Assembly (NCBI GenBank): GCA_016710645.1
Contig: JADJVI010000056.1
Location: forward strand, 1,388-65,387
Source of the DNA: Actinomycetales bacterium
GTDB lineage: Bacteria; Actinomycetota; Actinomycetes; Actinomycetales; Dermatophilaceae
Length of the DNA stretch: 64,000 bases
Direction: 5' to 3'
Shown: positions 1 through 64,000 of the stretch, one piece after another
How the letters are laid out: every line of letters starts with the position of its first letter
Position numbering within the stretch: the stretch's first letter is position 1
Made by a program: the position numbers and the translations under genes
The notes under the pieces: generated by a model
What the model saw: only the letters and a program-made list of their open reading frames with translations
Told to the model about the DNA's origin: nothing
Database searches by the model: none

Positions 1-1504
1 CGGCATCAGGCCCACTGTCGGCGAGCTCAACCTCGACATCGGATGCCGACGCTTCAGCAGGGGCGTCCGAGCCGAGGATCGCCTCATCGACGTCAGCCAG
101 CTCGATCGGCTCGGCGCCCTCCGCCTCATCCGCCGAGAACCCCTCAGCCTCCGCGAACTCCGGCCCGACCTCGGCATCGCCACCGGCCACCGCAACGGCG
201 ACCGTTTCGGCTTCGCCGGCAGCCGGCACCGCCGGAACCTCGCCCTGCTCGGCGCCCAGCTCGGCCACGTCAACGATGTCGGCGACGGATGCGCTGCCGT
301 CGAGGTCGAGGTCAGTGCCTGACTCGCCGTCGACGACCACCTCGGAAACCCCGGCGGACTCTTCGGCCCACTCGACAGCAGCGGGGCTTTCGTCCGCCTC
401 CTCGGCGGCGGGAGCCACCTGCTCGGCTTCACCCTCGTCGGCCGAGGCGCCGTCGCCAGCGAGCCAGCCGGCACCTGCAGCAGCAGCAGCAGCCGTCGCG
501 GCGCCGCCGGCAACATAGCCAGCACCACCAAAGGTTCCGAATTCCCGCGTCCCGGACTGCAGCTCGCCTTCGATACGAGCCCGGGCAGCGGCGGCGGCCT
601 CGTCTGCGGGAGACGGGCGGGCCGGGCCTTCGGCCGGGGTCCAGACATCCTCAACTGCGGCCTGCACGCTCGGCGCCTCGGCCTCGGCTTCCGACTCGGT
701 CACCGACTCAGCAACATCGGCCGCAACGGCACCCTCGACATCGCCTGCCTCGCCTGCCTCGTCAGCGTCAACCTCGTCGCCAGCCGCAACGGCCGCGCCG
801 GCTGCGCCGTCATCCTCAACGGGAACCTCGACGTCCTGCGCAATGCCGGCGGCCTCCGCCGCGAGCGCCGCTTCCGGCACCACGTCATCAGCGCCGGAGA
901 GGGATTCGGCCACCAGTTCGTCGTCGACGTCCACCTCTTGGGCCAGGCCAGCCGCGTATGCCGCCTCCGCAGCCTCGGGAATCACACCGACGCCCGGGTC
1001 GACCACGAGGTCTTCGTCACTGGCGAACTCGTCCTCGGCCAGCGTCGGGACGACCCCCGCTTCCCCCGCGGCCCAACCGGATGCGGCCACGGGCTCAGAT
1101 GCCGACTCAGCCGGCGCAGTGTCGTCGCGATGACCGGTCAGCTTCGAGGCCGCCACCGCCGCGGCACCAGCCAAGCCACCAGCTGCAGCACCAAAGCCAC
1201 CGAGGCCCGCGTGACCAGACTCAGCCACCTCAACTGACGACTCTTCGGCGATATCGCCCACCGGCGGGATCGGACCCGGGTCGAACACGGAGGCGGCCGG
1301 CGGGAGGGGAGCGGACGGCATACCGGGGCCGCTGTCCCACGACGGAACCGGCGGCAGCGAGCCAGCGGCCTCCGACGGGCGCTGGAACTCGCTCGTGTCA
1401 GGCGGGGCCACCTCGCGCCGCCGTCGGCTGGCGCCCAACAGCAGCCAGAGACCGATCAGCAGCACGACCGCGACCAGCACCAACAACAGGACGTTTCTGG
1501 GCAT
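1..1504 (-). CDS. membrane-anchored acidic Ala/Glu/Asp/Val-rich low-complexity protein (N-terminus complete, C-terminus cut by window edge)
   Basis: Absent from the ORF track because it runs off the window. My reverse translation from the ATG at ~1504 gives MPRNVLLLVLVAVVLLIGLWLLLGASRRRR (one TM helix), then >450 aa of acidic low-complexity sequence. The listed 43..1524 + ORF is its Arg/Pro-rich antisense shadow. Confidence 0.55.
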   Translation of the reverse strand, partial: MPRNVLLLVLVAVVLLIGLWLLLGASRRRREVAPPDTSEFQRPSEAAGSLPPVPSWDSGPGMPSAPLPPAASVFDPGPIPPVGDIAEESSVEVAESGHAGLGGFGAAAGGLAGAAAVAASKLTGHRDDTAPAESASEPVAASGWAAGEAGVVPTLAEDEFASDEDLVVDPGVGVIPEAAEAAYAAGLAQEVDVDDELVAESLSGADDVVPEAALAAEAAGIAQDVEVPVEDDGAAGAAVAAGDEVDADEAGEAGDVEGAVAADVAESVTESEAEAEAPSVQAAVEDVWTPAEGPARPSPADEAAAAARARIEGELQSGTREFGTFGGAGYVAGGAATAAAAAAGAGWLAGDGASADEGEAEQVAPAAEEADESPAAVEWAEESAGVSEVVVDGESGTDLDLDGSASVADIVDVAELGAEQGEVPAVPAAGEAETVAVAVAGGDAEVGPEFAEAEGFSADEAEGAEPIELADVDEAILGSDAPAEASASDVEVELADSGPDA

Positions 1505-1587
1505 GTCCACTCCCTGTGAGGTGACGGTAAGCACGCAAGGGAAGCGCGCCCCGAGTGCAACATACCCGAGCTTGCGCGCCGAAAGCC

Positions 1588-1622
1588 GCGGCACGGCATA
1601 CCGGGCAGGTATGCCGTGCCGC
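1588..1622 (-). terminator. 15-bp perfect hairpin built from an inverted pair of the ACGGCATACC motif, downstream of the acyl-CoA ligase gene
   Basis: GCGGCACGGCATACC-gggca-GGTATGCCGTGCCGC read directly. It lies about 50 nt 3' of the stop at 1673. Confidence 0.5.
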
Positions 1623-1672
1623 AGACTCCGCGCGGAGGGTCAGTCGCGCCTCGCGAACCGCTCAGTGAGAGG

Positions 1673-3301
1673 TCAGTGGCCGAGCAATCCCAGTCGGGCG
1701 GCGGACTTCTCGCGCATTTCGATCTTGCGGACCTTGCCGGTGACCGTCATGGGGAATTCGTCGACGATCTCGACGTAACGCGGGATCTTGTAGTGCGCCA
1801 GCTTGCCGGTCGCAAAGGCGCGGATCGCCGGGGCGTCGACGGGCTGGGTGCCGGGCTTCATCCGGATCCAGGCGCAGAGCTCCTCGCCGTACTTCGGGTC
1901 GGGCACGCCGATGACCTGAGCGTCGAGGATGTCGGGGTGGGTGTAGAGGAATTCTTCGATCTCACGCGGGTAGATGTTTTCGCCGCCGCGGATGACCATG
2001 TCCTTGATCCGGCCGGTGATCTGGACGAAGCCGTCCTCGTCCATGACCGCGAGGTCACCGGTCATCATCCAGCCGTCGATGACGGATTCCTCGGTCTTGT
2101 CCGGCTGCATCCAGTAGCCGAGCATGACGGAGTAACCCTTAGTCGCGAATTCGCCGGACTGGCCGCGCGGGACGATTTCGCCGGTCGAGGGGTCGACGAT
2201 CTTGATCTCGATGTGCGGGCCGACCGGGCCGACGGTGAAGACCTTGCGGTCGAAGGTGTCGTCGGTGCGGGTCTGGGTCGACACCGGCGAGGTCTCGGTC
2301 ATGCCGTAGCAGATCGTCATCTCGTCGATGCCGGCGGCGATGACCTGCTTCATCAGTTCGGCCGGGCAGGGCGAGCCGGCCATGATGCCGGTGCGCACGG
2401 TCTCCAGCGCCGACACGTCGAACTGGCCGTCCTCGATGAGCTGCCACTCGGCGACGAACATCGTCGGCACGCCATAGAGGGAGGTGCACTTCTCGTCGCG
2501 GACTGCTTTGAGGGTGAGCGCCGGGTCGAAACCGGGTGCCGGGATGACCATGCAGGCCCCGTGCGAGGTGGCTGCGAGGTTGCCCATGACCATGCCGAAG
2601 CAGTGGTAGAAGGGCACCGGGATGCAGATCCGGTCCTGCTCGGTGTATTTGCACAGCTCGCCGACGAAGAAGCCGTTGTTGAGGATGTTGCGGTGGCTCA
2701 GCGTCGCTCCCTTGGGGAATCCCGTTGTGCCAGAGGTGTATTGGATGTTGATGGCGTCGTTGCGGTCCAGGCCGGCGGCGATCGCCTCCAGCTCCTCCTG
2801 GGTGACGCCCTCAGCGGCAGCCCACAGGTCGTCCCACGAGGCATCGCCAAGCAGCACCACCTGCTCGAGCGAGGGCACCTCGTCGCGGACCTCCTCGATC
2901 ATCGCCGCGTAGTTGCTCGTCTTGAACGACGGCGCCGACACGAGCATCTTGATGCCCGCCTGGTTGAGCACGTACTGCAGCTCGTGCGTCCGGTAGGCCG
3001 GGTTGATGTTGACGAGGATCGCGCCGATCTTGGCGGTGGCGTACTGCACGAGCGTCCACTCGCCGCAGTTCGGCGCCCAGATGCCGACCCGATCGCCCTT
3101 GACGATCCCCTTGCCGGCGAACCCGCGCGCGAGCACGTCGACGTCACGGGCCAACTCGGCATACGTCCAGCGTTTGCCGGCCACGACGTCGACCATCGCC
3201 TCGCGGTCCGGGAAGCGCGCGGCCGTCGCGTCGAGGTTGGCGCTGATGGTCTGCTCGATGAGCGGGGTGTCAGTGGGTCCGCTGGCGATGGACAACGACA
3301 T
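1673..3301 (-). CDS. AMP-dependent acyl-CoA synthetase/ligase (FadD-like)
   Basis: ORF 1673..3469. Adenylate-forming motif YTSGTTGFPKG and typical GEL/GWMMTGD/GRIKDMVIRGGENIYP blocks. Start placed at MSLSIASG (residue 57 of the track ORF), because the upstream 56 aa are Arg/Gly-rich and cover the motif hairpins. Confidence 0.9.
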   Translation of the reverse strand: MSLSIASGPTDTPLIEQTISANLDATAARFPDREAMVDVVAGKRWTYAELARDVDVLARGFAGKGIVKGDRVGIWAPNCGEWTLVQYATAKIGAILVNINPAYRTHELQYVLNQAGIKMLVSAPSFKTSNYAAMIEEVRDEVPSLEQVVLLGDASWDDLWAAAEGVTQEELEAIAAGLDRNDAINIQYTSGTTGFPKGATLSHRNILNNGFFVGELCKYTEQDRICIPVPFYHCFGMVMGNLAATSHGACMVIPAPGFDPALTLKAVRDEKCTSLYGVPTMFVAEWQLIEDGQFDVSALETVRTGIMAGSPCPAELMKQVIAAGIDEMTICYGMTETSPVSTQTRTDDTFDRKVFTVGPVGPHIEIKIVDPSTGEIVPRGQSGEFATKGYSVMLGYWMQPDKTEESVIDGWMMTGDLAVMDEDGFVQITGRIKDMVIRGGENIYPREIEEFLYTHPDILDAQVIGVPDPKYGEELCAWIRMKPGTQPVDAPAIRAFATGKLAHYKIPRYVEIVDEFPMTVTGKVRKIEMREKSAARLGLLGH

Positions 3302-3460
3302 GGTGCGGCCTTCCGGGGAGATGTACAGCGCTTGCGTGGGTAGCTCTAGTTCGCATCCCACCGCGTCGGGCAGCCTCCCGCAACCCGGCGATGGTCCCGG
3401 ATCTGCACAGGTATGCCGTCCGCCCACCCCGCGCGCCGAGCCGCTCCCCCTCTGACTGCC

Positions 3461-3494
3461 GCACGGCATACCCGATTGCTTTGGTATGCCGTGC
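3461..3494 (-). terminator. 12-bp hairpin from an inverted motif pair, 3' of the giant exoprotein gene; a third motif copy sits at ~3409-3420
   Basis: GCACGGCATACC-cgattgcttt-GGTATGCCGTGC, 13 nt after the stop at 3507. Confidence 0.5.
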
Positions 3495-3506
3495 AGCTCA
3501 CCTCCG

Positions 3507-6500
3507 TCATGCCTGCTTGCGCGACGCGAGTCGGATCCGCACGAAGATGGTCAGGGCCGCGAGAGCGGTGGCCAGAGCCAGCCCTGCCAGCGGAAGGAGC
3601 CACCACGGCATACCCGCTCGCACTGCCACGGGAAGGTCGATGCTCCGAATGCCAGCGCCGTCGAGGTACTCGATCTTGATCGTGTGCCTGCCGATCTCGA
3701 CATCGGGCGGGATGGTGACGCTCTGCGAGAGAGTGCCCTTGTCGTCGGTCCTGGCGTTCGCCAACACCCGCCGACTGCTGTTGAGGGTGATCTGCACGGG
3801 GACGGACGGCTGAAGCTGGGTTGCTCCGACGACGACCTGCTGACCGGGAGTCACAGTGCTCTCGCTGCCCACCTGAATGACTGGCGCACCGCCGATGGCC
3901 AGGACATTGATCCCCGAAGGCTCGGCCTGGTCCAGCGTCGTCGGGCCGGGTGTGGTGAGGTCCGGGTTGATGGAGCTCGACCACCCGTAAAGCGCGACCG
4001 TGATGGCGTTGTAGCCCTTGGCGTTGGGGTGCATGAACTGCTGGGTGAGCGAGGGGTAATCCGAGGTGTGGAGCTCAGCCGCCTGGGTGGCAAGCCAGGT
4101 GTCGAACGCGGAGGTCGACGCGCCCGACACCACGGTGACGCCACGGATATACGGCTCCGGATCGCAGGACGTGTGATTGGGCTGCACAGCATTGGCGGTT
4201 TGGTCCACGAAGTAGATGTGGCGCCCGCCCTTGGCTGCTTGAGTCACGGCAGCCGAGATGGCGGCGTTGAGCCGTTCGACGATCTGGTTGGCCAAGGTGA
4301 TTTCGGTCTGGCTGAATCCCGAACAGTTGCCGCGGACGTCTCTCGGCAAGACGGCGGGGTAGGCCAACACCAAGACAGGAGCCGACTTCTGTCGCTGTTT
4401 CAGCGACTCATCGTCGTTGATGATCGAGTAGATGGTTTGGTAGACGCGGCTCAGGCGGCCCAACTGGCCGGGCTGGCTCGGATCATTCAACTGAGAGATC
4501 TGCTCGAAAGCCCGCTCCCGGAACTCCGGAGTGCCGCACTCGCCCGGCTTGACGCACGCTTCCACGATGGAGGCGAAACCGACGTCGTTCCCGCCCAGCG
4601 TAAGGACGACGGCATCCGGCTTCTTGGCGAGGTGACGCAGTTGGGCGATCTGGGGCTGGTTCTCCTCCACGGTGGAGTTGGGTGCGTTCTGGCCCGACCA
4701 CATGTCCTCGATCACCGCACCTGAGCAGGCGATGAGGGTGCGACGGTCTTCGGGGAACTGCGGCAGCGTGTGGGTCTTGGTCGACTGGTGACACCGGTTG
4801 GACGCCACGTCGGTCCCCTTGACGTAGTCGCCGGCCCCTTCCCCAGCGGAGTACGAGTCGCCCATGACGACGACCCGGCCGCTCTCGGTGACCGTCTTCA
4901 GCCAGGACCCGGCAGCGTTCTTGAGGTTGTCGAGGGCGTTGACCGTGATGGTGCCCTTCGCGTCAACCGCCGACACGTCGTTACCCCACGTGGTCACGCG
5001 GTAATTGGCGGTGCCTCCGGTCAAGTCGACGCCGGCGGCCACCGTCCACGAGCGCGAGATGGTCTCGCCCGGTGCGATGTTGCCCAGCCGGAATCGCGGC
5101 GGCAGGACCGCGGGGAACATCGACTGCGAACCCTGGTCGGTGAAGGTCAGCCCGATCTGGGCGTCTTGGATCATGCGCGAGGACGGATTCGTCACCGAGC
5201 CGGTGATGGTGACCTGCTGGCCGACGATGGCCTGGCTGGGGGCTTGCGCTTTCACCTCGAGGTTGGGCACGCCCAATCTGTTGATATTGGCGTCCAGTTG
5301 AGCCGTGTCGTCGATCGGCACATAGGCGCCGCCGGTCGTGTTCGCGACGCACTGGAGTTCCTCCCGCCCGGCTGGTGACAGTTGGAAGCCCATCGCGTTG
5401 ATGGTGACGTCGAAGCCTTGCTTGGATACGTCGGCTGCCACCGAGCACGGCGGCGGCCCGCAGTTCGACTCTCCGTCGGAGACGAGCAGGATCGTGGCGC
5501 CGCGATACCCCTGCGCCATCAGTCGATCGACCACCGCACGCAGCGCCGGTCCGGTGGGCGTGTTGCCATCCGCCCCGAGCCCGTCAATGAGGGCGGTCAG
5601 CCGGCTACCGTCGCCAACCCGACCGACGGCGCCTCCGCCCGCGAAGTCCCCGGCGGCACACCCGTCGACCGAGTCTCCCCCTGGATACGTCCACAGTCCG
5701 ATCTCGGATGAGGAGGGCTGCCGCAGGACGAACTTCTCCAGCGCCGACTTGGCTCCCTCGAGTTTCACCGTGCCCGCGGCGTCGTGGTCGTTCATCGAAC
5801 CGGACAGGTCGAAGACCACGGCCAACGCGCCACCGCCGGGGGTGGAACTGCCCGTCCCGACTGGTCGGGTGCCTGTGGTGGCTTCGGCCGGTGTGGTCCG
5901 CGCGCGGTTCCACTGGGCCAGCACACTGTCGGCGATGCGGTCGAGGACTTGGGGGTTCTTGGTGCTGTTGGAGTGGCCGCACGAGTCGATCCACGCCGAG
6001 ACGAGGCTCATGATGGCCAACTGCAGTCCCGGCTCGCCGCTGAGGATCTGGTCGAGAACCGCGGAGTCGGACACCAGCTTGCCGAGAGCCGCGACTTCCA
6101 TACTGATGACGGCCCCCACCACCCCACCCCATTTCGCTCCCGACAACGCCGACCGCAGCATCGCCATCGTCTGATCGCTCGTCGTTCGACAGCTCACGTC
6201 CTTGACGCCGAGGCTGGCCTTGATGCCCTTCCGGTCGTACTCGGAGGAGAGGTAGCCGGTGGCCGAGGTGACGGGCACCACGCCATCGGTCCGGAGGTCG
6301 ATGTCGTAGAGCTTGATCCCGAAGAGGGTGCGACTGATGGTTGTCGTCGTCGAGATCATGGTGATCGGCCGCCCCGGTGCCGCTGGGGGTTTCGGGCAGC
6401 CGCTCGGCATCCAGTGCTTCTCGTCGTGACGGGCCAAGCACTTGGCTGCGTTCGACATGCGCGGAGGCAAGGTCTTGTTGGGTGACCAGAGTTCGTCCCA

Positions 6501-7130
6501 GGTTTCTTTGATCTCCGCGGGGAGGGTGTTGCCGAACGGTGAACCTTGGTAAGGAGTCCCCACGGTCACCAGCCCGCCGAAATGCTCCTCGGCAATAGGA
6601 GAGCGCGTGTATGCCGTGTCGCTCGCGAACAGCGCGGCCAGCCCGCCCATGGAGTGGGCGACGATATAGACCTTGCCATCGCCTCCCGCACGCTGATGCT
6701 GCTCTCCCACGGCGTTGACATAGCGCGCCAAGCAATCCGCGACCGTCGGTTCGGCGGCCCAGTCGGTGTTGGCGCTGGAGTAGTCGAAGGTGAGGTAGTC
6801 GAAATTGTCCGGGAGCCTCTGTTTGAGGCCTTGGATAGTGGTGTCCCATCCACTTGCCGTGCCAGTCCAACCGTGGACGAGCACGAGGGGTTGGCGATCT
6901 TTGGCGACCTGGGGTGCCGTGATCGTTCTGGGGCATTCGCCCGTCGGGCTCGTCTGCACGTCCGCCTGCACGTCCGCCTGCAAGTCCGCCTTCACATCTG
7001 CCTGGACGCTCGCCCGGACGCCCACCTGGACGTCGCCCCGGACGTCCGCCCGCGCGGCGCCCGCTCCGAGCAGCCCGAGGAGGACAACGAGCAGAACGCT
7101 CGCGGCCGAACGGACCGATTGAGGCAGCAT
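3507..7130 (-). CDS. secreted, C-terminally membrane-anchored multidomain protein: signal peptide, ADVQ repeats, alpha/beta-hydrolase lipase, vWA, CARDB/Ig-like, SGNH/GDSL hydrolase, Ig-like, TM anchor (1207 aa)
   Basis: ORF 3507..7763 trimmed to MLPQSVRSAASVLLVVLLGLLGAGAARA (residue 212). Lipase elbow YIVAHSMGG after LVLVHGWTG. vWA MIDAS VVFDLSGSMND ... LLVSDGESN. SGNH block I VVVMGDSYSAGEG and block III LTLGGNDVGF. C-terminal MPWWLLPLAGLALATALAALTIFVRIRLASRKQA. The ATG overlaps the upstream stop (TGATG). Confidence 0.8.
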   Translation of the reverse strand: MLPQSVRSAASVLLVVLLGLLGAGAARADVRGDVQVGVRASVQADVKADLQADVQADVQTSPTGECPRTITAPQVAKDRQPLVLVHGWTGTASGWDTTIQGLKQRLPDNFDYLTFDYSSANTDWAAEPTVADCLARYVNAVGEQHQRAGGDGKVYIVAHSMGGLAALFASDTAYTRSPIAEEHFGGLVTVGTPYQGSPFGNTLPAEIKETWDELWSPNKTLPPRMSNAAKCLARHDEKHWMPSGCPKPPAAPGRPITMISTTTTISRTLFGIKLYDIDLRTDGVVPVTSATGYLSSEYDRKGIKASLGVKDVSCRTTSDQTMAMLRSALSGAKWGGVVGAVISMEVAALGKLVSDSAVLDQILSGEPGLQLAIMSLVSAWIDSCGHSNSTKNPQVLDRIADSVLAQWNRARTTPAEATTGTRPVGTGSSTPGGGALAVVFDLSGSMNDHDAAGTVKLEGAKSALEKFVLRQPSSSEIGLWTYPGGDSVDGCAAGDFAGGGAVGRVGDGSRLTALIDGLGADGNTPTGPALRAVVDRLMAQGYRGATILLVSDGESNCGPPPCSVAADVSKQGFDVTINAMGFQLSPAGREELQCVANTTGGAYVPIDDTAQLDANINRLGVPNLEVKAQAPSQAIVGQQVTITGSVTNPSSRMIQDAQIGLTFTDQGSQSMFPAVLPPRFRLGNIAPGETISRSWTVAAGVDLTGGTANYRVTTWGNDVSAVDAKGTITVNALDNLKNAAGSWLKTVTESGRVVVMGDSYSAGEGAGDYVKGTDVASNRCHQSTKTHTLPQFPEDRRTLIACSGAVIEDMWSGQNAPNSTVEENQPQIAQLRHLAKKPDAVVLTLGGNDVGFASIVEACVKPGECGTPEFRERAFEQISQLNDPSQPGQLGRLSRVYQTIYSIINDDESLKQRQKSAPVLVLAYPAVLPRDVRGNCSGFSQTEITLANQIVERLNAAISAAVTQAAKGGRHIYFVDQTANAVQPNHTSCDPEPYIRGVTVVSGASTSAFDTWLATQAAELHTSDYPSLTQQFMHPNAKGYNAITVALYGWSSSINPDLTTPGPTTLDQAEPSGINVLAIGGAPVIQVGSESTVTPGQQVVVGATQLQPSVPVQITLNSSRRVLANARTDDKGTLSQSVTIPPDVEIGRHTIKIEYLDGAGIRSIDLPVAVRAGMPWWLLPLAGLALATALAALTIFVRIRLASRKQA

Positions 7131-7600
7131 CACTTGGGCTCCGTCGCGGCGATCTTCCAGACACCGGCGTCCAGCACCAGGTAGACCAGCCACTGCTGGC
7201 CTTCGGTGCTCCCGTCGATGACTGCTGACGAGGCGCTGATGGGATGGAAGGTCGCGGGGTCCAAGTGGAGGTTCTTGATTCCCTTGAGCGCGGCAAGGAC
7301 GTCGGGGCTCAACGTTGCGGTGGTGGGCAGGGCGACAGCCTTCTGCAAATCCGCCAGTTGGGCACTCTTGAGTGCGCTCTCGATTTCCTGGGCGCGGCCC
7401 TGGGGAAGAGGTGCTGCCGACGCGGTCGGCAGGGCATTCACCGGTGGAGCGGACGTCGCGCCACTCGGCGCCGCAGTGGATGGCGACGCCGATCCGGTGG
7501 GCGAGGGGGCCGGGGCGTCGCCCGTGCATCCCGAGAGGGCGAACGAGGCAGTGAGAATCCCTGAGAGCAGGCAGCAGCGGATGGCTGCCATCGCGGTCAC
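7130..7600 (-). CDS. small lipoprotein of unknown function
   Basis: ORF track, GTG start. Lipobox LTASFALSGC followed by a Pro/Ser/Ala linker. The GTGA and TGATG overlaps couple it to both neighbours. Confidence 0.6.
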   Translation of the reverse strand: MTAMAAIRCCLLSGILTASFALSGCTGDAPAPSPTGSASPSTAAPSGATSAPPVNALPTASAAPLPQGRAQEIESALKSAQLADLQKAVALPTTATLSPDVLAALKGIKNLHLDPATFHPISASSAVIDGSTEGQQWLVYLVLDAGVWKIAATEPK

Positions 7601-8730
7601 GGCTGCGACCCCAACTGCCGGGCGAGGTCCGGACCACCGATGAGGCGACCCTCGCCAAGCACCACGGTGACGCTTCCAGAGGTGCTGGTGGTGGCGATCG
7701 GTTTGGCGACGATCTCCACCAAGGTCGCCCCGGTGAGGGTGACGAAAAGGGGCGCGGGAGCACCGAACGATGCGGTCACCTTCGCGACGCCCTTCCCGTC
7801 AGCAAGGACCACGACTTCGACCTGGTCCCCCGGGTTGCCGTCATCCGGAATGCCGACCATGGCGCTCAATCCGTCCACGTGTTTGCCGACGACCCAAGCC
7901 ACCCCGCGGCCGGCCTTGGGGACTGACCAGAACGCGGAGTTGACATAGGTCTGCCCACCGAGAGCCGTGTCCCGAGTGGAGTACGAGCCGCTCTTGGGCC
8001 TGGCCTTCACCAGGAAGACGCTCGTCGACGCATCCGCGACCGTCAGACTGACCCGCGCGGGGAGGGCCGCCCCCACGGCCGGATCCGTGGCCAGCACGGT
8101 TCCGGGCGCCGCTCCCGGTTGGTAAGTCCGCGTGATCGCAACCTCGGCACCGAGGAGACTCAACTGGCGGGTTGCCTCATCAAGGCCGCCGCCGACGACC
8201 TTGGGCACGACCGCGGCACTGGAAAGCACCAGTGACACCTCTTGCGCGATGGCGCTCCCACGAGTCGGGTTCTGAGCGAAGACGCGGCCGGCGGGGCCGG
8301 CTGCCGGCGACTCGGTGACCTTGACCTTCGCCGCGGGCACCCCGAGGTCGGAAAGGATCTGCAGCGCTGCCTGCGACTCCAGCCCCCTGAGGTCGGGCAT
8401 CACGGCACCGGGCGGCAACGCAGCGGGGACCTCGACAAAGGTCGCCGACGAGCTCGGCACCGGAAGTGCGGCATCGCGGTTCGCACCAAGCGACCAGCCG
8501 AGGACGACGCCTCCACCGAGGAGTGCGATAGCCCCGAGCAACGCTCCGATAAGGGCGATAGGGATCGCGCGGCCGGGCTTGTTGTCAATCGTCGCCGCAG
8601 CGCTTGCAGGGGCTTTGCCGTCTGCTGTTTTCAACTCCCCATCCACCATGGTCGACAACGTAGTGGCGTGAGGATCGAGTTGGGGCGTTTGCTGGGCGCA
8701 AAGGCGAGGAGCCGTACGCCACTGTTTCAT
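7597..8730 (-). CDS. single-pass membrane protein with two PASTA domains and a C-terminal NPCBM-like carbohydrate-binding module (no kinase or transpeptidase domain)
   Basis: ORF 7597..8748. Start moved to MKQWRT (ATG 8730), preceded by GAGAGGA. TM segment IPIALIGALLGAIALLGGGVVLGW. PASTA-like MPDLRGLESQAALQILSDLGV and VPKVVGGGLDEATRQLSLLGAEV. C-terminal LGGQTYVNSAFW...MVGIPDD...VVVLADG pattern. Confidence 0.65.
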   Translation of the reverse strand: MKQWRTAPRLCAQQTPQLDPHATTLSTMVDGELKTADGKAPASAAATIDNKPGRAIPIALIGALLGAIALLGGGVVLGWSLGANRDAALPVPSSSATFVEVPAALPPGAVMPDLRGLESQAALQILSDLGVPAAKVKVTESPAAGPAGRVFAQNPTRGSAIAQEVSLVLSSAAVVPKVVGGGLDEATRQLSLLGAEVAITRTYQPGAAPGTVLATDPAVGAALPARVSLTVADASTSVFLVKARPKSGSYSTRDTALGGQTYVNSAFWSVPKAGRGVAWVVGKHVDGLSAMVGIPDDGNPGDQVEVVVLADGKGVAKVTASFGAPAPLFVTLTGATLVEIVAKPIATTSTSGSVTVVLGEGRLIGGPDLARQLGSQP

Positions 8731-8830
8731 TCCTCTCACTTTCCCCACGGAGATCCGCGATGCGGTGTAATCAGGCCCCGCCCCCCACTCGGGCGTGGCC
8801 CGGCAACACTGATCGTCGGGAATTGACCGC

Positions 8831-10726
8831 TCAGATGATTTCCACCGGGGGGTATTCGGGCTGCCACATGCGGGTGTAGATGTCGCTCACCGGGTCGGTC
8901 AGTGGGCGGCGCGCGACGCCCTCCTCCGCGGCTGCCGCAGCGACGGCCAGGGCCACGTGGGCGGACACCGGGCGCAACTCGCTGATCCGCGGCAGCAGCG
9001 ACGCTCCCGGACGGTAGGTGTTGACCAGGGCCGCGAGCGCTTCGGCAGCGGCGGCGATCATCCCGTCGGTGACCCGGGTCGCCTGGCACGCGGCCACGCC
9101 CAAACCCAGGCCGGGGAAGATCAGCGCATTGTTGGCCTGCGCGATGACATGCCGCACCTCGCGGTGGTCCACCGGCTCGAACGGGCTCCCCGTCGCGATG
9201 AGGGCGCGCCCCTCGGTCCATTCGACGAGATCGGAGGGCAACGCCTCGGCCCGCGAGGTCGGGTTGGACAGCGGCATGATGATCGGCCGCTCGCAGTAGC
9301 GCGCCATCTCGGTGACGATCGCCTTGGTGAAGGCCCCTCCCGCGGTCGACGTGCCGATGAGGATGGTCGGTCGCACGTTGTGCACGACGTCGGCGAGGGT
9401 GATCCCGCCCCGCCCGGTCCCGTTGCCATTCCCAGCACCAGCACCAGCACCAGCACCAGCCCCAACGCCAACCCCATTCGGTATGCCGTTCGCGCCAGTT
9501 CCATTGGCCCCGTTGCCGTTTCCGGCGTGGCCGTTGCCGTTGGCGCCGTTCGCGCCCAGCATCCCGACCAGACCGCCGCTCACCCGCTCCCACCCGGCCA
9601 CCTCGTCACGGGTCCGCGCATAAGGCACCTGGAACTCCCGCAACGACGACATGTCGTCGACGAACAAGCCCTTGGACCCCATGACATAGAACTGCGCCTG
9701 CGCCGCCTCAGGCGACACACCCTCACGAATCAGCGTGTCCCGCAACAGATCTGCGATCCCGATGCCGGCCGTCCCACCGCCGTAGATGACGATGCGGTGG
9801 TCAGCCAACGGCATACCCGTGACGTTGACCCCAGCCAGCACGGCAGCCAAGGCAACCGCTGCCGTGCCCTGGATGTCGTCGTTGAAGGTGCAGTGCGTGT
9901 GCCGGTACTTCTCCAGCAGCCGGTGCGCGTTGTCGGCGCCGAAGTCCTCCCAGTGCAGCATCGCCGTCGGGAAGAGCCGCGACGCGGTCTGCACCACGTG
10001 GTCCAGGAACGCGTCATAGCGCTCCCCACGCACCCGCGCATGCCGCTCACCCAGATACAAGTCACTGTTGAGCAGGCCGAGGTTGTCGGTGCCCACGTCG
10101 ATGACGACGGGGATGACCCGCCGCGGATGCAGCCCGGCCGCCGCCGTGTAGACCGACAGCTTGCCGATCGCGATCTCGATGCCGCCGATGCCCTGATCGC
10201 CGATCCCGAGAATGCCCTCGGAGTCGGTGAAGACGATCAGGTCGACGTCGTCACGCGCCAAGCCATAGTCCAGCAGCGACTGCTCGACATCCTCCGGGCG
10301 GTCGATGGAGAGGAAAACGCCTCTGCTGCGGTTGTATTCGAGGCTGAACCGCTCGATCACCTCGCCGATCGTCGGCGTGTAGATGATCGGCATCATCTCT
10401 TCGATGTGGTCGGCCAGCAGCCGGTAGAACAGGATCTCGTTGCGGTCGCGCAGGTTGGCCAGGTAGTTGTGCTTCGCGAACGGCGTCTTGGCCGACTGGT
10501 ATTGCGCATAGACCCGCCGCACCTGGTTGCCCAGCCCGGTGACACCGCTCGGCATCAGCCCGACCAGCCCGAGATAGCGCCGCTCCTGCACCGTGAAGGC
10601 CGTCGCCCGGTTGGTCATCGGGTTGGCCAACACCGCCCGCCCGCGCGCGGTGATGCGGATCGGCGCATCCCGACGGGTGGTGTCGAGTTCGTAATCATGG
10701 TGGTACAACACGGAATTGGGCTCCAC
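8831..10726 (-). CDS. maeA: NAD(P)-dependent malic enzyme carrying a ~58-aa Gly/Asn/Ala low-complexity insertion
   Basis: Full-length similarity to malic enzymes (IIYTPTIGEV, VFTDSEGILGIGDQGIGG, FNDDIQGTAAV, YGGGTAGIGIA). The insertion is residues ~384-441. Confidence 0.9.
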   Translation of the reverse strand: MEPNSVLYHHDYELDTTRRDAPIRITARGRAVLANPMTNRATAFTVQERRYLGLVGLMPSGVTGLGNQVRRVYAQYQSAKTPFAKHNYLANLRDRNEILFYRLLADHIEEMMPIIYTPTIGEVIERFSLEYNRSRGVFLSIDRPEDVEQSLLDYGLARDDVDLIVFTDSEGILGIGDQGIGGIEIAIGKLSVYTAAAGLHPRRVIPVVIDVGTDNLGLLNSDLYLGERHARVRGERYDAFLDHVVQTASRLFPTAMLHWEDFGADNAHRLLEKYRHTHCTFNDDIQGTAAVALAAVLAGVNVTGMPLADHRIVIYGGGTAGIGIADLLRDTLIREGVSPEAAQAQFYVMGSKGLFVDDMSSLREFQVPYARTRDEVAGWERVSGGLVGMLGANGANGNGHAGNGNGANGTGANGIPNGVGVGAGAGAGAGAGNGNGTGRGGITLADVVHNVRPTILIGTSTAGGAFTKAIVTEMARYCERPIIMPLSNPTSRAEALPSDLVEWTEGRALIATGSPFEPVDHREVRHVIAQANNALIFPGLGLGVAACQATRVTDGMIAAAAEALAALVNTYRPGASLLPRISELRPVSAHVALAVAAAAAEEGVARRPLTDPVSDIYTRMWQPEYPPVEII

Positions 10727-11012
10727 GGTGAGGACCCGGCGCGGCCACCCCTCAGGCCACGCGACGGATCACGGCAAATACGGCAGGGGACGCAACATCC
10801 AAGTCTCCCAGCCCCGGTATGCCGTCCGCCACCCTCCCGCTCATGGCTCGCGTCACGTCCCGCTCACCACCAGCTAGACGCCCGTTCACGACCGCTTGGC
10901 GCGCTGTTCGAGAACGCCGCTCGCTAGGCCGCATCAGCCCCGAGCAAACGGGCACAATGGGCCATCCTCAGCTTCCACCCGAGGCCTCATCCGACGAGGA
11001 AGGTGTCAAGCA

Positions 11013-11432
11013 ATGGTCGCTGTCGTCGGTTATATCCCGACCCCTGAGGGCCGCGCCGCGATCGAGCGAGCGGTCGTCGAGGCCCGCGATCGCGGCCTCA
11101 CGCTGCTCATCGTCAACGCCACCCGCGGCGACGCTCCGGTCGATCCCCGGTTCGCGTCCTCGTCCCAGATGAGCAGCCTCGATGACTTTCTCACCGAGTC
11201 GGGCGTGAGGCACGAGCTCGTCCAACTCGTCGAGGGGCTCGACCCAGCCGAACAGGTGCTGCATGTGGCAAACGAACGCCAGGCCGAGTTGATCGTTATC
11301 GGGCTGCGCCGCCGCACCCCCGTCGGCAAACTCATCATGGGCTCGGTGGCCCAGAAGATCCTGCTCGAGGCCAACTGCCCCGTGCTGGCGGTCAAGGCTG
11401 CCGAGAGCCACCACCACGGCTGGCGCCGCTGA
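11013..11432 (+). CDS. universal stress protein (UspA family)
   Basis: ORF 10896..11432 trimmed to MVAVVGYIPTPEG. C-terminal Usp signature IVIGLRRRTPVGKLIMGSVAQKILLEANCPVLAVK. Confidence 0.8.
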   Translation: MVAVVGYIPTPEGRAAIERAVVEARDRGLTLLIVNATRGDAPVDPRFASSSQMSSLDDFLTESGVRHELVQLVEGLDPAEQVLHVANERQAELIVIGLRRRTPVGKLIMGSVAQKILLEANCPVLAVKAAESHHHGWRR

Positions 11433-11464
11433 CGCTCGGCCCCACTAGGCGGGCTCGGCGACAC

Positions 11465-11519
11465 CACCACAGAGGTATGCCGTGACGTCACCTTGACGTC
11501 ACGGCATACCTCTGTGGTG
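11465..11519. terminator. 26-bp perfect hairpin (3-nt loop) containing an inverted motif pair, between the convergent usp and tctA genes
   Basis: CACCACAGAGGTATGCCGTGACGTCA-cct-TGACGTCACGGCATACCTCTGTGGTG read directly. Confidence 0.6.
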
Positions 11520-11543
11520 TGGCAGTGCCCTAGCAGCCCGCCG

Positions 11544-13040
11544 CTACTCGTCCTCGGCGAAGACCACGTCACGCTTCTTCTTGATCGAGGGCAGCACCGC
11601 CACGACGAGGAAGATGGCCGCGACGATGAGCATGGCCAGTGAGATCGGACGGGTGAGCAAGACCGAGGCGTCGCCGCGGGAAATCGTCATGGCCCGCCGG
11701 AAGTTCTCCTCCAGCAGTGGCCCGAGGACGAATCCCAGCAGCAACGGCGCAGGCTCACACCCGAACCGGATGAGCACGTAGCCCAGCAGCCCGAAGAACG
11801 CGATCGCGAACACGTGATAGGCGTTGAGGCCCAGCGAGTAGCAGCCGATGGTCGAGAACGCGATGATCGCCGGGAAGAGCACCCGATACGGGATGGTCAG
11901 CAGCTTCACCCACAGCCCGATGAGGGGCAGGTTGAGCGCGACGAGCATGAGGTTGCCGACCCACATCGAGGCGATGAGGCCCCAGAAGAGCACCGGCTCA
12001 TCGTTGATGACGTTGGGTCCAGGGGTGATGCCCTGGATGATGAACGCCCCGATGAGCAGGGCCATGACCGGGTTGGCCGGCAGGCCCAGCGTGAGCAGCG
12101 GGATGAACGACGTCTGCGCCGCGGCGTTGTTGGCCGACTCCGGGGCTGCGACTCCTTCGATCGCCCCATGGCCGAAGCGTTCGGGCGTCTTGGACAGGCG
12201 CTTTTCCACCGAATAGGACGTGAACGACGCCAGCACGTGGCCGGCGCCGGGCAGGATGCCGAGGAGCGAGCCCATCAGGGTGCCGCGCAGCACCGGCGGG
12301 GTGATGTCCTTGAAGTCCTGGCGGCTCAGCCGCAGGCTCTTGACCTCCCGGACCATCGAGGGGCGATGGATGCCGGTCGCGAGGTTGCGCAGGATCTCGG
12401 CCACACCGAACATGCCGACAGCCAACGAGACGAAGTTCAAGCCACCGTCGAGCTCGCCCGCGCCGAAAGTGAACCGCGAGGCGCCTGACTCGACGTCCTG
12501 TCCGACCAGGCCGAGCAGCAGGCCCAGCATGATCATCGCCAGGGCTTTCCACAACGATCCGCTCGCGAGCGCGATGGACGCCACCAGGCCCAAGACGACC
12601 AGCGAGAAATACTCTGCCGGACCGAATTTCAGGGCCGCTTCGGCCAACGGCGGAGCGAAGACCGCCAACACCACGGTCGCCACAGTGCCGGCGAAGAACG
12701 ACCCCAAGGCCGCTGTCGCCAGGGCTTGCCCGGCTCGACCCTTTCGAGCCATCTGATAGCCGTCGATCGCGGTCACCGCGGCGGACGTCTCGCCGGGGAG
12801 ATTGAGCAGGATCGCGGTCGTCGAGCCGCCGTATTGCGCGCCGTAATAGATGCCCGCGAGCATGATGAGCGAGGACACCGGATCGAAGTTGAAGGTGATC
12901 GGCAGCAGCAACGCGATAGTGGCGGTGGGGCCGATGCCGGGGAGCACCCCGACCGCGGTGCCGAGGGCACAGCCGATGAGACAGACCAGCAGGTTGGTCG
13001 GCGTGAGGGCGGTTTGGATGCCCAGCAGGATGTTGTCCAT
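11544..13040 (-). CDS. tctA: tripartite tricarboxylate transporter, large permease TctA
   Basis: 498 aa, polytopic. N-terminal GVLPGIGPTATIALLLPITF and LAGIYYGAQYGGSTTAILLNLPGE are typical of TctA. Confidence 0.9.
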   Translation of the reverse strand: MDNILLGIQTALTPTNLLVCLIGCALGTAVGVLPGIGPTATIALLLPITFNFDPVSSLIMLAGIYYGAQYGGSTTAILLNLPGETSAAVTAIDGYQMARKGRAGQALATAALGSFFAGTVATVVLAVFAPPLAEAALKFGPAEYFSLVVLGLVASIALASGSLWKALAMIMLGLLLGLVGQDVESGASRFTFGAGELDGGLNFVSLAVGMFGVAEILRNLATGIHRPSMVREVKSLRLSRQDFKDITPPVLRGTLMGSLLGILPGAGHVLASFTSYSVEKRLSKTPERFGHGAIEGVAAPESANNAAAQTSFIPLLTLGLPANPVMALLIGAFIIQGITPGPNVINDEPVLFWGLIASMWVGNLMLVALNLPLIGLWVKLLTIPYRVLFPAIIAFSTIGCYSLGLNAYHVFAIAFFGLLGYVLIRFGCEPAPLLLGFVLGPLLEENFRRAMTISRGDASVLLTRPISLAMLIVAAIFLVVAVLPSIKKKRDVVFAEDE

Positions 13041-13043
13041 CGA

Positions 13044-13682
13044 TCAGCCTCCGACCCACGGCCCGAACAACGGCACGGTCAGCCGCAGCAGAAACACGAA
13101 GATGACCATGCACAGGATGGTGATGCCGACGGCGATGACAGCGGCTCGCGCCGGCGTGGTCCCTTGCCCGGCGAGCGCCGCGATGAAGGTCGTCAACAGG
13201 ACCGTGGGGAGCAGTCCGGCCCCGCCGATGATGAACCCGAACAGCAACACCGCCACCAGCAGCAACGCCCCCCGCAGCCACGGCACTGGCTGGTCCTCGG
13301 GCAGCGTGTCGTCGGAGCTCGGCCGCAGCCAATGCAGCACCGCCACGGCAATGATGGCCAGCCCCATCAGCGCGAGAATGATGCCGAGCAGCCGAGGGAA
13401 GTAGCCGGGCCCCATGCGCAGCAGGGTCCCGACGGTGTATTGCGACGAGGCCGCCGCGAACGCGATCCCGAAGGCGACGAAGATCGCCCCCGAGTAGAAG
13501 TCGGCCTTGGTGAGCTGCCAGCGGCTCGGCCGAGCAGCCGGCGAGGCCGCGCCAACGGTCGCAGCACCAACCGCCCCCGCTGGCCCGGACATCCCCGCAG
13601 ACCCGGTCGACCCGTCACGTGGCGGGGTCACCTCAGACGGGCCCCGCCCCCCGTCGGGGGCGGGGCCGTTGTCGGTGGCCAT
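13044..13682 (-). CDS. tctB: tripartite tricarboxylate transporter, small permease TctB (with Gly/Ala/Pro-rich N-terminal extension)
   Basis: Four predicted TM helices, located between tctC and tctA with 1-3 nt gaps. The start is uncertain. Confidence 0.65.
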   Translation of the reverse strand: MATDNGPAPDGGRGPSEVTPPRDGSTGSAGMSGPAGAVGAATVGAASPAARPSRWQLTKADFYSGAIFVAFGIAFAAASSQYTVGTLLRMGPGYFPRLLGIILALMGLAIIAVAVLHWLRPSSDDTLPEDQPVPWLRGALLLVAVLLFGFIIGGAGLLPTVLLTTFIAALAGQGTTPARAAVIAVGITILCMVIFVFLLRLTVPLFGPWVGG

Positions 13683-13683
13683 G

Positions 13684-14715
13684 TCAGGCGGCCTTCACTC
13701 CGGCAGCCTTGATGACGGGCGTCCAGAGGTCGAGCTGAGCCTTGAGCTTGGCGGTGTGAGCGGCCGGGTTGACCTGGTCTGCCGCTTCCGGTGCCGTGCC
13801 GAGGTCGGCCATCTTCTCGATGACCTTCGGCTCCTTCAGGGCCGCAGCGAGGGCATCGGTGAGCTTCTTGACCACGGCCTCGGGCGTGCCGGCCGGAGCG
13901 TAGAGACCGTGCCACACGCCGACCTTGAGCTCCGGCATACCGGCCTCGGTCGTCGTCGGGATGTCCGGAAGGCTCTTGACGCGCTCGGAGGTCGTCACCG
14001 CAAACGCCTTGACCTTGCCCGGCTTGATCTGCGCGCTGGTGTTGGTCGTCTGGTCGCACATGAAGTCGACCTGGCCGCCGACGAGGTCGGTCATCGCCGG
14101 GCCGGTGCCCTTGTAGGGCACCTCGGTGAGGTCGACGCCGAAAGCCTTCTCGATGAGCAGGCCGCACAGTTGCGACGCCGACCCGATGCCGGCGTTGGCA
14201 TAGGTGACCTTCTCCTTGTTGGCCTTGACGTACTCCACCAGCTCCTTGAAGTTGGTCGGTGGCAGGTCCTTCTTGGAGATGATCGTCATCGGCACCTCAG
14301 TGACCAGTCCGACGGTCTGGAAACTCTCCAGGGGCTTGAACGCCAGGGTGGAGTAGAGCGCCGGTGCCGTCGACATGCCGATGTGGTGCATGAGGATCTT
14401 GTAGCCGTCGTTCTTGGCCTTGGCGACCTCGCCAGCGCCCAGGGTGCCACCGGCGCCTTCGACGTTCTGGACGATGATCTGTTGGCCGAGGGTCTTGCTC
14501 ATCGGTTCGGCGACCAGGCGCGCGACCGTGTCGGTCGGGCCACCGGCCGAGAAGGGCACCACCATCGTGATGGTGCCGGTCGGATAGTTGCTGCCGGCAG
14601 CGGCGCCGGATGAGCCGCTGGAGCCGCCGCAGGCAGACAGGCCCAGGGCTGCTGCTGCGGACACCGCCAGGAGGCGATAGGTGGTGCGGCGAGAGGAGGA
14701 CAGGGGCAATGCCAT
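13684..14715 (-). CDS. tctC: tripartite tricarboxylate transporter substrate-binding lipoprotein TctC (Bug family)
   Basis: ORF 13684..14919 trimmed to MALPLSSSRRT, with AAGGAG upstream. Lipobox LGLSACGG. MVVPFSAGGPTD motif. Confidence 0.85.
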   Translation of the reverse strand: MALPLSSSRRTTYRLLAVSAAAALGLSACGGSSGSSGAAAGSNYPTGTITMVVPFSAGGPTDTVARLVAEPMSKTLGQQIIVQNVEGAGGTLGAGEVAKAKNDGYKILMHHIGMSTAPALYSTLAFKPLESFQTVGLVTEVPMTIISKKDLPPTNFKELVEYVKANKEKVTYANAGIGSASQLCGLLIEKAFGVDLTEVPYKGTGPAMTDLVGGQVDFMCDQTTNTSAQIKPGKVKAFAVTTSERVKSLPDIPTTTEAGMPELKVGVWHGLYAPAGTPEAVVKKLTDALAAALKEPKVIEKMADLGTAPEAADQVNPAAHTAKLKAQLDLWTPVIKAAGVKAA

Positions 14716-14861
14716 GGAGAGCTCCTTCACGTAGACAGCGACACTGCTGTGACCGCGATGGGACATTGGACCATTCCAGGCCCTGCTATGTGCCCTTAGG
14801 CCACCTCTGATTTCCCGGAAGGTCATCTCACGCGCCGAGAGGTCGACGGTGACCGTTCGTG

Positions 14862-16451
14862 TCAACGCCCGATGAGGGAGCCCGCCACGACCCGCCCCGC
14901 GACCACCGTGGCGGCGCACGGCATACGACGCAGGTATGCCGTGTGGTCGCCTCCCCCGAGCCCGTCACCTCCCAGCGGATCGGCTTCCACCAGAACGAGA
15001 TCCGCTCGTGACCCGACGCGAAGCGTGCCCTGCCCGTCGACCGATGCGGCGAGCGCCTCACGAAGGGTGAGCGACTGTTCGGGCCGCCAGGCGCTCCGAG
15101 CATCCGGGCTGCGATGCACGGCCGCGGCTATCGCCAGCCATGGGTCCAGCGGCGAGACCGGCGCATCGGATCCAAGGGCCAGGGGAACCCCCGCGGACAG
15201 CAGCGAGCGGAACGCATAACAGCGCTCGTCCCGATCCGGCCAGCAGCGGGTGATGGCCTCGCGGTCATCCCAGAGATGAGCCGGTTGCACGCTGGCGGTG
15301 AGCCCGAGGGCGGCCATCCGGGCGGGCGCGCTGGGCGAGATGAGCTGGGCGTGCTCGATCGACCCGGCCGCGCCCGAGGCAGCGAAGGCGTCGAGAGCCG
15401 CGTCCAACGCAGCATCACCGATCGCGTGGACGGCGACCTGCAGCCCACCCTCGCGAGCACGACGCATCAGCTCGGCCAGGTCGGCCGACGACAAGTTCGG
15501 CGCCCCTCGGCCGTCATCCGCAGCGCCCGGCACGGCATCGACATAGGGCTCGTGGCAGAACGCCGTGCGGGTGTTGAGCGACCCGTCGGAGATGACCTTG
15601 AGCGGCCCCATCTCCACGAGCGGAAAGCCGGGCACCAGCAGGTCGCCGGTCGCTCGACCAGCTGCGAGAGTCGTGTCGAGCCGGTCGGCATAGACCCCGG
15701 CGCGCACCCGCAGCGAACGCAACCCACCGGCATACCGGGCCTGCCATTGCGCCGGAGCGTCGCCCCATTCCAGGTCGACGATCCCGACGATCCCGCGCGC
15801 GTGCGCCGCCGCAACCGCCGAGCGCACCGCGGCCTCGACGGCTTGCGGCGACCCGGCATACTCCCCCAGCCGCGCGAAGATCGGGAACCACTCGTCCTCG
15901 GCCACCACGCCCTCGCGCGGCGCGAGCCCGAAGAGCTGCAGCGCCCGCGAGTTGAGCCAGCCGTGATGCGCGTCGCCGCTCACCAGCACGACCGGACGGC
16001 CGGCGCTTACGGCGTCGAGCTCAGCGACGGTGGGCTCCCGCAGCCAGGTCGCCGTCCGATGGCCATAGCCCTGCAGCAACGGGTATGCCGTCCGCCCGCC
16101 ACCCGAAGAAGGCTCACCAGCGCCGGCATCGGCGGCCACTCGCGCCCGCACCAACGTCAACACGTCCTCGGCCGATGTCGTGCCCGAGGTGTCGATCCGG
16201 CTGGCCTGCAGCGCCCATTGAGTGAGGTGCACGTGCTTGTCCCACAGGCCCGGGATGGCCCAGCGGCCCTCGCCGTCGAGCACCTGCTCGTCCCCAGCGG
16301 CCGCCAGACCGACGCCGACCTCGGTCACCACGCCGCCGCGAAGGCGCAGGTCGACCTCGCCATCAGGGGTGGGCCGATCGACAGCGACCACCCTGACCGC
16401 GCGGACGAGCAGCCCGCCCCCCGGCGCGCCGCCGGCGTCAGGAGTGGTCAC
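14862..16451 (-). CDS. metal-dependent amidohydrolase (Amidohydro_3 / YtcJ-like)
   Basis: ORF 14862..17123 trimmed to a GTG that overlaps the upstream stop (GTGA). GLWDKHVHL, SGDAHHGWLN, VAVHAIGDAA, GSDAPV motifs. Confidence 0.8.
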   Translation of the reverse strand: MTTPDAGGAPGGGLLVRAVRVVAVDRPTPDGEVDLRLRGGVVTEVGVGLAAAGDEQVLDGEGRWAIPGLWDKHVHLTQWALQASRIDTSGTTSAEDVLTLVRARVAADAGAGEPSSGGGRTAYPLLQGYGHRTATWLREPTVAELDAVSAGRPVVLVSGDAHHGWLNSRALQLFGLAPREGVVAEDEWFPIFARLGEYAGSPQAVEAAVRSAVAAAHARGIVGIVDLEWGDAPAQWQARYAGGLRSLRVRAGVYADRLDTTLAAGRATGDLLVPGFPLVEMGPLKVISDGSLNTRTAFCHEPYVDAVPGAADDGRGAPNLSSADLAELMRRAREGGLQVAVHAIGDAALDAALDAFAASGAAGSIEHAQLISPSAPARMAALGLTASVQPAHLWDDREAITRCWPDRDERCYAFRSLLSAGVPLALGSDAPVSPLDPWLAIAAAVHRSPDARSAWRPEQSLTLREALAASVDGQGTLRVGSRADLVLVEADPLGGDGLGGGDHTAYLRRMPCAATVVAGRVVAGSLIGR

Positions 16452-17131
16452 GAGCCTCCCCCGCTGGAACCACCAGAGCCGGCCAACTGCACGACGAGGT
16501 TGATCGTCGTGGCCAGCACGACGGACCCGAAGAGATAGGACAGCAACGAATGCGCGAGCGCTGCGCGGCGGATCTGGGAGTTCTGCAGGTTGGTGTCGGA
16601 CACCTGGTAGGTCATTCCGATCGAGAAGGCGAGATAGGCGAAATCGCGATAGTCGGGCAGCTCGGACTGGTTGAAGTCGATCCCGCCGGGCGTGCCGCGG
16701 TAGTACAACGCGGCATACCGGAGCGTGAAGATGGTGTGCACGAGCAACCAGGACGCGACGACGCACAGCACGCCCGCGAGCGCCTCCCACGGCGGCCCGC
16801 TGCTGGCCCCGCTCGCGCGGAAGAGCAGCAAACCGACGCCGACGAGCGAGGCGACACTGCCGGCCAGCAGGATCCCGTCGATGACCGCGCGGTTGGAGTA
16901 CTCCAAGGTCGCGTGCGCCTGGGCCTGCTCCCCCGACATGGGCCCGACCACGGCCCAGGTCCACGCCGTGAAGACCCCCGCCGCGATGACCCACCCGGCG
17001 ACGCCGCCCTCGACCACGCCGAACCGCGGCACAGCCAGCGCACCCACGACGACGCCCATCCCGAAGGCGACCGCCAGTCGCACGAGCAGCGCGCTGGGTT
17101 GGCTGTGGGCAGGAGTCGGCCAAGGCGTCAC
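16448..17131 (-). CDS. DUF1345 family membrane protein
   Basis: 227 aa, multi-TM. Conserved YAALYY...IDF...PDYRDFAYLAFSIGMTYQVSDT block. Confidence 0.7.
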   Translation of the reverse strand: MTPWPTPAHSQPSALLVRLAVAFGMGVVVGALAVPRFGVVEGGVAGWVIAAGVFTAWTWAVVGPMSGEQAQAHATLEYSNRAVIDGILLAGSVASLVGVGLLLFRASGASSGPPWEALAGVLCVVASWLLVHTIFTLRYAALYYRGTPGGIDFNQSELPDYRDFAYLAFSIGMTYQVSDTNLQNSQIRRAALAHSLLSYLFGSVVLATTINLVVQLAGSGGSSGGGS

Positions 17132-17197
17132 AGGGCCACGCTAAAGGCTCCGGTATGCCGTGACGCTCCCCAACCCGCTCCCAAGCTCATCTCCCAG

Positions 17198-17247
17198 TTT
17201 TGGTGTGTCGGATTGTGCGCCAGGGCGCACAATCCGACACACCAAAA
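17198..17247. terminator. ~23-bp perfect GC-rich hairpin flanked by TTTT/AAAA
   Basis: TTTTGGTGTGTCGGATTGTGCGCC-ag-GGCGCACAATCCGACACACCAAAA, between the kinase-like operon 3' end and the DUF1345 5' end. Confidence 0.5.
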
Positions 17248-17258
17248 CGTGTAATGGG

Positions 17259-17300
17259 TGGGCGTGTGATGAGTGGGCGTGTGATGAGCGGGCGTGTGAG
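17259..17300. repeat. 15-bp tandem repeat x3 (TGGGCGTGTGATGAG)
   Basis: Read directly. The third copy is degenerate. Lies between the hairpin and the stop at 17323. Confidence 0.7.
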
Positions 17301-17322
17301 CGAGCTGCGCAGTCGAAGTCGG

Positions 17323-17895
17323 TCAGGCCATCGGGATGTGCAGGTCGGCGCGGTCGACGTAGGTCGCGATCTCGCGCGCACGCGGTTGGACCACCCGGGT
17401 CACCCACTCGCGAGCCTCGCCGACAGCCAGCCCACGGGCCTGCTGACTGCCGATGAGTCGAGCGATCCGATCGGCCACCGGGAGTTGGGCCCACCACACC
17501 TCGTCGATCCGGCGCCGCGCGATCGCCCAATCCCCTTCGGACAGAAGCCAATCGCCAACCGCCACGACGAGGCGCACATGGCCGCCGACCTCACCCCCGC
17601 CAGGCACCGACACCGTCGCCCCCACGTCGCCGGTCAGCGCCTCCGCCGCCCCGCGGAAACTCGCCGCATCGTCGCCCACCTGCAGGTATGCCGCCCAGTC
17701 ACTCGGGGCGCCCGGCACCGGGATCGCATCGGGAGCCGGCCCAGCGTTCAGCTGACGCACCAACGCTTGCCCCAACACGTCAGCGCCAGCCCCGGGCAGG
17801 CCGGTGACCCCGAGGATGACCCGACGTCCGGGCCAGGCCAGATCGTGCGCTCGGGCGACGAGCGCCGGGAAGTCGATCGGCGAATCCGTAGCCAC
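17323..17895 (-). CDS. nucleoside/nucleotide-kinase-like P-loop protein with degenerate Walker A (GLPGAGAD, Lys missing)
   Basis: ORF 17323..18345 trimmed to a GTG 2 nt after the upstream stop. ILGVTGLPGAGADVLGQAL resembles the uridine-kinase/PRK N-terminus. Confidence 0.45.
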   Translation of the reverse strand: MATDSPIDFPALVARAHDLAWPGRRVILGVTGLPGAGADVLGQALVRQLNAGPAPDAIPVPGAPSDWAAYLQVGDDAASFRGAAEALTGDVGATVSVPGGGEVGGHVRLVVAVGDWLLSEGDWAIARRRIDEVWWAQLPVADRIARLIGSQQARGLAVGEAREWVTRVVQPRAREIATYVDRADLHIPMA

Positions 17896-17897
17896 GG

Positions 17898-18704
17898 TCA
17901 GCCCGCCTGCAGCAGTTCGCGCCGCACCAGGGCAGCGACGGCCAACGGGTCCTCGACATGGGCGTTGTGTCCGAGCCCCGGCAGCACGACCGGCGCCGAC
18001 TCGATCCGTGCACCGGATCTGCCGGGTCCACCGAGGCCAGCGGGGCTGACCCCACCACTCGCCGCGCCGGATGCCCCAGCGAGGACTGCCTCCAGGTCCG
18101 CAGTCGACACCATGGGGTCGAGTTCGCCGCGCGCCAGGACCACCTCGGCCCGAGACGCCGCAAGCAGCCCGGCCATGTCGGGCGCTCCAGCGGCGACGGT
18201 CCCGGGTTCGACGGTCGTGCGCCAGCGCCCATCCAAACCCACCTCGACGCCCCGCCGGACGACCTCCGCGTCGCCGTCGACCAGGCCCACCAGGCCGGCC
18301 ACCTTGACCAGCCGATCGACCGCCGCCGGACGACTGTCGAACCACGCCACCGGCTTGCCGCCCACCGCTGCCGCTCCCGCCTTCTCGGCATCGGTCCAGG
18401 CCACCTTGATGCCCAGGCCCACCACCCGCGAGACCTGCACCCCGAACCAGCCGCTGGCCAGGGCCAGCCCGACCGCACCTCCGAGGGAGTGGCCGAACAC
18501 GGCATACCGGAGTGTTGGGTCGAGCTGGGCAGCGAGCGAGGCGGCCATCAACCCGATGTCATAGCGGGCCAGGCGCGGGCCGTCGGCGTGTCCGGGCAGG
18601 TCGGGGGTGAGCACCGGCACGTCGCCGAGCGCCCCGCGGACGCCGTCCCAGACCGCAGCGTTGCCCCCGAGTCCGTGCAGCAGCAGGACCGTCGTCGCAC
18701 TCAT
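17898..18704 (-). CDS. alpha/beta-fold hydrolase
   Basis: LLLHGLGGNAAVW oxyanion region, nucleophile elbow FGHSLGG, C-terminal GLGHNAHVEDP. Confidence 0.8.
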   Translation of the reverse strand: MSATTVLLLHGLGGNAAVWDGVRGALGDVPVLTPDLPGHADGPRLARYDIGLMAASLAAQLDPTLRYAVFGHSLGGAVGLALASGWFGVQVSRVVGLGIKVAWTDAEKAGAAAVGGKPVAWFDSRPAAVDRLVKVAGLVGLVDGDAEVVRRGVEVGLDGRWRTTVEPGTVAAGAPDMAGLLAASRAEVVLARGELDPMVSTADLEAVLAGASGAASGGVSPAGLGGPGRSGARIESAPVVLPGLGHNAHVEDPLAVAALVRRELLQAG

Positions 18705-18754
18705 GGGCGTGACGATATCGACGTTGGCGTTAAGGCTGGGATAGAACAGGGCGC

Positions 18755-19531
18755 ATGGACCTGCCGGTGTTGGACCCTCAGGAGCAACGGGTGCTCGGCG
18801 CGCTCATGGAGAAGGAGCTGACCGTCCCCGCAAGCTACCCGCTGACGCTCAACTCACTGCGTCTGGCCTGCAACCAGTCGACCAGCCGCGATCCCGTCGT
18901 CGACTACAGCGAGAACGAGCTCGTCGAGGTCACCCTGCGCCTGCAGGCCCGGCAACTCGTGCGGCTGGTGCGGGCTGATTCGGGCGCGCGGGCGGTGAAG
19001 TACAAGCAGCGGCTCACCGAGACGCTCGCCCTGCCTGAGGACGAACGCGCGCTGCTCACCGTGCTGCTGCTGCGCGGCGCTCAGGCTCCCGGCGAGCTCA
19101 AAACCCGATGCGAGCGGCTGCAGTGCTTCGCTGACCGCGCCGCCGTCGAGGCCACTCTGCAGGCGATGGCTTCGTCGGCCACCCCGCTGGTGCGTGAGCT
19201 CGAGTTGCTGCCCGGCCAGCAGGACCACCGCTGGATCCACCTCCTCGGGCCGGTCGAGTTGCCCGAAAACCAGCCCGGCGCAAGCCGATCCGCGCGGCGT
19301 GAGGGTCCGCCCCGGTGGCGACACGACGAGGCGAGTGACACGGCATACCTCGCGTGTGGGCTAGAGGCCGAGGCGACCGAGGCACCCGCCGCGAGCGACG
19401 AAAAGCTGCTCGACCTCCCGCACGGCATCCTCACCGTCACCCTCGACGCCGACGGCCGGATCATCGGTCTCACCGTCGAGGGCGCCGCCGCCAGCCTGCC
19501 GCCGGAAGCGTTAAGCGCCAAGGGCGCGTAA
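18755..19531 (+). CDS. DUF480 (YceH-like) protein with C-terminal extension
   Basis: LGALMEKELTVPASYPLTLNSLRLACNQSTSRDPVV is the DUF480 N-terminal signature. Confidence 0.75.
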   Translation: MDLPVLDPQEQRVLGALMEKELTVPASYPLTLNSLRLACNQSTSRDPVVDYSENELVEVTLRLQARQLVRLVRADSGARAVKYKQRLTETLALPEDERALLTVLLLRGAQAPGELKTRCERLQCFADRAAVEATLQAMASSATPLVRELELLPGQQDHRWIHLLGPVELPENQPGASRSARREGPPRWRHDEASDTAYLACGLEAEATEAPAASDEKLLDLPHGILTVTLDADGRIIGLTVEGAAASLPPEALSAKGA

Positions 19532-19604
19532 AGGAACCTCGGCGCGGCGCTAAGAGGGCGCAAAGACGGCGGAGGTATGCCGTTCGGCCGAGTGAGCTTG
19601 AGTC

Positions 19605-22058
19605 GTGAGACTGCTCGATCGGAATCGTCCTGCCCTGCGCGACCTTGACGGGGACCAGCTAGCCCCCTCCGAAACCTCAGGAACTACGGCCGGGTCTACG
19701 GCCGGGTCATCCGTCGCACCAGCCGGTCCGGGGCCGCTGGAACGCACCCCCCGCATCGAGGTGCCCGAGGACCGCGGCTACCAGATCAAGGAGGCCCTGC
19801 TCGGCAAGGCGCTCACCAACGACGCCGTCGAGGACGAGAAGCTCAGCAAGACCCTCGCCCTGGGCGTGCTGTCCAGCGACTGCATCTCCTCCAGCGCCTA
19901 TGGCTCGGAGATGATGCTGCTGGTCATGCTGCCGCTGTTCGGGATGGCGGCCTATGACGTGCTGCTGCCGCTGACCGCGGTCGTCCTCGCGGTGCTCGTC
20001 GTCGTGACGATGACCTATCGCCAGGTCGTCATGATCTACACCCGCGCGGGCGGGTCCTATGTCGTCGCCCGGGAGAACTTCGGGCCCGTCGTGGCACAGG
20101 TCGCGGCGGTCGCGCTCATGCTCGACTACATCGTCACCGTGGCGGTGCAGGCGGCGGCGGGCACCAATGCGCTGACCTCCGCGCTGCCCAACCTCGGCGA
20201 CTATTCGCTGGAGATCACGGTCGCCGTCGTCGCCGTGCTCGCCTATGGCAACCTTCGCGGGCTGCGGGAGGCGGGGCGGGCGTTCGCGTTCCCGACGTAT
20301 TTCTTCGTCGGATCGATGGCCCTGGTCCTCGTCATGGGGGTCTATCACGAGCTGACCGGCGACCTGCCGATGTACGACCCGCTCACCGCCGAGGGAGCCT
20401 TCCCCGTGGGTGGCGGCGGCACGCTGTTGTCGATCGGTGGCCTCTATGTCGTGCTCAAGGCCTTCGCCAACGGCGGGTCCTCGCTCACCGGGCTGGAGGC
20501 CATCTCCAACGGCGTGAGCGTCTTCCACTCACCCGCTGGGCGCAACGCCCGACGCACGCTCGTCGTCATGAGCACCATCCTCGGCGTCCTCGTCGGCGGG
20601 GTGTCCTGGCTTGCCCACCTCACCCACGCCGTGCCCTACGAGTCGGGCTCGCCGACGGTCATCTCGCAGGTCGCTCGGGCGGTGCTGCCCGACAACACGG
20701 TCGGCCATGCGCTCTTCTTCATGGTGCAACTGGCGACCATGCTCATCCTCTACACCGGCGCCAACACGCCCTTCACTGGCTTCCCCTATCTGGCCAACTT
20801 CGTTGCCGGAGATGGCTTCCTGCCCCGCTGGTTGCGCAAACGCGGTCACCGGCTGGCCTTCTCCAATGGCATCCTCCTGCTCACCGTCGTCGCGCTCGCG
20901 CTGCTCATCGGCACCGGCGCCCACGTCGACAAGCTGGTCGCCTTCTATGCCATCGGCGTCTTCACCGGGTTCACCCTCGCGGGCTTCGGTATGGCGGCAT
21001 ACCACCGCACCCATCGCGGCCCACGCAGCCGCTGGTCGGTGCTGCTCAACGGCGTATCCGGTTCTGTCGCAGCGGGCGTCGTGATCGTCTTCGCGGTCAC
21101 CAAGTTCACCGAAGGCGCCTGGTTGGTCGTCGTCGTCTTCCCCGTCATGGTCATCGGGCTGCTGCGACTGCACCGCGCCTACCAACGCGAGGAAGCCGCC
21201 CTCGCCGACATTCCCACCAGCGGGCGGCGCCGGGGCATCAGCGGGCTCAACGTCGTGCTCGTCCTCGTCGACAATGTCGACCTCGCCGTGCTCTCGGCGC
21301 TGCGCTATGCCCGCGGTCTGCGGCCGCAGCACCTGCACTCGGTGCACTTCGTCGTCGACAGCGCGTATGCCGCCGACCTGCAGAAGCAGTGGGACAGCCA
21401 GGACGGCACCGACCTCGCCCTGGAGCTCATCGACTGCCCCGACCGTCGAATCGACCGTGCCGCAGTCCAATTGACCTATCGGCTGGTGCGCGACAACCCG
21501 CTTGCCCAGGTCACCGTCCTGTTGCCGCGCCGGGCCTATGGCACCCTCGCGACCCGGCTGTTGCACGACCGCACCGCCGACCGCATCGCACGCGCGGTCT
21601 CCCGAGTCCCCGGTGCGGCGGCAACGATCGTGCCCTTCGACGCCTCCGCTGCGGCCACCGCCCGTGCGGCGGCCAACGAGGCGGCAATGGCCGCCACAGC
21701 GTCCGTTGGCTCAACGGCATACGCGCCGGCGACGGATGGCGGCGCCGACGGGGAGTCGGCTGCGACCGAAGCCCTTCCTGCTCCCGATGCGGGTCAGGTC
21801 GGCATCGGCGCTGCGGCGACGCGACAGGTCGTCACGGTCACCGGCCGCATCGTCTCGCGCAAGCTGTCCGCGATCGCCAATGCCCCTTCGGTCACCTACC
21901 GCGTGGCCGACCAGACCGGCGAGGTCACCCTGCTCTTCTACGGCCGGCGCGATGTCGCAGGCCTGGCCCCCGGCACAACGCTGGAAATCACCGGTCGGAT
22001 CGCGCCCCTGCACGGCCAGGCCACCATGTCCAACCCGCAATACCGCATCCTCGCGTGA
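19605..22058 (+). CDS. APC-superfamily permease fused to a C-terminal cytoplasmic region ending in an OB-fold-like domain
   Basis: 817 aa. 12-TM APC core (LGVLSSDCISSSAYGSEMM...). C-terminal VVTVTGRIVS...YRVADQTGEVTLLFYGRRDVAGLAPGTTLEITGRI. The start codon is uncertain. Confidence 0.8.
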   Translation: MRLLDRNRPALRDLDGDQLAPSETSGTTAGSTAGSSVAPAGPGPLERTPRIEVPEDRGYQIKEALLGKALTNDAVEDEKLSKTLALGVLSSDCISSSAYGSEMMLLVMLPLFGMAAYDVLLPLTAVVLAVLVVVTMTYRQVVMIYTRAGGSYVVARENFGPVVAQVAAVALMLDYIVTVAVQAAAGTNALTSALPNLGDYSLEITVAVVAVLAYGNLRGLREAGRAFAFPTYFFVGSMALVLVMGVYHELTGDLPMYDPLTAEGAFPVGGGGTLLSIGGLYVVLKAFANGGSSLTGLEAISNGVSVFHSPAGRNARRTLVVMSTILGVLVGGVSWLAHLTHAVPYESGSPTVISQVARAVLPDNTVGHALFFMVQLATMLILYTGANTPFTGFPYLANFVAGDGFLPRWLRKRGHRLAFSNGILLLTVVALALLIGTGAHVDKLVAFYAIGVFTGFTLAGFGMAAYHRTHRGPRSRWSVLLNGVSGSVAAGVVIVFAVTKFTEGAWLVVVVFPVMVIGLLRLHRAYQREEAALADIPTSGRRRGISGLNVVLVLVDNVDLAVLSALRYARGLRPQHLHSVHFVVDSAYAADLQKQWDSQDGTDLALELIDCPDRRIDRAAVQLTYRLVRDNPLAQVTVLLPRRAYGTLATRLLHDRTADRIARAVSRVPGAAATIVPFDASAAATARAAANEAAMAATASVGSTAYAPATDGGADGESAATEALPAPDAGQVGIGAAATRQVVTVTGRIVSRKLSAIANAPSVTYRVADQTGEVTLLFYGRRDVAGLAPGTTLEITGRIAPLHGQATMSNPQYRILA

Positions 22059-22061
22059 CCA

Positions 22062-22087
22062 CACGGCATACCGGCGGGTATGCCGTG
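22062..22087 (+). terminator. 11-bp hairpin from an inverted motif pair directly after the permease stop
   Basis: CACGGCATACC-ggcg-GGTATGCCGTG. Another single motif copy lies at ~22125. Confidence 0.5.
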
Positions 22088-22210
22088 CGTCCCTCCCTCC
22101 CACAGCGCGGACGCGACGGACAATGGCGTATGCCGTCCCGTCACCGCTGGTTGCCCGGTCGCCCCGCCGACGGAGGTCGACTCGGTGGGCTGGGGCGGGT
22201 CGCTGCCACG

Positions 22211-23350
22211 ATGCCGGGGCGGCGCGGGCCCGCGTTGACCCTGGCCGCGGTGGTCCTGCCGCTGCTCGTCGTCATCCTCGTGCCGTTCCGCGACTCGCTC
22301 ACGCTGCCCAGTGACCTGTTGGTCTTCATGCTCGGGGTGTTCGTCGTCGCGCTCGCGGGTGACTGGGTGGCGGCGCTCGTCGCGGCGGTGGCGGCGGTGC
22401 TGTTGTTGAACTACTACTTCACTCCGCCGTTGCACACGTTGACCATCGCCGATCGCGATCACGTCGTGGCCCTGGTCGTCTTCGTCGCTGTCGCCATCAT
22501 CACCAGCAGCCTCGTGGGCGCGGTGACCCGGCGGACCCGTCAGGCGGCGGAGGCTGCGGCCGAAGTGGCCACCCGCACAGCCCTGCTGCGGGCGGTCTCG
22601 CACGACCTGCGCACCCCGTTGGCCTCCGCGAAGGCGGCCGTCGAGGGGCTGCGCTCGCCCGAGGTGAGCTGGAGCCCCGACGAGCAGCGCGAGCTGTTGA
22701 CGACAGCCAAGGCCTCGATCGACCGGCTCACCTCGCTCGTGGAGAACCTGTTGGACATGAGCCGGCTGCAGGCGGGGGCGCTCTCGGTCTTCCCGCGGGC
22801 CATTGCCGTCGAGGATGTCGTCGCGCACGCGGTGCGCGAGGTGGATCCCCAGCGCACCCAGGTGGTGGTCCAGGTGGCGGACGACCTGCCCGAGATCTGG
22901 GCCGACCCACCGCTTCTGGAGCGGGTGCTGGCCAACCTGCTGACGAACGCCTTGCGGTTCTCTCCTCCCGGGCAACCGCCGCACGTCACGGCATACGCGG
23001 TCGGGGTTGGCGCTGGGAGTGGGAGTGGGCCTCGGAGTGGTTCGTGTGTGGGGGCGGCGGTCGAGGTGTGGGTCGTGGACCGTGGGCCGGGGGTGCCGGA
23101 CGCGCGGTTGGCGACCTTGTTCGAGGCGTTCCAACGGCGCGGCGACCGTGACAACACCAATGGACTCGGGCTCGGTCTGGCGCTGGCGCGTGGGCTGGCT
23201 GAGGCCATGGGTGGCACCCTGCGCGCCGAGCACACCCCCGGTGGCGGACTCACCATGGTCGTCCGGCTGCCGGTGGCCCTCGCCGCCCCGGCCGTCATCC
23301 CGCCCGGCTCTCGCGAGCAGGCCATCACCGACCCACGGGAGCGGCCATGA
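22211..23350 (+). CDS. KdpD-like sensor histidine kinase lacking the N-terminal KdpD/Usp sensor (DUF4118-HisKA-HATPase)
   Basis: ORF 21389..23350 trimmed to MPGRRGPAL. DUF4118-type TM bundle, H-box SHDLRTPLAS, N and G boxes (LLTNALRF, DRGPGV, GLGLGLA). Confidence 0.85.
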   Translation: MPGRRGPALTLAAVVLPLLVVILVPFRDSLTLPSDLLVFMLGVFVVALAGDWVAALVAAVAAVLLLNYYFTPPLHTLTIADRDHVVALVVFVAVAIITSSLVGAVTRRTRQAAEAAAEVATRTALLRAVSHDLRTPLASAKAAVEGLRSPEVSWSPDEQRELLTTAKASIDRLTSLVENLLDMSRLQAGALSVFPRAIAVEDVVAHAVREVDPQRTQVVVQVADDLPEIWADPPLLERVLANLLTNALRFSPPGQPPHVTAYAVGVGAGSGSGPRSGSCVGAAVEVWVVDRGPGVPDARLATLFEAFQRRGDRDNTNGLGLGLALARGLAEAMGGTLRAEHTPGGGLTMVVRLPVALAAPAVIPPGSREQAITDPRERP

Positions 23351-24063
23351 CCAGCGTGCTCGTCGTCGACGATGATCCGCAGATCCTGCGCGCCATCGAC
23401 ATCAACCTGCGAGCTCGGGATTACGACGTGACCTGCGCGGCCACGGGAGCGGAGGCGCTCGCGCTGGCGTCGAAGCGGCCGTTGGATTTGGTCGTCCTCG
23501 ACCTCGGCTTGCCCGACATGGACGGCTGTGACGTCATCCGCGGGCTGCGCGGTTGGACCAGCATCCCGATCCTCGTGCTCTCCGGGCGCACCGACAGCCA
23601 CGACAAGGTGGAGGCGCTTGACGCCGGCGCGGACGACTATGTGACCAAGCCGTTCGACATCGACGAGTTGCTCGCCCGGTTGCGTGCCGTGGCGCGCCGA
23701 GGCGATCGGCCGTTGCCGACGATGCGGCTGGTTCTGGGGGCGCTGGAGGTGGATTTCGCCGCGAAGACCGTCACGCAGGTGGCTCTTGAGGAGTCGCGTG
23801 CTGAGGAGGCGGCTGGGGACGTGGCCGAGGAGGTGCGCCTCACCCCGACCGAGTGGCACATCCTGGAGGTCATCACCCGCCATCCCGGACGGCTGGTGAC
23901 TCAGCGCGAGGTGCTGGCTGAAGTGTGGGGTCCGCAGTACGTCAAGGAGACCTCCTACCTGCGGGTCTACCTGACCCAGTTGCGCCGCAAGCTGGAGCCC
24001 GACCCCAGCCGGCCGCGCCATCTGATCACCGAACCCGGCATGGGTTACCGATACGAGCCCTGA
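23347..24063 (+). CDS. kdpE: OmpR-family response regulator, KdpE-like
   Basis: VLVVDDDPQI...LDLGLPDMDG receiver domain. C-terminal winged helix LTPTEWHILEV...YLRVYLTQLRRKLE. ATGA overlap with the kinase gene. Confidence 0.9.
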   Translation: MTSVLVVDDDPQILRAIDINLRARDYDVTCAATGAEALALASKRPLDLVVLDLGLPDMDGCDVIRGLRGWTSIPILVLSGRTDSHDKVEALDAGADDYVTKPFDIDELLARLRAVARRGDRPLPTMRLVLGALEVDFAAKTVTQVALEESRAEEAAGDVAEEVRLTPTEWHILEVITRHPGRLVTQREVLAEVWGPQYVKETSYLRVYLTQLRRKLEPDPSRPRHLITEPGMGYRYEP

Positions 24064-24175
24064 GCCGGACGCCTGGGCCGTCGCGAGGGGTCTCGTCCGG
24101 GGAGCTTTCCACAGGTTTGGCTGACGGGTCGGCGCGGGCGGTTGGTGGTGTGGTGGGCTGGGCGGGTCGTCGGGC

Positions 24176-24508
24176 GTGCACGGTCAGGGGGCTGGTGTGG
24201 CTGAGGTGGAGTTCCGGGTGGTCGCGGAGTCGCTGATGCGTGCCGCCGTAGATATCCGGGTGGTCGCTGCGGCGGTGCGGGATGGGTCAGTCGACGGGTT
24301 GGACAACGACCTGGACACCGGACACGCCCGGCTGCAGGTGGTGTTGTCCGACTACTGCGCCCGATGGAACCAGGGCCTGAAAGGCGCGATCCACGGCCAG
24401 GAACACATCGCCGACTCTCTCGATGTGGCGGTCGCTGGGTATCTCGCGCAGGACGAGCAGGCCGCCGCGACCTTCCGCGACATCCACCGCGACCTGAGCC
24501 CCCTGTGA
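24176..24508 (+). CDS. small helical protein, EspC/WXG-like T7SS-associated partner of the downstream toxin
   Basis: 110 aa with no TM. GTGA overlap with the next gene. An alternative GTG start at ~24197 follows AGGGGG. Confidence 0.5.
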   Translation: MHGQGAGVAEVEFRVVAESLMRAAVDIRVVAAAVRDGSVDGLDNDLDTGHARLQVVLSDYCARWNQGLKGAIHGQEHIADSLDVAVAGYLAQDEQAAATFRDIHRDLSPL

Positions 24509-25797
24509 GCGCCTGGTCAGATCTGGCATCCGGACGTCCGGCGGTGGTGTTGATCCCGGGCGACCCGTCGGGGGCCTACCGGCTGGCGGATCAGTTGACC
24601 GGGTTGGCGGAGGTGACCGCTGACGCCGCGCGGGCCCTGTCTCGGGTGGAAGTGGACTGGACCGGCGGGGCCGGGACCGCATTCGTGGAGACGTTCGCGC
24701 TGCAACCGCGAGTCCTCAAAGACGCCGCGGCCGCGTTCGACGCCGGCGCGGCAGCCCTCACCCGGTATGCCGTGGACCTGATCGCCGCCCGCGGGGAAGC
24801 CCAAGTCGCGATCGACTGGTGGCGACAAGGGCTGGCCGAAGCACACGCCGCCCAGGACGCATCCACCGACTCGCGGACCAGCTTCGCGGCCCGAACCTGG
24901 CAACCCTGCACCCCGACACCCGGTCTGGCCACCCAACGGGCCGCAGCAAGCAAACTGGACAACGCCTACGCCGCCCTCGACCGAGCCGGTCACGCGGCAG
25001 CCGACGCCCTGGTCGCCGCCCAAGCCCACGCCCCCGCCGCAGCAACCTGGTGGGAAACCGCCGCACCCACGGCATACGGCCTGACCCGGCTGGGGGACAC
25101 CCCGACCAAACGCGAGTTCGCGCTCGGCGCCGGCCGCGGCGTGATCGACCTGTTCCTGACCAGCGGGGACCGGCGAGCCTTCACGCTGGTCAACGAGAAG
25201 ATCGACGCATGGTCCAAGGGTCACGGCCTCAACCCCGACAGCGCCGCCACCGGCTGGGGCAAACTCGCCGGTGCGATGCTCATCCCCATCCCCGGCGAAG
25301 GCGCGCTCGCCGGCGTCAGCGCCACCGTGCTCGCCTCACTGACCCGCAAAGCCGCCAACGCAACCCTCAAGACCGTCCTCAACGGACTCGACAAGACCCC
25401 CAACCTCATCGCACGCCGCACCATCACCCCCGACGCACCGGTTACTGCGATCTTCAAAGACAGGGTCATGGCCAAGAGCGCCGAAGTCTCGGCGAGACGC
25501 TCCGAGACCCTGGTGTTCGACAGCCGATCCGCAGCGCGCGAGGGCCTTCCAGGGGAGCTCATAGGCGCCGGCAACCGCTTCTTTCGGGGGGCAACCTTGA
25601 AGAGCCAGGACTTCGCTGCAATCGGGCTACCTGATGGTGGCTACCGTCTACAGTTCTTCTCCCCGGCCAACACTCCGGGTTATGGCAAGCTGTACGTGCA
25701 AGAGGTTGACAACATCGGACAAGTTCTCCGTGAGTACAAGCAAACCATGGGGCCGGAGGGTCTGATCGAAACAAAGTGGGTGCATGGTGGACCATGA
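24505..25797 (+). CDS. polymorphic toxin with an N-terminal T7SS-signal (WXG100-like) domain and a variable C-terminal toxin module of unrecognised family
   Basis: ORF 24364..25797 trimmed to the GTG at 24505. PGDPSGAYRLADQL...WTGGAGTAFVE...AAALTRYAVDLIAARGEAQVA matches the actinobacterial putative T7SS-secreted-protein N-domain. The last ~130 aa are lower in GC. Confidence 0.65.
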   Translation: MSAWSDLASGRPAVVLIPGDPSGAYRLADQLTGLAEVTADAARALSRVEVDWTGGAGTAFVETFALQPRVLKDAAAAFDAGAAALTRYAVDLIAARGEAQVAIDWWRQGLAEAHAAQDASTDSRTSFAARTWQPCTPTPGLATQRAAASKLDNAYAALDRAGHAAADALVAAQAHAPAAATWWETAAPTAYGLTRLGDTPTKREFALGAGRGVIDLFLTSGDRRAFTLVNEKIDAWSKGHGLNPDSAATGWGKLAGAMLIPIPGEGALAGVSATVLASLTRKAANATLKTVLNGLDKTPNLIARRTITPDAPVTAIFKDRVMAKSAEVSARRSETLVFDSRSAAREGLPGELIGAGNRFFRGATLKSQDFAAIGLPDGGYRLQFFSPANTPGYGKLYVQEVDNIGQVLREYKQTMGPEGLIETKWVHGGP

Positions 25798-26194
25798 CCT
25801 TCCCGTTGCTTTGCACAGGGCGCTACGCGGCGACCTAGGCTCGATACAAGCGATCTCGGCGGCCAACCAGGCCGATCTCAGAGCCGCCGCGGCGGCTCTC
25901 GCGTCACCGTTGGTGTTGACGAGGGACGCGACGGCCAGTGTTCTGCGCGACCTCGTCGAGAAGCGTTTCCCACCAGTGGCCGCCCAGGCGTGGGCCTCAT
26001 TCATGCGCCGCGGGTACCCCGAAGGCTCAACCAGCCAAGGCCCCATCAGTCCCATCGACATAGATTACGAAGGACCCTGGGAAGAGCAGATTGCGGACGT
26101 TGTGTCCACGTTGGACGAATTCGGCGATGTCGTTGATGGGGACCTTTCCGACCACCAGCTCCTCGGCCTCCTGCGAATCCTTAACGAAACGTGA
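25784..26194 (+). CDS. candidate cognate immunity protein
   Basis: 136 aa, acidic. Overlaps the toxin 3' end by 14 nt and shares the reduced GC content. Confidence 0.5.
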   Translation: MVDHDLPVALHRALRGDLGSIQAISAANQADLRAAAAALASPLVLTRDATASVLRDLVEKRFPPVAAQAWASFMRRGYPEGSTSQGPISPIDIDYEGPWEEQIADVVSTLDEFGDVVDGDLSDHQLLGLLRILNET

Positions 26195-26249
26195 GACCGA
26201 CGGGCCAGTCAGCGACATCAGGACCAGCCGGGGTGAAAAGGTCCAAGAG

Positions 26250-27719
26250 TCAGCGGCGGGAGAGCAGGACGACGGTCGAGAGGGCGTCCACGGCATACGG
26301 GCGCAGGTCCCATCCCGAGAAGCCGACATCCGGGATCAACCCGGCCGACAGGAAGTCGTCGCGGAAGGCTTGGTAGGAGTAGCCCGCGTCGCTGCGGAAC
26401 TCGACCACGATGCGCCCGCGCGGGGAGCAGCACATCGCCAGGCGCCGGAAGACCTCCGACCGATGGACCGGGTCCACCTCCAGGATGCTGCTGTTGATCC
26501 ACGCGATGACGTCGAAGGGCACGCTCTCGCCGAGGTCGTCGAGGATGAGTCGCTCCGGTTCCATGACAAGCCACTTCGCATCCGGGTATGCCGTCTCGGC
26601 CGCCGCGATGCCGGTCGGGTCGACATCGGTGCCGACGACGTAGTGGCCGAGCACGCTCAGGGCGCCACCGACGCGGCCGGCGCGGCACCCGACTTCCAGG
26701 ACCCGCGAACCCGGCCGGACCATGACATCGAGCAGGCGGGCCTCCTGCGGGAGGCCACGGCGGGCAGCCACCGCTGCCGCGGCGACGGGTCCGGTGAGCG
26801 GCGCGGTTGCCGACCCACCATCGGAAGCACCAGCGGGTATGCCGTGCGGCTGGTGTGCGAGGTGGGCGCCCGGACCGTCGCCAGGGCGGGGAAGGCGGAT
26901 CTCCACCCACGACATCCCGAGCTCGGAGGCGACCTCGCGGGCCGACGCGGGACGCATCGCCGGGTCTTTGGACAGGCACCGGCCGATGATGTCGACGACA
27001 TCTGACGGCACGGTCGCGGGCAACGTGGGCATTGGCTCAGTGACATGCGCCAGCGCGGTGGCGATGGGCGTGTCCTTGTCGAACGGCCTTCTGCCGGCGA
27101 GGAGTTCGTGCGCGACGACCCCGAGGGCGTAGAGATCACTGGCCGCGGTCGCGGGACGGCCGAGCGCCTGCTCCGGGCTGAGGTAATGGGGCGTGCCGAG
27201 CACCTCGCCGGTGCGGGTCAGACCCATCGATCCCGCAGCGCGAGCGATGCCGAAGTCGGTCAGCTTGACCGCACCGTCGCTGGTGAGCAAGACGTTGGCC
27301 GGCTTGACGTCACGGTGCACGACGCCGGCCTCGTGGGCGGCGTTGAGGCCCAGCGCCATCTGGCCGACGATCGACCTGACCCGGGCGACGTCCAAGGCAC
27401 CGCGCTCGCGCAATTCGACTGCGAGAGAATGGCCGTCGACGAGCTCCATGACGATGTAGGCGAGGTTTTCATGCTCGCCGTAGTCGAACAGCGTGGCGAT
27501 GTTGTGGTGCGACAGGCCGGCCGTGAGCAGGGCCTCCTCGTGGAAGCGCTGCGCGAAGACCGGCTCTGCGGACGTGTCGGGCCGCATGATTTTGACCGCG
27601 ACGACGCGCGCCAGGACGGTGTCCTGCGCACGCCAGACATCGCCCATCCCCCCGGATGCGATGAGCGAGTCGAGCACATAACGGCCACCCACGGCGACGC
27701 CATGAGTGAACCGCTTCAC
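26250..27719 (-). CDS. Hanks-type Ser/Thr protein kinase fused to a C-terminal class-I SAM-methyltransferase-like domain
   Basis: Kinase motifs GGMGDVW, VAVK, HRDVKPANVLL, DFGIA, GTPHYLSPE. The C-terminal VLEVGCRAGRVGG...VVGTDVD...FDVIAW resembles MTase motifs I, II and III. Confidence 0.85.
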   Translation of the reverse strand: MKRFTHGVAVGGRYVLDSLIASGGMGDVWRAQDTVLARVVAVKIMRPDTSAEPVFAQRFHEEALLTAGLSHHNIATLFDYGEHENLAYIVMELVDGHSLAVELRERGALDVARVRSIVGQMALGLNAAHEAGVVHRDVKPANVLLTSDGAVKLTDFGIARAAGSMGLTRTGEVLGTPHYLSPEQALGRPATAASDLYALGVVAHELLAGRRPFDKDTPIATALAHVTEPMPTLPATVPSDVVDIIGRCLSKDPAMRPASAREVASELGMSWVEIRLPRPGDGPGAHLAHQPHGIPAGASDGGSATAPLTGPVAAAAVAARRGLPQEARLLDVMVRPGSRVLEVGCRAGRVGGALSVLGHYVVGTDVDPTGIAAAETAYPDAKWLVMEPERLILDDLGESVPFDVIAWINSSILEVDPVHRSEVFRRLAMCCSPRGRIVVEFRSDAGYSYQAFRDDFLSAGLIPDVGFSGWDLRPYAVDALSTVVLLSRR

Positions 27720-27899
27720 GGGCCGACTCCCAGGTTCACGGAACCGAGCATAGGTGCCTCGTACCCGTGAATCGCCCGGTCAGCCCGGCGACCTGCCCGA
27801 TTCGTCCCGGCGGCGGGCGGGACGGCATACCCGATGGGCCGTGAGCAGGGGCCGTTGAGGTGGCCTTCCGCGCTCCTTCCGACGGAGTTTGCGGCCGCT

Positions 27900-28572
27900 T
27901 CAGCCGCCGCGGGTGAGTGGCGGATGCAGCACCTCGACGGGCCCACGCCGAAAGAGTTGCGCCGGCCGGCCGCCGTCGACGGTCGACAGCCGGCCGGTCG
28001 GCTCCAGGAACCCCTGCGCCGAGCTGACTTTGCGGTGGAAGTTGCGCGGGTCGAGGGCGTGCCCCCAGACCGCTTCATACACTGCCCGCAACTGCCCGAT
28101 GGTGAACTCCGGAGGGCAGAACGCCGGCCCCTAGCGAGCTGTATTCGAGCTTGGCGCGCGCCCGCTCGATGCCGTCGCGGAGGATCTTGGCGTGGTCGAA
28201 AGCCAGCTCCTGCCAACGGATTTCGTCGACGGGGGTCCACAGCGCTGCCGTAGCGTCACTGCCACCCACGACAGCCCCGAGCATCGGCGCCAGCGCGAGG
28301 AAGGCGACGGTGACGGTCGGCCCACGCGGGTCGCGCCCGGGGGTGCCATAGCTCGCCAACTGCTCCAGGTGCACGGCGCCTGCCAGCCCGGTTTCCTCGC
28401 GCAATTCCCGGTATGCCGCGTCCGCCAGGTCCTCGTGCGGCAGGACGTAGCCACCCGGGAGAGCGAGCTGGCCGGCATACGGATCGATGCCGCGACGCAC
28501 GAGCAGGACTGCCAGCCGGCCTTCTCGAATGGTGAGGACGACGAGGTCGACGGTGACGTGGAAGTCGGACAC
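27900..28572 (-). pseudogene. nrtR: NrtR-like Nudix-wHTH transcriptional regulator split by a +1 frameshift
   Basis: ORF 28075..28572 holds the Nudix domain (GGYVLPHEDLADAAYRELREETG) and ends in out-of-frame residues. ORF 27900..28091 carries the NrtR wHTH signature VYEAVWGHALDPRNFHRKV. Removing one C from CCCC at 28128-28131 restores LEYSSLGPAFCPPEFTIGQLRAVYEAVWG. Confidence 0.75.
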
Positions 28573-28601
28573 GACACCATCCTAGCTAGTTTTCGTCGAC
28601 T

Positions 28602-28644
28602 TGACGATATCGACCTTCGTCGCTTAGCGTCATCCTGACGATAT
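28602..28644. promoter_or_regulatory. two direct copies of TGACGATAT, 34 bp apart, in the AT-richer divergent promoter region (candidate operator)
   Basis: Read directly at 28602-28610 and 28636-28644, between the nrtR-like and SPFH genes. Confidence 0.3.
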
Positions 28645-28678
28645 TCAGTCAGCCGGCCACCAGCCTCAGGAGGACACC

Positions 28679-29695
28679 ATGGCCACCATCACCCGCTACC
28701 CCTTCGTCCGACACATCCGTGGCACCGCGACGAGCCACCTTGAGCACCGCGTCGGTGGCGAGGTGCGCCACGCCGGGCCGGGCGCGGCGTTCTGGTTCCG
28801 GCCGCTGCAGGCCGTCATCAGCGAGGTGCCGGTCGACGACCGTGAGCAGGCCGTGCTGGTCCGGGTGCGGACCACCGATCTGCAGGAAGTGTCGGTGCCG
28901 GGCACCGTGACCTATCGGTTTGCCGACCCCACCGCGGCCGCGAGCCGGGTCGACTTCGGCATCGACCTCGGGTCAGGCCGCTGGCGCGAGACCCCGCTGG
29001 AGACCGTCGGCGCGATGATCCACGGCGCGGTCTGGGCGGCGGTCACCGCGGCGGTCGCCGACCTCGACCTGCTCGCGATGCTGCGCCTGGACACCGCCGA
29101 ACTCGGGCAGTCGGTGACCAGCCGTCTCACCGCCGACGGGCGGCTCGCCGCGATCGGCGTCGAGGTCGTCGAGGTGCGCTTCGCGGTGCTGCGGCCCGAC
29201 CCGGACGTCGAGCGCGCCCTGCAGACCCCTGCCCGCGAGCTCATCCAGCAGGACGCCGACAAGGCGACCTTCGAGCGGCGTGCGGTGGCCGTCGAGCGTG
29301 AGGCCGCGATCGGCGAGAACGAACTGGCCAACCAGATCGAACTCGCCCGTCGCCAGGAGCAACTCATCGCCCAGAAGGGCGCCAACGCCCGCCGTAACGC
29401 CCAGGAACTCGCCGCCGCCGATGCGATCGCTGCCGAGGCCGAGGCGAGCCGGACGCTTGCCGTGGCCAATGCCAAGGCGGCCGCCGATCGGGCGGTCGGC
29501 CAGGCCGCGGCCGACACCGAGAAGGCGACGTTGGCGGCATACGAGGATGTCTCCCGCGACGTGCTGCTCGCCCTCGCGCTGCGCGAACTCGCCCAGCACC
29601 TGCCCTCGATCGACCAGCTCGTGCTGACCCCCGATGTCATCACTGGCCTGGTCAGCCGACTCGCCCTGCCGGCGCCCGCTTCGACCGAGCGCTGA
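28679..29695 (+). CDS. SPFH/band-7 domain protein with a long Ala/Glu-rich coiled-coil tail
   Basis: 338 aa. SPFH core plus ERRAVAVEREAAIGENELANQIELARRQEQLIAQKGANARR. AGGAGG is 6 nt upstream of the ATG. Confidence 0.8.
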   Translation: MATITRYPFVRHIRGTATSHLEHRVGGEVRHAGPGAAFWFRPLQAVISEVPVDDREQAVLVRVRTTDLQEVSVPGTVTYRFADPTAAASRVDFGIDLGSGRWRETPLETVGAMIHGAVWAAVTAAVADLDLLAMLRLDTAELGQSVTSRLTADGRLAAIGVEVVEVRFAVLRPDPDVERALQTPARELIQQDADKATFERRAVAVEREAAIGENELANQIELARRQEQLIAQKGANARRNAQELAAADAIAAEAEASRTLAVANAKAAADRAVGQAAADTEKATLAAYEDVSRDVLLALALRELAQHLPSIDQLVLTPDVITGLVSRLALPAPASTER

Positions 29696-29735
29696 ACCGC
29701 TCGACCCGCCGAACGATAGGAAAGGGAGAAGGAAC

Positions 29736-30626
29736 ATGAGCACCCCCAGGGCCGTCGTGGTCACCCGGGCGACGGAGTATGCCGAGCTGCTGGCTCGGCA
29801 CGGGACGCGCGGGCAGGCGGCGTTCTTTCTGCAGACCCGCGGCCGCGCGCTCGACGAGGTGGCGGCACGGCATACCGCGACTGAGGCGGCGTGCCGGGAG
29901 GTGGAGCGCGCGATCCCCGCCGACTGGCGGCGCGCGCAGGTGGAGCGGGAGGAACTGTCGCGGTTCGTCTTCGGGCCCGACGATGTCGTCGTGGTCCTCG
30001 GGCAGGACGGGCTGGTGGCCAACGTCGCGAAGTACCTCGACGGGCAGCCAGTCATCGGGCTGGATCCGACACCGGGCGCCAATGCGGGCGTGCTCGTGCC
30101 ACACCCGGCCGCTGCCGCGGGCGACCTGCTGCGGGCGGTCGTCGGCGGGCGTGGGCGGCTGGTCGAGCGGACCATGGTCGCCGCGACGGCCGACGACGGG
30201 CAGTCGCTGGTCGCGCTCAACGAAGTCTTCGTCGGGCAGCCCGGGCACCAGTCGGCGCGCTACCGGTTGGCCGTCGGCGGGGTGGCCGAGCGGCAGTCCT
30301 CGTCCGGGCTGATCGTCGGCACCGGCACCGGCGCGACCGGCTGGTGCGCCTCGCTGGCGCGGGTGCAGGCGCCCGGGATGCGGCTCCCGAGCCCGGCCGA
30401 CCCGGGGTTGGCGTGGTTCGTGCGGGAGCCCTGGCCCTCGCCGACGACGGGTGCGGACCTGGTGGCGGGGTTGTTGTCCGGGGAGGAACGGTTGGACGTG
30501 CGGGTCGAGTCCGACAGCCTGGTGGTCTTCGGGGACGGCATCGAGGCCGATCGACTCACCTTGACGTGGGGCCAAGAACTCTCGGTATGCCGTGCCCCTC
30601 GCGTCCTGCGCACCGTCGCCGGGTAG
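29736..30626 (+). CDS. ATP-NAD kinase family protein (variant GGDG motif = GQDG)
   Basis: ORF 29634..30626 trimmed to MSTPRAVVV (GGGAGAAGGA upstream). VVVLGQDGLVANV, ALNEVFVG, SSSGLIVGTGTGATGW match the NAD-kinase fold motifs. Confidence 0.7.
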   Translation: MSTPRAVVVTRATEYAELLARHGTRGQAAFFLQTRGRALDEVAARHTATEAACREVERAIPADWRRAQVEREELSRFVFGPDDVVVVLGQDGLVANVAKYLDGQPVIGLDPTPGANAGVLVPHPAAAAGDLLRAVVGGRGRLVERTMVAATADDGQSLVALNEVFVGQPGHQSARYRLAVGGVAERQSSSGLIVGTGTGATGWCASLARVQAPGMRLPSPADPGLAWFVREPWPSPTTGADLVAGLLSGEERLDVRVESDSLVVFGDGIEADRLTLTWGQELSVCRAPRVLRTVAG

Positions 30627-30764
30627 CCGGCACGGCATACGTGGCGGAGATCCCCACCAAAGGGCGTCGAGATAGCAGGGCGTCGTCGGCCGGCAGGCCC
30701 GAGGCGGACAGCTCGCGGACTACTTTTCGCGCAGTTTCTACGCTACTTTTCGCGCCTCTCCCAC

Positions 30765-30917
30765 CTACTCGCTGGTCCCCACGGCTGCAGGCGCGTGCCA
30801 TGCATGATCCTCACGTGGCTCGGCCTCGGCGAACAGACGCACGGCATTCTCGGTTGACGGGGCGACCTGCTCCTGGGCACCCGCGACCAACATCGCCTCA
30901 ACGGCGGCCTGACCCAT
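30765..30917 (-). pseudogene. 50-aa remnant resembling the N-terminus of a HEPN-type toxin partner
   Basis: My translation is MGQAAVEAMLVAGAQEQVAPSTENAVRLFAEAEPREDHAWHAPAAVGTSE*. It starts 12 nt after the NTase gene stop and is followed by a low-GC tract with a duplicated CTACTTTTCGCGC. It is too short for the ORF track. Confidence 0.3.
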
Positions 30918-30928
30918 GGTCCATCAGG

Positions 30929-31519
30929 TCACGAGGCGTCACCACCAATCAAGGCGACCATCGGGCGTGAGGTCACCGTCACCTTAAACGGATCGGCGTC
31001 TGCGGCGTCCCAGGTCTGTGGACGAACCCGCCGAATTGAGACCTCTCGACCGAGGCGTCCAGTGGCGACATCAGCCACGTCATCCAGAGCATCCGGGTCC
31101 GCTGTGCCCACCACCAGCACGTCGATGTCGTCTGGGACCGGGCCGGGCTGCTGGGCATAGCGGGCCGCCCACGACCCGTAGATCCACGCCTGCCGAATCC
31201 CCGACACGTCGGCCAGCAGCTCGCTCAACACAGGCACCGGACCGAATGTCACTGCCATCAATGCCGCCAACGGCCCAAAGACCGGACTCTCGGTTTCGGC
31301 ACGCACCAACCGTTGGTTGCCGCGGCGGACCTCCCGCACCAGCCCTGCCTGCGCCAACCGGTCAACCTCGCGCATCACGGTTGGCCCCGACACACCCACC
31401 GCCCGGGCGATCTCGACGAGGGAGAACTCGCGCTCGGGGTGAAGCATGATCCACGCGACGATGTCTCCTTGCGCCCGCGACCGCAGCAACGGCAGCAGCA
31501 GCGGAGACCCTTCTTTCAT
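30929..31519 (-). CDS. wHTH + minimal nucleotidyltransferase (MntA-like antitoxin architecture)
   Basis: N-terminal wHTH FSLVEIARAVGVSGPTVMREVDRLAQAGLV. NTase motif YGSWAARY...PDDIDVLVVG. Confidence 0.7.
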   Translation of the reverse strand: MKEGSPLLLPLLRSRAQGDIVAWIMLHPEREFSLVEIARAVGVSGPTVMREVDRLAQAGLVREVRRGNQRLVRAETESPVFGPLAALMAVTFGPVPVLSELLADVSGIRQAWIYGSWAARYAQQPGPVPDDIDVLVVGTADPDALDDVADVATGRLGREVSIRRVRPQTWDAADADPFKVTVTSRPMVALIGGDAS

Positions 31520-31610
31520 AAAAGCGACAGTAGCATCGACTTCATGAAAGGAGGCTGGAACGAGAGAGACAGGCCGAAGGCGGGCCCCATCGGACGCGCG
31601 AGGAACGAAG

Positions 31611-31683
31611 CGCGCCCGAAGGGATTCGAACCCCTAACCTTCTGATCCGTAGTCAGATGCTCTATCCGTTGAGCTACGGGCGC
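31611..31683 (-). tRNA. tRNA-Arg (anticodon ACG)
   Basis: The reverse complement GCGCCCGTAGCTCAACGGATAGAGCATCTGACTACGGATCAGAAGGTTAGGGGTTCGAATCCCTTCGGGCGCG folds as a cloverleaf with anticodon loop CTACGGA. CCA is not encoded. Confidence 0.9.
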
Positions 31684-31806
31684 TGGTCATCTCGCCGACC
31701 CACGAAGGGGAGGCGCGACGAGGAGCAAGACTAACGGCATACCGGGGCTGGGAGGAAATCGAATCCGCGGTCACCCAGCCCTCACACGACACTCCACCGC
31801 CACCCC

Positions 31807-31844
31807 CGGTATGCCGTCCGCTCACCTGGGCGGACGGCATACCG
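31807..31844. repeat. 15-bp hairpin from an inverted motif pair, located in a divergent promoter region (tRNA-Arg / pckG), so not a terminator
   Basis: CGGTATGCCGTCCGC-tcacctgg-GCGGACGGCATACCG. A further single copy lies at ~31735. Confidence 0.6.
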
Positions 31845-32039
31845 AGGGCTTGTGAGGGGACTCACCAGGCCGGGACCTCCGCCCGGTTACGGGCCCTAGG
31901 CCCCCCGGGATAGCGTGGAGTCGACCGAGACGTCTGGCACGTCTCTCGGGCGGCGTTCCGTCCGTCCCAAGCGTTGCCGGGCCCTCGACCACCGCAACCG
32001 AACGCGTCCCGCTGGACGCAGGAAAGGGACGAAGAGCCG

Positions 32040-33836
32040 ATGAGCACGACGCACAAGGCCTTGGCCGCCTGGGTCGAGGAGGTCGCCGCGCTGACGACCC
32101 CCGACAAGATCCACTGGGTCACGGGGACTCCGGAGGAGATCGACGCGCTGGCTCAGGAACTCGTCGCCGCGGGGACCTTCACGCGCCTCAACGACGAGAA
32201 GAAGCCCAACTCCTACTACTGCGCCTCCAGCCCGAGCGACGTCGCTCGCGTCGAGGACCGCACCTTCATCAACTCCGAGAAGGAGGAGGACGCCGGCCCG
32301 ACCAACCACTGGAAGGCCCCGGCCGAGATGAAGGAGATCATGCGCGGGCTGTATGCCGGCTGCATGAAGGGCCGCACGATGTACGTCATCCCGTTCGTCA
32401 TGGGCCACCTTGAGGCGGACGTGCCGATGTACGGCGTCGAGCTGTCCGACTCCGCCTACGTCGTCATCAACATGAACATCATGGCCCGCATCGGTGCGCC
32501 GGTCCTGGCTCAGATGGAGCGCGATCAGGCCGACTTCGTCCAGGGTCTGCACTCGGTCGGCGCCCCGCTCGAGCCCGGCCAGGAAGACGTGGCGTGGCCG
32601 TGCAGCGACACGAAGTACATCACCCACTACCCCGAGACCCGCGAGATCTGGTCTTACGGTTCGGGTTACGGCGGCAACGCCCTGCTGGGCAAGAAGTGCT
32701 ACTCGCTGCGCATCGCCTCCGCGATGGCCCGCGACGAGGGCTGGATGGCCGAGCACATGCTCATCCTCAAGCTCACCTCGCCCGAGGGTGTCGTCAAGTA
32801 CATCGCCGGCGCCTTCCCGTCGGCCTGTGGCAAGACCAACCTCGCCATGCTCGAGCCCGCCATCGCCGGCTGGAAGGCCGAGATGATCGGTGACGACATC
32901 GCGTGGATGCGCTTCGGTGAAGACGGCCGCCTGTATGCCGTCAACCCCGAGTTCGGTCTCTTCGGCGTTGCCCCCGGCACCGGCATGAGCACCAACCCGA
33001 TGGCCATGCGCACCATCGAGAAGGGCAACTCGATCTTCACCAACGTGGCCCTCACCGATGACGGCGACGTGTGGTGGGAGGGCATGACCAAGGAGAAGCC
33101 CGCGCACCTGACCGACTGGAAGGGCAAGAGCTGGACGCCCGACAACGGCGAGCTCTCCTCGCACCCAAACAGCCGCTTCACGACGCCGGCCTCGCAGTGC
33201 CCGATGCTGGCCGAGGAGTACAACAACCCCAACGGTGTGCCGATCGACGCGATCCTCTTCGGTGGTCGTCGCGCCACGACCGTCCCGCTGGTCTACGAAT
33301 CGCGCAACTGGACCCACGGCACCTTCGTCGGCGCCACGCTCTCGTCCGAGACGACGGCCGCGGCTGTCGGCGCGGTCGGTGTCGTGCGCCGCGACCCGAT
33401 GGCCATGCTGCCGTTCATCGGCTACCACGCCGGTGACTACATGAACCACTGGCTCGAGATCGGCAAGCAGCACGACGAGTCCAAGCTGCCCAAGATCTAC
33501 CAGGTCAACTGGTTCCGCAAGGACGCCGACGGTCACTGGCTGTGGCCCGGATTTGGCGACAACGCCCGCGTCCTCAAGTGGATCGTCGAGCGCCTCGAAG
33601 GCAAGGTCGACGCCATCGAGACCCCGGTCGGCCTCGTCCCGCGTCCGGAGGACATCGACACCACCGGCCTGGACATGGCCGACGACGATGTCGTCAAGGC
33701 CCTCAAGGTCGACGTCGAGGACTGGCGCAAGGAGCTGCCGATGATCGAGGAGTGGTTCGCCAAGTTCGGCGACAAGCTCCCGGCCGCTCTGCAGGCCGAG
33801 CTCGACGGCTTGAAAGCCCGCCTCGCGGACGCCTGA
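32040..33836 (+). CDS. pckG: phosphoenolpyruvate carboxykinase (GTP)
   Basis: ORF 31974..33836 trimmed to [11 protein letters not shown]. Strongly conserved GTP-PEPCK blocks ([47 protein letters not shown]). Confidence 0.95.
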
Positions 33837-33848
33837 TCGTTTTAGCAG

Positions 33849-33946
33849 GAAGGGGGCTGCGGCGTATGCCGTGGCCCCCTTCTCGTTGCCTCGTCATGTG
33901 ACGCGGATGGCCCCTTCCGGTGTCGCGAAGGGGCCATCTGCGTCAC
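33849..33946. terminator. two consecutive hairpins between convergent genes (9-bp stem with a motif copy in the loop; ~19-bp stem with one mismatch)
   Basis: GAAGGGGGC-tgcggcgtatgccgtg-GCCCCCTTC, and GTGACGCGGATGGCCCCTTC-cggtgtcgc-GAAGGGGCCATCTGCGTCAC. Confidence 0.55.
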
Positions 33947-33983
33947 GTCGCGAACAACAACAGCGTCCGGTATGCCGTGCCAC

Positions 33984-34550
33984 TCACCTCCCAGGGCCAC
34001 CCACCCCAGGGGCGCCTTGGCTGGGGTCAAACCCGGGCGGTAGCTGACCCGGCTGGCCGGACCCTCGCCCCTGACGCGTTTGACCTTGCTGACCAGGCTG
34101 ACCAGGGATCCCACCCTGGCCAGGCCCGAACCCGCCGCGTCCGCCGCCACGCTGGTCGGTCGGCGCCGAGATGCCATTCGGGGTCGCCGCAGCCGCAGCG
34201 ACCGATCCGATCGAGGACACCCCAAGGACCACAGCGGCCGCTATCGCCGTCGTGCGCCCAGACCACCGCGACCGGACGGCTGACTCTGCCGTCGAGAGAT
34301 CAGGCACCGTAGCGGCCGGAGACCCAGGCGCGGCACCGAGCGAGGCAGTGGGCGCAGCAGCGGGCGCGGCCGGCGTCTCGGTAGCGACCGGCTCACCAGC
34401 AAACGGCTCGAAAACGCCAGCCCCACCGTCAACACCCGCCTGCGACTCAGGAACGGAACCACCCGCTGCGGGGAACTGGGCTTCGGGAAGGTGCGCCACG
34501 GCATACCTCTCAGGGGGTGAAGGCGACAACAGACCAGGCGACACCTTCAT
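33984..34550 (-). CDS. hypothetical membrane-anchored Gly/Pro/Gln-rich protein
   Basis: ORF 33984..34799 tentatively trimmed to MKVSPGLL. One hydrophobic segment (TAIAAAVVLGVSSIGSVAAAAA), then a GGGRGGFGPGQGGIPGQPGQQGQ tail. Start and coding status are uncertain. Confidence 0.4.
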   Translation of the reverse strand: MKVSPGLLSPSPPERYAVAHLPEAQFPAAGGSVPESQAGVDGGAGVFEPFAGEPVATETPAAPAAAPTASLGAAPGSPAATVPDLSTAESAVRSRWSGRTTAIAAAVVLGVSSIGSVAAAAATPNGISAPTDQRGGGRGGFGPGQGGIPGQPGQQGQTRQGRGSGQPGQLPPGFDPSQGAPGVGGPGR

Positions 34551-34674
34551 CGCCCTCCCTGTGACGACGCTGTGCCGACCCTGATGCGCGGCCATGATCT
34601 GCGACGATGGCTTCACAGGAAACCCACAGCTAAGCCACATCAAGCGGACAACGCGCACCGAGAGAGTCGGCACC

Positions 34675-35430
34675 ATGAACCTGAACTCGGCCAACCCAGC
34701 CACCTCGGTCAAGCCGCAGAAGCTCGAGCGCCCCGACGGCACTCCCCCGCGGGTGCTCGTCGTCGACGACGAGCACAACCTCACCGAGCTGCTGAGCATG
34801 GCGCTGCGCTACGAGGGCTGGGAGGTGCGCGCCGCCGGCAGTGGCATGGCGGCCGTGCGCGCGGCCCGCGAGTTCGAGCCCGACGCGGTCGCGCTCGACA
34901 TGATGCTGCCCGACATGGACGGCCTCGAAGTGCTGCGCCGGATGCGCGAGCACAACGACCGCATCCCGGTCCTGTTCCTCACTGCCCGCGACGCCGTCGA
35001 GGACCGCATCGCCGGCCTCACCGCGGGCGGCGACGACTACGTCACCAAGCCGTTCAGCCTCGAAGAGGTCGTCGCCCGGCTGCGCGCCCTGATGCGCCGC
35101 ACCGTGCTCGTCGCGCAGGAGGAGGACGACTCGATGCTCGTGGTCGGTGACCTCACCCTCGACGAGGACTCGCACGAGGTCACCCGCGGCGGCGAGGCGA
35201 TCCAGCTCACGGCGACCGAGTTCGAGCTGCTGCGCTACCTCATGCGCAACCCCAAGCGGGTGCTCTCCAAGGCCCAGATCCTCGATCGAGTCTGGAACTA
35301 CGACTTCGGCGGCCAGGCCAATGTCGTCGAGCTCTACATCTCCTACCTGCGCAAGAAGATCGACGCCGGCCGCGACCCGATGATCCACACCATGCGCGGG
35401 GTCGGTTACGTCCTCAAGCCGGCTTCCTGA
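34675..35430 (+). CDS. OmpR-family response regulator
   Basis: ORF 34594..35430 trimmed to MNLNSANP. VLVVDDEHNL...LDMMLPDMDG receiver domain. LTATEFELLRYLM...VELYISYLRKKID winged helix. Confidence 0.9.
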   Translation: MNLNSANPATSVKPQKLERPDGTPPRVLVVDDEHNLTELLSMALRYEGWEVRAAGSGMAAVRAAREFEPDAVALDMMLPDMDGLEVLRRMREHNDRIPVLFLTARDAVEDRIAGLTAGGDDYVTKPFSLEEVVARLRALMRRTVLVAQEEDDSMLVVGDLTLDEDSHEVTRGGEAIQLTATEFELLRYLMRNPKRVLSKAQILDRVWNYDFGGQANVVELYISYLRKKIDAGRDPMIHTMRGVGYVLKPAS

Positions 35431-35431
35431 C

Positions 35432-37039
35432 GTGTCGGTTTCACCAGCATCCGGTATGCCGTCCGGCACCGCGGGGACCCCCGATGCGCCGTCCGCCACC
35501 GCGGTGGCAACGGGTGCCCCGGGTATGCCGTCCGGCGCCTCGGGCGACTCCGGCTGGTCCCCTGCCGAGGGCGGATCGTGGCGCCGCCCGGCCTCGTGGT
35601 CGCTGCGCGCCAAGCTCGTGGCGTCGATGCTGGCTCTGTTCACCGTCATCACCCTCATCTCCAGCGCCGCATCGGTCGTGTCGCTCAACCGCTTCCTCAC
35701 CGGGCAGCTCGACGACCAGTTGCGCACCTCCATGCGGGCGCTGCCCCCCGGCCTCGGCGGCACCAACCAGACGCCGGACCACCGGGACGACGGCCGCGGG
35801 CCGGGTGACGAAGGGTTCATCGTCGCCGTCGTCAATGGCGTGCAATGGACCCGCCCCCGCGACACCATCACGACCGACCAGGTCGCCGTCCTGGAGTCGG
35901 CCGGCCTGGGCAAGGAGCCTCAGGATCTCGAGCTCGGCGGCGACCTCGGGCTGTATCGGGTGCTGGCCAGCTCGCCCAGCCCCAGCACGGTCGTCTACGT
36001 CGGCTTGCCGAAGTCACGCCAGGACAACGCCATCGGCAACGCCCTGCGCACCGCGGTGCTGGCAACGCTCGCCGGCTTGGTCGCCATGGCGGCCGGCGGA
36101 CTGTGGCTGGTCAAGCGCAATCTGCGCCCGCTCACCCGCGTCGCCGCGACGGCGACCAGCGTCTCCAAATTGCACCTGTCCTCCGGCCAGGTGGCGCTCG
36201 CCGAACGCGTCGCACCCGAGGACACCGACCCGCATACCGAGGTCGGCAAGGTGGGCCTAGCCCTCAACGAGCTGCTCGACCATGTCGACGACGCCCTCAA
36301 CGCCCGACACGAGAGCGAGCAGCGGGTGCGCCAGTTCGTCGCCGACGCGTCGCACGAGCTGCGCACTCCGTTGGCGTCTATCCGGGGGTACGCCGAGCTG
36401 ACCAAGCGCGAGCGAGAGCCGGTGCCGGCGTCGGTCGTGCATGCCCTGGGCCGCGTCGAGTCCGAGGCGACCCGAATGTCGAGCCTGGTCGAGGACCTGC
36501 TCTTGCTCGCTCGTCTGGATGCCGGTCGACCGCTGGACACGGCCTCGGTCGACCTCACCGAAATCGCGATCAACGCGGTCAGCGACGCGCACGCCGCCTC
36601 CCCGGAGCACAAGTGGCGATTGGAGTTGCCCGATGAGCCGGTGATCGTCCAGGGCGACGGGCAACGGCTGCACCAGATCCTCGCCAACTTGCTGGCCAAC
36701 GCCCGGGTCCACACGGTGCCCGGCACGACGGTGCTCACATCGATCACCCGCGAGCCGGGCAGGGTGCGGCTCAGCGTCCACGACGACGGTCCCGGCGTGC
36801 CGGCCGAGCTGCAGAAGAGCGTCTTCCAACGCTTCGCCCGAGGCGACTCGTCACGCAACCGCGCGGCGGGCAGCACTGGGCTGGGGTTGTCGATCGTGGC
36901 CGCCGTTGCGGGGGCTCATGGGGGCACTGTCGAGCTGACCAGCAAGCCGTCCGACACGACCTTCTCGGTCGTTCTGCCGGACCTCGCCGGGCCCGCTGCG
37001 GTGCCGGCACCCACAACGGCTCACCGCGCCACCCCCTGA
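35432..37039 (+). CDS. sensor histidine kinase (2 TM, HAMP, HisKA, HATPase_c)
   Basis: H-box ASHELRTPLASIRGYAEL, N-box LLANARVHT, G-boxes HDDGPGVP and GLGLSIV. The N-terminal 45 aa are low complexity and hold two motif copies (GMPSG twice). Confidence 0.85.
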   Translation: MSVSPASGMPSGTAGTPDAPSATAVATGAPGMPSGASGDSGWSPAEGGSWRRPASWSLRAKLVASMLALFTVITLISSAASVVSLNRFLTGQLDDQLRTSMRALPPGLGGTNQTPDHRDDGRGPGDEGFIVAVVNGVQWTRPRDTITTDQVAVLESAGLGKEPQDLELGGDLGLYRVLASSPSPSTVVYVGLPKSRQDNAIGNALRTAVLATLAGLVAMAAGGLWLVKRNLRPLTRVAATATSVSKLHLSSGQVALAERVAPEDTDPHTEVGKVGLALNELLDHVDDALNARHESEQRVRQFVADASHELRTPLASIRGYAELTKREREPVPASVVHALGRVESEATRMSSLVEDLLLLARLDAGRPLDTASVDLTEIAINAVSDAHAASPEHKWRLELPDEPVIVQGDGQRLHQILANLLANARVHTVPGTTVLTSITREPGRVRLSVHDDGPGVPAELQKSVFQRFARGDSSRNRAAGSTGLGLSIVAAVAGAHGGTVELTSKPSDTTFSVVLPDLAGPAAVPAPTTAHRATP

Positions 37040-37086
37040 CTCGCTGAACCCTGACCCCCTGTTCGTCCGGCTGCCCCGCGGCAGGG

Positions 37087-37146
37087 GATCGCGATCACCT
37101 CACCTGGGTCGCGCTATAGCGGTACCCAAGTCAACAGATCGCGATC
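37087..37146. promoter_or_regulatory. two copies of the perfect 10-bp palindrome GATCGCGATC exactly 50 bp apart, upstream of the GT39 gene
   Basis: Read directly at 37087-37096 and 37137-37146. Confidence 0.3.
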
Positions 37147-37229
37147 CCGAAAGCCAACTCGCGCAGCTCACTGAGCACTGCTGGATCCCTCAAAGCTGGC
37201 TCACAGTCAGCGCCGCGAACCTCGAAGGC

Positions 37230-39338
37230 ATGAACGAGATGGCCCTACGCGCACGCGGCACGAGCGACATGACTGACCTGCCGACGATCACCCAGAGTCC
37301 CGCCGCGCGGAAGGCGAGGGGCACGGCATACCGGCTCTGGCGTGGGTCGGAAAGCGACCCGAGCTGGGCGCGCCCCGCCTTGCTCGGCCTGCTCGCCCTC
37401 ACGGCGGTGTTCTACCTCTGGAACCTCACCGCGAGCGGCTACGCCAACTCGTTCTATTCGGCTGCGGCACAGGCCGGTTCGGAGTCCTGGAAGGCCTTCT
37501 TCTATGGCAGCTCCGACGCCGCCAACTCGATCACGGTCGACAAGCCCCCGGCCTCGCTGTGGTTCATGGCCCTGTCGGTGCGCGTCTTCGGGCTCAACAG
37601 CTTCGCGATCCTCTTCCCCGAGGTGCTCATGGGGGTCGCCACGGTCGGCGTTCTCTACGCCACCGTCAAGCGCCAATTCGGCGCTGTCGCAGGCCTGCTC
37701 GCGGGCGGCATCCTTGCCCTGACCCCCATCGCCGTGCTGATGTTCCGCTTCAACAACCCCGACGCGCTGCTCGTGCTGGCCATGACGCTCGCGGCCTGGG
37801 CCACGATGCGATCCATCGAGAAGGCCTCGCCCAAGTGGTTCGCCTTCGTCGGCGTCTTCATCGGGTTGGCCTTCCTCACCAAGACCCTGCAGGCCTTCCT
37901 CGTCGTGCCCGGCTTCGCCCTCGCCTACCTGGTGGCCGCCAATGTCCCTCTGCTGCAACGGATCTGGCACACCATTCTCGGTGGGCTCGCCATCGTCGCG
38001 TCGGCGGGATGGTGGGTCGCCATCATCGAGCTCGTCCCGGCGAGCGCCCGCCCCTACATCGGCGGCTCGCAGACCAACTCCTTCCTTGAGCTGACCTTCG
38101 GCTATAACGGCCTGGGCCGGATCAACGGCAACGAGACCGGCTCGGTCGGCGGCGGCGCTCCAGGGGGCAACACCGGCGGCAACTGGGGCGCAACTGGCCT
38201 GCTGCGCATGTTCAACGCCGACAACGGCGGTCAGATCTCGTGGCTCATGCCGACCGCCATCATCCTGCTACTGGCCGGCCTGGTGTGGCGGGCCCGGCGC
38301 CCGCGCACGGATGCCCGCCGCGCGGCATACCTCGCCTGGGGTTCGTGGTTCGTCGTGACGACGCTGACCTTCTCGCTCATGGCCGGCATCTACCACGCCT
38401 ACTACACGATCGCCCTCGCGCCCGCCATCGCCGCCCTCGTCGCGATGGGCGCGGTCGAGGCGTGGGAGCGCCGCGACCATCTCGTGGCCCGGGTCGTCCT
38501 GGCGGTCGCGATGCTGGCCGCCACCGGCTGGAGCTTCGTGCTCCTGTCCCGCACTGTCTCGTGGAACGGCTGGCTGCGCGTCCTCGTGCTCGCGCTCGGC
38601 CTCACCGCCACCGTCGGCCTCGTCGTGCTGGACAAGGTCCACACCAAGGCCATCCCCGCGATCGTCGGACTCGCGCTCACCGCCGGCCTGCTCGGCCCCG
38701 CGGCATACAGCGTCCAGACTGTCTCGACCGGGCACATGGGCTCGATCGTCACCGCGGGTCCCGCGGTCGCCGGACAAGGCGGCCCGGGCGGTATGCCGGG
38801 TGGTCCCGGCGGTGCCGCCGGTGGACAACTGCCCGGTATGCCGGGTGGCACGGGCACGACGCGCGGCGGCGCTGCGGGTGCTCCGGGTGCTCCGGGTGCT
38901 CCGGGAGCTGGCGGTGCCGGTGGCATGGGTGGCTTGCTCAACGCCGACCTGCCGACGACGGCCGTCGTCCAGGCGCTGACCAAGGACAGCTCGTCCTACA
39001 CCTGGGTGGCTGCCGCGGTCGGGTCCCAGCGGGCCGCCGGTTTGCAGCTGGGGACGGGGTTGCCGGTCATGGCCATCGGTGGGTTCAACGGTTCTGACCC
39101 CTCACCCACCCTGGCGCAGTTCCAGGCCTATGTCGCCGAAGGCAAGATTCACTACTTCGCCTCTGGTGGTGGCTTCGGTGGCCAGCAGGGCGGCAGCCAG
39201 AGCTCCTCGGCCATTGCCAGCTGGGTGCAGCAGAACTTCACTGCCGTGACCATCGGCGGATCGACCTTCTATGACCTCACCGTGCCACTTGGGAGCACCG
39301 GGACGACCAGCGCGACGGCGACCACGGGCACGGTCTGA
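37230..39338 (+). CDS. GT39/GT83-type (ArnT/PMT-like) polyprenyl-phosphate-sugar-dependent glycosyltransferase
   Basis: 702 aa, polytopic. YANSFYSAAAQAGSESWKAFFYGSSDAANSITVDKPPASLW matches the ArnT-like first loop. Includes a Gly/Pro-rich insert GGPGGMPGGPGG...GAPGAPGAPGAGG. An alternative start is at 37269. Confidence 0.85.
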   Translation: MNEMALRARGTSDMTDLPTITQSPAARKARGTAYRLWRGSESDPSWARPALLGLLALTAVFYLWNLTASGYANSFYSAAAQAGSESWKAFFYGSSDAANSITVDKPPASLWFMALSVRVFGLNSFAILFPEVLMGVATVGVLYATVKRQFGAVAGLLAGGILALTPIAVLMFRFNNPDALLVLAMTLAAWATMRSIEKASPKWFAFVGVFIGLAFLTKTLQAFLVVPGFALAYLVAANVPLLQRIWHTILGGLAIVASAGWWVAIIELVPASARPYIGGSQTNSFLELTFGYNGLGRINGNETGSVGGGAPGGNTGGNWGATGLLRMFNADNGGQISWLMPTAIILLLAGLVWRARRPRTDARRAAYLAWGSWFVVTTLTFSLMAGIYHAYYTIALAPAIAALVAMGAVEAWERRDHLVARVVLAVAMLAATGWSFVLLSRTVSWNGWLRVLVLALGLTATVGLVVLDKVHTKAIPAIVGLALTAGLLGPAAYSVQTVSTGHMGSIVTAGPAVAGQGGPGGMPGGPGGAAGGQLPGMPGGTGTTRGGAAGAPGAPGAPGAGGAGGMGGLLNADLPTTAVVQALTKDSSSYTWVAAAVGSQRAAGLQLGTGLPVMAIGGFNGSDPSPTLAQFQAYVAEGKIHYFASGGGFGGQQGGSQSSSAIASWVQQNFTAVTIGGSTFYDLTVPLGSTGTTSATATTGTV

Positions 39339-39339
39339 C

Positions 39340-39957
39340 ATGGACGCCACGACCACTGTTTTGCCTACCGTCGACTCGCCCGCCGTGACCGCCCGACGCA
39401 CGCTGGGCGGCCAGGTGGCCCGGTTCGCCGTCGTGGGTGTCCTGTGCACCGGGGTCCACCTGGGTCTTTTCACCGTGTTTCACTCCTGGTGGGACTCGCA
39501 ACTGGCCAATGTCGCCGCGTTGGTGCTGGCGACCGTGGTCAACACCACGCTCAACAAGAGCTGGACCTTCCGCGGGGCAGGTGCCGGCAACTGGGTCCGC
39601 CAACAACTCCAAGCCCTCGGAGTCTTCCTGCTGACCTGGGCGGCGACGAGTGGGGGGTTGGCCCTGTTGGAAACCGCATGGCCCACTGCTCCCCTGGTGG
39701 TCAAGGTCCTCGCGCTCGCCGCGTCGACCGCAGTCTCGACGGTCGTGCGGTTCGTGGCGATGCGGCGCTGGATCTTCGCGGGCGGGCATGACCCGGGACC
39801 TCTGCCGGGCCGACCAATCCGGACGGGCGCCCGAACAAACAACGACGGTGGTGACCTCCCTGAGGAGATCACCACCGTCGATGCGCGGGCGGAGGCGGCG
39901 GGATTTGAACCCGCGAGGGAGGTTAATCCCAACCCACTTAGCAGGCGGGCGCACTAG
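39340..39957 (+). CDS. GtrA-family membrane protein (long unconserved C-terminal tail overlaps the antisense tRNA-Ser)
   Basis: ORF 39271..39957 trimmed to MDATTTV (the ATG is 1 nt after the GT39 stop). RFAVVGVLCTGVHLGLF...NKSWTF...RFVAMRRWIF is the GtrA signature. The last ~60 aa are probably read-through. Confidence 0.7.
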   Translation: MDATTTVLPTVDSPAVTARRTLGGQVARFAVVGVLCTGVHLGLFTVFHSWWDSQLANVAALVLATVVNTTLNKSWTFRGAGAGNWVRQQLQALGVFLLTWAATSGGLALLETAWPTAPLVVKVLALAASTAVSTVVRFVAMRRWIFAGGHDPGPLPGRPIRTGARTNNDGGDLPEEITTVDARAEAAGFEPAREVNPNPLSRRAH

Positions 39958-39976
39958 GCCACTATGCGACGCCTCC
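39890..39976 (-). tRNA. tRNA-Ser (anticodon GCT)
   Basis: The reverse complement GGAGGCGTCGCATAGTGGCCTAGTGCGCCCGCCTGCTAAGTGGGTTGGGATTAACCTCCCTCGCGGGTTCAAATCCCGCCGCCTCCG has a long variable arm and anticodon loop CTGCTAA. Confidence 0.85.
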
Positions 39977-40199
39977 CCACCCAGCCGGACCACCGCGGGC
40001 GCGAGCGCACACGGCATACCGAAGGGGCCGTCACAGGCTACCGGGGGAGCCGCGGCCGGACCAAAACCTGGTCACCGACCAGAACGGACGAATTTGCCGG
40101 ACGGGCAACCGCAGTGGCTCGCACGGCGTCTATCCGGATGAGGTGCAGAATGTTCACGACACCATCTGCCCGATTCGACGCCAAGGGAGAGCCCTCGCC

Positions 40200-41741
40200 A
40201 TGACCAGCGATCCTCGGCGACCCCTCCCCGACGGGGTGCGGGCCCGGCGCCGGGTCGCGGCCGCCCGAATGGCGCGCCGGTCGGCCACGCTCACCATCCT
40301 CAGCACGCTCTTCCCAGGGTCCGGGCTCACCCAGACGCGCTTCTACAAGCTCGGCTGGCTCGTCGTGACGCTGGCAGCAGGCACCGTCGCGGCCCTGGCC
40401 GCGGTTGTCTTCGCGAAGGGGCCGACTGCTGCCGCGCTGGCCGTGGCCGTGCGACCCGGCGCGCTGCTCATCGCGGCTGGCCTCATCGCGGTCGCCGGGG
40501 TGCTGTGGGTGTTGACCATCTGGCTCACCCACCGCGGCACCATGGACGACCGGCTCGACCGGGTCCAGCGGGTCGGCCTGCGGGCTCTTTCGGCATTGCT
40601 GTGTGTCGTCATCGCCGTGCCGATGGCCACGGCCGTGCGCTACTCGCTGATCCAGCGCGATGTCATCGGCACGCTGTTCGGGCAATCCGGCGACGTCGGC
40701 ACCGATGGCGAGGCGGCCCGTCCGAGCGGCGGCGCGGATCCCTGGGCGGACGTGCCTCGGGTCAACGTGCTGCTCATCGGGTCCGACGCCGGTGACGACC
40801 GCATCGGCGTGCGCACCGACTCGATGATGATCGCCTCGATCGAACCCAAGACCGGTCAGACGATCCTCTTTTCCTTCCCCCGCAACATGCAGAACGTGCC
40901 CTTCCCCATGAGCAACCCGCTCTACAAGATCTATCCCAAGGGCTACACCTGCGGGAGCGAGTGCTTGCTCAACGCGGTCTGGCACGAAGCCGAGGTCAAC
41001 CACCCCGAGCTCTTCAAGGGCATCAAGCAGCCGGGTCTCTACACGATCAAGGGCGTGCTCCAGGAAATCTCGGGGCTGCGCATCGACTACACGACGACAG
41101 TTGACCTCAAGGGCTTCGAGGCCCTGGTCAACGCGATGGGCGGGGTCGTCATCAATGTCAAGGAGAAGTTGCCGATCGGCGGGCACGTCAACGCCGCCGG
41201 CAACATCTACGGCGTCGACTCGTGGATCCAGCCGGGGGTGCAGCTACTCGACGGCTTCCACGCGCTCTGGTATGCCCGCTCGCGCATCACCAGCGACGAC
41301 TTCGGTCGGATGCGCCGGCAGCGGTGTCTGGTGGGCAAGCTCATCGGCCAGGTCAACGTCGGGACGATGCTGAGCAAGTACCCCGCGCTGGCCCAAGTCG
41401 CCAAGGACAACGTCCAGATGGACATCCCCCCGACGGACCTGCCCGCCTGGGCCGAGCTCGTCAACCGCGTCAAGGGCGCGACGATCAGCTCGCTGGCCTT
41501 CACTCCCGACAACATCAACCCCGGCAACCCCAACTTCGTGGCGATCCGGCGCATGGTCCGGGAGGCTATCGACCCGAGCCTCGTCGTGCCGCCGTCGACC
41601 ACGTCGGTGCCGTCGACCACGAGCAAGACCCCGACCAAGAAGCCCACGGCGACCAAGACTCCCACCAGCACCAAGTCGCCGAGCAGCACGACGAGCACGC
41701 CGCCACCGAGCGCCCCGGTGGACCTGGAAGAGGCCTGCTGA
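40200..41741 (+). CDS. LytR-CpsA-Psr (LCP) family cell-wall glycopolymer ligase with a Ser/Thr/Pro-rich tail
   Basis: ORF 40143..41741 trimmed to MTSDPRRPL. VNVLLIGSDAGDDRIGVRTDSMMIASI and ALWYARSR are LCP motifs. Confidence 0.85.
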   Translation: MTSDPRRPLPDGVRARRRVAAARMARRSATLTILSTLFPGSGLTQTRFYKLGWLVVTLAAGTVAALAAVVFAKGPTAAALAVAVRPGALLIAAGLIAVAGVLWVLTIWLTHRGTMDDRLDRVQRVGLRALSALLCVVIAVPMATAVRYSLIQRDVIGTLFGQSGDVGTDGEAARPSGGADPWADVPRVNVLLIGSDAGDDRIGVRTDSMMIASIEPKTGQTILFSFPRNMQNVPFPMSNPLYKIYPKGYTCGSECLLNAVWHEAEVNHPELFKGIKQPGLYTIKGVLQEISGLRIDYTTTVDLKGFEALVNAMGGVVINVKEKLPIGGHVNAAGNIYGVDSWIQPGVQLLDGFHALWYARSRITSDDFGRMRRQRCLVGKLIGQVNVGTMLSKYPALAQVAKDNVQMDIPPTDLPAWAELVNRVKGATISSLAFTPDNINPGNPNFVAIRRMVREAIDPSLVVPPSTTSVPSTTSKTPTKKPTATKTPTSTKSPSSTTSTPPPSAPVDLEEAC

Positions 41742-41901
41742 CGCAGGCAGGGCCGTCGGGGGCGTGCCCGAGTGCTTCGAGTATGCCCCCGGGTAAGCCC
41801 CTGAATGCTTCGGGCATCCCCCTGTATGCCGTGAGCCCCCCGTGCCGCAGCACGAGGGGCTCACGAGCGCTGACAGAGTCAGCGCATGTCGTTGTCGACG
41901 A

Positions 41902-42105
41902 TCAGAGCGGACGAACCTGGTCAGCCTGCGGGCCCTTGGGGCCCTGGGTGACCTCGAACTCGACGCGCTGTGCCTCATCGAGGGTCCGGTAGCCCTGGGT
42001 CTGGATGGCGGAGTAGTGGACGAAGACGTCCGGCCCGCCACCATCCTGGGCGATGAAGCCGAAGCCCTTCTCAGCGTTGAACCACTTGACGGTTCCCTGT
42101 GCCAT
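41902..42105 (-). CDS. cspA: cold-shock protein (CspA family)
   Basis: [35 protein letters not shown], 67 aa. The upstream part of track ORF 41902..42285 is 5' UTR. Confidence 0.95.
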
Positions 42106-42327
42106 GGGGATAACTCTCTCTATCTGGACACTGGAGCCCGCACCTCGCGAACCCCGGTGCTGCCGCCTACCCCACAACCGGGTCGTACCCGAGTCTTTGG
42201 GAACTCCGGCCACGTCCTGGAATGGCGTGGCTACGAGGTCCGTCCTGCGAGGAACTGCAACTGCAACCGAGGCCGACGCTAGCACGTCGTGTGAAAAGCG
42301 CCACCCCTTCTTCGGGTCATTTTCGGA

Positions 42328-43338
42328 CTACTCGCGAGTAGCCTGCCCGGTCCGGACCGAGCGCGCCCGATCGACTGCGGATGCGTCCACATCGTGACTG
42401 TGCGGTCCCAACCCGCGGACAGCCACCTGCTGCGGCCGGTCGCCACGGATCGAGGCCACCATGTCGACCACGCGCCGGGTGGCCCGCACGTCATGGGCCC
42501 GGAAGACGGTGGCGCCCAGCCATGCGGCGATCGCGGTCGCGGCCAGACTCCCCTCCAGGCGCTCCTCGGTCGGCAGGTCGAGCGTCTCGCCGACGAAGTC
42601 CTTACGCGAAAGCGCCTGCAAGACAGGGAAACCCAACGCGGTCACGGCGGCGCTATGCCGCAGCACCCGCAGCGAGTGGGCGGTCGTCTTGCCGAAGTCC
42701 AGGGTGGGGTCGACGAGAACTCGCTCGGACGGCATACCGAGGGCGGTTGCTCGTGCGGCTCCCGAGGCAAGGGTCGCCACCACATCGCGCACGACGTCCA
42801 GCGCGTCGGGTCCATAGGTGACGTCGACCGGGTCGGTGCGCGGCGGGCGGCCACCGGTGTGCGAGACGACGTAGCCCGCTCCGGCCTCGACCGCCGCCGG
42901 CAGCAGCTCGGCGTCGTAGCCGGCCCAGGTGTCGTTGACCAGGTCGATGCGGGCGCCGGCGGCCATCGCCGCGCGCAGCACCTCGGCGCGCCAGGTGTCC
43001 AGGCTCAGCAACAGCTCGGGGTATGCCGTTCGCGCCCGCACGAGGAAGGGCACCACCCGCTCGATCTCTTCCTGCGCGCCGACGGGGTCACCCTCGGACC
43101 CAGCCCGCACGCCGCCGACGTCGACGATGTCGGCACCGAGGGCGACGGCATTGTCGAGGGCGCGCAGAGCGCTGTCGAGATCGGCGTGCCGGTTGCCGGC
43201 GAAGAAGGAGTCGGGGGTGCGGTTGATGATGGCCATGACGGCCGGGCGAGAGGCGTCGAAGGTCTGACCGCGCAAGACGAGGGCAGCAGGCTCAGACAGG
43301 ACGATTTGCGGGATATCGTGCTCTTGAGCGTCGATCAT
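42328..43338 (-). CDS. folP: dihydropteroate synthase family protein (FolP-like)
   Basis: AIINRTPDSFF, DIVDVGG, SLDTW, VNDTWAG, DPTLDFGKT and SRKDF blocks of the pterin-binding domain. Confidence 0.85.
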   Translation of the reverse strand: MIDAQEHDIPQIVLSEPAALVLRGQTFDASRPAVMAIINRTPDSFFAGNRHADLDSALRALDNAVALGADIVDVGGVRAGSEGDPVGAQEEIERVVPFLVRARTAYPELLLSLDTWRAEVLRAAMAAGARIDLVNDTWAGYDAELLPAAVEAGAGYVVSHTGGRPPRTDPVDVTYGPDALDVVRDVVATLASGAARATALGMPSERVLVDPTLDFGKTTAHSLRVLRHSAAVTALGFPVLQALSRKDFVGETLDLPTEERLEGSLAATAIAAWLGATVFRAHDVRATRRVVDMVASIRGDRPQQVAVRGLGPHSHDVDASAVDRARSVRTGQATRE

Positions 43339-43641
43339 GGCCTCATCCTCGGGTCAACGGCACAGGATTTGAAGTTTGTACGTAGATCGAACATAATAGG
43401 AGGCGAGTCCTCAGCCTGAGGGCGCGCCAATCCACACGAAACTGAGTTGCCTCATCATGCCTAGCTGGATCGTCCTGTTCCCGCTCTTCGGAAAGAGCTC
43501 GAAGCACGGCGCTTCGTACTACCACCACCGCGACCAGGTCCACTTCCGGACCTTCTGACCGGCCCCGCGGCTCGTCGACCCGGGGGGATCTGGGTCCGAA
43601 CCGCACCAGCCTTCGACGCCACCGGCAGCATGCCGGTGGCG

Positions 43642-44520
43642 TCACTCTATTTCCGAGCGGCCCAGGGTTCCTGGCCGGGTTCCCGGGTTCCCAGTTTCCC
43701 GGGGTGCCTGGATCTGGGGCCCGGATGTTCCGCTCTCCGGCGCGCGGCCACTCGCCCACCGATAGTGCCGCACCAAAAGGTAGGCCGCACCAGCCGTCGC
43801 AAGGTGCCAGACGGCGTGCCCCTGCAGGAGCGAGCCCGGGTCACACCAGAGGCCGCGCTCGTCAGCCAGCCACACGGCATACCCGAGCGTGAGCAGTCCG
43901 ACCGCAGCGCGCAGCGAAGGAGAGCCGGGCGCTCGGCGCGCCTCCAAGACGATCCCCGGGAGCAGCACGACGGCGAAGAGCCACCGGCGCGTGCCGGGAA
44001 GGGCCCACTGAATCGCCGCGAGGGTGGCCAGCGAGGTGAGTGCCAGCGGCAGGGTCCGGTGCGCGAACGGGGAGCCTCGGCAGCTGCCGACGAGAAGCAG
44101 GACGGCGATGAGGTACATGCCCTGCACGTCGAGCAGCTGCCCGGCGAAGGTGAGCCCGCCGTGGTAGGCCAGGCTCCCCGCGCCGACCGCGATCGTGGCC
44201 AGGGCGGCAGCGCCAGCGAGGGCGCGCTCGGGTCGGGTGCGGTTGATCGCGCGGACGGATCGGTATGCCGCCGCCCCGGCAACGAGGAAGGCGAGGTTGC
44301 TCAACGCATTGGCAGGTTGGCGCAGCAATCCAGATCCGACGGCCTCGCAGAAGCACCGCGGCTGGGCACCTTGGTTGGTGGTCGGATCGAGGCAGGTCGC
44401 CGGCCGAATGTCGAGGGCCCCAGGACGTGCGAACTCCACGGCCGCCAGCGCGGTCAACGCGAGGGCGAGCACCCCCATCACGTATGCCGTGCGGCTCACG
44501 TCAGCTGGTCGGCTGGTCAT
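43642..44520 (-). CDS. ceramidase-like (CREST superfamily) 7-TM putative hydrolase
   Basis: ORF 43642..44991 trimmed to MTSRPADV. ANALSNLAF, SLAYHG, LDVQGMY and GHAVWHL carry the conserved Asn/His pattern. Confidence 0.55.
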   Translation of the reverse strand: MTSRPADVSRTAYVMGVLALALTALAAVEFARPGALDIRPATCLDPTTNQGAQPRCFCEAVGSGLLRQPANALSNLAFLVAGAAAYRSVRAINRTRPERALAGAAALATIAVGAGSLAYHGGLTFAGQLLDVQGMYLIAVLLLVGSCRGSPFAHRTLPLALTSLATLAAIQWALPGTRRWLFAVVLLPGIVLEARRAPGSPSLRAAVGLLTLGYAVWLADERGLWCDPGSLLQGHAVWHLATAGAAYLLVRHYRWASGRAPESGTSGPQIQAPRETGNPGTRPGTLGRSEIE

Positions 44521-44542
44521 CGGGGTGCCTTGGGGTGTCGGA

Positions 44543-45166
44543 TCAGGCGAAGCGGCCGAGGAAGCCCAGCAGTCTCGTGCTGAGCAGGTCGGCGAGCGGG
44601 GCGTCGTATTCGTCGGCCAGGTCGGCGTCGAAGAAGAGGTGGCCCTTGCCCGGGTAGACGTAGTGCGACACATCAGCTCCCGCGCGGGCGGCGATGTCGA
44701 CGAGCAGACGGGCCTCGGCCGGGTCGGCCCACGGGTCATCGACGGCGTGGTGCAGCGCAAGAGGCACGTCCGCGCGCCAGGTGTCGGGCGTCCACCCGTC
44801 GAAGAACCCGCCGCCCCCGCAGAGGACGGCGCCCACCACCTCGGGTCGGGTTTGCGCGAAGTCCTGCGCGATGCCCGCTCCCATCGAGAAGCCGAGCACC
44901 ACACGCGGCCCGTCAATGCTCCGGTATGCCGTGCCCGCTCGCTCCTGGATGGTGGGCTGGTGCTCTTGCACGAAGGCGACGGCCTCGGCATACCCGGCCT
45001 CCCCGCCCTCGAAGGTGCGCCCGGCGAGCAAGTCCGGAGCGACGACGGCGTGGCCGGCGCTGCGCAGGTGATCGGCCAGGGCGTGGACCGCCGGACGGAG
45101 GCCGAGGGCGGAGTGCAACAGGAGGACGGAAGCCATGAAGGTGAGGCTACGCGGCAGGTCCGACAA
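44543..45166 (-). CDS. dienelactone hydrolase family protein
   Basis: LLLHSALGLRP...VLGFSMGAG...YPGKGHLFFD. The true start may be MASVLLLH at 45136. Confidence 0.75.
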   Translation of the reverse strand: MSDLPRSLTFMASVLLLHSALGLRPAVHALADHLRSAGHAVVAPDLLAGRTFEGGEAGYAEAVAFVQEHQPTIQERAGTAYRSIDGPRVVLGFSMGAGIAQDFAQTRPEVVGAVLCGGGGFFDGWTPDTWRADVPLALHHAVDDPWADPAEARLLVDIAARAGADVSHYVYPGKGHLFFDADLADEYDAPLADLLSTRLLGFLGRFA

Positions 45167-45189
45167 CCCCGAGCTTGAGCGAGCCGCGC

Positions 45190-45222
45190 GGCATCACCGC
45201 GGCATCACCGCGGCATCACCGC
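45190..45222. repeat. 11-bp tandem repeat x3 (GGCATCACCGC)
   Basis: Read directly. The unit is not a multiple of 3, and the repeat is intergenic. Confidence 0.7.
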
Positions 45223-45270
45223 GGGGTCGCAGCGGGCCGTCGTGGTCAGAGATCGCCGCGAGGTGACATC

Positions 45271-45412
45271 CGCGAGCCTGCGAGCGGAGGGCGTGGTGGG
45301 TCCTACGGCCTGCGCGAGCCTGCGAGCGGAGGGCGTGGTGGGTCCTACGGCCACCGCGAGCGCCAGCGAGCGGAGGGCGTGGTGGGTCCTACGGCCTGCG
45401 CGAGCCTGCGAG
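45271..45412. repeat. three tandem 42-44-bp units, each reproducing the 3' acceptor/T-arm end of the adjacent tRNA-Ser plus its 14-nt 3' flank
   Basis: CGCGAGCCTGCGAGCGGAGGGCGTGGTGGGTCCTACGGCC(TG/AC) at 45271, 45313 and 45355 (variant). A fourth copy continues into the genuine tRNA (…GCGAGCGGAGGGCGTGGGATTCGAACCC). Confidence 0.75.
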
Positions 45413-45498
45413 CGGAGGGCGTGGGATTCGAACCCACGATGCCGTTGCCGACATAGCGGTTTTCAAGACCGCCGCACTAGGCCTCTATGCGAGCCCTC
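45413..45498 (-). tRNA. tRNA-Ser (anticodon TGA)
   Basis: The reverse complement GGAGGGCTCGCATAGAGGCCTAGTGCGGCGGTCTTGAAAACCGCTATGTCGGCAACGGCATCGTGGGTTCGAATCCCACGCCCTCCG has a long variable arm and anticodon loop CTTGAAA. Confidence 0.85.
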
Positions 45499-45668
45499 CA
45501 ACAACGAGCCATCGTAGGCCAGCCGCCCCGCCGACACGTCCGCGCGAGAAGGTCGCGCACTCCGTGCATCACGCGATGTATCAGGACAGACCCGTCAAAC
45601 CTCCTGACAGGTGACGCACCCGGCCCTAGGCTCGCCCTCAGGCCACGCATCCCCCTGTGAGGACCGAC

Positions 45669-47414
45669 ATGACGCCCTTCCCCCCGTTCGACCGCACCCA
45701 CCTCCCCGCCGACCGGACGCTGGACCCGACGCAGGACCCGACGCAGGACCCGACGCAGGACCGGAAGCAAGACCGGGCCCAGGATTCAGCCGCCCATGAG
45801 CGAGCAGCCCAATTCCAGGCTGCGCGGCAGCGCGAGTTCGCCACGACGCCGCCGATCGTCGTCGACCCGGGCACGGCCGCTCGATATGGCGCGCGCGTCC
45901 TGGACCCCGTCACCGCGATGCGCCTCCCAGGGGGCGGCGCACCGTCGCCGACGGTCTACGTGGGCGAGCGGCTGCTGGCTCAGAGCAACCTGAGGATGAC
46001 CGCGCCCGGCGACGCGGTGGACGAGCTGTCTCAGGTCGCCGCCAAGCTGGGCGTCACCCTCGAGCCGGTCGGCGCCCCTCCCCCGACCGACAAGGACCTC
46101 GGCGACGCCCAATCACCCGTCGCCGAGCTCATCGCCCGCCACTGGGTGCAGGGCGTGCAGATCAAGCCCACCGCAGAGAACGCCTCCTTCGCCGTCGATG
46201 CCTGGCCGGTGCTGCGCGGCCTGCAGGACAACTCGCGCGACGCGGCCAAGCCGCTCGCCCTCGACCACCTGCTCACCACCGCCCCTTACTGGGCGGGCAC
46301 CCCCTATTGGGCCGGGACCCCCTACTGGGCGGGCACTCCCTACTGGGCGGGCACGCCCTATTGGGCCGGCACCGGCGCGGGCGCGGCGGAATACGCCTAC
46401 CCCGGATCCGGCGGGCGTGCACCCGTGCACGTCGTCCTGCCCGACCCCGCACTCAGGGCGCGCAAGGTCGACCGGCGCCCCGTCGTCGCCGTCCCCGACA
46501 CCGGGCTCGGCGCCCACCCATGGTTCGAACCAGGCGGCAGCGCGACCGCGGAGGTGACCTTCAACGGCATACTCCTGGGCATCCACGGGCCGGCGGGCGT
46601 CGACTACCCCGCGAACCCGACCAACCCCCTCGACCCGGTCATCCGGCCCGACACCGGCCACGGCACCTTCATCTCGGGGCTGATCCGCCAGCTCTGCCCC
46701 GAGGCCGACATCCTCGCGATCCCGGTCATGCACGACGACGGTGTGGTGCCCGAGAGCGTCCTCATGAACACCCTCACGCTGCTGCTCGCCCGCCACCTCG
46801 AAGCTCTGCTCACCGGCAACCCCGACGGGCTCATCGACGTGCTGTCGCTCTCGCTCGGCTACTACCACGAGAACCCCGGCGACCAACTGACCGACGCCCC
46901 GCTCGGCGCCCTGCTGCGCGACTTCGGGCGGCTCGGGGTCGCGGTGGTCTGCGCGGCGGGCAATGCGACGACGATCGCCCCGATGTACCCCGCGGCGTTC
47001 GCCTCCCAAGTCACCGGCTTCGCACCCGACCAGGCCCCGCTGGCCAGCGTCGGCGCGTTCAATCCGGACGGCTCCACGGTCGCCTACTTCTCCAACGCCG
47101 GCACCTGGGTCTCCACCCACCGCCCGGGCAGTTCGCTGGTCAGCACCTTCCCGACCGACGTCACCGCCGCGGCGCAGGCCTCGGAACGGATCGAGTATGC
47201 CGGCCGCCCCCGGTCCACCCCGGACCCGGACGACTACACGAGCGGGTTCTGCACGTGGAGTGGCACGTCGTTCGCCGCGCCGGTCCTCGCGGGCCAGATC
47301 GCGGCAGCGCTCGCCGCGGATCCCGCCATCGGCAAGGTCGATAGGGACGCCGCGGTCGCCCGCGCCCGGGCCGCGATGGCGGCGACGATCGCGGAATGGC
47401 AGGGCCAGCTATGA
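45669..47414 (+). CDS. S8 (subtilisin-like) serine peptidase without signal peptide; N-terminal DPTQ x3 and PYWAGT x5 repeats
   Basis: Track ORF 45657..47414 starts at a GTG; the ATG at 45669 has AGGA upstream. Catalytic triad contexts VAVPDTG, DTGHGTF, WSGTSFAAP. No hydrophobic N-terminus. Confidence 0.85.
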   Translation: MTPFPPFDRTHLPADRTLDPTQDPTQDPTQDRKQDRAQDSAAHERAAQFQAARQREFATTPPIVVDPGTAARYGARVLDPVTAMRLPGGGAPSPTVYVGERLLAQSNLRMTAPGDAVDELSQVAAKLGVTLEPVGAPPPTDKDLGDAQSPVAELIARHWVQGVQIKPTAENASFAVDAWPVLRGLQDNSRDAAKPLALDHLLTTAPYWAGTPYWAGTPYWAGTPYWAGTPYWAGTGAGAAEYAYPGSGGRAPVHVVLPDPALRARKVDRRPVVAVPDTGLGAHPWFEPGGSATAEVTFNGILLGIHGPAGVDYPANPTNPLDPVIRPDTGHGTFISGLIRQLCPEADILAIPVMHDDGVVPESVLMNTLTLLLARHLEALLTGNPDGLIDVLSLSLGYYHENPGDQLTDAPLGALLRDFGRLGVAVVCAAGNATTIAPMYPAAFASQVTGFAPDQAPLASVGAFNPDGSTVAYFSNAGTWVSTHRPGSSLVSTFPTDVTAAAQASERIEYAGRPRSTPDPDDYTSGFCTWSGTSFAAPVLAGQIAAALAADPAIGKVDRDAAVARARAAMAATIAEWQGQL

Positions 47415-48049
47415 GCATCGACTCCCCCACAGCCGGTATGCCGTCGGCCGACGCCGCGCCGACGCTCACCCGGCGCGCGGCCTTGGCGTTCACGGCATAC
47501 CAGGCCGGAGATCGTGACCGGATGAGCGAACTCGTGGACCTGCTCACCCCCGTCCTCTGGCACACCGCGCGCGGGCAGCGCCTCGACACCGCTACCGCCG
47601 AGGACGTCGTGCAGACCGCGTGGATCCGCCTGGTCGAACACGCCGACGCCATCCAGGACCCGCAAGCCGTGCTCGGCTGGCTGGTGACGACCGTGCGCCG
47701 GGAGGCGTGGCGGCTGCTGCGGCAGTCCGGCCGCGCGGTGCCGACCGACGAAGTGCCCGAGGAGTCGGCGGGAGCCCCGGTCGCGCCCTCGGGTGACGGC
47801 AGCACGATCGACCCGGCGCTGGTGGCGGTCCTGCACGAGGGCCAGCAGCAGCTCTGGCACCACGTCACCTCGCTGCCGCAGCGCTGCCAGGCGCTCTTGC
47901 GAGTCATCGCCTTCGTCGACCGCCCGGACTACGCCGCGCTCTCAGAAGCGCTCGGTATGCCGGTCGGCTCGATCGGTCCCACCCGCGGCCGCTGCCTGGC
48001 CAAGCTGCGTGCAGCCCTGCTCGCCGACCCCACCTGGAGCGCGTCATGA
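47411..48049 (+). CDS. ECF-type sigma-70 family RNA polymerase sigma factor
   Basis: ORF 47396..48049 trimmed to the MSIDSP ATG, which overlaps the S8 stop (ATGA). Region 2 AEDVVQTAWIRLV...VRREAWR; region 4 DYAALSEALGMPVGSIGPTRGRCLAKLR. Confidence 0.85.
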   Translation: MSIDSPTAGMPSADAAPTLTRRAALAFTAYQAGDRDRMSELVDLLTPVLWHTARGQRLDTATAEDVVQTAWIRLVEHADAIQDPQAVLGWLVTTVRREAWRLLRQSGRAVPTDEVPEESAGAPVAPSGDGSTIDPALVAVLHEGQQQLWHHVTSLPQRCQALLRVIAFVDRPDYAALSEALGMPVGSIGPTRGRCLAKLRAALLADPTWSAS

Positions 48050-48558
48050 CCCCCGACGAGTCGACCCTGGCCTCCGAGCCGCTCGACACCCTCGATGAGC
48101 AGGTGCTGCTCACGGTGCGCAATATGCACGCGCGCCTCGACCCGGTGCCCAGCGGACTCACCGACCGGATCAAGTTCGAGCTGACCCTGGCGGCTTTGCA
48201 CGCCGAGATCGCCGAGCTGCAGCGGGTGTCGCTCGCGGGAGTGCGGGCCGACGACACGGCATACGCGCCCACGCAGTCGGTGACTTTCACCAGCAGCCGG
48301 CTCAGCCTCATGGTGACGCTCACGGCACCGACCGACGACCCCGACCAGGCTCGCGAGGGCACCATCACCGTCGACGGGTGGGTCACCGTCGGCGGCACGG
48401 TCGTCGAGCTGCGCGTCGGCAACCTCAGCCTGACCGTCACGGCTGACGAACACGGTCGCTTCGTCATCGAGGACGTGCCGCACGGCCCGGGCCGGTTCGT
48501 GCTGCACCCGCCCGGCGAGGGCGAGCGTCCGATCATCACCCCCACCGTGGAGCTGTAG
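48046..48558 (+). CDS. hypothetical soluble protein, candidate anti-sigma/adaptor (C-terminal beta-sandwich-like GRFVIEDVPHGPGRFVL)
   Basis: 170 aa. ATGA overlap with the sigma gene. No TM and no zf-HC2 motif. Confidence 0.5.
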   Translation: MTPDESTLASEPLDTLDEQVLLTVRNMHARLDPVPSGLTDRIKFELTLAALHAEIAELQRVSLAGVRADDTAYAPTQSVTFTSSRLSLMVTLTAPTDDPDQAREGTITVDGWVTVGGTVVELRVGNLSLTVTADEHGRFVIEDVPHGPGRFVLHPPGEGERPIITPTVEL

Positions 48559-48571
48559 CGAGCGCAATGGC

Positions 48572-51301
48572 ATGAGTCGGGGACAGCGGGGCACCGACCT
48601 GGACGACACGCTCGACCAGGTCGATGCTCTGTATGCCCAAGCTCAGGAGGCCATTGGGGCATACAGCCCCGAGACGGCAGCCGGGCTGCTCGACCGCGCC
48701 GATGCCGTCCTGGCCGCCAGCCTCGGCGACGACGCGACGCCGCGGGCCCGCGAATTGCGCGCGCGGATCCTGCTCACCCGCAGCTGGACAGCCTTCGAAC
48801 TGCACGGGCAGGCGGTCGGACTCGACGCCCTCGACGTCGCCATCGCCGAAGCCACCGCAATCGAACGACTCGACCTGCTCGCCCTGTGTCATATGCAGGC
48901 TGCCGCGATGTTGGGGCGTAGTGGTGACCTCACCGGCTCGCTCGCGTGGATGACGCGCGCCGCCGCCCATGCCGGGTTGCTGCCGTTGCGCGACCAGGCC
49001 CGCCTGTCGCTCAATCGCGGCACGCTGGCTTCGCGGCTCATGGAGTTGGGCACCGCCGACGCCGAGCTCGAGCGGGCGGCCACCCTCGCCCGGTCGGTCG
49101 GCGAGCCCGTTTACGAGTTCATGGCGCTGCACAACCGCGGCTATGTGCAGTACCTCCGGGGCGACCTCCCCGCGGCCTTGGCGCTGATGACCCGGGCCGA
49201 CGCCATGACCGTCGAGGTCAACCGCAGCATCTCCGAACTCGACCGCGCCAGAGTCCTCCTGGAAGCCGGCCTGCACGACGACGCCGCCCACTCGCTGCGC
49301 CGGGCCCACGACCTCGCGCTCGCCGAGGCCACCGGTCAGGACCTGGCCGAGATCGAACTCGACCAGGCCCGCACCGCCCTCCTGCTCGGAGATGCCGAAC
49401 GCGCCGCACAGGCCGCGGCCCTCGCGCGTCGGCACTTCCGGGAGCGCGCCGCGGGTCCGTGGCGGCGGCAGGCTCACCTCGTCGAGCTGGAAGCGAGGGC
49501 GTATGCCGGTCGCACGCCGCTCGCAACCGTCCGGCTGGCCGAGGGGCTGGCTCAGATCGCCGCCCACCACGGCGAGCACGACGTGGCAGTGCGTGCCCAG
49601 CTCCTCGTCGCCGACGTGCTGAGCCACGCCACGGCCCTCTCGGGAGCGGCGGACGAGGTCGGCGACGGTGAGCGAGAACGGGCCCAGACGGCATACCGGG
49701 CGGCAAGCCCGCTGCGACGGTCGGCGTCCCTCGCCACGCGATTGCACGTGCGCTACGTCGGCGCCCGGCTCGCCCTGCCCCGTGACCCCCACCGCGCCTC
49801 GCGGCTGCTGCGGAACGCTGCGGAAGACCTCGCCGCCGCCACGGCCCGCGCGTCCAGCCTCGACCTGCGCACGGCCCTGGCGGTCCACAGCGGGCGGCTT
49901 TCCGAACTCGACCTCGACCTAGCGATGGCGACCGGGGCTGCAGCGTCGGTCTTCGCCCGCACCGAGCGCTGGCGAGCCGTGTCCGAACGTGTCCCCCTCG
50001 TGCGCCCACCCCGCGATCCCCGAGCGGCGGCCCTGCTCACCCAACTGCGCAAGGTCCGCGAGGACCTGCGAGGAGCCCCGCCGCAGGCCCGCCCGACGTT
50101 GCGCGGCCAGGCTGCGGATCTCGAGCGACACCTGAGAGCGCTGGACTGGTCGGGTTCGTCTGCTGGTTCGGCTGCCGCCGCCGACACTGGGGCCACCGAA
50201 GGCGAGTGGGTCGTCACCTCCGCCGACGTCTCGACCTCCGGGTCGACCGCTGAGTCGACGACGACCGGCCGGGTGCTGCCGGTCAGCCATAGCGCCGCGC
50301 TGCAAGCCGTGCGCGAGCGCAAGGCGACGGTGGTCAGCTACTTCCTGCACCGGCATACCCTCTGCGCTTTGGTCCTCACCCCGCGCGGTTCGGCCGTGCT
50401 GCGGTTGGCCGACCGCGACACCGTCGCCGCGGCCACCCGCCGCGTCATCGCCGACGCCGAAGCCCTCGCCCTGCCGACCGCAGGCCCCATGCGCGCCGTG
50501 GTCGAGGGTTCGCTCCGCGAGAGTCTCGCGACGCTGGAACGGCTGGTCCTCGGCCCGATCGACGCCGACCGGCTCGTCGTCGTGCCGAACCGGCTGCTCA
50601 GTTCGCTGCCCTGGGGGATGCTGCCCAGCCGCCACGGCCGCCCAACAACCGTCGCACGCACGGTCACCCGCTGGGCTACGACGCCGCCGAGCCCGACCAC
50701 CGCGACGCAGACGACAACGACGACGACCAGGTATGCCGTGCGGCCGGGTCCGCTGCGCGTCACCGCGATCGCCGGGCCCGACCTTGAGCACGCCGACACC
50801 GAAGTCGAGCAGGTGGCCGCCATCTGGGGAGGCGAAGCCGTGCCGACGGCCGCCTCGAACGAACGCGCCCTCGACTCAGCCCTGCACTCCAGCGATCTGG
50901 TCCACCTGGCGGCACATGGGCGGCATCAGCGACAGAGCCCGCTCTTTTCGAGCGTTCGGCTGGGCGATGGGCCGGTCTTCGCCCACGAGCTGTCCGGGCC
51001 GCTCGCGACGACCCACGTCGTGCTCTCGGCGTGCGAGGTCGGCCGGGCGACGCCCCGCGCCGGCGACGAGGCCCTCGGGCTCACGGCCGCCCTGCTGGGC
51101 CTCGGGGTGCATACCGTCGTCGCGGCGACCACGCGCATCCCGGACGAGGTCGCGGCAGCCGCCATGACGGCATACCACCGGCAGTTGCGTTCTGGCCTGG
51201 ACGCAGCGGCCGCCCTCGCGGCCGCAGTTGAGCCCCTGCCGCTGGTAGCGCGGGCGTTCACCGTGTTCGGCACCGATTGGGCCGCGCCCGTCAGCCTTTA
51301 G
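48572..51301 (+). CDS. TPR-repeat + CHAT (caspase-like) protease domain protein
   Basis: 909 aa. The N-terminal ~450 aa are helical repeats. C-terminal CHAT with His in VHLAAHG and Cys in VVLSACEVG. Confidence 0.85.
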
Positions 51302-51960
51302 ATCCAGATGGCCGGGTGGTAGTCGAGCAATTCCTCGGGCGTAAGGCCCTCGACCTTGTGGCGCAGCTGGGCCGGGATGCCGACCGCGACCGCGCCCGCG
51401 GGCACGTCCTTGACGACGACCGAGTTGGCGCCGACCTGAGCGTCGTCACCGACCGTGATCGGGCCGAGGATCTTGGCGCCGGCGCCGACGGTCACCCGAT
51501 TGCCGAGGGTGGGGTGGCGCTTGGTCTTGGCCAGCGAACGCCCACCCAGCGTGACCCCGTGGTAGAGCATGACGTCGTCGCCGATCTCGGCGGTCTCGCC
51601 GATGACGACCCCCATCCCGTGATCGATGAAGAAGCGCTGCCCGATCGTCGCGCCCGGGTGGATCTCGACGCCGGTCGCCGCGCGCACCACCTGAGAGATG
51701 AGGCGGGCGAGCAGTTTGCCGCCGGGACGCGCCCAGATGCGGTGCGCCACCCGGTAGGCCCAGATCGCGTGCAGCCCCGAGCTGGCCAGGAACATCTCCA
51801 CCCGCGAGTGCGCGGCGGGGTCGCGGCCCATCGCGGCGTCGATGTCCTCGCGGACATGCCGGTATGCCGCCGCGAGCTGCCGCATGACCCCTGGCCGGGC
51901 GGCGGGGGCGTGCGTCTTGGCTGGGCCCGACTGCAGCGCAGCGGGAGCGATCCAAGCCAT
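51298..51960 (-). CDS. cysE: serine O-acetyltransferase
   Basis: Hexapeptide-repeat C-terminus ([31 protein letters not shown]...[22 protein letters not shown]). The stop overlaps the convergent CHAT stop by 4 nt. An alternative start is at 51885. Confidence 0.85.
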
Positions 51961-52029
51961 CGGATTCCTTCTCTCAGAAGCCGATTCGTCCAGGCGGGCG
52001 AGTCGGGTACCTCACCGGTGTTGCGGGAT

Positions 52030-52073
52030 CCGGTATGCCGTGCGGCTGGGAGGTGCGGTGCACGGCATACCGG
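52030..52073 (-). terminator. 14-bp hairpin from an inverted motif pair between cysK and cysE
   Basis: CCGGTATGCCGTGC-16 nt-GCACGGCATACCGG. Confidence 0.5.
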
Positions 52074-52122
52074 GCCGTTGGTTTGGGTGGTTTGGTGCTG
52101 GTGCGGGGCGGCTTGAGCGCCG

Positions 52123-53055
52123 TCAGTCGACCAGGCCCTCGAAGAGCACCGTCGAGAGGTAGCGCTCGCCGAAGCTCGGGATGACGACGACGATGAGCTT
52201 GCCGGCGTTCTCGGGGCGGACGGCGACCTGGCCGGCGGCGGCGAGGGCGGCGCCGGAGGAGATGCCGACGAGCAGGCCCTCCTCGGTGGCCGCGCGGCGG
52301 GCGAACTGCACCGCGGTGCCGGCGTCGATGTCGAGCACCTCGTCGTAGACGGTGGTGTCGAGGATCTCCGGGACGAAGTTGGCGCCGAGGCCCTGGATCT
52401 TGTGCGGGCCGGGCTGGCCGCCGTTGAGGATCGGGGACTCGGCGGGCTCGACGGCGACAATCTGGACGCCGGGCTTGCGCTCCTTGAGCACCTGGCCGAC
52501 GCCGGTGATGGTGCCGCCGGTGCCGATGCCCGAGACGACGATGTCGACCGCGCCGTCCGTGTCGCGCCAGATCTCCTCGGCCGTGGTGCGACGGTGAATC
52601 TCAGGGTTGGCGGCGTTGGCGAACTGGCGAGCCAGCACAGCGCCCGGGCGCTCGGCGACGATCTCGTTGGCCCGGTCGACGGCGCCCTTCATGCCCTTGG
52701 ACGGGTCGGTGAGGATGAGCTCGGCGCCGAAGGCCCGCAGCAGCGCGCGGCGCTCCTTGGACATCGACTCGGGCATCGTGAGCACGACGTTGTAGCCGCG
52801 CGCCGCGCCGACCATCGCCAGGGCGATGCCGGTGTTGCCCGAGGTGGCCTCGACGATGGTGCCGCCCTTGGGCAGCTCACCGGAGGCCTCAGCCGCGTCG
52901 ATGATGGCGACGCCGATGCGGTCCTTGACGGAGTTGGCCGGGTTGTAGAACTCGAGCTTGGCCACGACGGTGGCGACCGCATCCGGGAAGAGGCGGTTGA
53001 TCCGGACCAGCGGGGTGTTGCCGACGAGGGCGGTGACGTCGTCGTAGATGGGCAT
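52123..53055 (-). CDS. cysK: cysteine synthase A (O-acetylserine sulfhydrylase)
   Basis: ORF 52123..53109 trimmed to [20 protein letters not shown]-lysine context [29 protein letters not shown]. Confidence 0.95.
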
Positions 53056-53345
53056 CGCTTCGTGTTCTCCGTCGTGTGGGGTGTGTCGGGCAGCTGTCAT
53101 GCCGCGCAACCGAGATGGCGTTATAGATATTCCAACGGTCAGTTATCGTACCCGCGGCCGGGGGCGGCGCCCGACGGGGTCTGCGGAGTGGGACGGCATG
53201 CGCTGCTCGGTATGCCGTGGGGCTGGGTTCTGGTGATGCCGGCCGCGGTGGTGAGCGGCACGGCATACCTGGCTTGCCCCTCTGGTTTGTCGCCGTTGCG
53301 CGGGGAACGGTTGGTGTCGTTGTCACCATCTGAGAGGCTGACGCC

Positions 53346-53693
53346 ATGATCGGATTCGTTGCAGGGGCTGCCGTCGGCTATGTCTTGGGCACGCGCGCGG
53401 GACGACAGCGCTACGAGCAGATCAAGGCGGGCGCGCACCGGCTCTGGACCTCCGACCCGGTGCAGAACAAGCTCGACCAGGCCGGCCACGCCGTGAAGAC
53501 CCAGGCGCTGCCGTTCGTCGCCGACAAGGTGGGCGATGCCGTCAAGGCGGCCGGGCAGGCCGTCAAGGAGAAGGCTTCTGCGGCGCCGGTGCCTGCCAAA
53601 CTGCGCCGCGGCAGTGACGGCTCGGTGGTCGCCGAGGTCACGACGGCGCCTCACCCTGCGACATCGTCCGGTGAGGAGTCGCCCACCCGCTAG
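53346..53693 (+). CDS. YtxH-like small stress protein
   Basis: N-terminal hydrophobic MIGFVAGAAVGYVLGTRAGR, then a Lys/Ala-rich helical region. Confidence 0.6.
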   Translation: MIGFVAGAAVGYVLGTRAGRQRYEQIKAGAHRLWTSDPVQNKLDQAGHAVKTQALPFVADKVGDAVKAAGQAVKEKASAAPVPAKLRRGSDGSVVAEVTTAPHPATSSGEESPTR

Positions 53694-53802
53694 AGGTTTC
53701 CGCGAGGCGGGTATGCCGTCCCGCGCTCGCCGCGTCACGGGTTTGGCGCATTTCGCCACACTCACCAGAAAAACCCATCATGCGGCAGCTTTGCCCTTGC
53801 GA

Positions 53803-53818
53803 TAGAACATCTGTACGT
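53803..53818. promoter_or_regulatory. degenerate actinobacterial SOS (LexA) box candidate upstream of the DUF222-HNH gene
   Basis: TAGAACATCTGTACGT versus consensus TCGAAC-N4-GTTCGA (3 mismatches), 15 nt before the ATG at 53833 in a low-GC tract. Confidence 0.3.
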
Positions 53819-53832
53819 CATACACTTGTTCT

Positions 53833-55525
53833 ATGACGACGCTCGCTCTCGACCCGCAACCACTCGGCGGTATGCCGTGTGGTGGTCGGTTGGGTGGCGC
53901 GTCGGAGGGGCCGTCGGTGGCGGGGGTTTCGACCACGGTGGTGCATGCGACCTGCGATCAGATCCTGGCCCGACTGTCGTCTCCTGAGGCCGGTGTGGTC
54001 GTGTCGAGCGTGGACGTGCAGGAAGTGGATCGGCTCGCTCGTCGGGTGGAGGCGGTGCGGTTGGCGTTGGTCGCTGCAGCTGATCGGCAGCAGGTGCATC
54101 GGCGGTGTGGGCATTCCTCGACGTCGGCGTGGGTGGCCAGCGCGACGCGTTCTGGGGGTGCTGCGGCGGCTCGGGATGTGGCATTGGCGACGGCGTTGGC
54201 TGATGGGTTGGACCGCACCCGGGTGGCGTTCGAGGCTGGTGAGGTCTCTCGCTCGAACGCGGGGATCATCGCCAGGACCATGGGCAAGTTGCCCGAGACG
54301 ACCACGGTGGTGGATCGGGAGCGGGTCGAGTCGGCGTTGGTGCGGGATGCTCGCCGGTTGGACCCGGGCCGGTTGGATCGGGCGGCGAAGCTGGCGTTGG
54401 CTGCGGCGGAGAAGTCGGCGGCCGAGGTGGCCGATCACCTTGAGCAACAACTGGTGGATGAGGAGCGTCGGGCCTACCGGTTGGCGACGGTGACCATGCA
54501 GGACCTGGGGGATGGCACGACGAAGTTGGCGGCGACGTTGCCGACGCCAGCCGCGAAGATGTTGGGCAAGGTGTTGCAGTCGATGACCGCGCCTCGGCGT
54601 GACCATCTGCGCAAGGCTGCCGAGAAGGCGTTGGCGGACGGGCAAGCCCCTGCCGGCTGCCTGGACGACGGCTCCGTGGCTGCTGACTTGTTGAGCGCCA
54701 CGGGCACGCACGAGCACCCGTCGTTCGGTGCCGGTTCGCATGGCACGTCTGGCACTGGTGCCCACCCGCAGTTCGGCGCCGGCGTGAGGGGCACGGCCGG
54801 CGCGAAGGGGCGCATGGCAGCCGACGGTCGGGCGCCGTCCGGCACAAGCGCGATGCCTGCCAGCGGCGCCAGCGGACACCGGATCGAGGGTCGGAACGCG
54901 GACTGGGCCGACATTGACTGGGCTCACCGTCGTGGCCGGGCGTTGACCGAGTTGATCGAGCACCTAGACACGGAGAAGCTGACCGGGAAGGTCGCCTCCA
55001 CCGTCATCATCACCATGACCGCTGAGCAAGTGATGGGCGCCGCGAAAGCCGCCAAACTCCAGCAGACCATCCACGAGGCGACCGGGACGCTGATCGACAT
55101 GGCTCCGAGTTCCGGGGCCGCGACCACCGACACCGGGGTGTTGATCTCCACGAGTGCCGCGCGGCGGATCGCCTGCAATGCCGGGATCCTGCCGGTCGTG
55201 TTGGGCGGACCCGGACACGTCCTGGACGTCGGCCGACAAGAACGGTTCTTCACCGAGCACCAACGGACAGCCCTGGCGACGATCTACGAAACCTGCGCGG
55301 CAGAAGACTGCGACCGACCCTACGCATGGTCCGAGTTGCATCACGAGGACCCGTGGTCCAAGGGCGGATTGACCGACCTCGACCGAGCCGATCCCGCTGT
55401 GCGGCTACCACCACCGCAAGATCCACGACCCCGCCTACCACCACGAGATCACCCGAGACGGAGACACGGACGGGCGAGGTCAGGGGCATGGGGCGAAGAG
55501 CGTCCACTTCCAGCTGCGCACCTAG
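53833..55525 (+). pseudogene. DUF222 + HNH endonuclease (13E12-repeat-like family), frameshifted inside the HNH motif
   Basis: ORF 53833..55629 reads ...ELHHEDPWSKGGLTDLDRA, then goes out of frame. Shifting one frame at ~55387-55390 gives IPLCGYHHRKIHDPAYHHEITRDG...VHFQLRT*, the canonical end of this family. Confidence 0.75.
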
Positions 55526-55614
55526 CCACCCAAGGGCGAAGCCCGGCCACTCAGGGGCGGAGACCGTCCACTTCCAGCTGCGCACCTAGCCACCCACGGG
55601 CGAAGTCTGGCCAC
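55501..55614. repeat. 50-bp unit repeated with a 64-bp period at the 3' end of the HNH pseudogene
   Basis: CGTCCACTTCCAGCTGCGCACCTAGCCACCCA(A/C)GGGCGAAG(CC/TC)(C/T)GGCCAC at 55501-55550 and 55565-55614. Confidence 0.7.
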
Positions 55615-55866
55615 CCGGCTTCCGACTAGGCAGAACGTGCACCCCGACTCAAGTTCCGCCTAGCGGCGTGGTCCATGGCACGGCATACCTCGTCCCCTGC
55701 GGCGAGGTAGCGATAGGGGCTGCTACGCGACCCTGCTCACAGCCGAATTCGGCACCTCGCGGGGCACGCGGGCGAGGAACCAGCCGCCGGGCGGCGGCCA
55801 TTCGGCCGGAGCGGCCGAAAATAGCCCTCGACGTGGACCAGGGCGGCGTCGACGCCGAGCTCAGGC
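55611..55866. repeat. diverged (~80% by eye) direct copy of the 56880-57160 segment, including a dead copy of the reductase gene 3' end
   Basis: Shared strings CCGGCTTCCG(AC/GT)TAGGCAGAACGTGC and GGGCGGCGGCCATTCGGCCGGAGCGGCCG…GTAGCCCTCGACGTGGACCAGG. The two copies bracket the GNAT pseudogene. Confidence 0.65.
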
Positions 55867-55867
55867 G

Positions 55868-56813
55868 CTAGTCCGGTCGGCGGAAATCCGTGACGTCGGC
55901 CAGCTTCGTGAAGCCCGCCGACAGATAGGCCGCGATACCGCCGACGTTGCTGGTCGGAGTGCAGACGACAACGCTGGATGCGCCCATCTTCTGCAGCTCA
56001 GCGGCCGCGGCAACAGCGATCGCGCACCCGTACCCGCGACCGCGAAATGCGCGGTGCGTGCCGAGGGGTTCGATCAGGCCCGGTCGTCCCGAGCCCGCAG
56101 ACCACACCGTGGTCGCCGCCACAGCCTGGTCGTCGGTGTCGTAGGCGACAGGACAGCGACCGCTCCGGTAGGCAGGCGAGGCGGCCAGCGCATGCCACCG
56201 CTTCACCGTGAACGTCGAGTTCGGGAAGGCGGCACGCTGGACAGCCACTCGATCCCGGACGACCTCATCGCGGACGTGCTGTGCATCGACCGTCTCGATG
56301 CGCACCCCACAGTCCTGCACGGGTGCGGCGAGGTCGCGGGAGAGCGGAGTCCACGACTCGTCGGCGATCCACCCCCGACGGCTCAAGAGGCCACGCACCG
56401 CCGGCCCGTACCTGACCTCCGCGACCCCACGGCCTCTCGGCAAGACTCCGCGGTCAGAGTCGGACAGGTCGTCGACGAACCGCCTAGCGAAGAACTCGTC
56501 ATCCCCGACCTCGGGAGAGATGGCCCATCCGGATCAGGCCCTCGGCACCATCCACCATCCCGACGGCCACCAGCCGCCCATCCGACCGCCCATCTAGCCG
56601 ACCATCCGACAGCCCATCCAGCCGACCATCCAGCCGCCCATCGCTCCGCCACAGCCACAGGCCGTCGACCACCTGCTGGGCCCCGAATCGCCACAGCCAC
56701 CCGAGATCGCCCGGATGCACATGCACCGGGAGGCCGTCATGCTGCCAGGACCCGACGACATCGACGACTTCCTCCAGCATCGCAACGGTCGCCTGCTGCA
56801 CGGTGAACCCCAT
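55868..56813 (-). pseudogene. two-domain GNAT N-acetyltransferase, frameshifted between domains; carries a DGRL-type tetrapeptide tandem repeat
   Basis: ORF 56499..57101 (from MGFTVQQATV at 56813) and ORF 55868..56443 join if one base is removed near 56520-56528 (…LIRM(G/A)ISPEVGDDEFFARRFVDD…PRGRGVAEV…). C-terminal acetyl-CoA motif RGRGYGCAIAVAAA. Repeat RLDGRLDGLSDGRLDGRSDG at ~56575-56640. Confidence 0.7.
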
Positions 56814-56991
56814 GGGACCAGACAACCCCAACCCACACCGACTACGCACGCAGTTTGAGGGCGAGGCAGCGAGAGAAGCTCTGCCATCCGGCTTCCGGTT
56901 AGGCAGAACGTGCGCCCAGACGCACGTTGTGCCTAGCCGTACGTGCACCCAGCGGCCCAGGAGCGACACGGAGCGCCGCGCAGGCGAGGAA

Positions 56992-57030
56992 CAGCCGGGG
57001 TATGCCGTGCGGCACGGCATACCCCGGCTG
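56992..57030 (-). terminator. near-perfect 39-bp palindrome from an inverted motif pair, 3' of the reductase gene
   Basis: CAGCCGGGGTATGCCGTGC-g-GCACGGCATACCCCGGCTG. Confidence 0.55.
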
Positions 57031-57070
57031 TTGCAGCGTCCTGAGCGGGTCGGCAGGCGACCCGCCTCGA

Positions 57071-58123
57071 TCAGGGAACCAGACGCCCGGGCGGCGGCCA
57101 TTCGGCCGGAGCGGCCGGGAAGTAGCCCTCGACGTGGACCAGGTCGGGGTCGGCGCCGAGTTCGAGGGCCCGGGCCTTGCAGGCCTCGACGAAGTCGGGG
57201 TTACCGGCGATGAAGACGCTGTGGCCGGCCAGTGACGGGAAGACCTGGTCGAGCATCGCGGGGATGCGGCCAGACTTGGCGCCCTCGGGGGCCTCGCCAC
57301 CGGTGTAGGTCGGGACGAAGGTGAACTTGCGGTGCTTCTTCTCCCACCAGGCCATGAGGCCACGGTCGAAGACGTCGGCCTGGGTGCGCGCCGAGAAGAT
57401 CAGCGTGACGCCGAACTTGAAGCCACGCCGCAGCGCGCCATCAGTGAGGCCGAGGATGGGGGCCAGGCCCGAGCCCGAGGCCAGGCACACGACAGGCGTC
57501 TCGACGGAGGGGTCTCCGACGAAGGTGCCGTAGGGACCGGAGAGCAGCACCTGGTCTCCGACACTGAGCTTGTCGTGCACCCAGCCGCTCGTGGCCCCGC
57601 CCGCGACCTTGGTGATCAACAGGTGGATCTCGCCGTCCGGACGGGGAGCGTTGGCGATCGAGTAGGAGCGCGGCGGCGCATCGGCCGCGGCGTTGCCGAA
57701 CATGACGTATTGACCCGGCCAGTAGCGCAGGTTCTCACCAAGCGGCCGCAACTGCACCTCGAGCATCGAGGGGGTCCGCCGGATGAGGTCGGTGACGACG
57801 AAGGGGACGTTCTCGCGCGGTGGGAAGAGCTTCTGCAGCGCGTCGACGGTGCCGAACTCGATGTCGAGGGTGTTGGTCAGCGGCTTGGCCATGCACATGA
57901 GGCCATAGCCCTCGGCGCGGTCGGCCTGGCTGAGCGCCATGTCCAGGACCATGCCCTGGTCGAAGGAGCCGTCGAGGACCTTGGTCTTGCATTCGCCACA
58001 GGCACCCGCGCGGCAGTTGTTCGGCATGATGTAGCCGGCCTTTTCCAAGGCGGTGAGCACCGTGTCGCCGGCTTCGCAGGGAACCTCATGGCCGGAGGGC
58101 TGGAGGCGGATCGTCGCTGTCAT
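57071..58123 (-). CDS. 2Fe-2S ferredoxin / FAD-NAD(P) oxidoreductase (FNR-type reductase component of an oxygenase)
   Basis: N-terminal plant-type ferredoxin CRAGACGECKTKV...LMCMA. FNR motifs RSYSIAN, LLSGPYG, CLASGSGLAP. Confidence 0.85.
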   Translation of the reverse strand: MTATIRLQPSGHEVPCEAGDTVLTALEKAGYIMPNNCRAGACGECKTKVLDGSFDQGMVLDMALSQADRAEGYGLMCMAKPLTNTLDIEFGTVDALQKLFPPRENVPFVVTDLIRRTPSMLEVQLRPLGENLRYWPGQYVMFGNAAADAPPRSYSIANAPRPDGEIHLLITKVAGGATSGWVHDKLSVGDQVLLSGPYGTFVGDPSVETPVVCLASGSGLAPILGLTDGALRRGFKFGVTLIFSARTQADVFDRGLMAWWEKKHRKFTFVPTYTGGEAPEGAKSGRIPAMLDQVFPSLAGHSVFIAGNPDFVEACKARALELGADPDLVHVEGYFPAAPAEWPPPGRLVP

Positions 58124-58343
58124 GGTCCCTATCTTCGTGGTCGAGGTTCGGCGGTTGAAGCCCTTCCCGCTGTGACGTGCGCAGACCCGCCATCGCGAGA
58201 CGCGAGCGGACCGGGCGGCACGGCATACGGGTCAATCGGGGTGTCAGTCGGGGTGTCAATCGGGTTGCGACACAACCGAATGTGCCGCGGCTACACAAGG
58301 GGCGAGGGGCCGTGAAACGGGTCACTCACCGGGGTGGAACAGA

Positions 58344-58389
58344 CCGAAGGGGTATGCCGGGCGGGTGAGACCGCGGCATACCCCTTCGG
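58344..58389 (-). terminator. 16-bp hairpin from an inverted motif pair, 3' of the diiron oxygenase gene
   Basis: CCGAAGGGGTATGCCG-14 nt-CGGCATACCCCTTCGG. Confidence 0.5.
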
Positions 58390-58451
58390 GCCTTGTCGAT
58401 CAGAAGCGATCAGCGAGGATCAGAAGCAATCACGCGCCAACGAGCAGTGGA

Positions 58452-59476
58452 TCAGAACACCGGGATGATGTCGTCCATGTCGATGTCGCTGATCTCTTCG
58501 CCGGTGATACCGACCTCGGGGATCGCGGGGAAGGGGATGTTGTAGCGGTCGAGCACGCCCTTGAGGTTGAGCATGGCCGAGCGCCAGTTTTCCTTCTTCT
58601 GCTCGTACTCGGGAATGAAGAAGCCAGCCGCACGTGCGATGGCCTCGCCCTCGCGCTGAGCCGAGATGAAGTCCTCGGGGAGGTCCCAGAACTCCATCGG
58701 CGGCTCGAAGAGCACGGCCGAGAGGAACAGGTAGCCGGCGCGGATCTGCTTGGTGATGAGGCTGCGCTCGGACACGTCCAGCTTCGGGTAGTCGCGCCCA
58801 TGAGCGACATGCAGATCGCCATGTGACGGCCCTCGTCGCGGCCGATGTTGCGGAAGGCGGCCTGGTACACAGGCTCCTTCGCGCCGGCGGCCATCTGGTG
58901 GAAGATCGTCGCAGCAGCGATCTCGCCCATAAGGAAGGACGAGAAGAGGATGGCCAGCGAGTAGCGCGGGACAGCCTTCTTGTAGCCACTCCAGTAGCGG
59001 CCGCCGTTGAAGTACAGCCACTTGGTGTTCTTCTGGAGGCGCTTGCCGAGCTCGGTCTTGGGCTCGTAGGTGAGCGGGTCCGGGTGCTCGAGCAACTTGG
59101 TGATGGACAAGCCACACATCTGCTCGTGCATCTGCTCGTCACGGGTCACCGAGAAGAAGCACCGGCGGACGGCGTCCTCTTCGTGGACCTCGTAGGTCTT
59201 GATGAGAGCCTCGGCGAACACCGGCGGGGCGGATGCGTCGAAGACCGACAGCAGCGTCCACCAGTACGCGATCGCCTCGCGCTGCTCCCACGTGTAGGAG
59301 CTCGGGTCAAAGGTGTCCCAGGGGAGCTTCAGCGGGTCCCACTGGTCACGTTGGGAAGAGGCCCAGATCTCTTCCATCTTGGCTGTCTCCCGGTGCCAGC
59401 TCAACGGGTAAACGTTGGGCTGCTCGGTCTCCGGCGGCATCTCCATGCTTCCTGCGAAGCGCTCTTTGCTGCTCAT
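58452..59476 (-). pseudogene. ferritin-like diiron oxygenase, -1 frameshift after the second EXXH motif
   Basis: ORF 58430..59476 carries RDEQMHEQ and RDEGRHMAI, then turns into Ser/Arg/Pro noise. ORF 58452..59117 supplies the plausible C-terminus DYPKLDVSERSLITKQIRAGYLFLSAVLFEPP…DIIPVF. The junction is at ~58790-58800. Confidence 0.7.
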
Positions 59477-59628
59477 AGGCCCGAGAGTAGATGTCGCAAC
59501 CTAGATTGTCTAGGTCTTGACTACCTGGGTGCTCGGCCTCACACTGACCGATCGGTCGGGAAAAGGTGCGACCGACTGAATCACCCTTGAGGTGCCCTCC
59601 GAAGGGGTCTACCCAGAGCCGCTCGGGG

Positions 59629-60045
59629 CTACTCGGTGCGACCGCGCAACAGCCGCCGCATGAGCTCGACGAACTGCTCCAGGTCGGGTCCCAGCCGCGC
59701 GAAGAACGCGGTCTCGACATCGTTCTCCCGCCCGTATGCCGCCGCGAGACGCTCGCCGGTGGCGGTGAGGCGCACGGTCACCAGTCGCCGGTCGGCCGAT
59801 TCGCGGTGTCGCTCGACCAGGCCGTCGCGTTCGAGGGTGTTGAGGACGCTCGACACGGCCGCTCGCGACAGGCCCGAGTAGCGGGCGATCTCCCGCGGCT
59901 CCATCTCACCAGCGACCCATACGCAAAACATCACCCGAAAACCTGCCATGCTCCACCCGGCCTCGCGGTGCACCTGGGATTCGAGCCGGTGGACCAACAT
60001 CGTCGACAGGCGCACGAGGTTGAAGGATGCGCGCAGGGCGAGCAA
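59629..60045 (-). CDS. MarR-family transcriptional regulator
   Basis: wHTH REIARYSGLSRAAVSSVLNTLERDGLVERHRESADRRLVTVRLT. Confidence 0.85.
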   Translation of the reverse strand: MLALRASFNLVRLSTMLVHRLESQVHREAGWSMAGFRVMFCVWVAGEMEPREIARYSGLSRAAVSSVLNTLERDGLVERHRESADRRLVTVRLTATGERLAAAYGRENDVETAFFARLGPDLEQFVELMRRLLRGRTE

Positions 60046-60295
60046 GTCTGCGTCAGGGTGGGTCGTGGCGACTTGCTGGGCTGCGGCGGACTCGAACCCG
60101 TCCGACGAGCCCCGGGCTGATCATCACAACTCGCATGATGTCACCTTGACGATCCCTGTCAGGGCTCACGTCCTGACTTGGGCTCGGACTGTCCTCGTTC
60201 CGCACGCATTCCGGTATGCCGTCAGGCCGGAGGTGGCGACCGGAGGCCGAGGCGAAGGCATGGAGAGGTCGAGAGTCGGGAGGCGGGAGGCGGGG

Positions 60296-60348
60296 TGGGA
60301 CGTCGGGGAGGGACGTCGCCGGTGGGACGTCGCGGGTGGGACGTCGGG
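60296..60348. promoter_or_regulatory. four tandem GGGACGTCG units (GACGTC cores at 60299, 60312, 60326, 60340; 13-14-bp spacing)
   Basis: Read directly in the MarR / VOC-like intergenic region. Confidence 0.4.
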
Positions 60349-60457
60349 GGTGGGGAGAGGCGAGATGGGAGGGGTGGCGAGTGGGCGGCATAAGGCGGGC
60401 GTGAGCCACGTCACGTCCGCGGCGCGGCGCGATCCCACCGCCCCCAGGAGCCGCGTG

Positions 60458-60994
60458 ATGACCCAGACCTACCCGGTGTCGACCTGCCTGTGGTTCGACA
60501 CCGAGGCCGAGACCGCAGCCCGGCTCTACACCAGCCTGGTGCCCGACAGCGAGATCGGGCAGATCAGTCACTACGGCTCGGAAAACGAACACGGTGAGAC
60601 CGGTTCGGTCCTACAGGTCAGAATTCCGGCCTGGCACACAGCAATTCGTCGCCCTCAACGGCGGACCGATCTTCAGGCACTCGCCCGCGGCGTCGATCCA
60701 GGCTTCTGCCCCGACCAGGTGGAAGTGGACCGGCTCTGGTACGGGCTGCTCGAAGGCGGCGGCGAAGAGTCGCAATGTGGCTGGCTCACCGACCGGTTCG
60801 GCCTGTCGTGGCAGATCATCCCGACCCGACTGGGCGAACTCGCCGGCGACCCGGACCCCGAGCGCGCCTCCCGGGTCATCGCCGCGATGCTGCAGATGCG
60901 CAAGCTCGACATCGCCGCGCTCGAAGCCGCCGCCGACGCTCCGGCCACTGCCCCAGCCAATGCCCCGACCGACGCCCCGACCACGCAGGCGTGA
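60458..60994 (+). pseudogene. PhnB/VOC-like (3-demethylubiquinone-9 methyltransferase-domain family) gene with a compensating +1/-1 frameshift pair
   Basis: ORF 59948..60994 holds MTQTYPVSTCLWFDTEAE…GSVLQV and …VEVDRLWYGLLEGGGEESQCGWLTDRFGLSWQIIP. The conserved middle EFRPGTQQFVALNGGPIFRHSPAASIQ is in the frame of ORF 60594..61850. Switch points are ~60620 and ~60700. Confidence 0.7.
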
Positions 60995-61005
60995 ATCGAG
61001 CCCTC

Positions 61006-61549
61006 ATGCGACCAGTGACCGCAGCCCTGTTCAGCTCGATCGACGGCGCCGTCGAATCCCCCACCACTTCCAGTTTGACCACTTCGACGCTGACACGGGC
61101 GGGCTGATGACCCAGGCCCTCAGCGGTGCCGACGCGGTCGTCATGGGCCGACGCACCTACGACGAGTGGTCGCAGTACTGGCCCGCCAACACCGACGACG
61201 CCGGCGACTTCATCAATCCGATCCGTAAGTACGTCGCGTCGAGCACGCTCACCGACCCACTCGCGTGGCAGAACTCGACCATCATCCCCGGCGACGCCGT
61301 CGACTCGTCCGCGAACTCAAGCAGACCGAGGGTGCCGGCATCGTCGTCACCGGCTCGATCTCGCTGGTGCGCCAGCTGCTCCTGGCTGGGGTCCTCGACC
61401 GGCTCACCTCATGGTCCACCCGGTCGTGGCCGGCGCAGGGCTGCGGCACCTGTTCGACCCGGACGAGAAGACCATCCGCCTCGAGCTTCGTCGACCACAC
61501 CGTCACGGTCCCGGGCAACGCGATCCTCACCTACGCATTGCGCTCCTGA
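61006..61549 (+). pseudogene. RibD_C / dihydrofolate-reductase-like family gene broken by about four frameshifts
   Basis: Family-typical segments sit in different track frames: MRPVTAALFSSIDGAVESP (60775 ORF), HHFQFDHFD…RRTYDEWSQYWP…KYVASSTLTDPLAWQNSTII (60594 ORF), LVRELKQTEGAGIVVTGSISLVRQLL (61265 ORF), MVHPVVAGAGLRHLFDPDEKTIRLEL (61126 ORF), VDHTVTVPGNAILTYALRS (61265 ORF). Confidence 0.7.
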
Positions 61550-61565
61550 GCGGCCTGGCCTGCAG

Positions 61566-61600
61566 CCGCCTGTATGCCGTGTGACACGGCATACAGGCGG
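61566..61600 (+). terminator. 17-bp-arm palindrome from an inverted (variant) motif pair
   Basis: CCGCCTGTATGCCGTGT-g-ACACGGCATACAGGCGG, 17 nt after the stop at 61549. Confidence 0.5.
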
Positions 61601-61658
61601 GGTCAAGGACCGCTCCGCCTTCCAGGAGCAAGCGCTTACCGGCAAGCAGGATCCGATC

Positions 61659-63944
61659 ATGAGCGCCCTGCAGATCACCGCCATTGCGCTGTGCTTCACC
61701 ATCCCGCTGTTGGGGTGGGCGTTGCTCTTCCGGCAGGCGTTCCGCTTCTATCGGCTGTTCCAGACCGGGGCACCCGACACGAGCCCGCGACCAGCCCACC
61801 ACGCGCGCACTGACGGTGCTGCTGCGAGTTCCTCGGGCACACCCGGATGAAGCAGCCAGTGGGTGTCGGTGGCGCACTGGTTCACCGCATTGGGGTTCCT
61901 ATCCTCTTCGCCACCCTGGTCAACGCGTTCTTCCAGCTCATCTGGGCTGACTTCCGGCTGCCGGTCGTCGGGCACTTCCCGCCCTTCGAGTGGCTCATCG
62001 AGTTGTTCGCGGTGACCGGGTTTATCGGCATCGTCTTCCTCATGCTGGTCCGCCAGAAGGAACACCCGCGCTCCTCCGAGGGTGACCGCGGCGCCGCCGC
62101 AGCCGATTCTTCGGATCGACGTGGTGGCAGGCCTATTACGTCGAGATCACCATCCTCGTCGTCATGGTGTGCATCCTGTCGTTGCGCACCAGGAGGCCGC
62201 GCTCATCGCGCGCATCGAGCCCGACACCAACATCGCCCTGCACTTCCCCGACCGGCTGGGCGCGTGGCATCTGGGGTGGCCTGGTCCGAGCAGTGGCTGC
62301 GCGAGTCGATCTGTCGTCGCGGCGACCAAGATCCTGGTGAGCTTCGCGTGGATGATCACGTCCCGCTCACTTCCGACGATGGGCGTGGCGTGGCACCGTT
62401 TCTCGCGTTCGTCAACATCTTCTTCAAGCGTCACGCCGACGGGCGCACCAGCCTCGGCGCGGGCAGCCGATGATGGTCGGCGGCGCGCCTATCGACCTCG
62501 AGCAGATCGAAGATCTCACGAGGACGCCGCCCTCGCGGGTGCAGGCCGAGCACTTCACCTGGAAGGGCTTGGCTCGACTTCACCACGTGCACTGCGCGTG
62601 GCCGCTGCCAGGCGCAGTGCCTGGCGTGGAACACCGACAAGCCGTCCTCACCCAAGCTGCTCGTCGTGACGCTGCGCGACTACGCCCACGCCAAGGCCCC
62701 TACCTCATGGCCACCGAGGGCGACCGCGCCGACCTGCCCGCGCACACCCTCAAACTCGCCGATGCGCCGCTGATCGGTGAGCCGACGGCATACGACGTCA
62801 GCCACCCGCTGACGGCATACGACGCCCTGGGCACTGACGGGGTCATCCACGAGACGCGCTCGGTCGTGCACGACGTGCAGCGCCTGCGTCGAGCAGTGCC
62901 CGGTCGACATCGAGCACGTCGACGCGATCGTCGACATGCGCCGCTATCAGAAACCTCATCGCCAGCGCTTTCCGCGTCGAGCTCGGCGGCCTGTTCAAGG
63001 ACCTTGAGAAGAACTCCAACCCCTGGGGCCATGCCCGGCGGATGCGCATGGACTGGGCCAAGGGCCTGGCGTTCGACGTGCCGGTCGTCGGCGACGACAT
63101 CGAGGACCTCGCCGGGAGGTCGACTACCTCTTCTGGGTCGGCTGCGCAGGCGCCTTTGAGGACCGCGCCAAGCGCACCTCCCGCGCGGTCGCCGAACTCC
63201 TGCACACCGCCGGGGTCACGTATGCCGTGCTCGGAGACGGCGAGGCCTGCACTGGTGACTCTGCGCGCCGGGCCGGCAACGAGTTCCTCTTCCAGATGCT
63301 CGCGCAGCAGAACGTCGAGGTGCTCAAGGAGGTCGGCGCGACCAAGATCGTCGTCACCTGTGCGCACTGCTTCAACACTCTCAAGAACGAATACCCGCAG
63401 CTGGGTGGCCACTACGAGGTGCTGCACCACACCCAGCTGCTCAACCGGTTGGATCCGAGAGGGCCGGCTCACCTGTGTCCCGCCCCGGCGAGTCCGGCGG
63501 CACTAAGGACGCCTCCACGGCCCCGACGGTCACCTATCACGACCCGTGTTACCTCGGCCGGCACAACCACGTTCACGCGCCGCGCGAGCTGCTCGGCGCC
63601 CTGCCCGGGGTCTCGCTGTCGGAGATGCCGCGACACGGCGAGAAGTCGTTCTGCTGCGGCGCAGGTGGCGCGCGGATGTGGATGGAGGAGCGCCTGGGCA
63701 CCTGAATCAACGTCAACCGGGCCACTGAGGCGGTCGGGACGGGAGCGGCCCGTATCGCGGTTGGTTGCCCATTCTGTAAGGTCGCGCTCAGCGACGGCGT
63801 GAACCAACGCTCGTCGAGGAGTCCAAGGTCGCCGAAGGTGCGGTCGAGGTCGTCGATGTCGCCCAGATGCTGCTCGCCGCGGTGCGCCGCGGCCAGGAGC
63901 CGGGTGCGGCGACGACCGGAAGCGCCAGCACCGGTTCCGGCTAG
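61659..63944 (+). pseudogene. membrane-bound (Fe-S)-binding oxidoreductase of the heterodisulfide-reductase-related / Rv0338c-like family, with >=10 frame disruptions and one in-frame TGA
   Basis: Conserved blocks are spread over all three + frames of track ORFs 60594, 61684, 61847, 62082, 62470, 63042, 63227 and 63475. Examples: [84 protein letters not shown]. The TGA at 63703-63705 replaces an expected Arg/Lys codon with the frame conserved on both sides. Confidence 0.7.
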
Positions 63945-64000
63945 GGACCCGTCGCGTCGGTTCGGGCCGAGACCTCGGACGAGGTGCCCAGGAGGGGGTC

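Follow-up and report, generated by a model that had tools for sequence, protein, structure and literature searches.

A hyper-abundant, uptake-sequence-like DNA motif in Dermatophilaceae DNA from an uncultured wastewater actinobacterium

A 64,000-nt stretch of DNA from an uncultured wastewater actinobacterium (hereafter the window), whose nearest relatives are Dermatophilaceae, carries a robust, uptake-sequence-like and apparently previously undescribed motif. Exact counting gave 33 copies of GGCATACC and 38 of GGTATGCC, 71 in the whole window, precisely as an initial annotation had counted by eye, and its example positions were all real to within about 3 nt. In 100 dinucleotide-preserving shuffles the expectation was 0.76 (sd 0.87, maximum 3), and Markov models of order 1-3 predicted 0.9-3.6; models of order 4 or more are unusable as a null, because their k-mer tables are dominated by the motif itself. 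The hyper-abundance is real under dinucleotide, Markov and codon-aware nulls, and stronger than first stated.

The better-defined core is CGGCATAC, with 102 copies in the window (50 + / 52 -, 1.2-4.3 expected) and the logo c-A-CGGCATAC-C; of these 102 copies, 74 have A at -1, 59 have C at -2 and 70 have C at +8, in line with the flanks proposed earlier. The supposed one-mismatch variants GGCATACG (n=21) and GGCATACA (n=9) do occur, but are merely this core with a non-C base at +8. Cores occur about once per 700 bases, evenly spaced, on both strands without polarity, and in genic as well as intergenic DNA, as the annotation had described.

Inside genes the motif is a DNA-level signal. There are 60 genic cores, against 4.3 expected (maximum 10) after synonymous-codon shuffling and 1.7 after codon-order shuffling, which bears out the earlier preference for a DNA-level over a protein-level origin. 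The rare codon TAT is used in 97% of the places where it completes the motif and 26% overall, GCA in 83% and 6.5%, respectively. Motif density is lower in the most codon-biased genes, and the genic copies are biased in reading frame. Read in sense as nCG-GCA-TAC (strand of the copy after each coordinate) are those in hypothetical genes (956..963 -, GGCGGCATACGC, strain-variable; 17686..17693 -, GGCGGCATACCT; 48257..48264 +, CACGGCATACGC), abhydrolase/GDSL (6609..6616 -, CACGGCATACAC), amidohydrolase (16083..16090 -, GACGGCATACCC), DUF480 (19341..19348 +, CACGGCATACCT), permease (20995..21002 +, GGCGGCATACCA; 21715..21722 +, AACGGCATACGC), His kinase (22989..22996 +, CACGGCATACGC), T7SS_signal (25070..25077 +, CACGGCATACGG), STK-methyltransferase (26586..26593 -, GACGGCATACCC), NUDIX (28411..28418 -, CGCGGCATACCG), SPFH (29535..29542 +, GGCGGCATACGA), PMT_2 (37324..37331 +, CACGGCATACCG; 38323..38330 +, CGCGGCATACCT; 38701..38708 +, CGCGGCATACAG), FolP-like (43021..43028 -, AACGGCATACCC; motif absent from L002/L024), ceramidase-like (44263..44270 -, GGCGGCATACCG; 44482..44489 -, CACGGCATACGT), DLH (44924..44931 -, CACGGCATACCG), ECF sigma (47493..47500 +, CACGGCATACCA), CHAT (49689..49696 +, GACGGCATACCG; 51168..51175 +, GACGGCATACCA), CysE (51862..51869 -, GGCGGCATACCG) and MarR (59734..59741 -, GGCGGCATACGG). 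Sense nnC-GGC-ATA-C is found in malic enzyme (9481..9488 -, AACGGCATACCG), STK-methyltransferase (26837..26844 -, CACGGCATACCC) and subtilase (46565..46572 +, AACGGCATACTC), and sense CGG-CAT-ACn in a hypothetical gene (29868..29875 +, CACGGCATACCG) and CHAT (50351..50358 +, ACCGGCATACCC).

Antisense copies read nGT-ATG-CCG in a strain-variable hypothetical gene (1316..1323 +, GACGGCATACCG), abhydrolase/GDSL (3606..3613 +, CACGGCATACCC), malic enzyme (9809..9816 +, AACGGCATACCC), TctC (13933..13940 +, TCCGGCATACCG), His kinase (35523..35530 -, GACGGCATACCC), PMT_2 (38791..38798 - and 38836..38843 -, both CCCGGCATACCG), FolP-like (42730..42737 +, GACGGCATACCG; motif absent from L002), ECF sigma (47436..47443 -, GACGGCATACCG; 47955..47962 -, ACCGGCATACCG) and the DUF222 ORF within its first 45 nt (53870..53877 -, CACGGCATACCG). 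They read nnG-TAT-GCC-G in acyl-CoA synthetase (3157..3164 +, CTCGGCATACGT; also present in L002), amidohydrolase (15728..15735 +, ACCGGCATACCG; 15854..15861 +, CCCGGCATACTC), DUF1345 (16711..16718 +, CGCGGCATACCG), abhydrolase (18500..18507 +, CACGGCATACCG), permease (21365..21372 -, GGCGGCATACGC), T7SS_signal (24765..24772 -, CACGGCATACCG), STK-methyltransferase (26291..26298 +, CACGGCATACGG), NUDIX (28473..28480 +, GCCGGCATACGG), a hypothetical gene (29777..29784 -, CTCGGCATACTC), PEPCK (32351..32358 -, GCCGGCATACAG), ceramidase-like (43875..43882 +, CACGGCATACCC), DLH (44986..44993 +, CTCGGCATACCC), subtilase (47195..47202 -, GCCGGCATACTC) and CHAT (49501..49508 -, ACCGGCATACGC; 50731..50738 -, CACGGCATACCT), and GTA-TGC-CGn in a hypothetical gene (30585..30592 -, CACGGCATACCG).

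Comparison of orthologous positions, as the annotation had proposed, speaks to the origin of these copies. Orthologues without the motif align gap-free with the genic copies, as L001, L016, L024 and L002 do at PEPCK 32351..32358, and we therefore conclude that point substitution, not insertion, made them. At a second PEPCK site (32933..32940 -, GACGGCATACAG), the antisense reading CTG-TAT-GCC-GTC is common to L001 and L016, where L002/L024 read CTC-TAC-GCC-GTC. L002 also lacks the motif at three copies in a frameshifted pseudogene (62786..62793 + and 62813..62820 +, both GACGGCATACGA; 63220..63227 -, CACGGCATACGT). Between related genomes the cores diverge 4-fold more slowly than their flanks, and motif positions are conserved. 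The motif is genome-wide and extends beyond the window: 801 kb of non-redundant related DNA from independent metagenomic contigs holds 1,096 CGGCATAC cores against 9.0 expected (122x). It is distributed in some Dermatophilaceae only, and lineage dialects differ at position -1.

The genome-wide pattern, abundant, on both strands and both genic and intergenic, is the one that DNA uptake sequences (DUS/USS) show in Neisseria and Haemophilus. All sequence-level hallmarks examined were found, which supports a DUS/USS signature: the motif is hyper-abundant and without polarity, biased in reading frame, derived by point substitution, conserved in position and evenly spaced; it forms hairpin pairs on the 3' side of genes, has lineage dialects and is less dense in the genes with the strongest codon bias. 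The same features in combination tell against the other readings: a REP/RAYT element (raised earlier as REP/BIME) and a Chi/KOPS-type signal are therefore rejected, and a MITE and a protein-level explanation are excluded. What defines an uptake sequence is that competent cells take it up preferentially via a specific receptor; the earlier DUS/USS interpretation thus holds for the signature, whereas uptake as the function is plausible and is advanced here tentatively, as a hypothesis. No competence genes were found in the accessible DNA. The annotation's guess at a high-GC actinobacterial source was correct, given the Dermatophilaceae relatives, and, as it had supposed, literature searches found no earlier description of such a motif in this phylum.

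Single intergenic copies lie between acyl-CoA synthetase(-) and abhydrolase/GDSL(-) (3411..3418 -, GACGGCATACCT), malic enzyme(-) and Usp(+) (10817..10824 -, GACGGCATACCG), DUF1345(-) and hypothetical(-) (17153..17160 -, CACGGCATACCG), DUF480(+) and permease(+) (19575..19582 -, AACGGCATACCT), permease(+) and His kinase(+) (22128..22135 -, GACGGCATACGC), STK-methyltransferase(-) and NUDIX(-) (27823..27830 +, GACGGCATACCC), hypothetical(+) and MarR-like(-) (30633..30640 +, CACGGCATACGT), tRNA-Arg(-) and PEPCK(+) (31735..31742 +, AACGGCATACCG; conserved in L001), PEPCK(+) and response regulator(+) (33970..33977 -, CACGGCATACCG; 34499..34506 +, CACGGCATACCT), GtrA(+)/tRNA-Ser(-) and LytR(+) (40012..40019 +, CACGGCATACCG), LytR(+) and Csp(-) (41824..41831 -, CACGGCATACAG), hypothetical(+) and DUF222(+) (53711..53718 -, GACGGCATACCC), DUF222(+) and GNAT(-) (55681..55688 +, CACGGCATACCT), Fer2 reductase(-) and hypothetical(-) (58221..58228 +, CACGGCATACGG), and MarR(-) and 3-dmu-9_3-mt(+) (60214..60221 -, GACGGCATACCG). 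Another, at the junction of response regulator(+) and His kinase(+), shares bases with the predicted start of the kinase (35454..35461 -, GACGGCATACCG), and one 28 nt 3' of PEPCK(+) lies within the loop that a local GAAGGGGGC/GCCCCCTTC hairpin forms (33864..33871 -, CACGGCATACGC). Two copies between CysK(-) and hypothetical(+) (53210..53217 -, CACGGCATACCG; 53261..53268 +, CACGGCATACCT) are loose partners, and their fold is no better than that of shuffles.

Closely spaced inverted pairs fold into stable hairpins, which lie at a median distance of 35 nt downstream of genes, in agreement with the pairing at gene ends noted earlier. Those in +- order lie 3' of acyl-CoA synthetase(-) (1594..1616, -35.6 kcal/mol), 16 nt 3' of the abhydrolase/GDSL(-) stop (3464..3491, -30.2 kcal/mol), within the 3' end of the amidohydrolase CDS, 57-72 nt before the stop (14919..14941, -19.9 kcal/mol), and 6 nt 3' of the permease(+) stop (22064..22085, -23.3 kcal/mol). 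In -+ order, a 26-bp perfect stem lies in the convergent Usp(+)/TctA(-) gap (11475..11509, -52 kcal/mol, both strands), and further pairs lie in the tRNA-Arg(-)/PEPCK(+) gap (31809..31842, -42.1 kcal/mol), 53 nt 3' of the CysK(-) stop (52033..52070, -33.5 kcal/mol), 49 nt 3' of the Fer2 reductase(-) stop (57000..57022, 20-bp stem, -41.3 kcal/mol), 71 nt 3' of a hypothetical(-) stop (58352..58381, -39.2 kcal/mol) and between 3-dmu-9_3-mt(+) and the frameshifted pseudogene(+) (61572..61594, -32.7 kcal/mol). Motif orientation also showed an unexpected short-range alternation.

The word examined here marks a clade of uncultured Dermatophilaceae (Actinomycetota) from wastewater: it is specific to this lineage and occurs throughout the genome. 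Exact counting reproduced the copy numbers that the initial annotation had obtained by eye, namely 33 copies of GGCATACC and 38 of GGTATGCC, and the example positions given there were right to about 3 nt. Against these 71 copies, dinucleotide-preserving shuffles of the window lead one to expect 0.76, with a maximum of 3. The sharper core is the 8-mer CGGCATAC, which occurs 102 times in 64 kb (1.6 per kb; 50 copies on the forward and 52 on the reverse strand), where Markov models of order 1-3 predict 1.2-4.3 copies. It is non-palindromic, as its reverse complement, GTATGCCG, is a different word. What had been described as one-mismatch variants proved to be the same core in which position +8 is not C, and genuine one-mismatch variants of the core are nearly missing in the window, with 0-9 copies each.

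As had been proposed, exact k-mer counts were compared with proper null models, and the enrichment survives Markov as well as codon-aware ones. We kept the Markov models of order 1-3, an order-3 model with the motif masked, and codon shuffles; models of order 4-6 were rejected, since the motif dominates their own k-mer tables, through which they approach the observed count. The word is also not restricted to the window: in 801 kb of non-redundant DNA that includes it, we found 1,096 cores versus 9.0 expected (122-fold), and the remaining top-ranked 8-mers of this sample all overlap the motif. The 24 one-mismatch variants together reach 577 copies versus 431 expected (1.3-fold), i.e. an excess of about 146 copies against 1,087 for the perfect core, and a few neighbours fall below expectation (CGGCAGAC at 0.4-fold and CGGCGTAC at 0.6-fold). 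A scan of the metagenome collection with the pattern CACGGCATACC-N(1-30)-GGTATGCCGTG returned at least 117 loci, most of which come from activated sludge and digesters; the matches listed span 914 kb and contain 1,228 cores (618 on the forward and 610 on the reverse strand; 1.34 per kb). Each of these loci was seeded on one motif pair, meaning two nearby inverted copies of the core, which inflates pair and intergenic counts, and pairs were therefore left out of the strand, dialect and logo analyses. Drawn from 718 genic copies and from 173 intergenic ones outside pairs, the logo reads c(-2) A(-1) CGGCATAC C(+8), with conservation ending at about 11 nt.

Within the window, 60 cores lie inside called genes and 42 outside, the calls having been made by a simple 3-periodic Markov caller that agrees with independent calls over the 21 kb common to both; taking the window and the larger sample together, the genic share of copies is 59-66%. 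Shuffling of synonymous codons, which preserves all proteins and the codon usage of each gene, yields 4.3 copies (maximum 10) in place of the 60 genic ones, and shuffling of codon order yields 1.7. Sense and antisense copies in genes stand at 31:29 in the window and at 306:355 in the larger sample. The favoured frames in the window are nCG-GCA-TAC in sense and nnG-TAT-GCC-G and nGT-ATG-CCG in antisense orientation, and two frames hold 71% of the genic copies. Across 623 CDS, TAT makes up 26% of tyrosine codons overall versus 97% (265 of 272) in the context G-TAY-GCCG, GCA makes up 6.5% of alanine codons overall versus 83% in CG-GCN-TAC, and 66% of all ATA codons sit in cores. Copies are uniform along gene length; the genic density is halved in the quartile of genes with the strongest codon bias (0.53-0.58 per kb versus 1.2-1.6 per kb; Spearman coefficient about -0.3). 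The initial annotation had taken the recurrent peptides of its reading-frame track for the trace of a DNA-level signal, and the intergenic density, the use of six frames and the override of synonymous codon choice all agree with that view; on the same three grounds an explanation at the protein level was rejected.

How the copies came about can be read from orthologous positions. As had been suggested as a check, genic copies were aligned with motif-less orthologues from related loci, namely those of a membrane-bioreactor MAG of the Dermatophilaceae (L001), of Intrasporangium zincisolvens (L002) and of two further relatives (L016 and L024). The alignments are free of gaps, which means that the copies were made in place by substitution and not inserted. 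The differences are often synonymous only, as in PEPCK, where the window has CTG-TAT-GCC-GTC and Intrasporangium CTC-TAC-GCC-GTC. Once present, copies are better conserved than their surroundings: core divergence is 0.027 versus 0.118 in the flanks for orthologous loci at 85-97% identity (268 cores) and 0.110 versus 0.238 for loci at 70-85% identity (319 cores), and the effect is equally strong for intergenic copies. Likewise, four strain variants show no difference inside about 30 cores, where about 3.8 would be expected. At about 80% identity, roughly 60% of the sites turn over.

The balanced orientation that had been noted by eye was borne out, with 37:38 among the unpaired copies of the window and 50:52 among all of them. 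The contigs are oriented arbitrarily and pooled counts would hide any replichore skew; strand was therefore tested contig by contig. Across 54 contigs, the mean major-strand fraction is 0.588, versus an expectation of 0.622 for a 50:50 and of 0.758 for a 75:25 distribution, and the heterogeneity between contigs amounts to a chi2 of 25.4 on 54 df. In length and abundance class the word resembles Chi and KOPS, and like these, AIMS and the TRS of clt loci (words read by RecBCD/AddAB, FtsK or TraB), it is an asymmetric word over-represented on chromosomes, the known ones being 5-8 bp long. Those words are, however, polar or clustered on plasmids and 10-100 times rarer, whereas the present motif is unskewed and dispersed. 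As no skew appears in the 64-kb window or in any of the 54 contigs, signals of the Chi, KOPS and AIMS type are excluded, and we attach practically no weight to a polar chromosome signal of whatever kind, be it a recombination hotspot, a segregation signal or a primase site.

Copies are spaced more evenly than a hard-core random process would place them (CV 0.725 versus 0.825 +- 0.030). Moreover, neighbouring copies tend to alternate in orientation. In the window and the metagenomic loci collected by motif pair (L207-L323), 311 consecutive unpaired copies are in opposite and 171 in the same orientation (p = 2e-10), and the share of opposite neighbours is 68-74% at distances below 600 nt and declines at larger ones, examples of alternation being the copies at 47436/47493 and 53210/53261 of the window. 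The frame preferences of genic copies do not account for this alternation. It hints at the recognition of paired sites, and it would also suit a cytoplasmic DNA-binding protein.

One could imagine that the motif is the dense site of an abundant protein of this kind, which would structure the nucleoid, organise the chromosome or mark the DNA as self in a defence system, each site bringing a small benefit. Alternation below 600 nt would suit a protein that engages two inverted sites as a dimer or by looping, and recognition is independent of strand and transcription. The roughly 4-fold better conservation of cores over flanks, intergenic copies included, the evener-than-random spacing and the override of codon preference could equally result from a per-site benefit of a bound protein. 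However, the drop in density in the most codon-biased genes, together with the extensive turnover of sites, suggests that density matters more than position. Close relatives also manage without the motif, no candidate protein was found, and we know of no nucleoid protein with a strict site of 8-11 bp at about 1.3 per kb. From our point of view, a protein-binding site is thus a possible but rather doubtful explanation.

A further way in which a word could accumulate by substitution is a sequence-specific bias of repair or gene conversion, VSP-like and linked to a methyltransferase, as in proposals made for the cyanobacterial word HIP1. Near-cognate sequences would then be converted in the cell, with no import of DNA. 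The very sharp core with little halo, the depletion of CGGCAGAC and CGGCGTAC, the origin of copies by point substitution and the overridden codon preference would all be in line with such a bias. Yet for a 122-fold enrichment of an asymmetric 8-mer, all eight positions would have to be corrected; most one-mismatch neighbours are undepleted, and both the even spacing and the alternation of orientation are left unexplained. The VSP effects known to us are less than 2-fold and concern words of 4-5 nt. We therefore consider a repair bias unlikely.

Where two copies lie close together in inverted orientation, they can form hairpins. For the ten tight inverted pairs of the window, folding energies range from -20 to -52 kcal/mol and z-scores from -3 to -12; their stems often reach past the motif, with loops and extensions that all differ. 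The larger sample of pair-seeded loci contains 151 pairs within 60 nt, at densities of 1.77 per kb in convergent spacers, 0.97 per kb in tandem spacers, 0.36 per kb in divergent spacers and 0.08 per kb in genes. Inverted pairing at gene ends, which had been pointed out before, is confirmed: non-genic pairs lie at a median of 35 nt from the nearest gene 3' end. The pairs are hairpins without T-tails, and T-tailed terminators show no excess over shuffles in positions 1-20 kb of the window. Unpaired copies are distributed nearly uniformly, at 0.92 per kb in genes and 1.2-1.5 per kb in spacers of all types. This argues against a role as promoter or operator element, and a transcription-factor site was rejected because unpaired copies are no denser in divergent spacers. 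Two arrangements of pairs may be mentioned in addition. One motif hairpin (window 14919-14941, -19.9 kcal/mol) lies within the coding sequence of an amidohydrolase, 57-72 nt ahead of its stop codon. In L001, three tandem units of about 65 bp are found directly downstream of PEPCK (11900-12060), each of which contains a divergent motif pair with G-type and C-type flanks.

The stability of these pairs and their position just past gene ends raise the question whether the motif is mainly a building block of intrinsic-terminator-like hairpins, the other copies being by-products. We regard this as very improbable, as about 80-85% of the copies are unpaired, two thirds are genic (at about 0.9 per kb), the hairpins have no T-tails and the override of codon choice would find no explanation. 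Even less credence can be given to REP/BIME-like elements spread by a RAYT transposase, or to MITEs. The intergenic inverted pairs do look superficially like REP hairpins, and both are hairpin-forming repeats near gene ends. REPs, however, are imperfect palindromes of 20-40 nt that are extragenic and moved as units, whereas the conserved unit of the motif is about 11 nt long and non-palindromic, two thirds of its copies are genic and they differ from their orthologues by gap-free substitutions. In addition, the spacers and stem extensions of the pairs all differ, and the search for a Y1/HuH transposase, which covered the window and a partial sample of related contigs, found none.

Strains of the species differ from each other in a clustered manner. 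Between window positions 1544-23040 and the corresponding loci of other strains or assemblies (L081-L086), the index of dispersion of differences is 6-25, and identical stretches of more than 7 kb are broken by tracts of 0.5-1.5 kb at 3-10% divergence, within which the cores are intact. Such clustering is the usual footprint of imports by homologous recombination and indicates that these are frequent in the wastewater population. The left end of the window (1-1673) is strain-variable as well: the alignment with four other assemblies of the species breaks off at 1673, and L082 (21357-21497) encodes here a 671-aa TIR_2-domain protein in place of the 500-aa ORF of the window, which has no Pfam match. 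Motif copies occur in this variable end at normal density. The motif-poorest stretch of the window, 3605-9480, has one copy in 5.9 kb versus about 8 expected. It spans a 1,208-aa abhydrolase/GDSL protein, a small ORF and a PASTA-domain protein, has a slightly lower G+C content (0.66) and holds several strain-divergent tracts.

Recombination tracts in the population would also be compatible with a word read by a double-stranded DNA translocase of the FtsK/SpoIIIE/TraB type, in which case the transfer bias would stem from conjugative mobilisation of the chromosome and not from transformation. KOPS, SRS and TRS are asymmetric words of 8 bp, exactly the length of the present core, and conjugation of double-stranded DNA by TraB is a speciality of the actinomycetes. 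The TRS known from the clt loci of Streptomyces, however, are clustered direct repeats beside traB in plasmids or AICEs, whereas the copies of the motif are dispersed and alternate in orientation. The import tracts are also short, at 0.5-1.5 kb, and no TraB gene was found in the window or in the partial sample of related contigs, so that we consider a translocase word quite improbable.

Among 80 actinobacterial PEPCK loci, four stand out, including L001 (32 cores in 21.8 kb), L016 (7 cores) and L024 (4 cores). The remaining loci have 0-1 cores each, save two low-GC loci with 2 and 4. Density is high in the lineage of the window and in L001 and low in L016 and L024, and 77 other actinobacterial loci show no such enrichment. 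Distribution is patchy even in the family, as I. zincisolvens is motif-free though it is as near by PEPCK as L001. The base at position -1 varies with lineage, being A in the window (74 of 102 copies) and G in L001 (19 of 32), and it is heterogeneous between contigs (chi2 = 165, df 100, p = 5e-5); C-type contigs may exist too. In L024, a locus of an Intrasporangium sp. MAG, the core is rare (four copies in 11.7 kb, at 1767, 6809, 9555 and 9578), and all of its copies have the longer upstream flank GAGCyCAG-CGGCATAC, which could represent an older or different dialect of the same word. The stringent pair pattern had no match in 2.9 million viral contigs, and a viral scan with a core-only pair pattern was set aside as uninformative, since its 120 matches were chance matches, none of them motif-dense. 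A DUF222 gene of the window (53833-55629, forward strand) contains a single copy, right at the 5' end, and its other 1.75 kb are free of the motif; we take the protein to be of the HNH/13E12-type family typical of actinobacterial selfish elements. A further copy lies at 55681, just 3' of this gene.

Biased uptake followed by homologous replacement, and opposed by coding constraint, is to our knowledge the sole mechanism that gives such a pattern. The motif displays the sequence-level hallmarks of the uptake sequences of Neisseriaceae (DUS) and Pasteurellaceae (USS), namely abundance, strand symmetry, frame bias, permissive coding positions, pairs at gene ends, dialects and mutational origin, as compiled for comparison from a recent study (bioRxiv 10.1101/2025.10.24.684340). 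Since these hallmarks are present, the only known mechanism fits and natural transformation exists in the order, we prefer a sequence that confers specificity on DNA uptake or transfer as the best explanation of the motif, with a confidence that stays a little short of even.

The likeness extends to details. DUS are 10-12-mers, e.g. AT-GCCGTCTGAA, that are read by the minor pilin ComP, and the motif resembles them in its density of about 1 per kb, its presence in both orientations and in genes as well as between them, its frame bias, its inverted-pair hairpins 3' of genes, its origin by point mutation, its positional conservation and its family-internal dialects round an invariant core. It differs from them in sequence and phylum, in a patchier distribution within the family and in a sharper core, and a ComP-type pilin would not be expected in a Gram-positive organism with no outer membrane. 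We know of no description of a short-range alternation of orientation for DUS. With USS, which consist of a 9-bp core (AAGTGCGGT) and flanks, the motif shares a hyper-abundant asymmetric core with weak flanks, a genic share of about two thirds, favoured frames, a preference for less constrained genes and positions, terminator-like pairs and a spacing evener than random, the last of which is known for USS. It is again unrelated in sequence and taxon, and its one-mismatch halo is much weaker. As CGGCATAC is dissimilar to both GCCGTCTGAA and AAGTGCGGT, the motif is an analogue of these elements and not a member by descent. On sequence grounds, it is a counterpart of DUS and USS in a new phylum, with a hypothetical function in uptake.

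Among the observations that count against uptake are the patchy distribution in the family, the weak one-mismatch halo, given that the halo of the Haemophilus influenzae USS is much stronger, and the alternation of orientation, which lies outside a simple uptake model. Another comparable word is HIP1 (GCGATCGC), a cyanobacterial 8-mer that reaches up to about 1 copy per kb in genes and spacers, is made by substitution and is not known to be tied to uptake specificity. HIP1, however, is a perfect palindrome that overlaps methylation sites, whereas the motif is asymmetric and palindromic only as pairs.

Whatever its nature, the process behind the motif reads double-stranded DNA regardless of strand, gene and frame, and creates and maintains the motif site by site. 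If the motif is indeed an uptake or transfer sequence, a DNA-binding part of an import (or transfer) machine would, as for DUS and USS, favour fragments that bear the word. As imported fragments would replace their homologues by recombination, word-creating mutations would spread and word-destroying ones would be lost, so that the copies would be maintained by molecular drive and probably not by a benefit at each site. Uptake sequences are a textbook case of such drive shaping genomes. Purifying selection on proteins and codon usage would restrict where copies can settle. Chance pairs of close inverted copies 3' of genes would yield stable hairpins, which may have been kept or co-opted as terminator or stabiliser structures and might terminate transcription. 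The putative reader of the motif would be the uptake or transfer machine itself.

Pfam scans of the called genes of the window, and of the ORFs in stretches in which the caller had placed none, found no competence, pilus, RAYT or TraB genes. A crude search through about 800 kb from parts of several genomes, by way of 860 predicted proteins and six-frame translations, likewise returned no com, pilus, receptor, RAYT or TraB genes; its leads were false ones (a multicopper oxidase, a transglutaminase-like protein, UvrA, ABC ATPases, a cytochrome oxidase, ArgJ and an EccC-type ATPase), and the one ORF of this sample that resembles FtsK is a T7SS ATPase of the FHA-EccC type. Proteins with a ComEC domain occur in about 89% of Actinobacteria, a frequency at which their presence does not discriminate. 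We know of no report of uptake specificity for Micrococcus luteus. In this member of the same order, natural transformation proceeds via Flp/Tad pili and ComEA/ComEC (PMC4322843, PMC8467076). Literature searches found nothing on the motif string, nor on uptake sequences or hyper-abundant oligomers in Actinobacteria.

With slightly more reserve, one could go further and propose that the motif is the first uptake or transfer word outside the Proteobacteria, and that these Dermatophilaceae perform sequence-selective transformation with a new receptor, perhaps of the Flp/Tad-type pilus, and with dialects of their own, independently of DUS and USS. Uptake sequences are known to us from two proteobacterial families only, and an independent Gram-positive example would make the phenomenon a general one. 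It would further point to a new kind of DNA receptor, and it would imply that bacteria abundant in wastewater treatment often exchange genes in a self-selective way. The word could be of use as a lineage barcode for contig binning, for flagging foreign DNA and possibly as an aid in the transformation of uncultured or recalcitrant Actinobacteria. If the motif does not serve uptake, it would join HIP1 as an unexplained word, namely a strictly maintained 8-mer that, by extrapolation from its density, takes precedence over codon usage at about 4,000-5,000 sites per genome.

The surroundings of the motif are those of an ordinary chromosome. The window has a G+C content of 68.9% and its genes encode, among others, PEPCK, malic enzyme, a TctABC transporter, CysE/CysK and two-component systems, as well as three tRNAs, which were the only hits of Rfam and tRNA scans; the motif belongs to no known RNA family. 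PEPCK is 81% identical to that of L001 and 72% identical to that of I. zincisolvens. The same DNA recurs at 99-99.9% identity in assemblies from JGI, ENA and NCBI, among which is a 3.41-Mb MAG contig (GCA_963851545.1), and for the one window protein that was looked up, 113 blocks of the metagenome collection contain an entry. Because the same loci and copies are present in these independent assemblies, an assembly artefact was rejected.

Several genes of the window deserve a brief mention. A tRNA-Ser(GCT) on the reverse strand (39888-39976) overlaps about 70 nt of the 3' end of a GtrA-family ORF (39385-39957, forward strand), whose end is probably mis-predicted. At 26250-27719 (reverse strand), a 489-aa protein fuses a Ser/Thr protein kinase domain with a SAM-dependent methyltransferase domain. 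An apparent operon at 45669-51301 (forward strand) comprises a subtilase (S8), an ECF-type sigma factor, a small ORF and a 909-aa CHAT-domain protein, and could be a regulated protease or a caspase-like conflict module. Finally, the region 61826-63893 (forward strand) is homologous to a single 913-aa ORF of I. zincisolvens (L002, 19150-21891; CCG-domain Fe-S oxidoreductase-like) and is recovered by tblastn in no fewer than six segments (frames 2, 1, 3, 2, 1 and 3), which makes it either a pseudogene or a locally poor piece of assembly; this split ORF retains three motif copies, at 62786, 62813 and 63220.

Follow-up and report, generated by a model that had tools for sequence, protein, structure and literature searches.

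Introduction

To our knowledge, genome-shaping words that mark DNA as self are experimentally understood only in the Neisseriaceae and Pasteurellaceae, and we know of uptake sequences from no more than two families, both Gram-negative. The DUS of Neisseria (GCCGTCTGAA and its dialects) is a short oriented word found about once per kb on both strands, in genes and in spacers; it is lineage-specific and under-represented in foreign DNA. Its copies are spaced approximately 1.1-1.5 kb apart, one copy is sufficient for function, and many copies arrive via recombination (PMC2397512). Close inverted pairs of DUS form long-stemmed, T-poor terminators, and in Neisseria a DUS is found in approximately 55% of terminators (PMC1852404). 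Most copies of the USS, whose core is AAGTGCGGT, lie within genes and show biases in frame and orientation (PMC2346458), and USS pairs are also found in terminators (PMC1852404).

HIP1 (GCGATCGC) of the cyanobacteria is an exact octamer that occurs about once per kb, is imposed on coding sequence and is lineage-specific; it is a palindrome without strand orientation. We know of no explanation for HIP1 after 30 years, and a link to methylation or restriction was reportedly proposed by Elhai in 2015. The Chi sites of RecBCD/AddAB are asymmetric octamers that are read on one strand and have a role in marking self DNA; the known ones are over-represented on the leading strand. REP/BIME with RAYT and TRIT, a conserved terminator-like hairpin of Mycobacterium tuberculosis, are examples of U-tract-poor palindromes that lie at the ends of genes, often convergent ones; they are extragenic units of 20-50 nt, conserved over their full length.

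Here we report the existence and abundance of an oriented octamer, GTATGCCG, in a member of the Dermatophilaceae, a family to which major phosphorus-removing bacteria of wastewater belong. We describe its orientation statistics, conservation, mutational origin and positional bias, and the independent origins of the hairpins that it forms. The window is the whole stretch of 64,000 nt analysed here, for which a preliminary description had claimed at least 12 inverted pairs, 12 of them listed, with a shared core.

Results

An oriented octamer throughout the genome

In the host genome (Dermatophilaceae, 3.47 Mb, 69% GC, 91% complete), GTATGCCG is the commonest 8-mer. The whole genome holds 4,836 copies, or 1.39/kb, divided equally between the strands (2426 forward and 2410 reverse). 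The excess over composition is approximately 40-fold for the 8-mer and approximately 500-fold for the 9-mer GTATGCCGT in the window. The consensus around the word is GGTATGCCGTG, and the word with its flanks can be written as (G)GTATGCCG(T/C)(G). The flanks carry weak information at positions -1, +8 and +9 and none beyond; the exact 11-mer has 1,160 copies, and single-mismatch variants of the core are at background. Approximately 74% of the copies, with a frame bias among them, lie in coding sequence as called by a crude home-made caller, on which the CDS shares and stop distances given here rest. As a short oriented word occurring about once per kb on both strands, in genes and in spacers, GTATGCCG resembles an uptake sequence.

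The forward and reverse counts are balanced in every contig and are uncorrelated with GC skew or gene strand; a 400-kb stretch of the congener G007 gave 241:275. An apparent replication polarity was an artefact of one-strand match listings, in which a palindrome also appeared on '+' only, and direct counts were balanced. The word is sparse in low-GC stretches (0.4-0.7/kb versus 1.4-1.6/kb elsewhere) and in IS copies (0.58/kb), and overall the copies are distributed more evenly than a Poisson process would give (variance-to-mean ratio, VMR, 0.87). The Illumina adapter contains GTATGCCGTCTTCTGCTTG, but an adapter artefact was ruled out by the differing flanks and by the presence of the word in dozens of independent genomes. 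A literature search on GTATGCCG and on actinobacterial uptake sequences returned nothing relevant and no paper describing the word.

Spacing along each strand

Around a given copy, the density of same-strand copies is approximately 0.6x within approximately 800 bp, whereas the density of opposite-strand copies stays at baseline. Neighbouring copies alternate in orientation in 3096 of 4770 cases, compared with 2407 +/- 34 (z=20). The alternation was replicated in G007 and G120, control words lacked it, and the two orientations behave as separate sets. This same-strand repulsion within approximately 0.8 kb is new here; for DUS it is not described in the literature that we found. Between the convergent (FR, GTATGCCG...CGGCATAC) and divergent (RF) arrangements of neighbouring copies no asymmetry was seen, although a simple directional-uptake model would predict one.

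Mutational origin and conservation

At 71 of 80 sites the word was identical in G007, compared with 42% for control 8-mers. Gains and losses between congeners consisted of one or two substitutions, with no insertions. The word accounts for 26% of TAT and 68% of ATA codons; it is kept against codon preference, and its imposition is at the DNA level. A single change, of the CpG C to T, converts GTACGCCG into GTATGCCG.

The word is carried by all 18 sampled congeners and by about half of 71 genera of the family; the counts in 12 other families of the order are 0-4. Genus g43 uses the flank dialect GTATGCCGCG, with C instead of T at +8; such flank dialects differing between genera are new here. 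Sharing among relatives, absence outside the clade and dialects are likewise traits of uptake sequences. In two word-poor genera no other word takes its place at a comparable level, and GTACGCCG in word-poor genera shows no orientation alternation.

Where the word is abundant, CGTAC is depleted 7x and CGTACG 17x, an association that is also new here. Across the family, word count and CCGTACGG count are correlated with rho -0.5, and the link between CGTAC and the word has exceptions in both directions. The GTACG precursors of GTATGACG, GTATGTCG and GTATGGCG are depleted, yet these three words show no enrichment. Since other GTATGNNN words are not enriched, an origin through general GTACG>GTATG conversion or deamination was ruled out.

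Inverted pairs form hairpins at gene ends

All 12 inverted pairs of the preliminary description are present in the window (Table 1), and the core that they share is GTATGCCG/CGGCATAC. The shortest perfect stem is 9-10 bp (14913) and the longest 26 bp (11465). In RNA folding, all 12 fold strongly, at -14 to -52 kcal/mol; the ten compact hairpins span -14.2 to -51.8 kcal/mol with z of -2.9 to -14.8 against shuffles, while the long-spacer pairs at 30585 and 53210 reach a z of only about -2.3. On neither strand is any of the 12 followed by a T-run. The Rfam matches in the window are three tRNAs only.

Table 1. The dispersed word and its inverted pairs in the window (dG in kcal/mol; z against shuffles).
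Feature	Coordinates	Strand	Structure	dG	z	Gene context	Congeners
dispersed word GTATGCCGT	1..64000	both strands	74 copies (0.15 expected by chance), mostly single and intragenic				
hairpin	1588..1622	.	15-bp perfect stem, 5-nt loop, CGGCATAC...GTATGCCG	-32.5	-8.3	51 nt past stop (1673) of minus-strand AMP-binding enzyme gene	G007: stem identical, loop alone differs
hairpin	3461..3494	.	12-bp stem (15 bp at 93%)	-21.6		13 nt past stop (3507) of minus-strand 1209-aa gene	outside blocks aligned with G007
hairpin	11465..11519	.	26-bp perfect stem, 3-nt loop, GTATGCCG...CGGCATAC	-51.8	-14.8	between convergent genes 11013-11432 (+) and TctA 11544-13040 (-)	G015 and G007: 21-bp stem; five others: non-homologous hairpins instead, or none
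hairpin	14913..14942	.	9-10 bp stem, 7-nt loop	-14.2		51-80 nt inside 3' end of minus-strand ORF 14862-16451 (crude gene calls)	conserved in G007
hairpin	22062..22087	.	11-bp stem, 4-nt loop	-20.2		begins 4 nt past stop of plus-strand permease gene 19761-22058	
wide pair	30585..30645	.	12-bp outer stem, 37-nt interior	-33.0	-2.4	straddles stop (30626) of plus-strand gene 29757-30626	
hairpin	31807..31844	.	~17 bp; 34-nt sub-family GTATGCCGTCCGCYC-N4-5-GRGCGGACGGCATAC	-34.7		divergent spacer, tRNA-Arg (31611-31683, minus) / PEPCK (32040, plus)	conserved in G007
hairpin	52030..52073	.	14-15 bp stem	-32.3		50 nt past stop (52123) of minus-strand PALP-family gene	limited to G000, G015 and G007 among 16 congeners
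wide pair	53210..53272	.	10-bp outer stem, long interior	-30.7	-2.3	divergent spacer between 52123-53055 (-) and 53346-53693 (+)	
hairpin	56992..57030	.	18-19 bp stem (21 bp in one count), 1-3 nt loop	-37.9	-8.0	41 nt past stop (57071) of minus-strand ferredoxin-reductase-like gene	
hairpin	58344..58389	.	16-bp outer stem, structured interior	-37.8		downstream of minus-strand ORF ending 58430/58452	conserved in G007, whereas left flank has indels
hairpin	61566..61600	.	17-bp perfect stem, 1-nt spacer	-31.3		terminal region of frame-disrupted genes	conserved in G007

Pairing of the word exceeds chance genome-wide. Inverted neighbours with a gap of at most 20 nt number 194, compared with 95.5 +/- 9.4 for random positions, and those with a gap of at most 80 nt number 450, compared with 284 +/- 16. 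Paired copies are a minority: approximately 19% lie in pairs at most 80 nt apart and approximately 6% in tight hairpins, of which the genome has approximately 150. Most of their stems measure only 8-12 bp, which corresponds to the word with its consensus flanks. Compared with G007, the hairpin stems are conserved while the flanks diverge. A sub-family of approximately nine hairpins, including the one at 31807-31844, has a longer palindrome of 34 nt in common; no tRNA linkage of this sub-family was found.

Tight hairpins are densest in convergent spacers (0.47 per kb), followed by co-directional spacers (0.14), divergent spacers (0.11) and CDS (0.02), a profile like that of word-free hairpins. 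Word hairpins lie a median of 23 nt past the upstream stop, similar to the word-free ones (39 nt), which have no T-tracts either. Among hairpins in co-directional spacers, 4 of 36 with the word and 7 of 110 without it have at least 5 T within the 10 nt that follow. Relative to transcription, word hairpins have no preferred orientation (20:16). The word is present in 24% of all perfect hairpins (stem of at least 10), a share inflated by the perfect-stem criterion, which favours stems that the word keeps free of mismatches.

A canonical intrinsic terminator has a GC-rich stem-loop followed by a U-tract; here the stems are found and the U-tract is absent. The density in convergent spacers and the short distance past the stop agree with the earlier characterisation of the pairs as terminator-like and U-tract-less, and suggest that the hairpins are most likely U-tract-less transcription terminators or actinobacterial-type mRNA 3'-end structures. 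In position and folding, they match the gene-end terminator hairpins formed by inverted pairs of DUS/USS. That termination cannot be the only role, as was also claimed, is borne out by the predominance of single intragenic copies and by the 14 of approximately 149 tight hairpins that lie in divergent spacers.

Non-homologous hairpins at one orthologous spacer

In the convergent spacer after TctA, three species have a GTATGCCG...CGGCATAC hairpin. In one species, the orthologous spacer has a hairpin of different sequence and opposite arrangement. Of the other species, two have word-free hairpins, in one case with an adjacent single copy, and two lack a hairpin. Such non-homologous hairpins at one orthologous spacer rule out a mobile unit of the REP/MITE type there and support independent recruitment.

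Discussion

From these patterns we infer, with slightly more confidence than doubt, that stop-proximal stem-loops, probably terminators, have recruited a strand-oriented DNA word under an uptake- or recombination-type drive. The hairpins would be ordinary stop-proximal stem-loops, into whose stems the word was recruited independently and many times. Acting at the DNA level, the word arises through point mutations, mostly of the codon-favoured near-cognate GTACGCCG (Tyr-Ala, Ala-Tyr), and a strong sequence-specific drive or selection would then hold it within genes as well as between them. A spacer hairpin may be the cheapest place for one copy per strand, because selection for pairing mirrors the copy in one arm into the other. 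The force would most likely be a biased transfer or recombination signal for self-DNA, of the uptake-sequence type and read on single strands; each strand has a separate set of evenly spaced copies.

The preliminary description had likened the pairs to those of DUS/USS, and by comparison with published accounts the resemblance holds feature by feature (PMC1852404, PMC2397512). With DUS, the word shares density, orientation, lineage-specific dialects, under-representation in foreign DNA, close inverted pairs in long-stemmed, T-poor hairpins and a spacing near 1.1-1.5 kb. With USS it shares a hyper-abundant 9-mer that is mostly intragenic and paired in terminators (probable ones here), and USS is thought to be maintained by drive, as proposed here. 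There are also differences. DUS/USS specificity is graded, and USS has AT-rich flanking tracts, whereas GTATGCCG has three weak flank positions and an all-or-none core whose one-off variants are not enriched at all. Its host is a Gram-positive actinobacterium without type IV pili, in which a search for PilT found none, and we know of no ComP-type receptor for this host. The genome does encode ComEA-ComEC, DprA and two Tad-type loci; ComEC occurs in 150 of 151 family genomes, word or no word, and being near-universal it is uninformative and was dropped as a gene tracking the word. Copies of GTATGCCG arise mainly via point substitution, unlike many Neisseria DUS, which arrive via recombination (PMC2397512).

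Two readings concern the hairpins themselves. If they were REP/MITE-type mobile palindromes, that is, copies of a small element spread by RAYT or another transposase, hundreds of palindromic elements in spacers and a 34-nt palindrome shared by one sub-family would be explained. However, 74% of the copies are single, intragenic and frame-biased, the flanks are unconserved, gains occur via substitution rather than insertion, the orthologous spacer carries non-homologous hairpins, and no Y1/RAYT transposase gene was found in the 91%-complete genome. REP/BIME and TRIT are full-length conserved extragenic units, whereas only 8-11 nt are shared here. The preliminary claim of independent recruitment of the core, rather than one mobile unit, is therefore upheld, and the mobile-palindrome reading is largely refuted, retaining almost negligible probability. 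Alternatively, the hairpins could be DNA structures (cruciforms or single-strand hairpins) that present the duplex word to a protein in replication, conjugation or transformation. The lack of orientation preference relative to transcription would fit, as would hairpins in divergent spacers and inside ORFs, long perfect stems of up to 26 bp conserved exactly across species, and common inner arms in the nine-member sub-family. Yet a symmetric hairpin terminates without needing orientation, the location profile is the same as for word-free hairpins, and both the position 14-33 nt after stops and the 4-fold preference for convergent over divergent spacers are as terminators predict. We consider this reading very unlikely.

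Two others concern the force that maintains the word. It might be a HIP1-like octamer kept by methylation, restriction, a mismatch-repair bias or an abundant chromosomal protein; it would then have no DNA-transfer role, and hairpins would arise incidentally where spacer palindromes happen to tolerate it. The sharp 8-bp specificity with one-off variants at background looks enzyme-like, the depletion of CGTAC and CGTACG fits restriction avoidance or repair bias, the word is GTACGCCG with a CpG C->T change and is anticorrelated with CCGTACGG family-wide, and no gene of the transformation set tracks it. On the other hand, GTATGCCG is asymmetric whereas HIP1 is palindromic, terminator pairing is not known for HIP1, general GTACG>GTATG conversion is excluded, a search for Vsr found none, the CGTAC link has exceptions both ways, and same-strand-only repulsion is unexpected for a double-stranded binding or methylation site. 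On balance we regard a HIP1-like word as rather improbable. Less probable still is a Chi-like signal, read on the unwound single strand by an AdnAB-type helicase-nuclease during end resection, marking self DNA and needed on both strands for two-ended breaks. Strand-specific recognition would match an independent, evenly spaced set per strand, and the 8-nt length and the depletion in foreign-looking DNA also fit. But Chi orientation is replication-skewed and the word shows no replication-linked polarity at all, its excess is two orders larger and far beyond any known Chi, and Chi sites are not known to pair into terminator hairpins. RecBCD-Chi itself is ruled out, as RecC was absent from G000 and three congeners and had no association with the word across the family.

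An uptake model does not predict the coupled depletion of CGTAC, which points to a possible contribution from restriction, modification or repair. It is possible, though doubtful, that GTATGCCG is the first self-DNA word of Gram-positive Actinobacteria, an uptake- or recombination-type signal read as ssDNA, with same-strand exclusion over approximately 0.8 kb, and derived from GTACGCCG in CGTAC-purging lineages, with pairs that double as terminators. If true, the DUS/USS principle would extend to a new phylum and to a new, strand-wise mode of reading. The Dermatophilaceae show the same genomic footprint as DUS/USS, including pairs recruited into hairpins at terminator positions. In the literature searched, no DUS/USS is reported to have strand-wise spacing, a clear synonymous precursor word or a coupled avoided word such as CGTAC here. 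About a quarter of the genome's perfect gene-end hairpins contain the word, and predictors of terminators and repeat annotators will misread them unless it is recognised. The family has cultured members, so the role of the word is testable.

Two of the window hairpins have a third copy of the word nearby, at 22128-22136 for the hairpin at 22062..22087 and at 31734-31742 for the one at 31807..31844.

Abundance and origin of the word

The oriented 8-mer GTATGCCG (reverse complement CGGCATAC; hereafter the word) was the most frequent 8-mer in the draft genome (G000; 3.47 Mb, 69% GC, 61 contigs), occurring 2,426 times on the forward strand and 2,410 times on the reverse (1.39 copies per kb). In the window, the 9-mer GTATGCCGT occurred 74 times against 0.15 expected. 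The word is sharply bounded: core variants with a single mismatch were at background level, and outside the eight core positions information was found only at -1 (G, 0.59), +8 (T, 0.62) and +9 (G, 0.57), the exact 11-mer having 1,160 copies. Judged by our crude, home-made codon-usage caller, whose gene calls are approximate, coding sequence holds 74% of the copies (1.25 per kb) and spacers the rest (2.0 per kb). The dominant frames are xxG TAT GCC Gxx in sense (1,432 copies) and xCG GCA TAC in antisense (1,055). Because 26% of TAT codons and 68% of ATA codons lie inside the word, it is imposed against codon preference. An artefact of the Illumina adapter, which has GTATGCCGTC in common with the word, was rejected, because the flanking sequence is different and the word recurs in dozens of independent genomes.

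Word counts per 5 kb were slightly more even than Poisson, and density fell to 0.4-0.7 per kb in low-GC stretches. The longest word-free stretches reach 11 kb, compared with an expected maximum of about 6 kb, and are mostly of low GC (0.59-0.67); one of them, which has no called genes, probably corresponds to an rRNA operon.

The spread of the word follows lineage. The PEPCK of the window is 81% identical to that of an activated-sludge Dermatophilaceae MAG and 75% to that of Intrasporangium. All 18 sampled congeners contained 110-1,900 copies of the 10-mer GGTATGCCGT, and twelve other families of the order contained 0-4. Among 71 sampled genera of the family, about half had 50-650 copies and the rest background numbers, consistently within genera. 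The flanks have dialects, with one genus (g43) favouring GTATGCCGCG over GTATGCCGTG. No substitute hyper-abundant word was found in two word-poor genera.

The copies turn over mainly by point change. The window was aligned with the congener G007 over 47.9 kb (about 85% identity); the two agreed exactly at 71 of 80 word sites, compared with 42% of all 8-mers. Substitutions account for eight of the nine differences and for all but one of the seven sites present only in G007. Replacing the CpG cytosine of GTACGCCG by T gives the word, and this replacement is synonymous in both dominant frames. GTACGCCG occurs at 0.67-0.72 per kb in word-poor genomes and at 0.02-0.045 per kb in word-rich ones, and the PEPCK genes of word-poor relatives have CTACGCCG, GTACGCCG and similar sequences at orthologous word positions. 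A general conversion of GTACG to GTATG was ruled out, as GTATGACG, GTATGTCG and GTATGGCG showed no enrichment.

Hairpins at gene ends

All twelve inverted pairs reported in the preliminary description were found in place; one arm of each contains GTATGCCG and the opposite arm CGGCATAC. Folded as RNA, on either strand, they gave -14 to -52 kcal/mol, the ten compact hairpins having z-scores between -2.9 and -14.8 relative to shuffles. As putative terminators they would lack a U-tract, since a T-run followed none of the twelve on either strand. All seven of the hairpins that fall in blocks aligned with G007 keep their stems there; their flanks diverge or have indels, and changes fall at stem ends or in loops.

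Positions of individual features in the window, and of two of the longest word-free stretches, on contigs C50 and C42
Position	Feature	Observation
11465-11519	Word hairpin	Longest perfect stem of the twelve, 26 bp
14913-14942	Word hairpin	Shortest perfect stem of the twelve, 9-10 bp
17197-17248	Word-free palindrome	25 bp, perfect (GTTTTGGTGTGTCGGATTGTGCGCC / complement), 2-nt spacer; between two minus-strand genes; AT-rich to an unusual degree for this genome
30585 (start)	Word pair, long spacer	z only about -2.3 against shuffles
31807-31844	Word hairpin	Member of the 34-nt palindrome sub-family
53210 (start)	Word pair, long spacer	z only about -2.3 against shuffles
53790-55650	Multi-copy insertion sequence	27 BLAST pieces in this genome, dozens in G007; word at just 0.58 per kb in its copies
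C50:211164-222305	Word-free stretch	
C42:3783-8258	Word-free stretch	

Genome-wide, inverted neighbour pairs were in excess, with 450 at gaps of at most 80 nt (284 +/- 16 expected) and 194 at gaps of at most 20 nt (95.5 +/- 9.4 expected). There are about 150 tight word hairpins, most with stems of 8-12 bp formed by the word and its own consensus flanks. These were densest in convergent spacers (0.47 per kb), followed by co-directional spacers (0.14), divergent spacers (0.11) and coding sequence (0.02). The location profile was the same for word-bearing and word-free hairpins. Among perfect hairpins (stem of at least 10, loop of 3-12), 96 of 406 contained the word, as did 34 of 93 with stems of at least 16 bp; these figures overstate the share, since stems that contain the word are kept perfect by it. 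In co-directional spacers, the median distance after the upstream stop was 23 nt for word-bearing and 39 nt for word-free hairpins. Both kinds had few T-tracts, and word orientation relative to transcription was unbiased (20:16). The contig pairs C5/C7, C36/C40 and C47/C48 have near-identical or reverse-complement stretches in common, word hairpins included, which reflect either redundancy of the assembly or true repeats.

Independent recruitment of the word into hairpins

The preliminary description proposed that the core was recruited independently into each hairpin, the rival being the copying of one mobile palindromic unit. Orthologous spacers support independent recruitment. In the convergent spacer 3' of the TctA gene, the 11465 hairpin is common to G000, G015 and G007. 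At the same place the hairpin of G003 differs in sequence, and its word copies lie at the outer ends of the stem, arranged the opposite way. The hairpins of G010 and G009 lack the word, which in G010 stands once next to the hairpin; G178 and G002 have no hairpin. Likewise, the hairpin 3' of the PALP gene occurs only in G000, G015 and G007. Since spacer hairpins are non-homologous, flanks are unconserved, turnover is by substitution and no Y1/RAYT gene was found in G000, a mobile palindromic unit is ruled out. About nine hairpins, one in the window and eight elsewhere in the genome, do share a 34-nt palindrome, GTATGCCGTCCGCYC-N4-5-GRGCGGACGGCATAC; their outer flanks differ, and no linkage to tRNA genes was found.

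Two local observations concern these spacers. The 11465-11519 stem is 5 bp longer in G000 than in its two closest relatives, G015 and G007; a clustered change of GGTCG to TGGTG in the right arm now mirrors the left arm, as if a quasi-palindrome had been perfected by templating. Seven congeners (loci L146-L158) have a single CGGCATAC copy 3' of PALP, 3-4 nt 5' of the next gene's ATG, at the expected position of the ribosome-binding site and conserved despite variable upstream sequence.

Strand-wise spacing

Forward and reverse copies were balanced in every contig and tracked neither GC skew nor gene strand, so no replication polarity was found. The orientation of neighbouring copies nevertheless alternates about 2:1, out to about 1 kb: 3,096 of 4,770 neighbour pairs alternated, against 2,407 +/- 34 with permuted orientations (z = 20; z = 16 for gaps above 200 nt). 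By pair-correlation, the alternation arises because same-strand copies are depleted, to about 0.6-fold within about 800 bp, whereas the density of opposite-strand copies is that of the baseline beyond 200 bp and reaches about 1.7 times baseline within 100 bp. It was repeated in 400 kb of G007 and in a genome of another genus (G120; 164 versus 96, p = 3e-5), and codon-driven control words did not show it. We infer that each orientation forms a separate, self-spacing set, as would be expected of a signal that is read on each strand separately.

Candidate readers and known systems

The genome encodes ComEA-ComEC, DprA and two Tad-type loci; PilT, RecC and Vsr were looked for and not found. ComEC is present in 150 of 151 family genomes, with or without the word. 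RecC occurs in 45 of the 151, unrelated to the word, which together with the missing polarity argues against a Chi of the RecBCD type. In word-rich genomes, CGTAC is also 7-fold and CGTACG 17-fold rarer than in word-poor members of the family; GGTACC and TGTACA show no such depletion. Across the 151 genomes, CCGTACGG counts dropped with rising word counts (Spearman -0.48, inflated by the non-independence of relatives), and the ratio of CCGTACGG to a control word over four word-count classes was 0.95, 0.45, 0.43 and 0.28. All 15 genomes with at most 18 copies of CCGTACGG had the word's 10-mer at least 37 times, and 14 had it at least 128 times, clearly more often than the word-poor class with its 20 copies or fewer; the anticorrelation has exceptions in both directions. 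As a pure uptake model does not predict the CGTAC depletion, a restriction, modification or repair component may be involved.

Our literature search found no paper describing GTATGCCG. Among known systems, the DUS/USS uptake sequences are the closest match. In Neisseria, about 55% of terminators contain DUS, with long stems and fewer thymines (Kingsford et al., PMC1852404); inverted DUS pairs act as terminators, a single DUS is enough for function, and the spacing of 1.1-1.5 kb matches conversion tracts (Treangen et al., PMC2397512). By its likeness in genome features, the word is a candidate member of this family. It differs from DUS/USS in that its host is Gram-positive and lacks type IV pili, its core specificity is all-or-none, its copies originate mainly by substitution, it is spaced strand by strand in the Dermatophilaceae genomes measured, and it is linked to the depletion of CGTAC.

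Follow-up and report, generated by a model that had tools for sequence, protein, structure and literature searches.

The LXG toxins of the Firmicutes T7SSb (TelA-C and EsaD/EsaG, with their Lap/DUF3130-type targeting factors) have a helical N-terminal secretion domain, small helical partners encoded upstream, a variable C-terminal toxin and an adjacent immunity gene, and their diversity is driven by recombination, as described in PMC10801868 and PMC9600955 and as generally known. The same features are seen or predicted at a locus in the window, i.e., the whole stretch of 64,000 nt of actinobacterial DNA analyzed here, where three plus-strand genes (orf1 to orf3, Table 1) fill positions 24176-26194. 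Unlike the LXG systems, the cassette has a single candidate partner gene, its N-terminal family is T7SS_signal, the secretion system of its genome is of the ESX type (T7SSa) and includes EccB and EccD besides a mycosin-like gene, and the cassette is known from sequence alone. Rhs and Tc-like polymorphic toxins carry the very same tip-immunity module, on Rhs and SpvB/TcdB/RHS proteins and also as an orphan behind an Rhs-NucA/NucB toxin, the difference being that in the window the module sits on a T7SS scaffold and there is no Rhs cage. The PT1-PT9/PIM toxins (Nachmias et al., bioRxiv 10.1101/2021.10.19.465003) resemble the tip described here in being short, previously unannotated C-terminal toxin domains that were recognized through their modular occurrence on different scaffolds and are paired with immunity genes downstream.

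The genome has a related cassette on contig C61 that is likewise built from three genes, namely a small EspC-like gene, a T7SS_signal scaffold with a Gly/Ala-rich linker and a tip, and an overlapping immunity gene. Its tip and immunity protein are a known pair, a DddA-like deaminase (75 bits) and Imm1, and its T7SS_signal protein shares 42% identity with the N-terminal part of orf2, whereas the tip and immunity families of the window are absent from Pfam and NCBIfam, and no PDB neighbor is seen for their predicted folds. The window locus is very likely a three-gene ESX/T7SS polymorphic-toxin cassette, inserted where a response-regulator gene flanks it on one side and a gene for a Ser/Thr kinase on the other. 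The cassette type is well known and the toxin-antidote pair is undescribed; the putative toxin tip and its candidate immunity protein are a new toxin-immunity family inside a known kind of system. The preliminary description had listed three plus-strand genes that overlap each other, the first two at a GTGA and the last two by 14 nt, and the coordinates of all three ORFs agree with this: the start codon of orf2 (GTG 24505-24507) lies on the stop codon of orf1 (TGA 24506-24508), and the ATG of orf3 is at 25784.

Table 1. Features of the cassette and their positions in the window.
Feature	Position	Strand	Remarks
Three-gene cassette, 2.18 kb	24067..26243		A congener lacks it between the corresponding flanking genes
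orf1, small acidic helical protein, 110 aa (103 aa if the start is GTG 24197), candidate WXG100/EspC-like toxin-targeting partner	24176..24508	+	
orf2 (P0001), putative 430-aa polymorphic toxin	24505..25797	+	
T7SS_signal (WXG100-like helical) domain, orf2 residues 15-178, with W52-T-G	24547..25038	+	PF21725
Linker/pre-toxin region, orf2 residues 179-312	25039..25440	+	Common to L001 and congener homologues L035-L037, with other tips beyond
Exchanged module of low GC, made up of toxin tip, immunity gene and 3' spacer	25442..26243	+	L001 similarity stops; GC 0.613
Conserved 98-aa toxin tip, orf2 residues 333-430	25501..25794	+	154 representative homologues
orf3 (P0003), 136-aa acidic all-helical cognate immunity candidate	25784..26194	+	Overlaps toxin stop by 14 nt

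The N-terminus of the 430-aa protein had been read as a T7SS-secreted signal domain, and the corresponding profile (PF21725, T7SS_signal) matched it with 61.8 bits against a gathering score of 27, the WxG motif lying inside the match. The motif VSAxSDL at the N-terminus of orf2 is kept in the C61 paralogue, and this conservation supports the GTG at 24505 as the start codon. The linker that follows the domain includes a hydrophobic stretch rich in Gly, Ala and Pro (LIPIPGEGALAG) and is closed by RRTITPD, just before the recombination junction (see below). Sites of the YxxxD type occur at residue 25 (YRLAD) and residue 155 (YAALD); the second, as [YW]xxxD, is kept in two of the congener homologues (L035 and L036) and absent in the C61 paralogue, and a canonical C-terminal export motif YxxxD/E with clear conservation is not evident. 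The N-terminal domain had no match in the PDB by sequence, and a literature search on PF21725 and T7SS_signal found no papers.

The small gene immediately upstream, orf1, had been described as encoding an EspC/WXG-like helical protein. It is indeed small and helical, and its likeness to EspC is weak (PF10824, E = 0.069 and 14 bits in the Pfam search, where the cut-off is 23.5); the orf1 paralogue on C61 matched EspC with E = 3.9e-4, also below the cut-off, and an orf1 profile found no relative among PDB sequences. On C61, as well as in L035 and L038, a homologue of orf1 immediately precedes the gene of a T7SS_signal protein, and a small helical gene upstream of the scaffold is conserved in four loci. 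A similar arrangement is reported from one actinobacterium, in which candidate Esx substrates encoded outside the Esx gene cluster adjoin a small WXG100-like hairpin gene (PMC13622651). The predicted pI of Orf1 is 4.8, and its true start may be GTG 24197 rather than 24176, the sequence AGGGGG being found 5 nt upstream of the former.

A search of the genome for T7SS core genes, as the preliminary description had suggested, revealed an ESX-type T7SS cluster on contig C20, in which EccC (832.9 bits), EccB (182.5 bits) and EccD (132.1 bits) all exceed their curated cut-offs and are accompanied by a WXG100 pair, and a mycosin-like gene, with 181.8 bits, stays under its cut-off of 278.75. There are four T7SS_signal proteins in the genome, one of which is encoded beside a WXG100 gene and the gene of an EccC-like ATPase, and at least two of the four are predicted toxin-immunity cassettes, one with a deaminase tip and one with a tip of an undescribed family. 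The window cassette and the ESX cluster lie far apart, on different contigs. This lack of linkage, the want of a clear YxxxD/E signal in orf2, the mycosin-like gene under its cut-off, and the movement of the module among very different delivery scaffolds and into short stand-alone ORFs could also be accommodated by a real toxin-immunity pair that is not exported by the T7SS, either using another route of release or acting within the cell as a toxin-antitoxin addiction or abortive-infection module. We regard this as unlikely, given that orf2 carries a full T7SS_signal domain, with its WxG, above the Pfam cut-off, that a conserved small helical partner gene precedes it, and that the genome has both the core ESX genes and the four T7SS_signal proteins, including the one beside an EccC-like ATPase and WXG100 gene; these points favor an ESX-exported toxin.

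Comparison with a metagenome scaffold (L001) strongly supports the earlier suggestion that tip and immunity gene were exchanged together. The two sequences are 98.5% identical over positions 18542-25441 of the window and show zero similarity beyond, where L001 continues into an unrelated tip and an unrelated downstream ORF with an ATGA overlap, a clean case of module replacement in which the junction can be mapped to within a few bases. The three congener homologues (L035-L037) have the first ~290 aa in common with orf2 and then diverge into three further tips, so that, with the C61 paralogue, the same scaffold is seen with four further tips besides that of L001. The putative tip and the overlapping orf3 are one exchangeable two-gene module.

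A fall in GC content at this place had been noted previously and was confirmed, except that its start was put at about 25560 and the exchanged segment begins at 25442. The GC content of 25442-26243 is 0.613, compared to 0.690 +/- 0.027 for 802-bp windows of the genome, which places it in the lowest 1.1% of these and makes it the minimum within the 64-kb stretch; GC3 values are 0.68 for the tip, 0.72 for orf3 and 0.83 for the N-terminal part of orf2. Since low GC is a family-wide property, seen in 17 of 18 loci in hosts of 36-74% GC, it does not on its own prove that a donor of low GC was recently involved, and no donor DNA was present among the fetched loci, where the best match had 73% nucleotide identity. 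In a genome of the same genus (G015), the genes for the response regulator and the Ser/Thr kinase converge with ~30 nt between them, and homology to the window stops at 24066 and restarts at 26244. The flanking genes are directly adjacent in G015, and 24067-26243 therefore represents an insertion relative to that genome. Terminal repeats, promoters and terminators were sought around the cassette and none were found.

A homologue of the scaffold was present in just three of the 19 congeners searched, and elsewhere the tip family includes remnant fusions, such as the remnant-immunity fusion L026, both of which would fit a cassette that is no longer active, a relic in the course of displacement or decay that is kept only for immunity against neighbors. 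That the window copy has this status is extremely unlikely, as its three frames are intact, the overlaps that couple them are conserved, its tip has each residue that is invariant in the family, the AF2 models of tip and Orf3 are confident (pLDDT 88 and 91, respectively), and an identical orf3 occurs on 189 contigs, while many assemblies have an orf2 (430 aa) that is the same or nearly so.

The C-terminal ~130 aa of orf2 had been left without a known toxin family; searches of family databases and with Foldseek leave it so, and only the size requires revision, the conserved tip being ~98 aa long. It is found in 154 representative proteins, nearly all of which have it at the extreme C-terminus, and the tip-bearing loci come from at least five phyla. 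The N-termini of these proteins are of the RHS/DUF6531, SpvB+TcdB_mid+RHS, WXG100_2 or T7SS_signal type, and in one case resemble, by eye, a signal peptide or membrane anchor. In two proteins (P0006 and P0007) the tip follows the Rhs DPxGL motif. Orphan tip/immunity cassettes, which the preliminary description had proposed looking for, do occur: a tip-orf3 module lies behind the Rhs-NucA/NucB toxin of Paenarthrobacter (L011), and short stand-alone tips with immunity genes are found in three loci (L013, L019 and L020). Within the genome of the window the module is single copy, and no other tip/immunity copies or orphan modules were detected there.

Alignment of the family (A3) shows the conserved polar residues of the tip to be R358, D369, R381, S386, K395, Y397, Q399, K412, T414, E422 and K424. 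The AF2 model has the order beta-alpha-alpha-beta5, and from their alternation along the strands we infer that the conserved Lys, Arg, Tyr and Glu of the strands share one face of the sheet. No match to the tip was found in Pfam (even at E <= 10), PHROGs or PADLOC, in NCBIfam with the whole of orf2, or in the PDB with a tip profile by sequence. Foldseek searches of the PDB and BFVD with the tip model gave nothing significant (best PDB hit E = 0.72, TM < 0.4), the best matches being to SnoaL/NTF2-like proteins at a non-significant TM of about 0.37. The tip is similar in size (~95 aa) to the RelE/ParE (BECR) RNase toxins, like them begins with the elements beta-alpha-alpha-beta-beta-beta, and has conserved Lys, Arg, Tyr and Glu on its strands; however, it has two extra C-terminal strands where RelE/ParE have a helix, hhalign against 28 ParE/RelE sequences from relatives returned a probability of 0.3%, and there was no RelE/ParE protein among the best 50 Foldseek matches. 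On account of the null searches and the substituted strands, the resemblance is topological only. Weak matches in multiple stretches had raised the possibility of YD/Rhs repeats, and this was also rejected when the hits proved to be CarboxypepD_reg/SpaA beta-sandwich repeat proteins, a similarity that is probably compositional.

A tip that matched neither a known family of toxins nor a catalytic motif or fold, and that shows a weak, multi-hit likeness of its beta-hairpin region to beta-sandwich repeat proteins, might be a binding, adaptor or structural domain rather than a toxin, with Orf3 as its chaperone or partner. This seems very improbable, as the domain always stands in the toxin position (at the extreme C-terminus, after Rhs DPxGL, and in Tc-like BC fusions), orphan modules of tip plus orf3 lie behind another Rhs toxin, and the same scaffold family holds the DddA-like deaminase and Imm1 at the tip position, while the beta-sandwich hits themselves look compositional. 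An orf3 homologue lies immediately downstream of the tip in 22 of 22 distinct complete loci, which agrees with the earlier view of an overlapping immunity gene paired with the tip, and of the 20 loci with a mapped start, 19 have an overlap of 4-25 nt with the toxin stop and the other (L006) begins 1 nt after it. In L001, whose tip is different, so is the downstream ORF. The third protein had been noted as acidic, and has a pI of 4.4, within the range of 4.1-5.2 for the immunity family; most tips of the family have a pI above 8 (5.7 for the window tip), giving an overall charge pattern of mostly basic tips and uniformly acidic immunity proteins. Orf3 is all-helical in its AF2 model, and the Foldseek search that had been recommended for this protein retrieved no significant PDB neighbor. 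None of the 21 members of the immunity family matched Pfam, the window copy had no match in NCBIfam, and no signal peptide is visible in Orf3.

In the mechanism we envisage, Orf1 would pair with the N-terminal domain of Orf2 to form a helical bundle that is recognized by the EccC ATPase of the ESX system, and the complex would then be exported. The tip would enter a neighboring cell and act in its cytoplasm, a location suggested by the immunity protein having no signal peptide in both Gram-positive and Gram-negative hosts. Orf3, presumably made by translational coupling with the toxin, would bind the tip 1:1, with its acidic DEIGDxVDG loop over the conserved face, and block it in the producer and its kin. 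No particular enzymatic activity of the tip is supported, and it is a possible but doubtful suggestion that the tip attacks a substrate carrying phosphate (RNA or nucleotide) without the help of a metal, for which the active face would be R381/K395/Y397/Q399/K412/T414/E422/K424 of the beta-sheet.

What role ESX systems play in non-mycobacterial Actinomycetota is a matter of current research. A preprint of 2026 (PMC13622651) connects ESX with defense against epibionts and states that experimentally identified effectors were lacking for the Actinomycetaceae, one actinobacterial family. The tip-immunity pair is widespread, with 154 representative clusters, loci in at least five phyla and four kinds of delivery scaffold, and at 98 aa plus 136 aa it is compact enough to be a practical target in which to look for a toxic activity and an inhibitor fold that are both new. 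Because T7SS, Rhs and Tc-like scaffolds deliver the tip in Gram-positive as well as Gram-negative phyla, its target would be universally conserved. We tentatively propose that the tip may be a new enzymatic fold, with an activity that is new among interbacterial toxins and directed at such a target in the cytoplasm, that the immunity protein may be an equally new helical inhibitor fold, and that the cassette may be one of several ESX-exported weapons that this actinobacterium, abundant in the environment, uses against competitors or epibionts.

Three genes make up the cassette (orf1 to orf3, listed in the table), and they are joined as the preliminary description had proposed: the TGA of orf1 is overlapped by the GTG start of orf2 (GTGA), and orf3 opens with an ATG 14 nt short of the orf2 end. 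The T7SS-secreted N-terminal domain claimed for the orf2 product was confirmed by a Pfam match to PF21725 (T7SS_signal) at residues 15-178, which at 61.8 bits clears the gathering score (27) and includes a W52-T-G motif, and the orf3 product is acidic, as described (pI 4.4). The small first gene is present, but its likeness to EspC (PF10824) is weak and below the cut-off (E = 0.069), and its start may instead be the GTG at 24197.

Genes of the cassette in the window and of a similarly arranged cassette on contig C61 of the same genome
Feature	Position	Strand	Product or content
orf1	24176-24508	+	110 aa
orf2 (P0001)	24505-25797	+	430 aa, toxin candidate
orf3 (P0003)	25784-26194	+	136 aa, immunity candidate
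C61 cassette (L030/L039)	~36.4-39.9 kb	-	small EspC-like gene; T7SS_signal + DddA-like dsDNA deaminase (PF14428, 75 bits); overlapping Imm1

The gene order of the window (permease, sensor kinase, response regulator, small gene, T7SS_signal protein) recurs on a metagenome scaffold, L001, which is 98.5% identical to positions 18542-25441, beyond which similarity is undetectable. Its T7SS_signal protein (P0005) shares the sequence RRTITPD with P0001, then ends with an unrelated 87 aa, and a different ORF follows with an ATGA overlap; neither this end nor the downstream ORF matched Pfam or the tip and immunity profiles built here. The identity up to 25441 and the shared RRTITPD followed by an unrelated end place the junction at residues 311-313, exactly at the drop in GC content. 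The C-terminal domain of orf2 (the tip, residues 333-430) and orf3 are indeed an exchanged module.

GC content drops from ~0.71 early in the cassette to a value of 0.613 between 25442 and 26243, the lowest in the 64-kb window and among the lowest 1.1% of 802-bp windows genome-wide (mean 0.690 ± 0.027), while GC3 falls from 0.83 to 0.68 in the tip and 0.72 in orf3. The low-GC end noted earlier is real, but the exchanged part begins at 25442 rather than ~25560. Low GC had been taken as the mark of an exchanged module, and the exchange at 25441/25442 does coincide with the drop; low GC is not the fingerprint of one recent donor but a standing property of the mobile module, since in 17 of 18 loci (L002-L022), from hosts of 36 to 74% GC, the module lies 3-8 GC points under the remainder of the locus. 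A comparison with the fetched loci gave a best donor match of 73% and nothing near-identical. GC is also low (0.62-0.63) at a second place, 58350-59700, where reverse-strand ORFs 58430-59476 and 58452-59117, with DEQMHE and RDEGRHM motifs, resemble by eye a single ferritin-like di-iron gene split over two frames, which may reflect a frameshift or an assembly error.

In the congener genome G015, the response regulator (~81-85% identical to that of the window) and Ser/Thr-kinase genes are convergent and ~30 nt apart, and homology to the window ends at 24066 and restarts at 26244. The whole cassette is thus an insertion relative to G015; no terminal repeats or mobile-element genes were found flanking it. 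The adjoining kinase gene (26250-27719, reverse strand) is also found in the congener without the cassette, and so is probably unrelated to it; its C-terminal extension carries VLEVGCRAG, by eye like SAM-methyltransferase motif I. Only 3 of the 19 congeners searched have a homologue of the scaffold (the T7SS_signal domain plus linker), at 42-49% identity, and these (L035-L037) agree over the first ~290 residues, linker motif IPGFG.EG included, before diverging into three further unrelated tips. Four other tips on this scaffold family (L001 6898-7565, L035, L036 and L037) have no Pfam match, nor do the downstream ORFs scanned in L001, L036 and L037; the T7SS toxin repertoire of this actinobacterial genus seems largely uncharted.

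The last 124 residues of orf2, used as query in an exhaustive HMMER search, matched 154 representative proteins (50% clusters), with E ≤ 1e-10 for 106. The proteins range from 54 to 3887 aa, and in nearly all the match reaches the last residue, behind N-terminal parts of the RHS/DUF6531, SpvB+TcdB_mid+RHS (Tc-like BC fusions), WXG100_2 or T7SS_signal types; in two (P0006 and P0007) the tip is C-terminal to the Rhs DPxGL motif. The 20 fetched tip loci are spread over Actinomycetota, Chloroflexota, Lentisphaerota, Myxococcota and beta/gamma-Proteobacteria. With a profile of orf3 homologues, a match was found directly 3' of every complete tip (22/22 distinct loci), also in L003, where the immunity ORF had escaped the gene caller. 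The immunity gene begins inside the toxin gene, with an overlap of 4-25 nt at the stop, in 19 of 20 mapped loci (in L006 it begins 1 nt past the stop), which implies translational coupling of toxin and immunity protein. Tip and orf3 are each single copy in the genome under study, and the orphan cassettes suggested as a check were found elsewhere. In Paenarthrobacter sp. DKR-5 (L011 2-4697), an Rhs-NucA/NucB DNase toxin is followed ~730 nt on by a stand-alone tip and immunity gene, a classic orphan array. In a Chloroflexota MAG (L026 3956-4501), a single ORF holds the first ~40 tip residues in frame with a full immunity homologue, the remnant of a deleted toxin whose immunity gene was kept.

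The tip, which could not be assigned to a known toxin family in the preliminary description, matches no curated family; its conserved length is 98 aa and not ~130 aa. None of the 20 tip members had a Pfam match at E ≤ 10, and there was no match in NCBIfam (whole orf2), PHROGs or PADLOC. An AlphaFold2 model from the 20-sequence alignment (pLDDT 88, pTM 0.79) has one strand, two helices and a five-stranded antiparallel meander; Foldseek returned nothing significant for it in PDB (best E = 0.72, TM < 0.4) or BFVD. The orf3 model is all-helical (pLDDT 91, pTM 0.87), likewise with no PDB neighbour. The element order of the tip recalls RelE/ParE, but that assignment was rejected: hhalign against 28 ParE/RelE sequences gave 0.3% probability, and none was in the Foldseek best 50. 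R358, R381, K395, Q399, K412, T414, E422 and K424 are the invariant polar residues, and D369, S386 and Y397 are nearly so; residue alternation along the strands would place most of the conserved polar residues on one face of the sheet. Family tips are mostly basic and the immunity proteins are all acidic, with no signal peptide even in Gram-negative hosts, which suggests that the target is cytoplasmic and probably carries phosphate.

ESX/T7SS core genes, proposed for a search elsewhere in the genome, were found on contig C20: EccC (832.9 bits), a WXG100 pair, EccD (132.1 bits) and EccB (182.5 bits), with a mycosin-like protease below its cut-off (181.8 bits). The genome encodes four T7SS_signal proteins. 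The C61 cassette has the layout of orf1-orf3, so that a known toxin-immunity pair holds the positions taken in the window by a tip and orf3 without family. Its small gene is EspC-like (E = 3.9e-4) and homologous to orf1, homologues of which also lie 5' of the scaffold in L035 and L038. Candidate Esx substrates encoded outside the Esx gene cluster of an actinobacterium are reported to adjoin small WXG100-like hairpin genes, which the authors liken to targeting factors of Firmicute T7SS effectors (PMC13622651). Contig C27 (63.6-72 kb; L028/L032) may carry another T7SS locus, of reduced form: there a second FtsK/EccC-like ATPase, which at 312 bits stays under the EccC cut-off, precedes a T7SS_signal protein whose C-terminus has no assigned family and a WXG100 gene (71702-71965). 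On contig C9 (44.8-45.2 kb, reverse strand; L033), a 468-aa protein resembling WXG100_2/T7SS_signal, with both scores under the cut-offs, ends in Gly-rich amphipathic repeats, is followed by a 272-aa ORF, and may be a membrane-acting T7SS effector.

Judged from its sequence, the finding appears to be a genuine and intact ESX/T7SS polymorphic-toxin cassette whose tip-immunity module was exchanged recently. The predicted folds of the toxin tip and immunity protein are without neighbours. The kind of system is one already known, and its toxin and immunity families have no description in the libraries searched.
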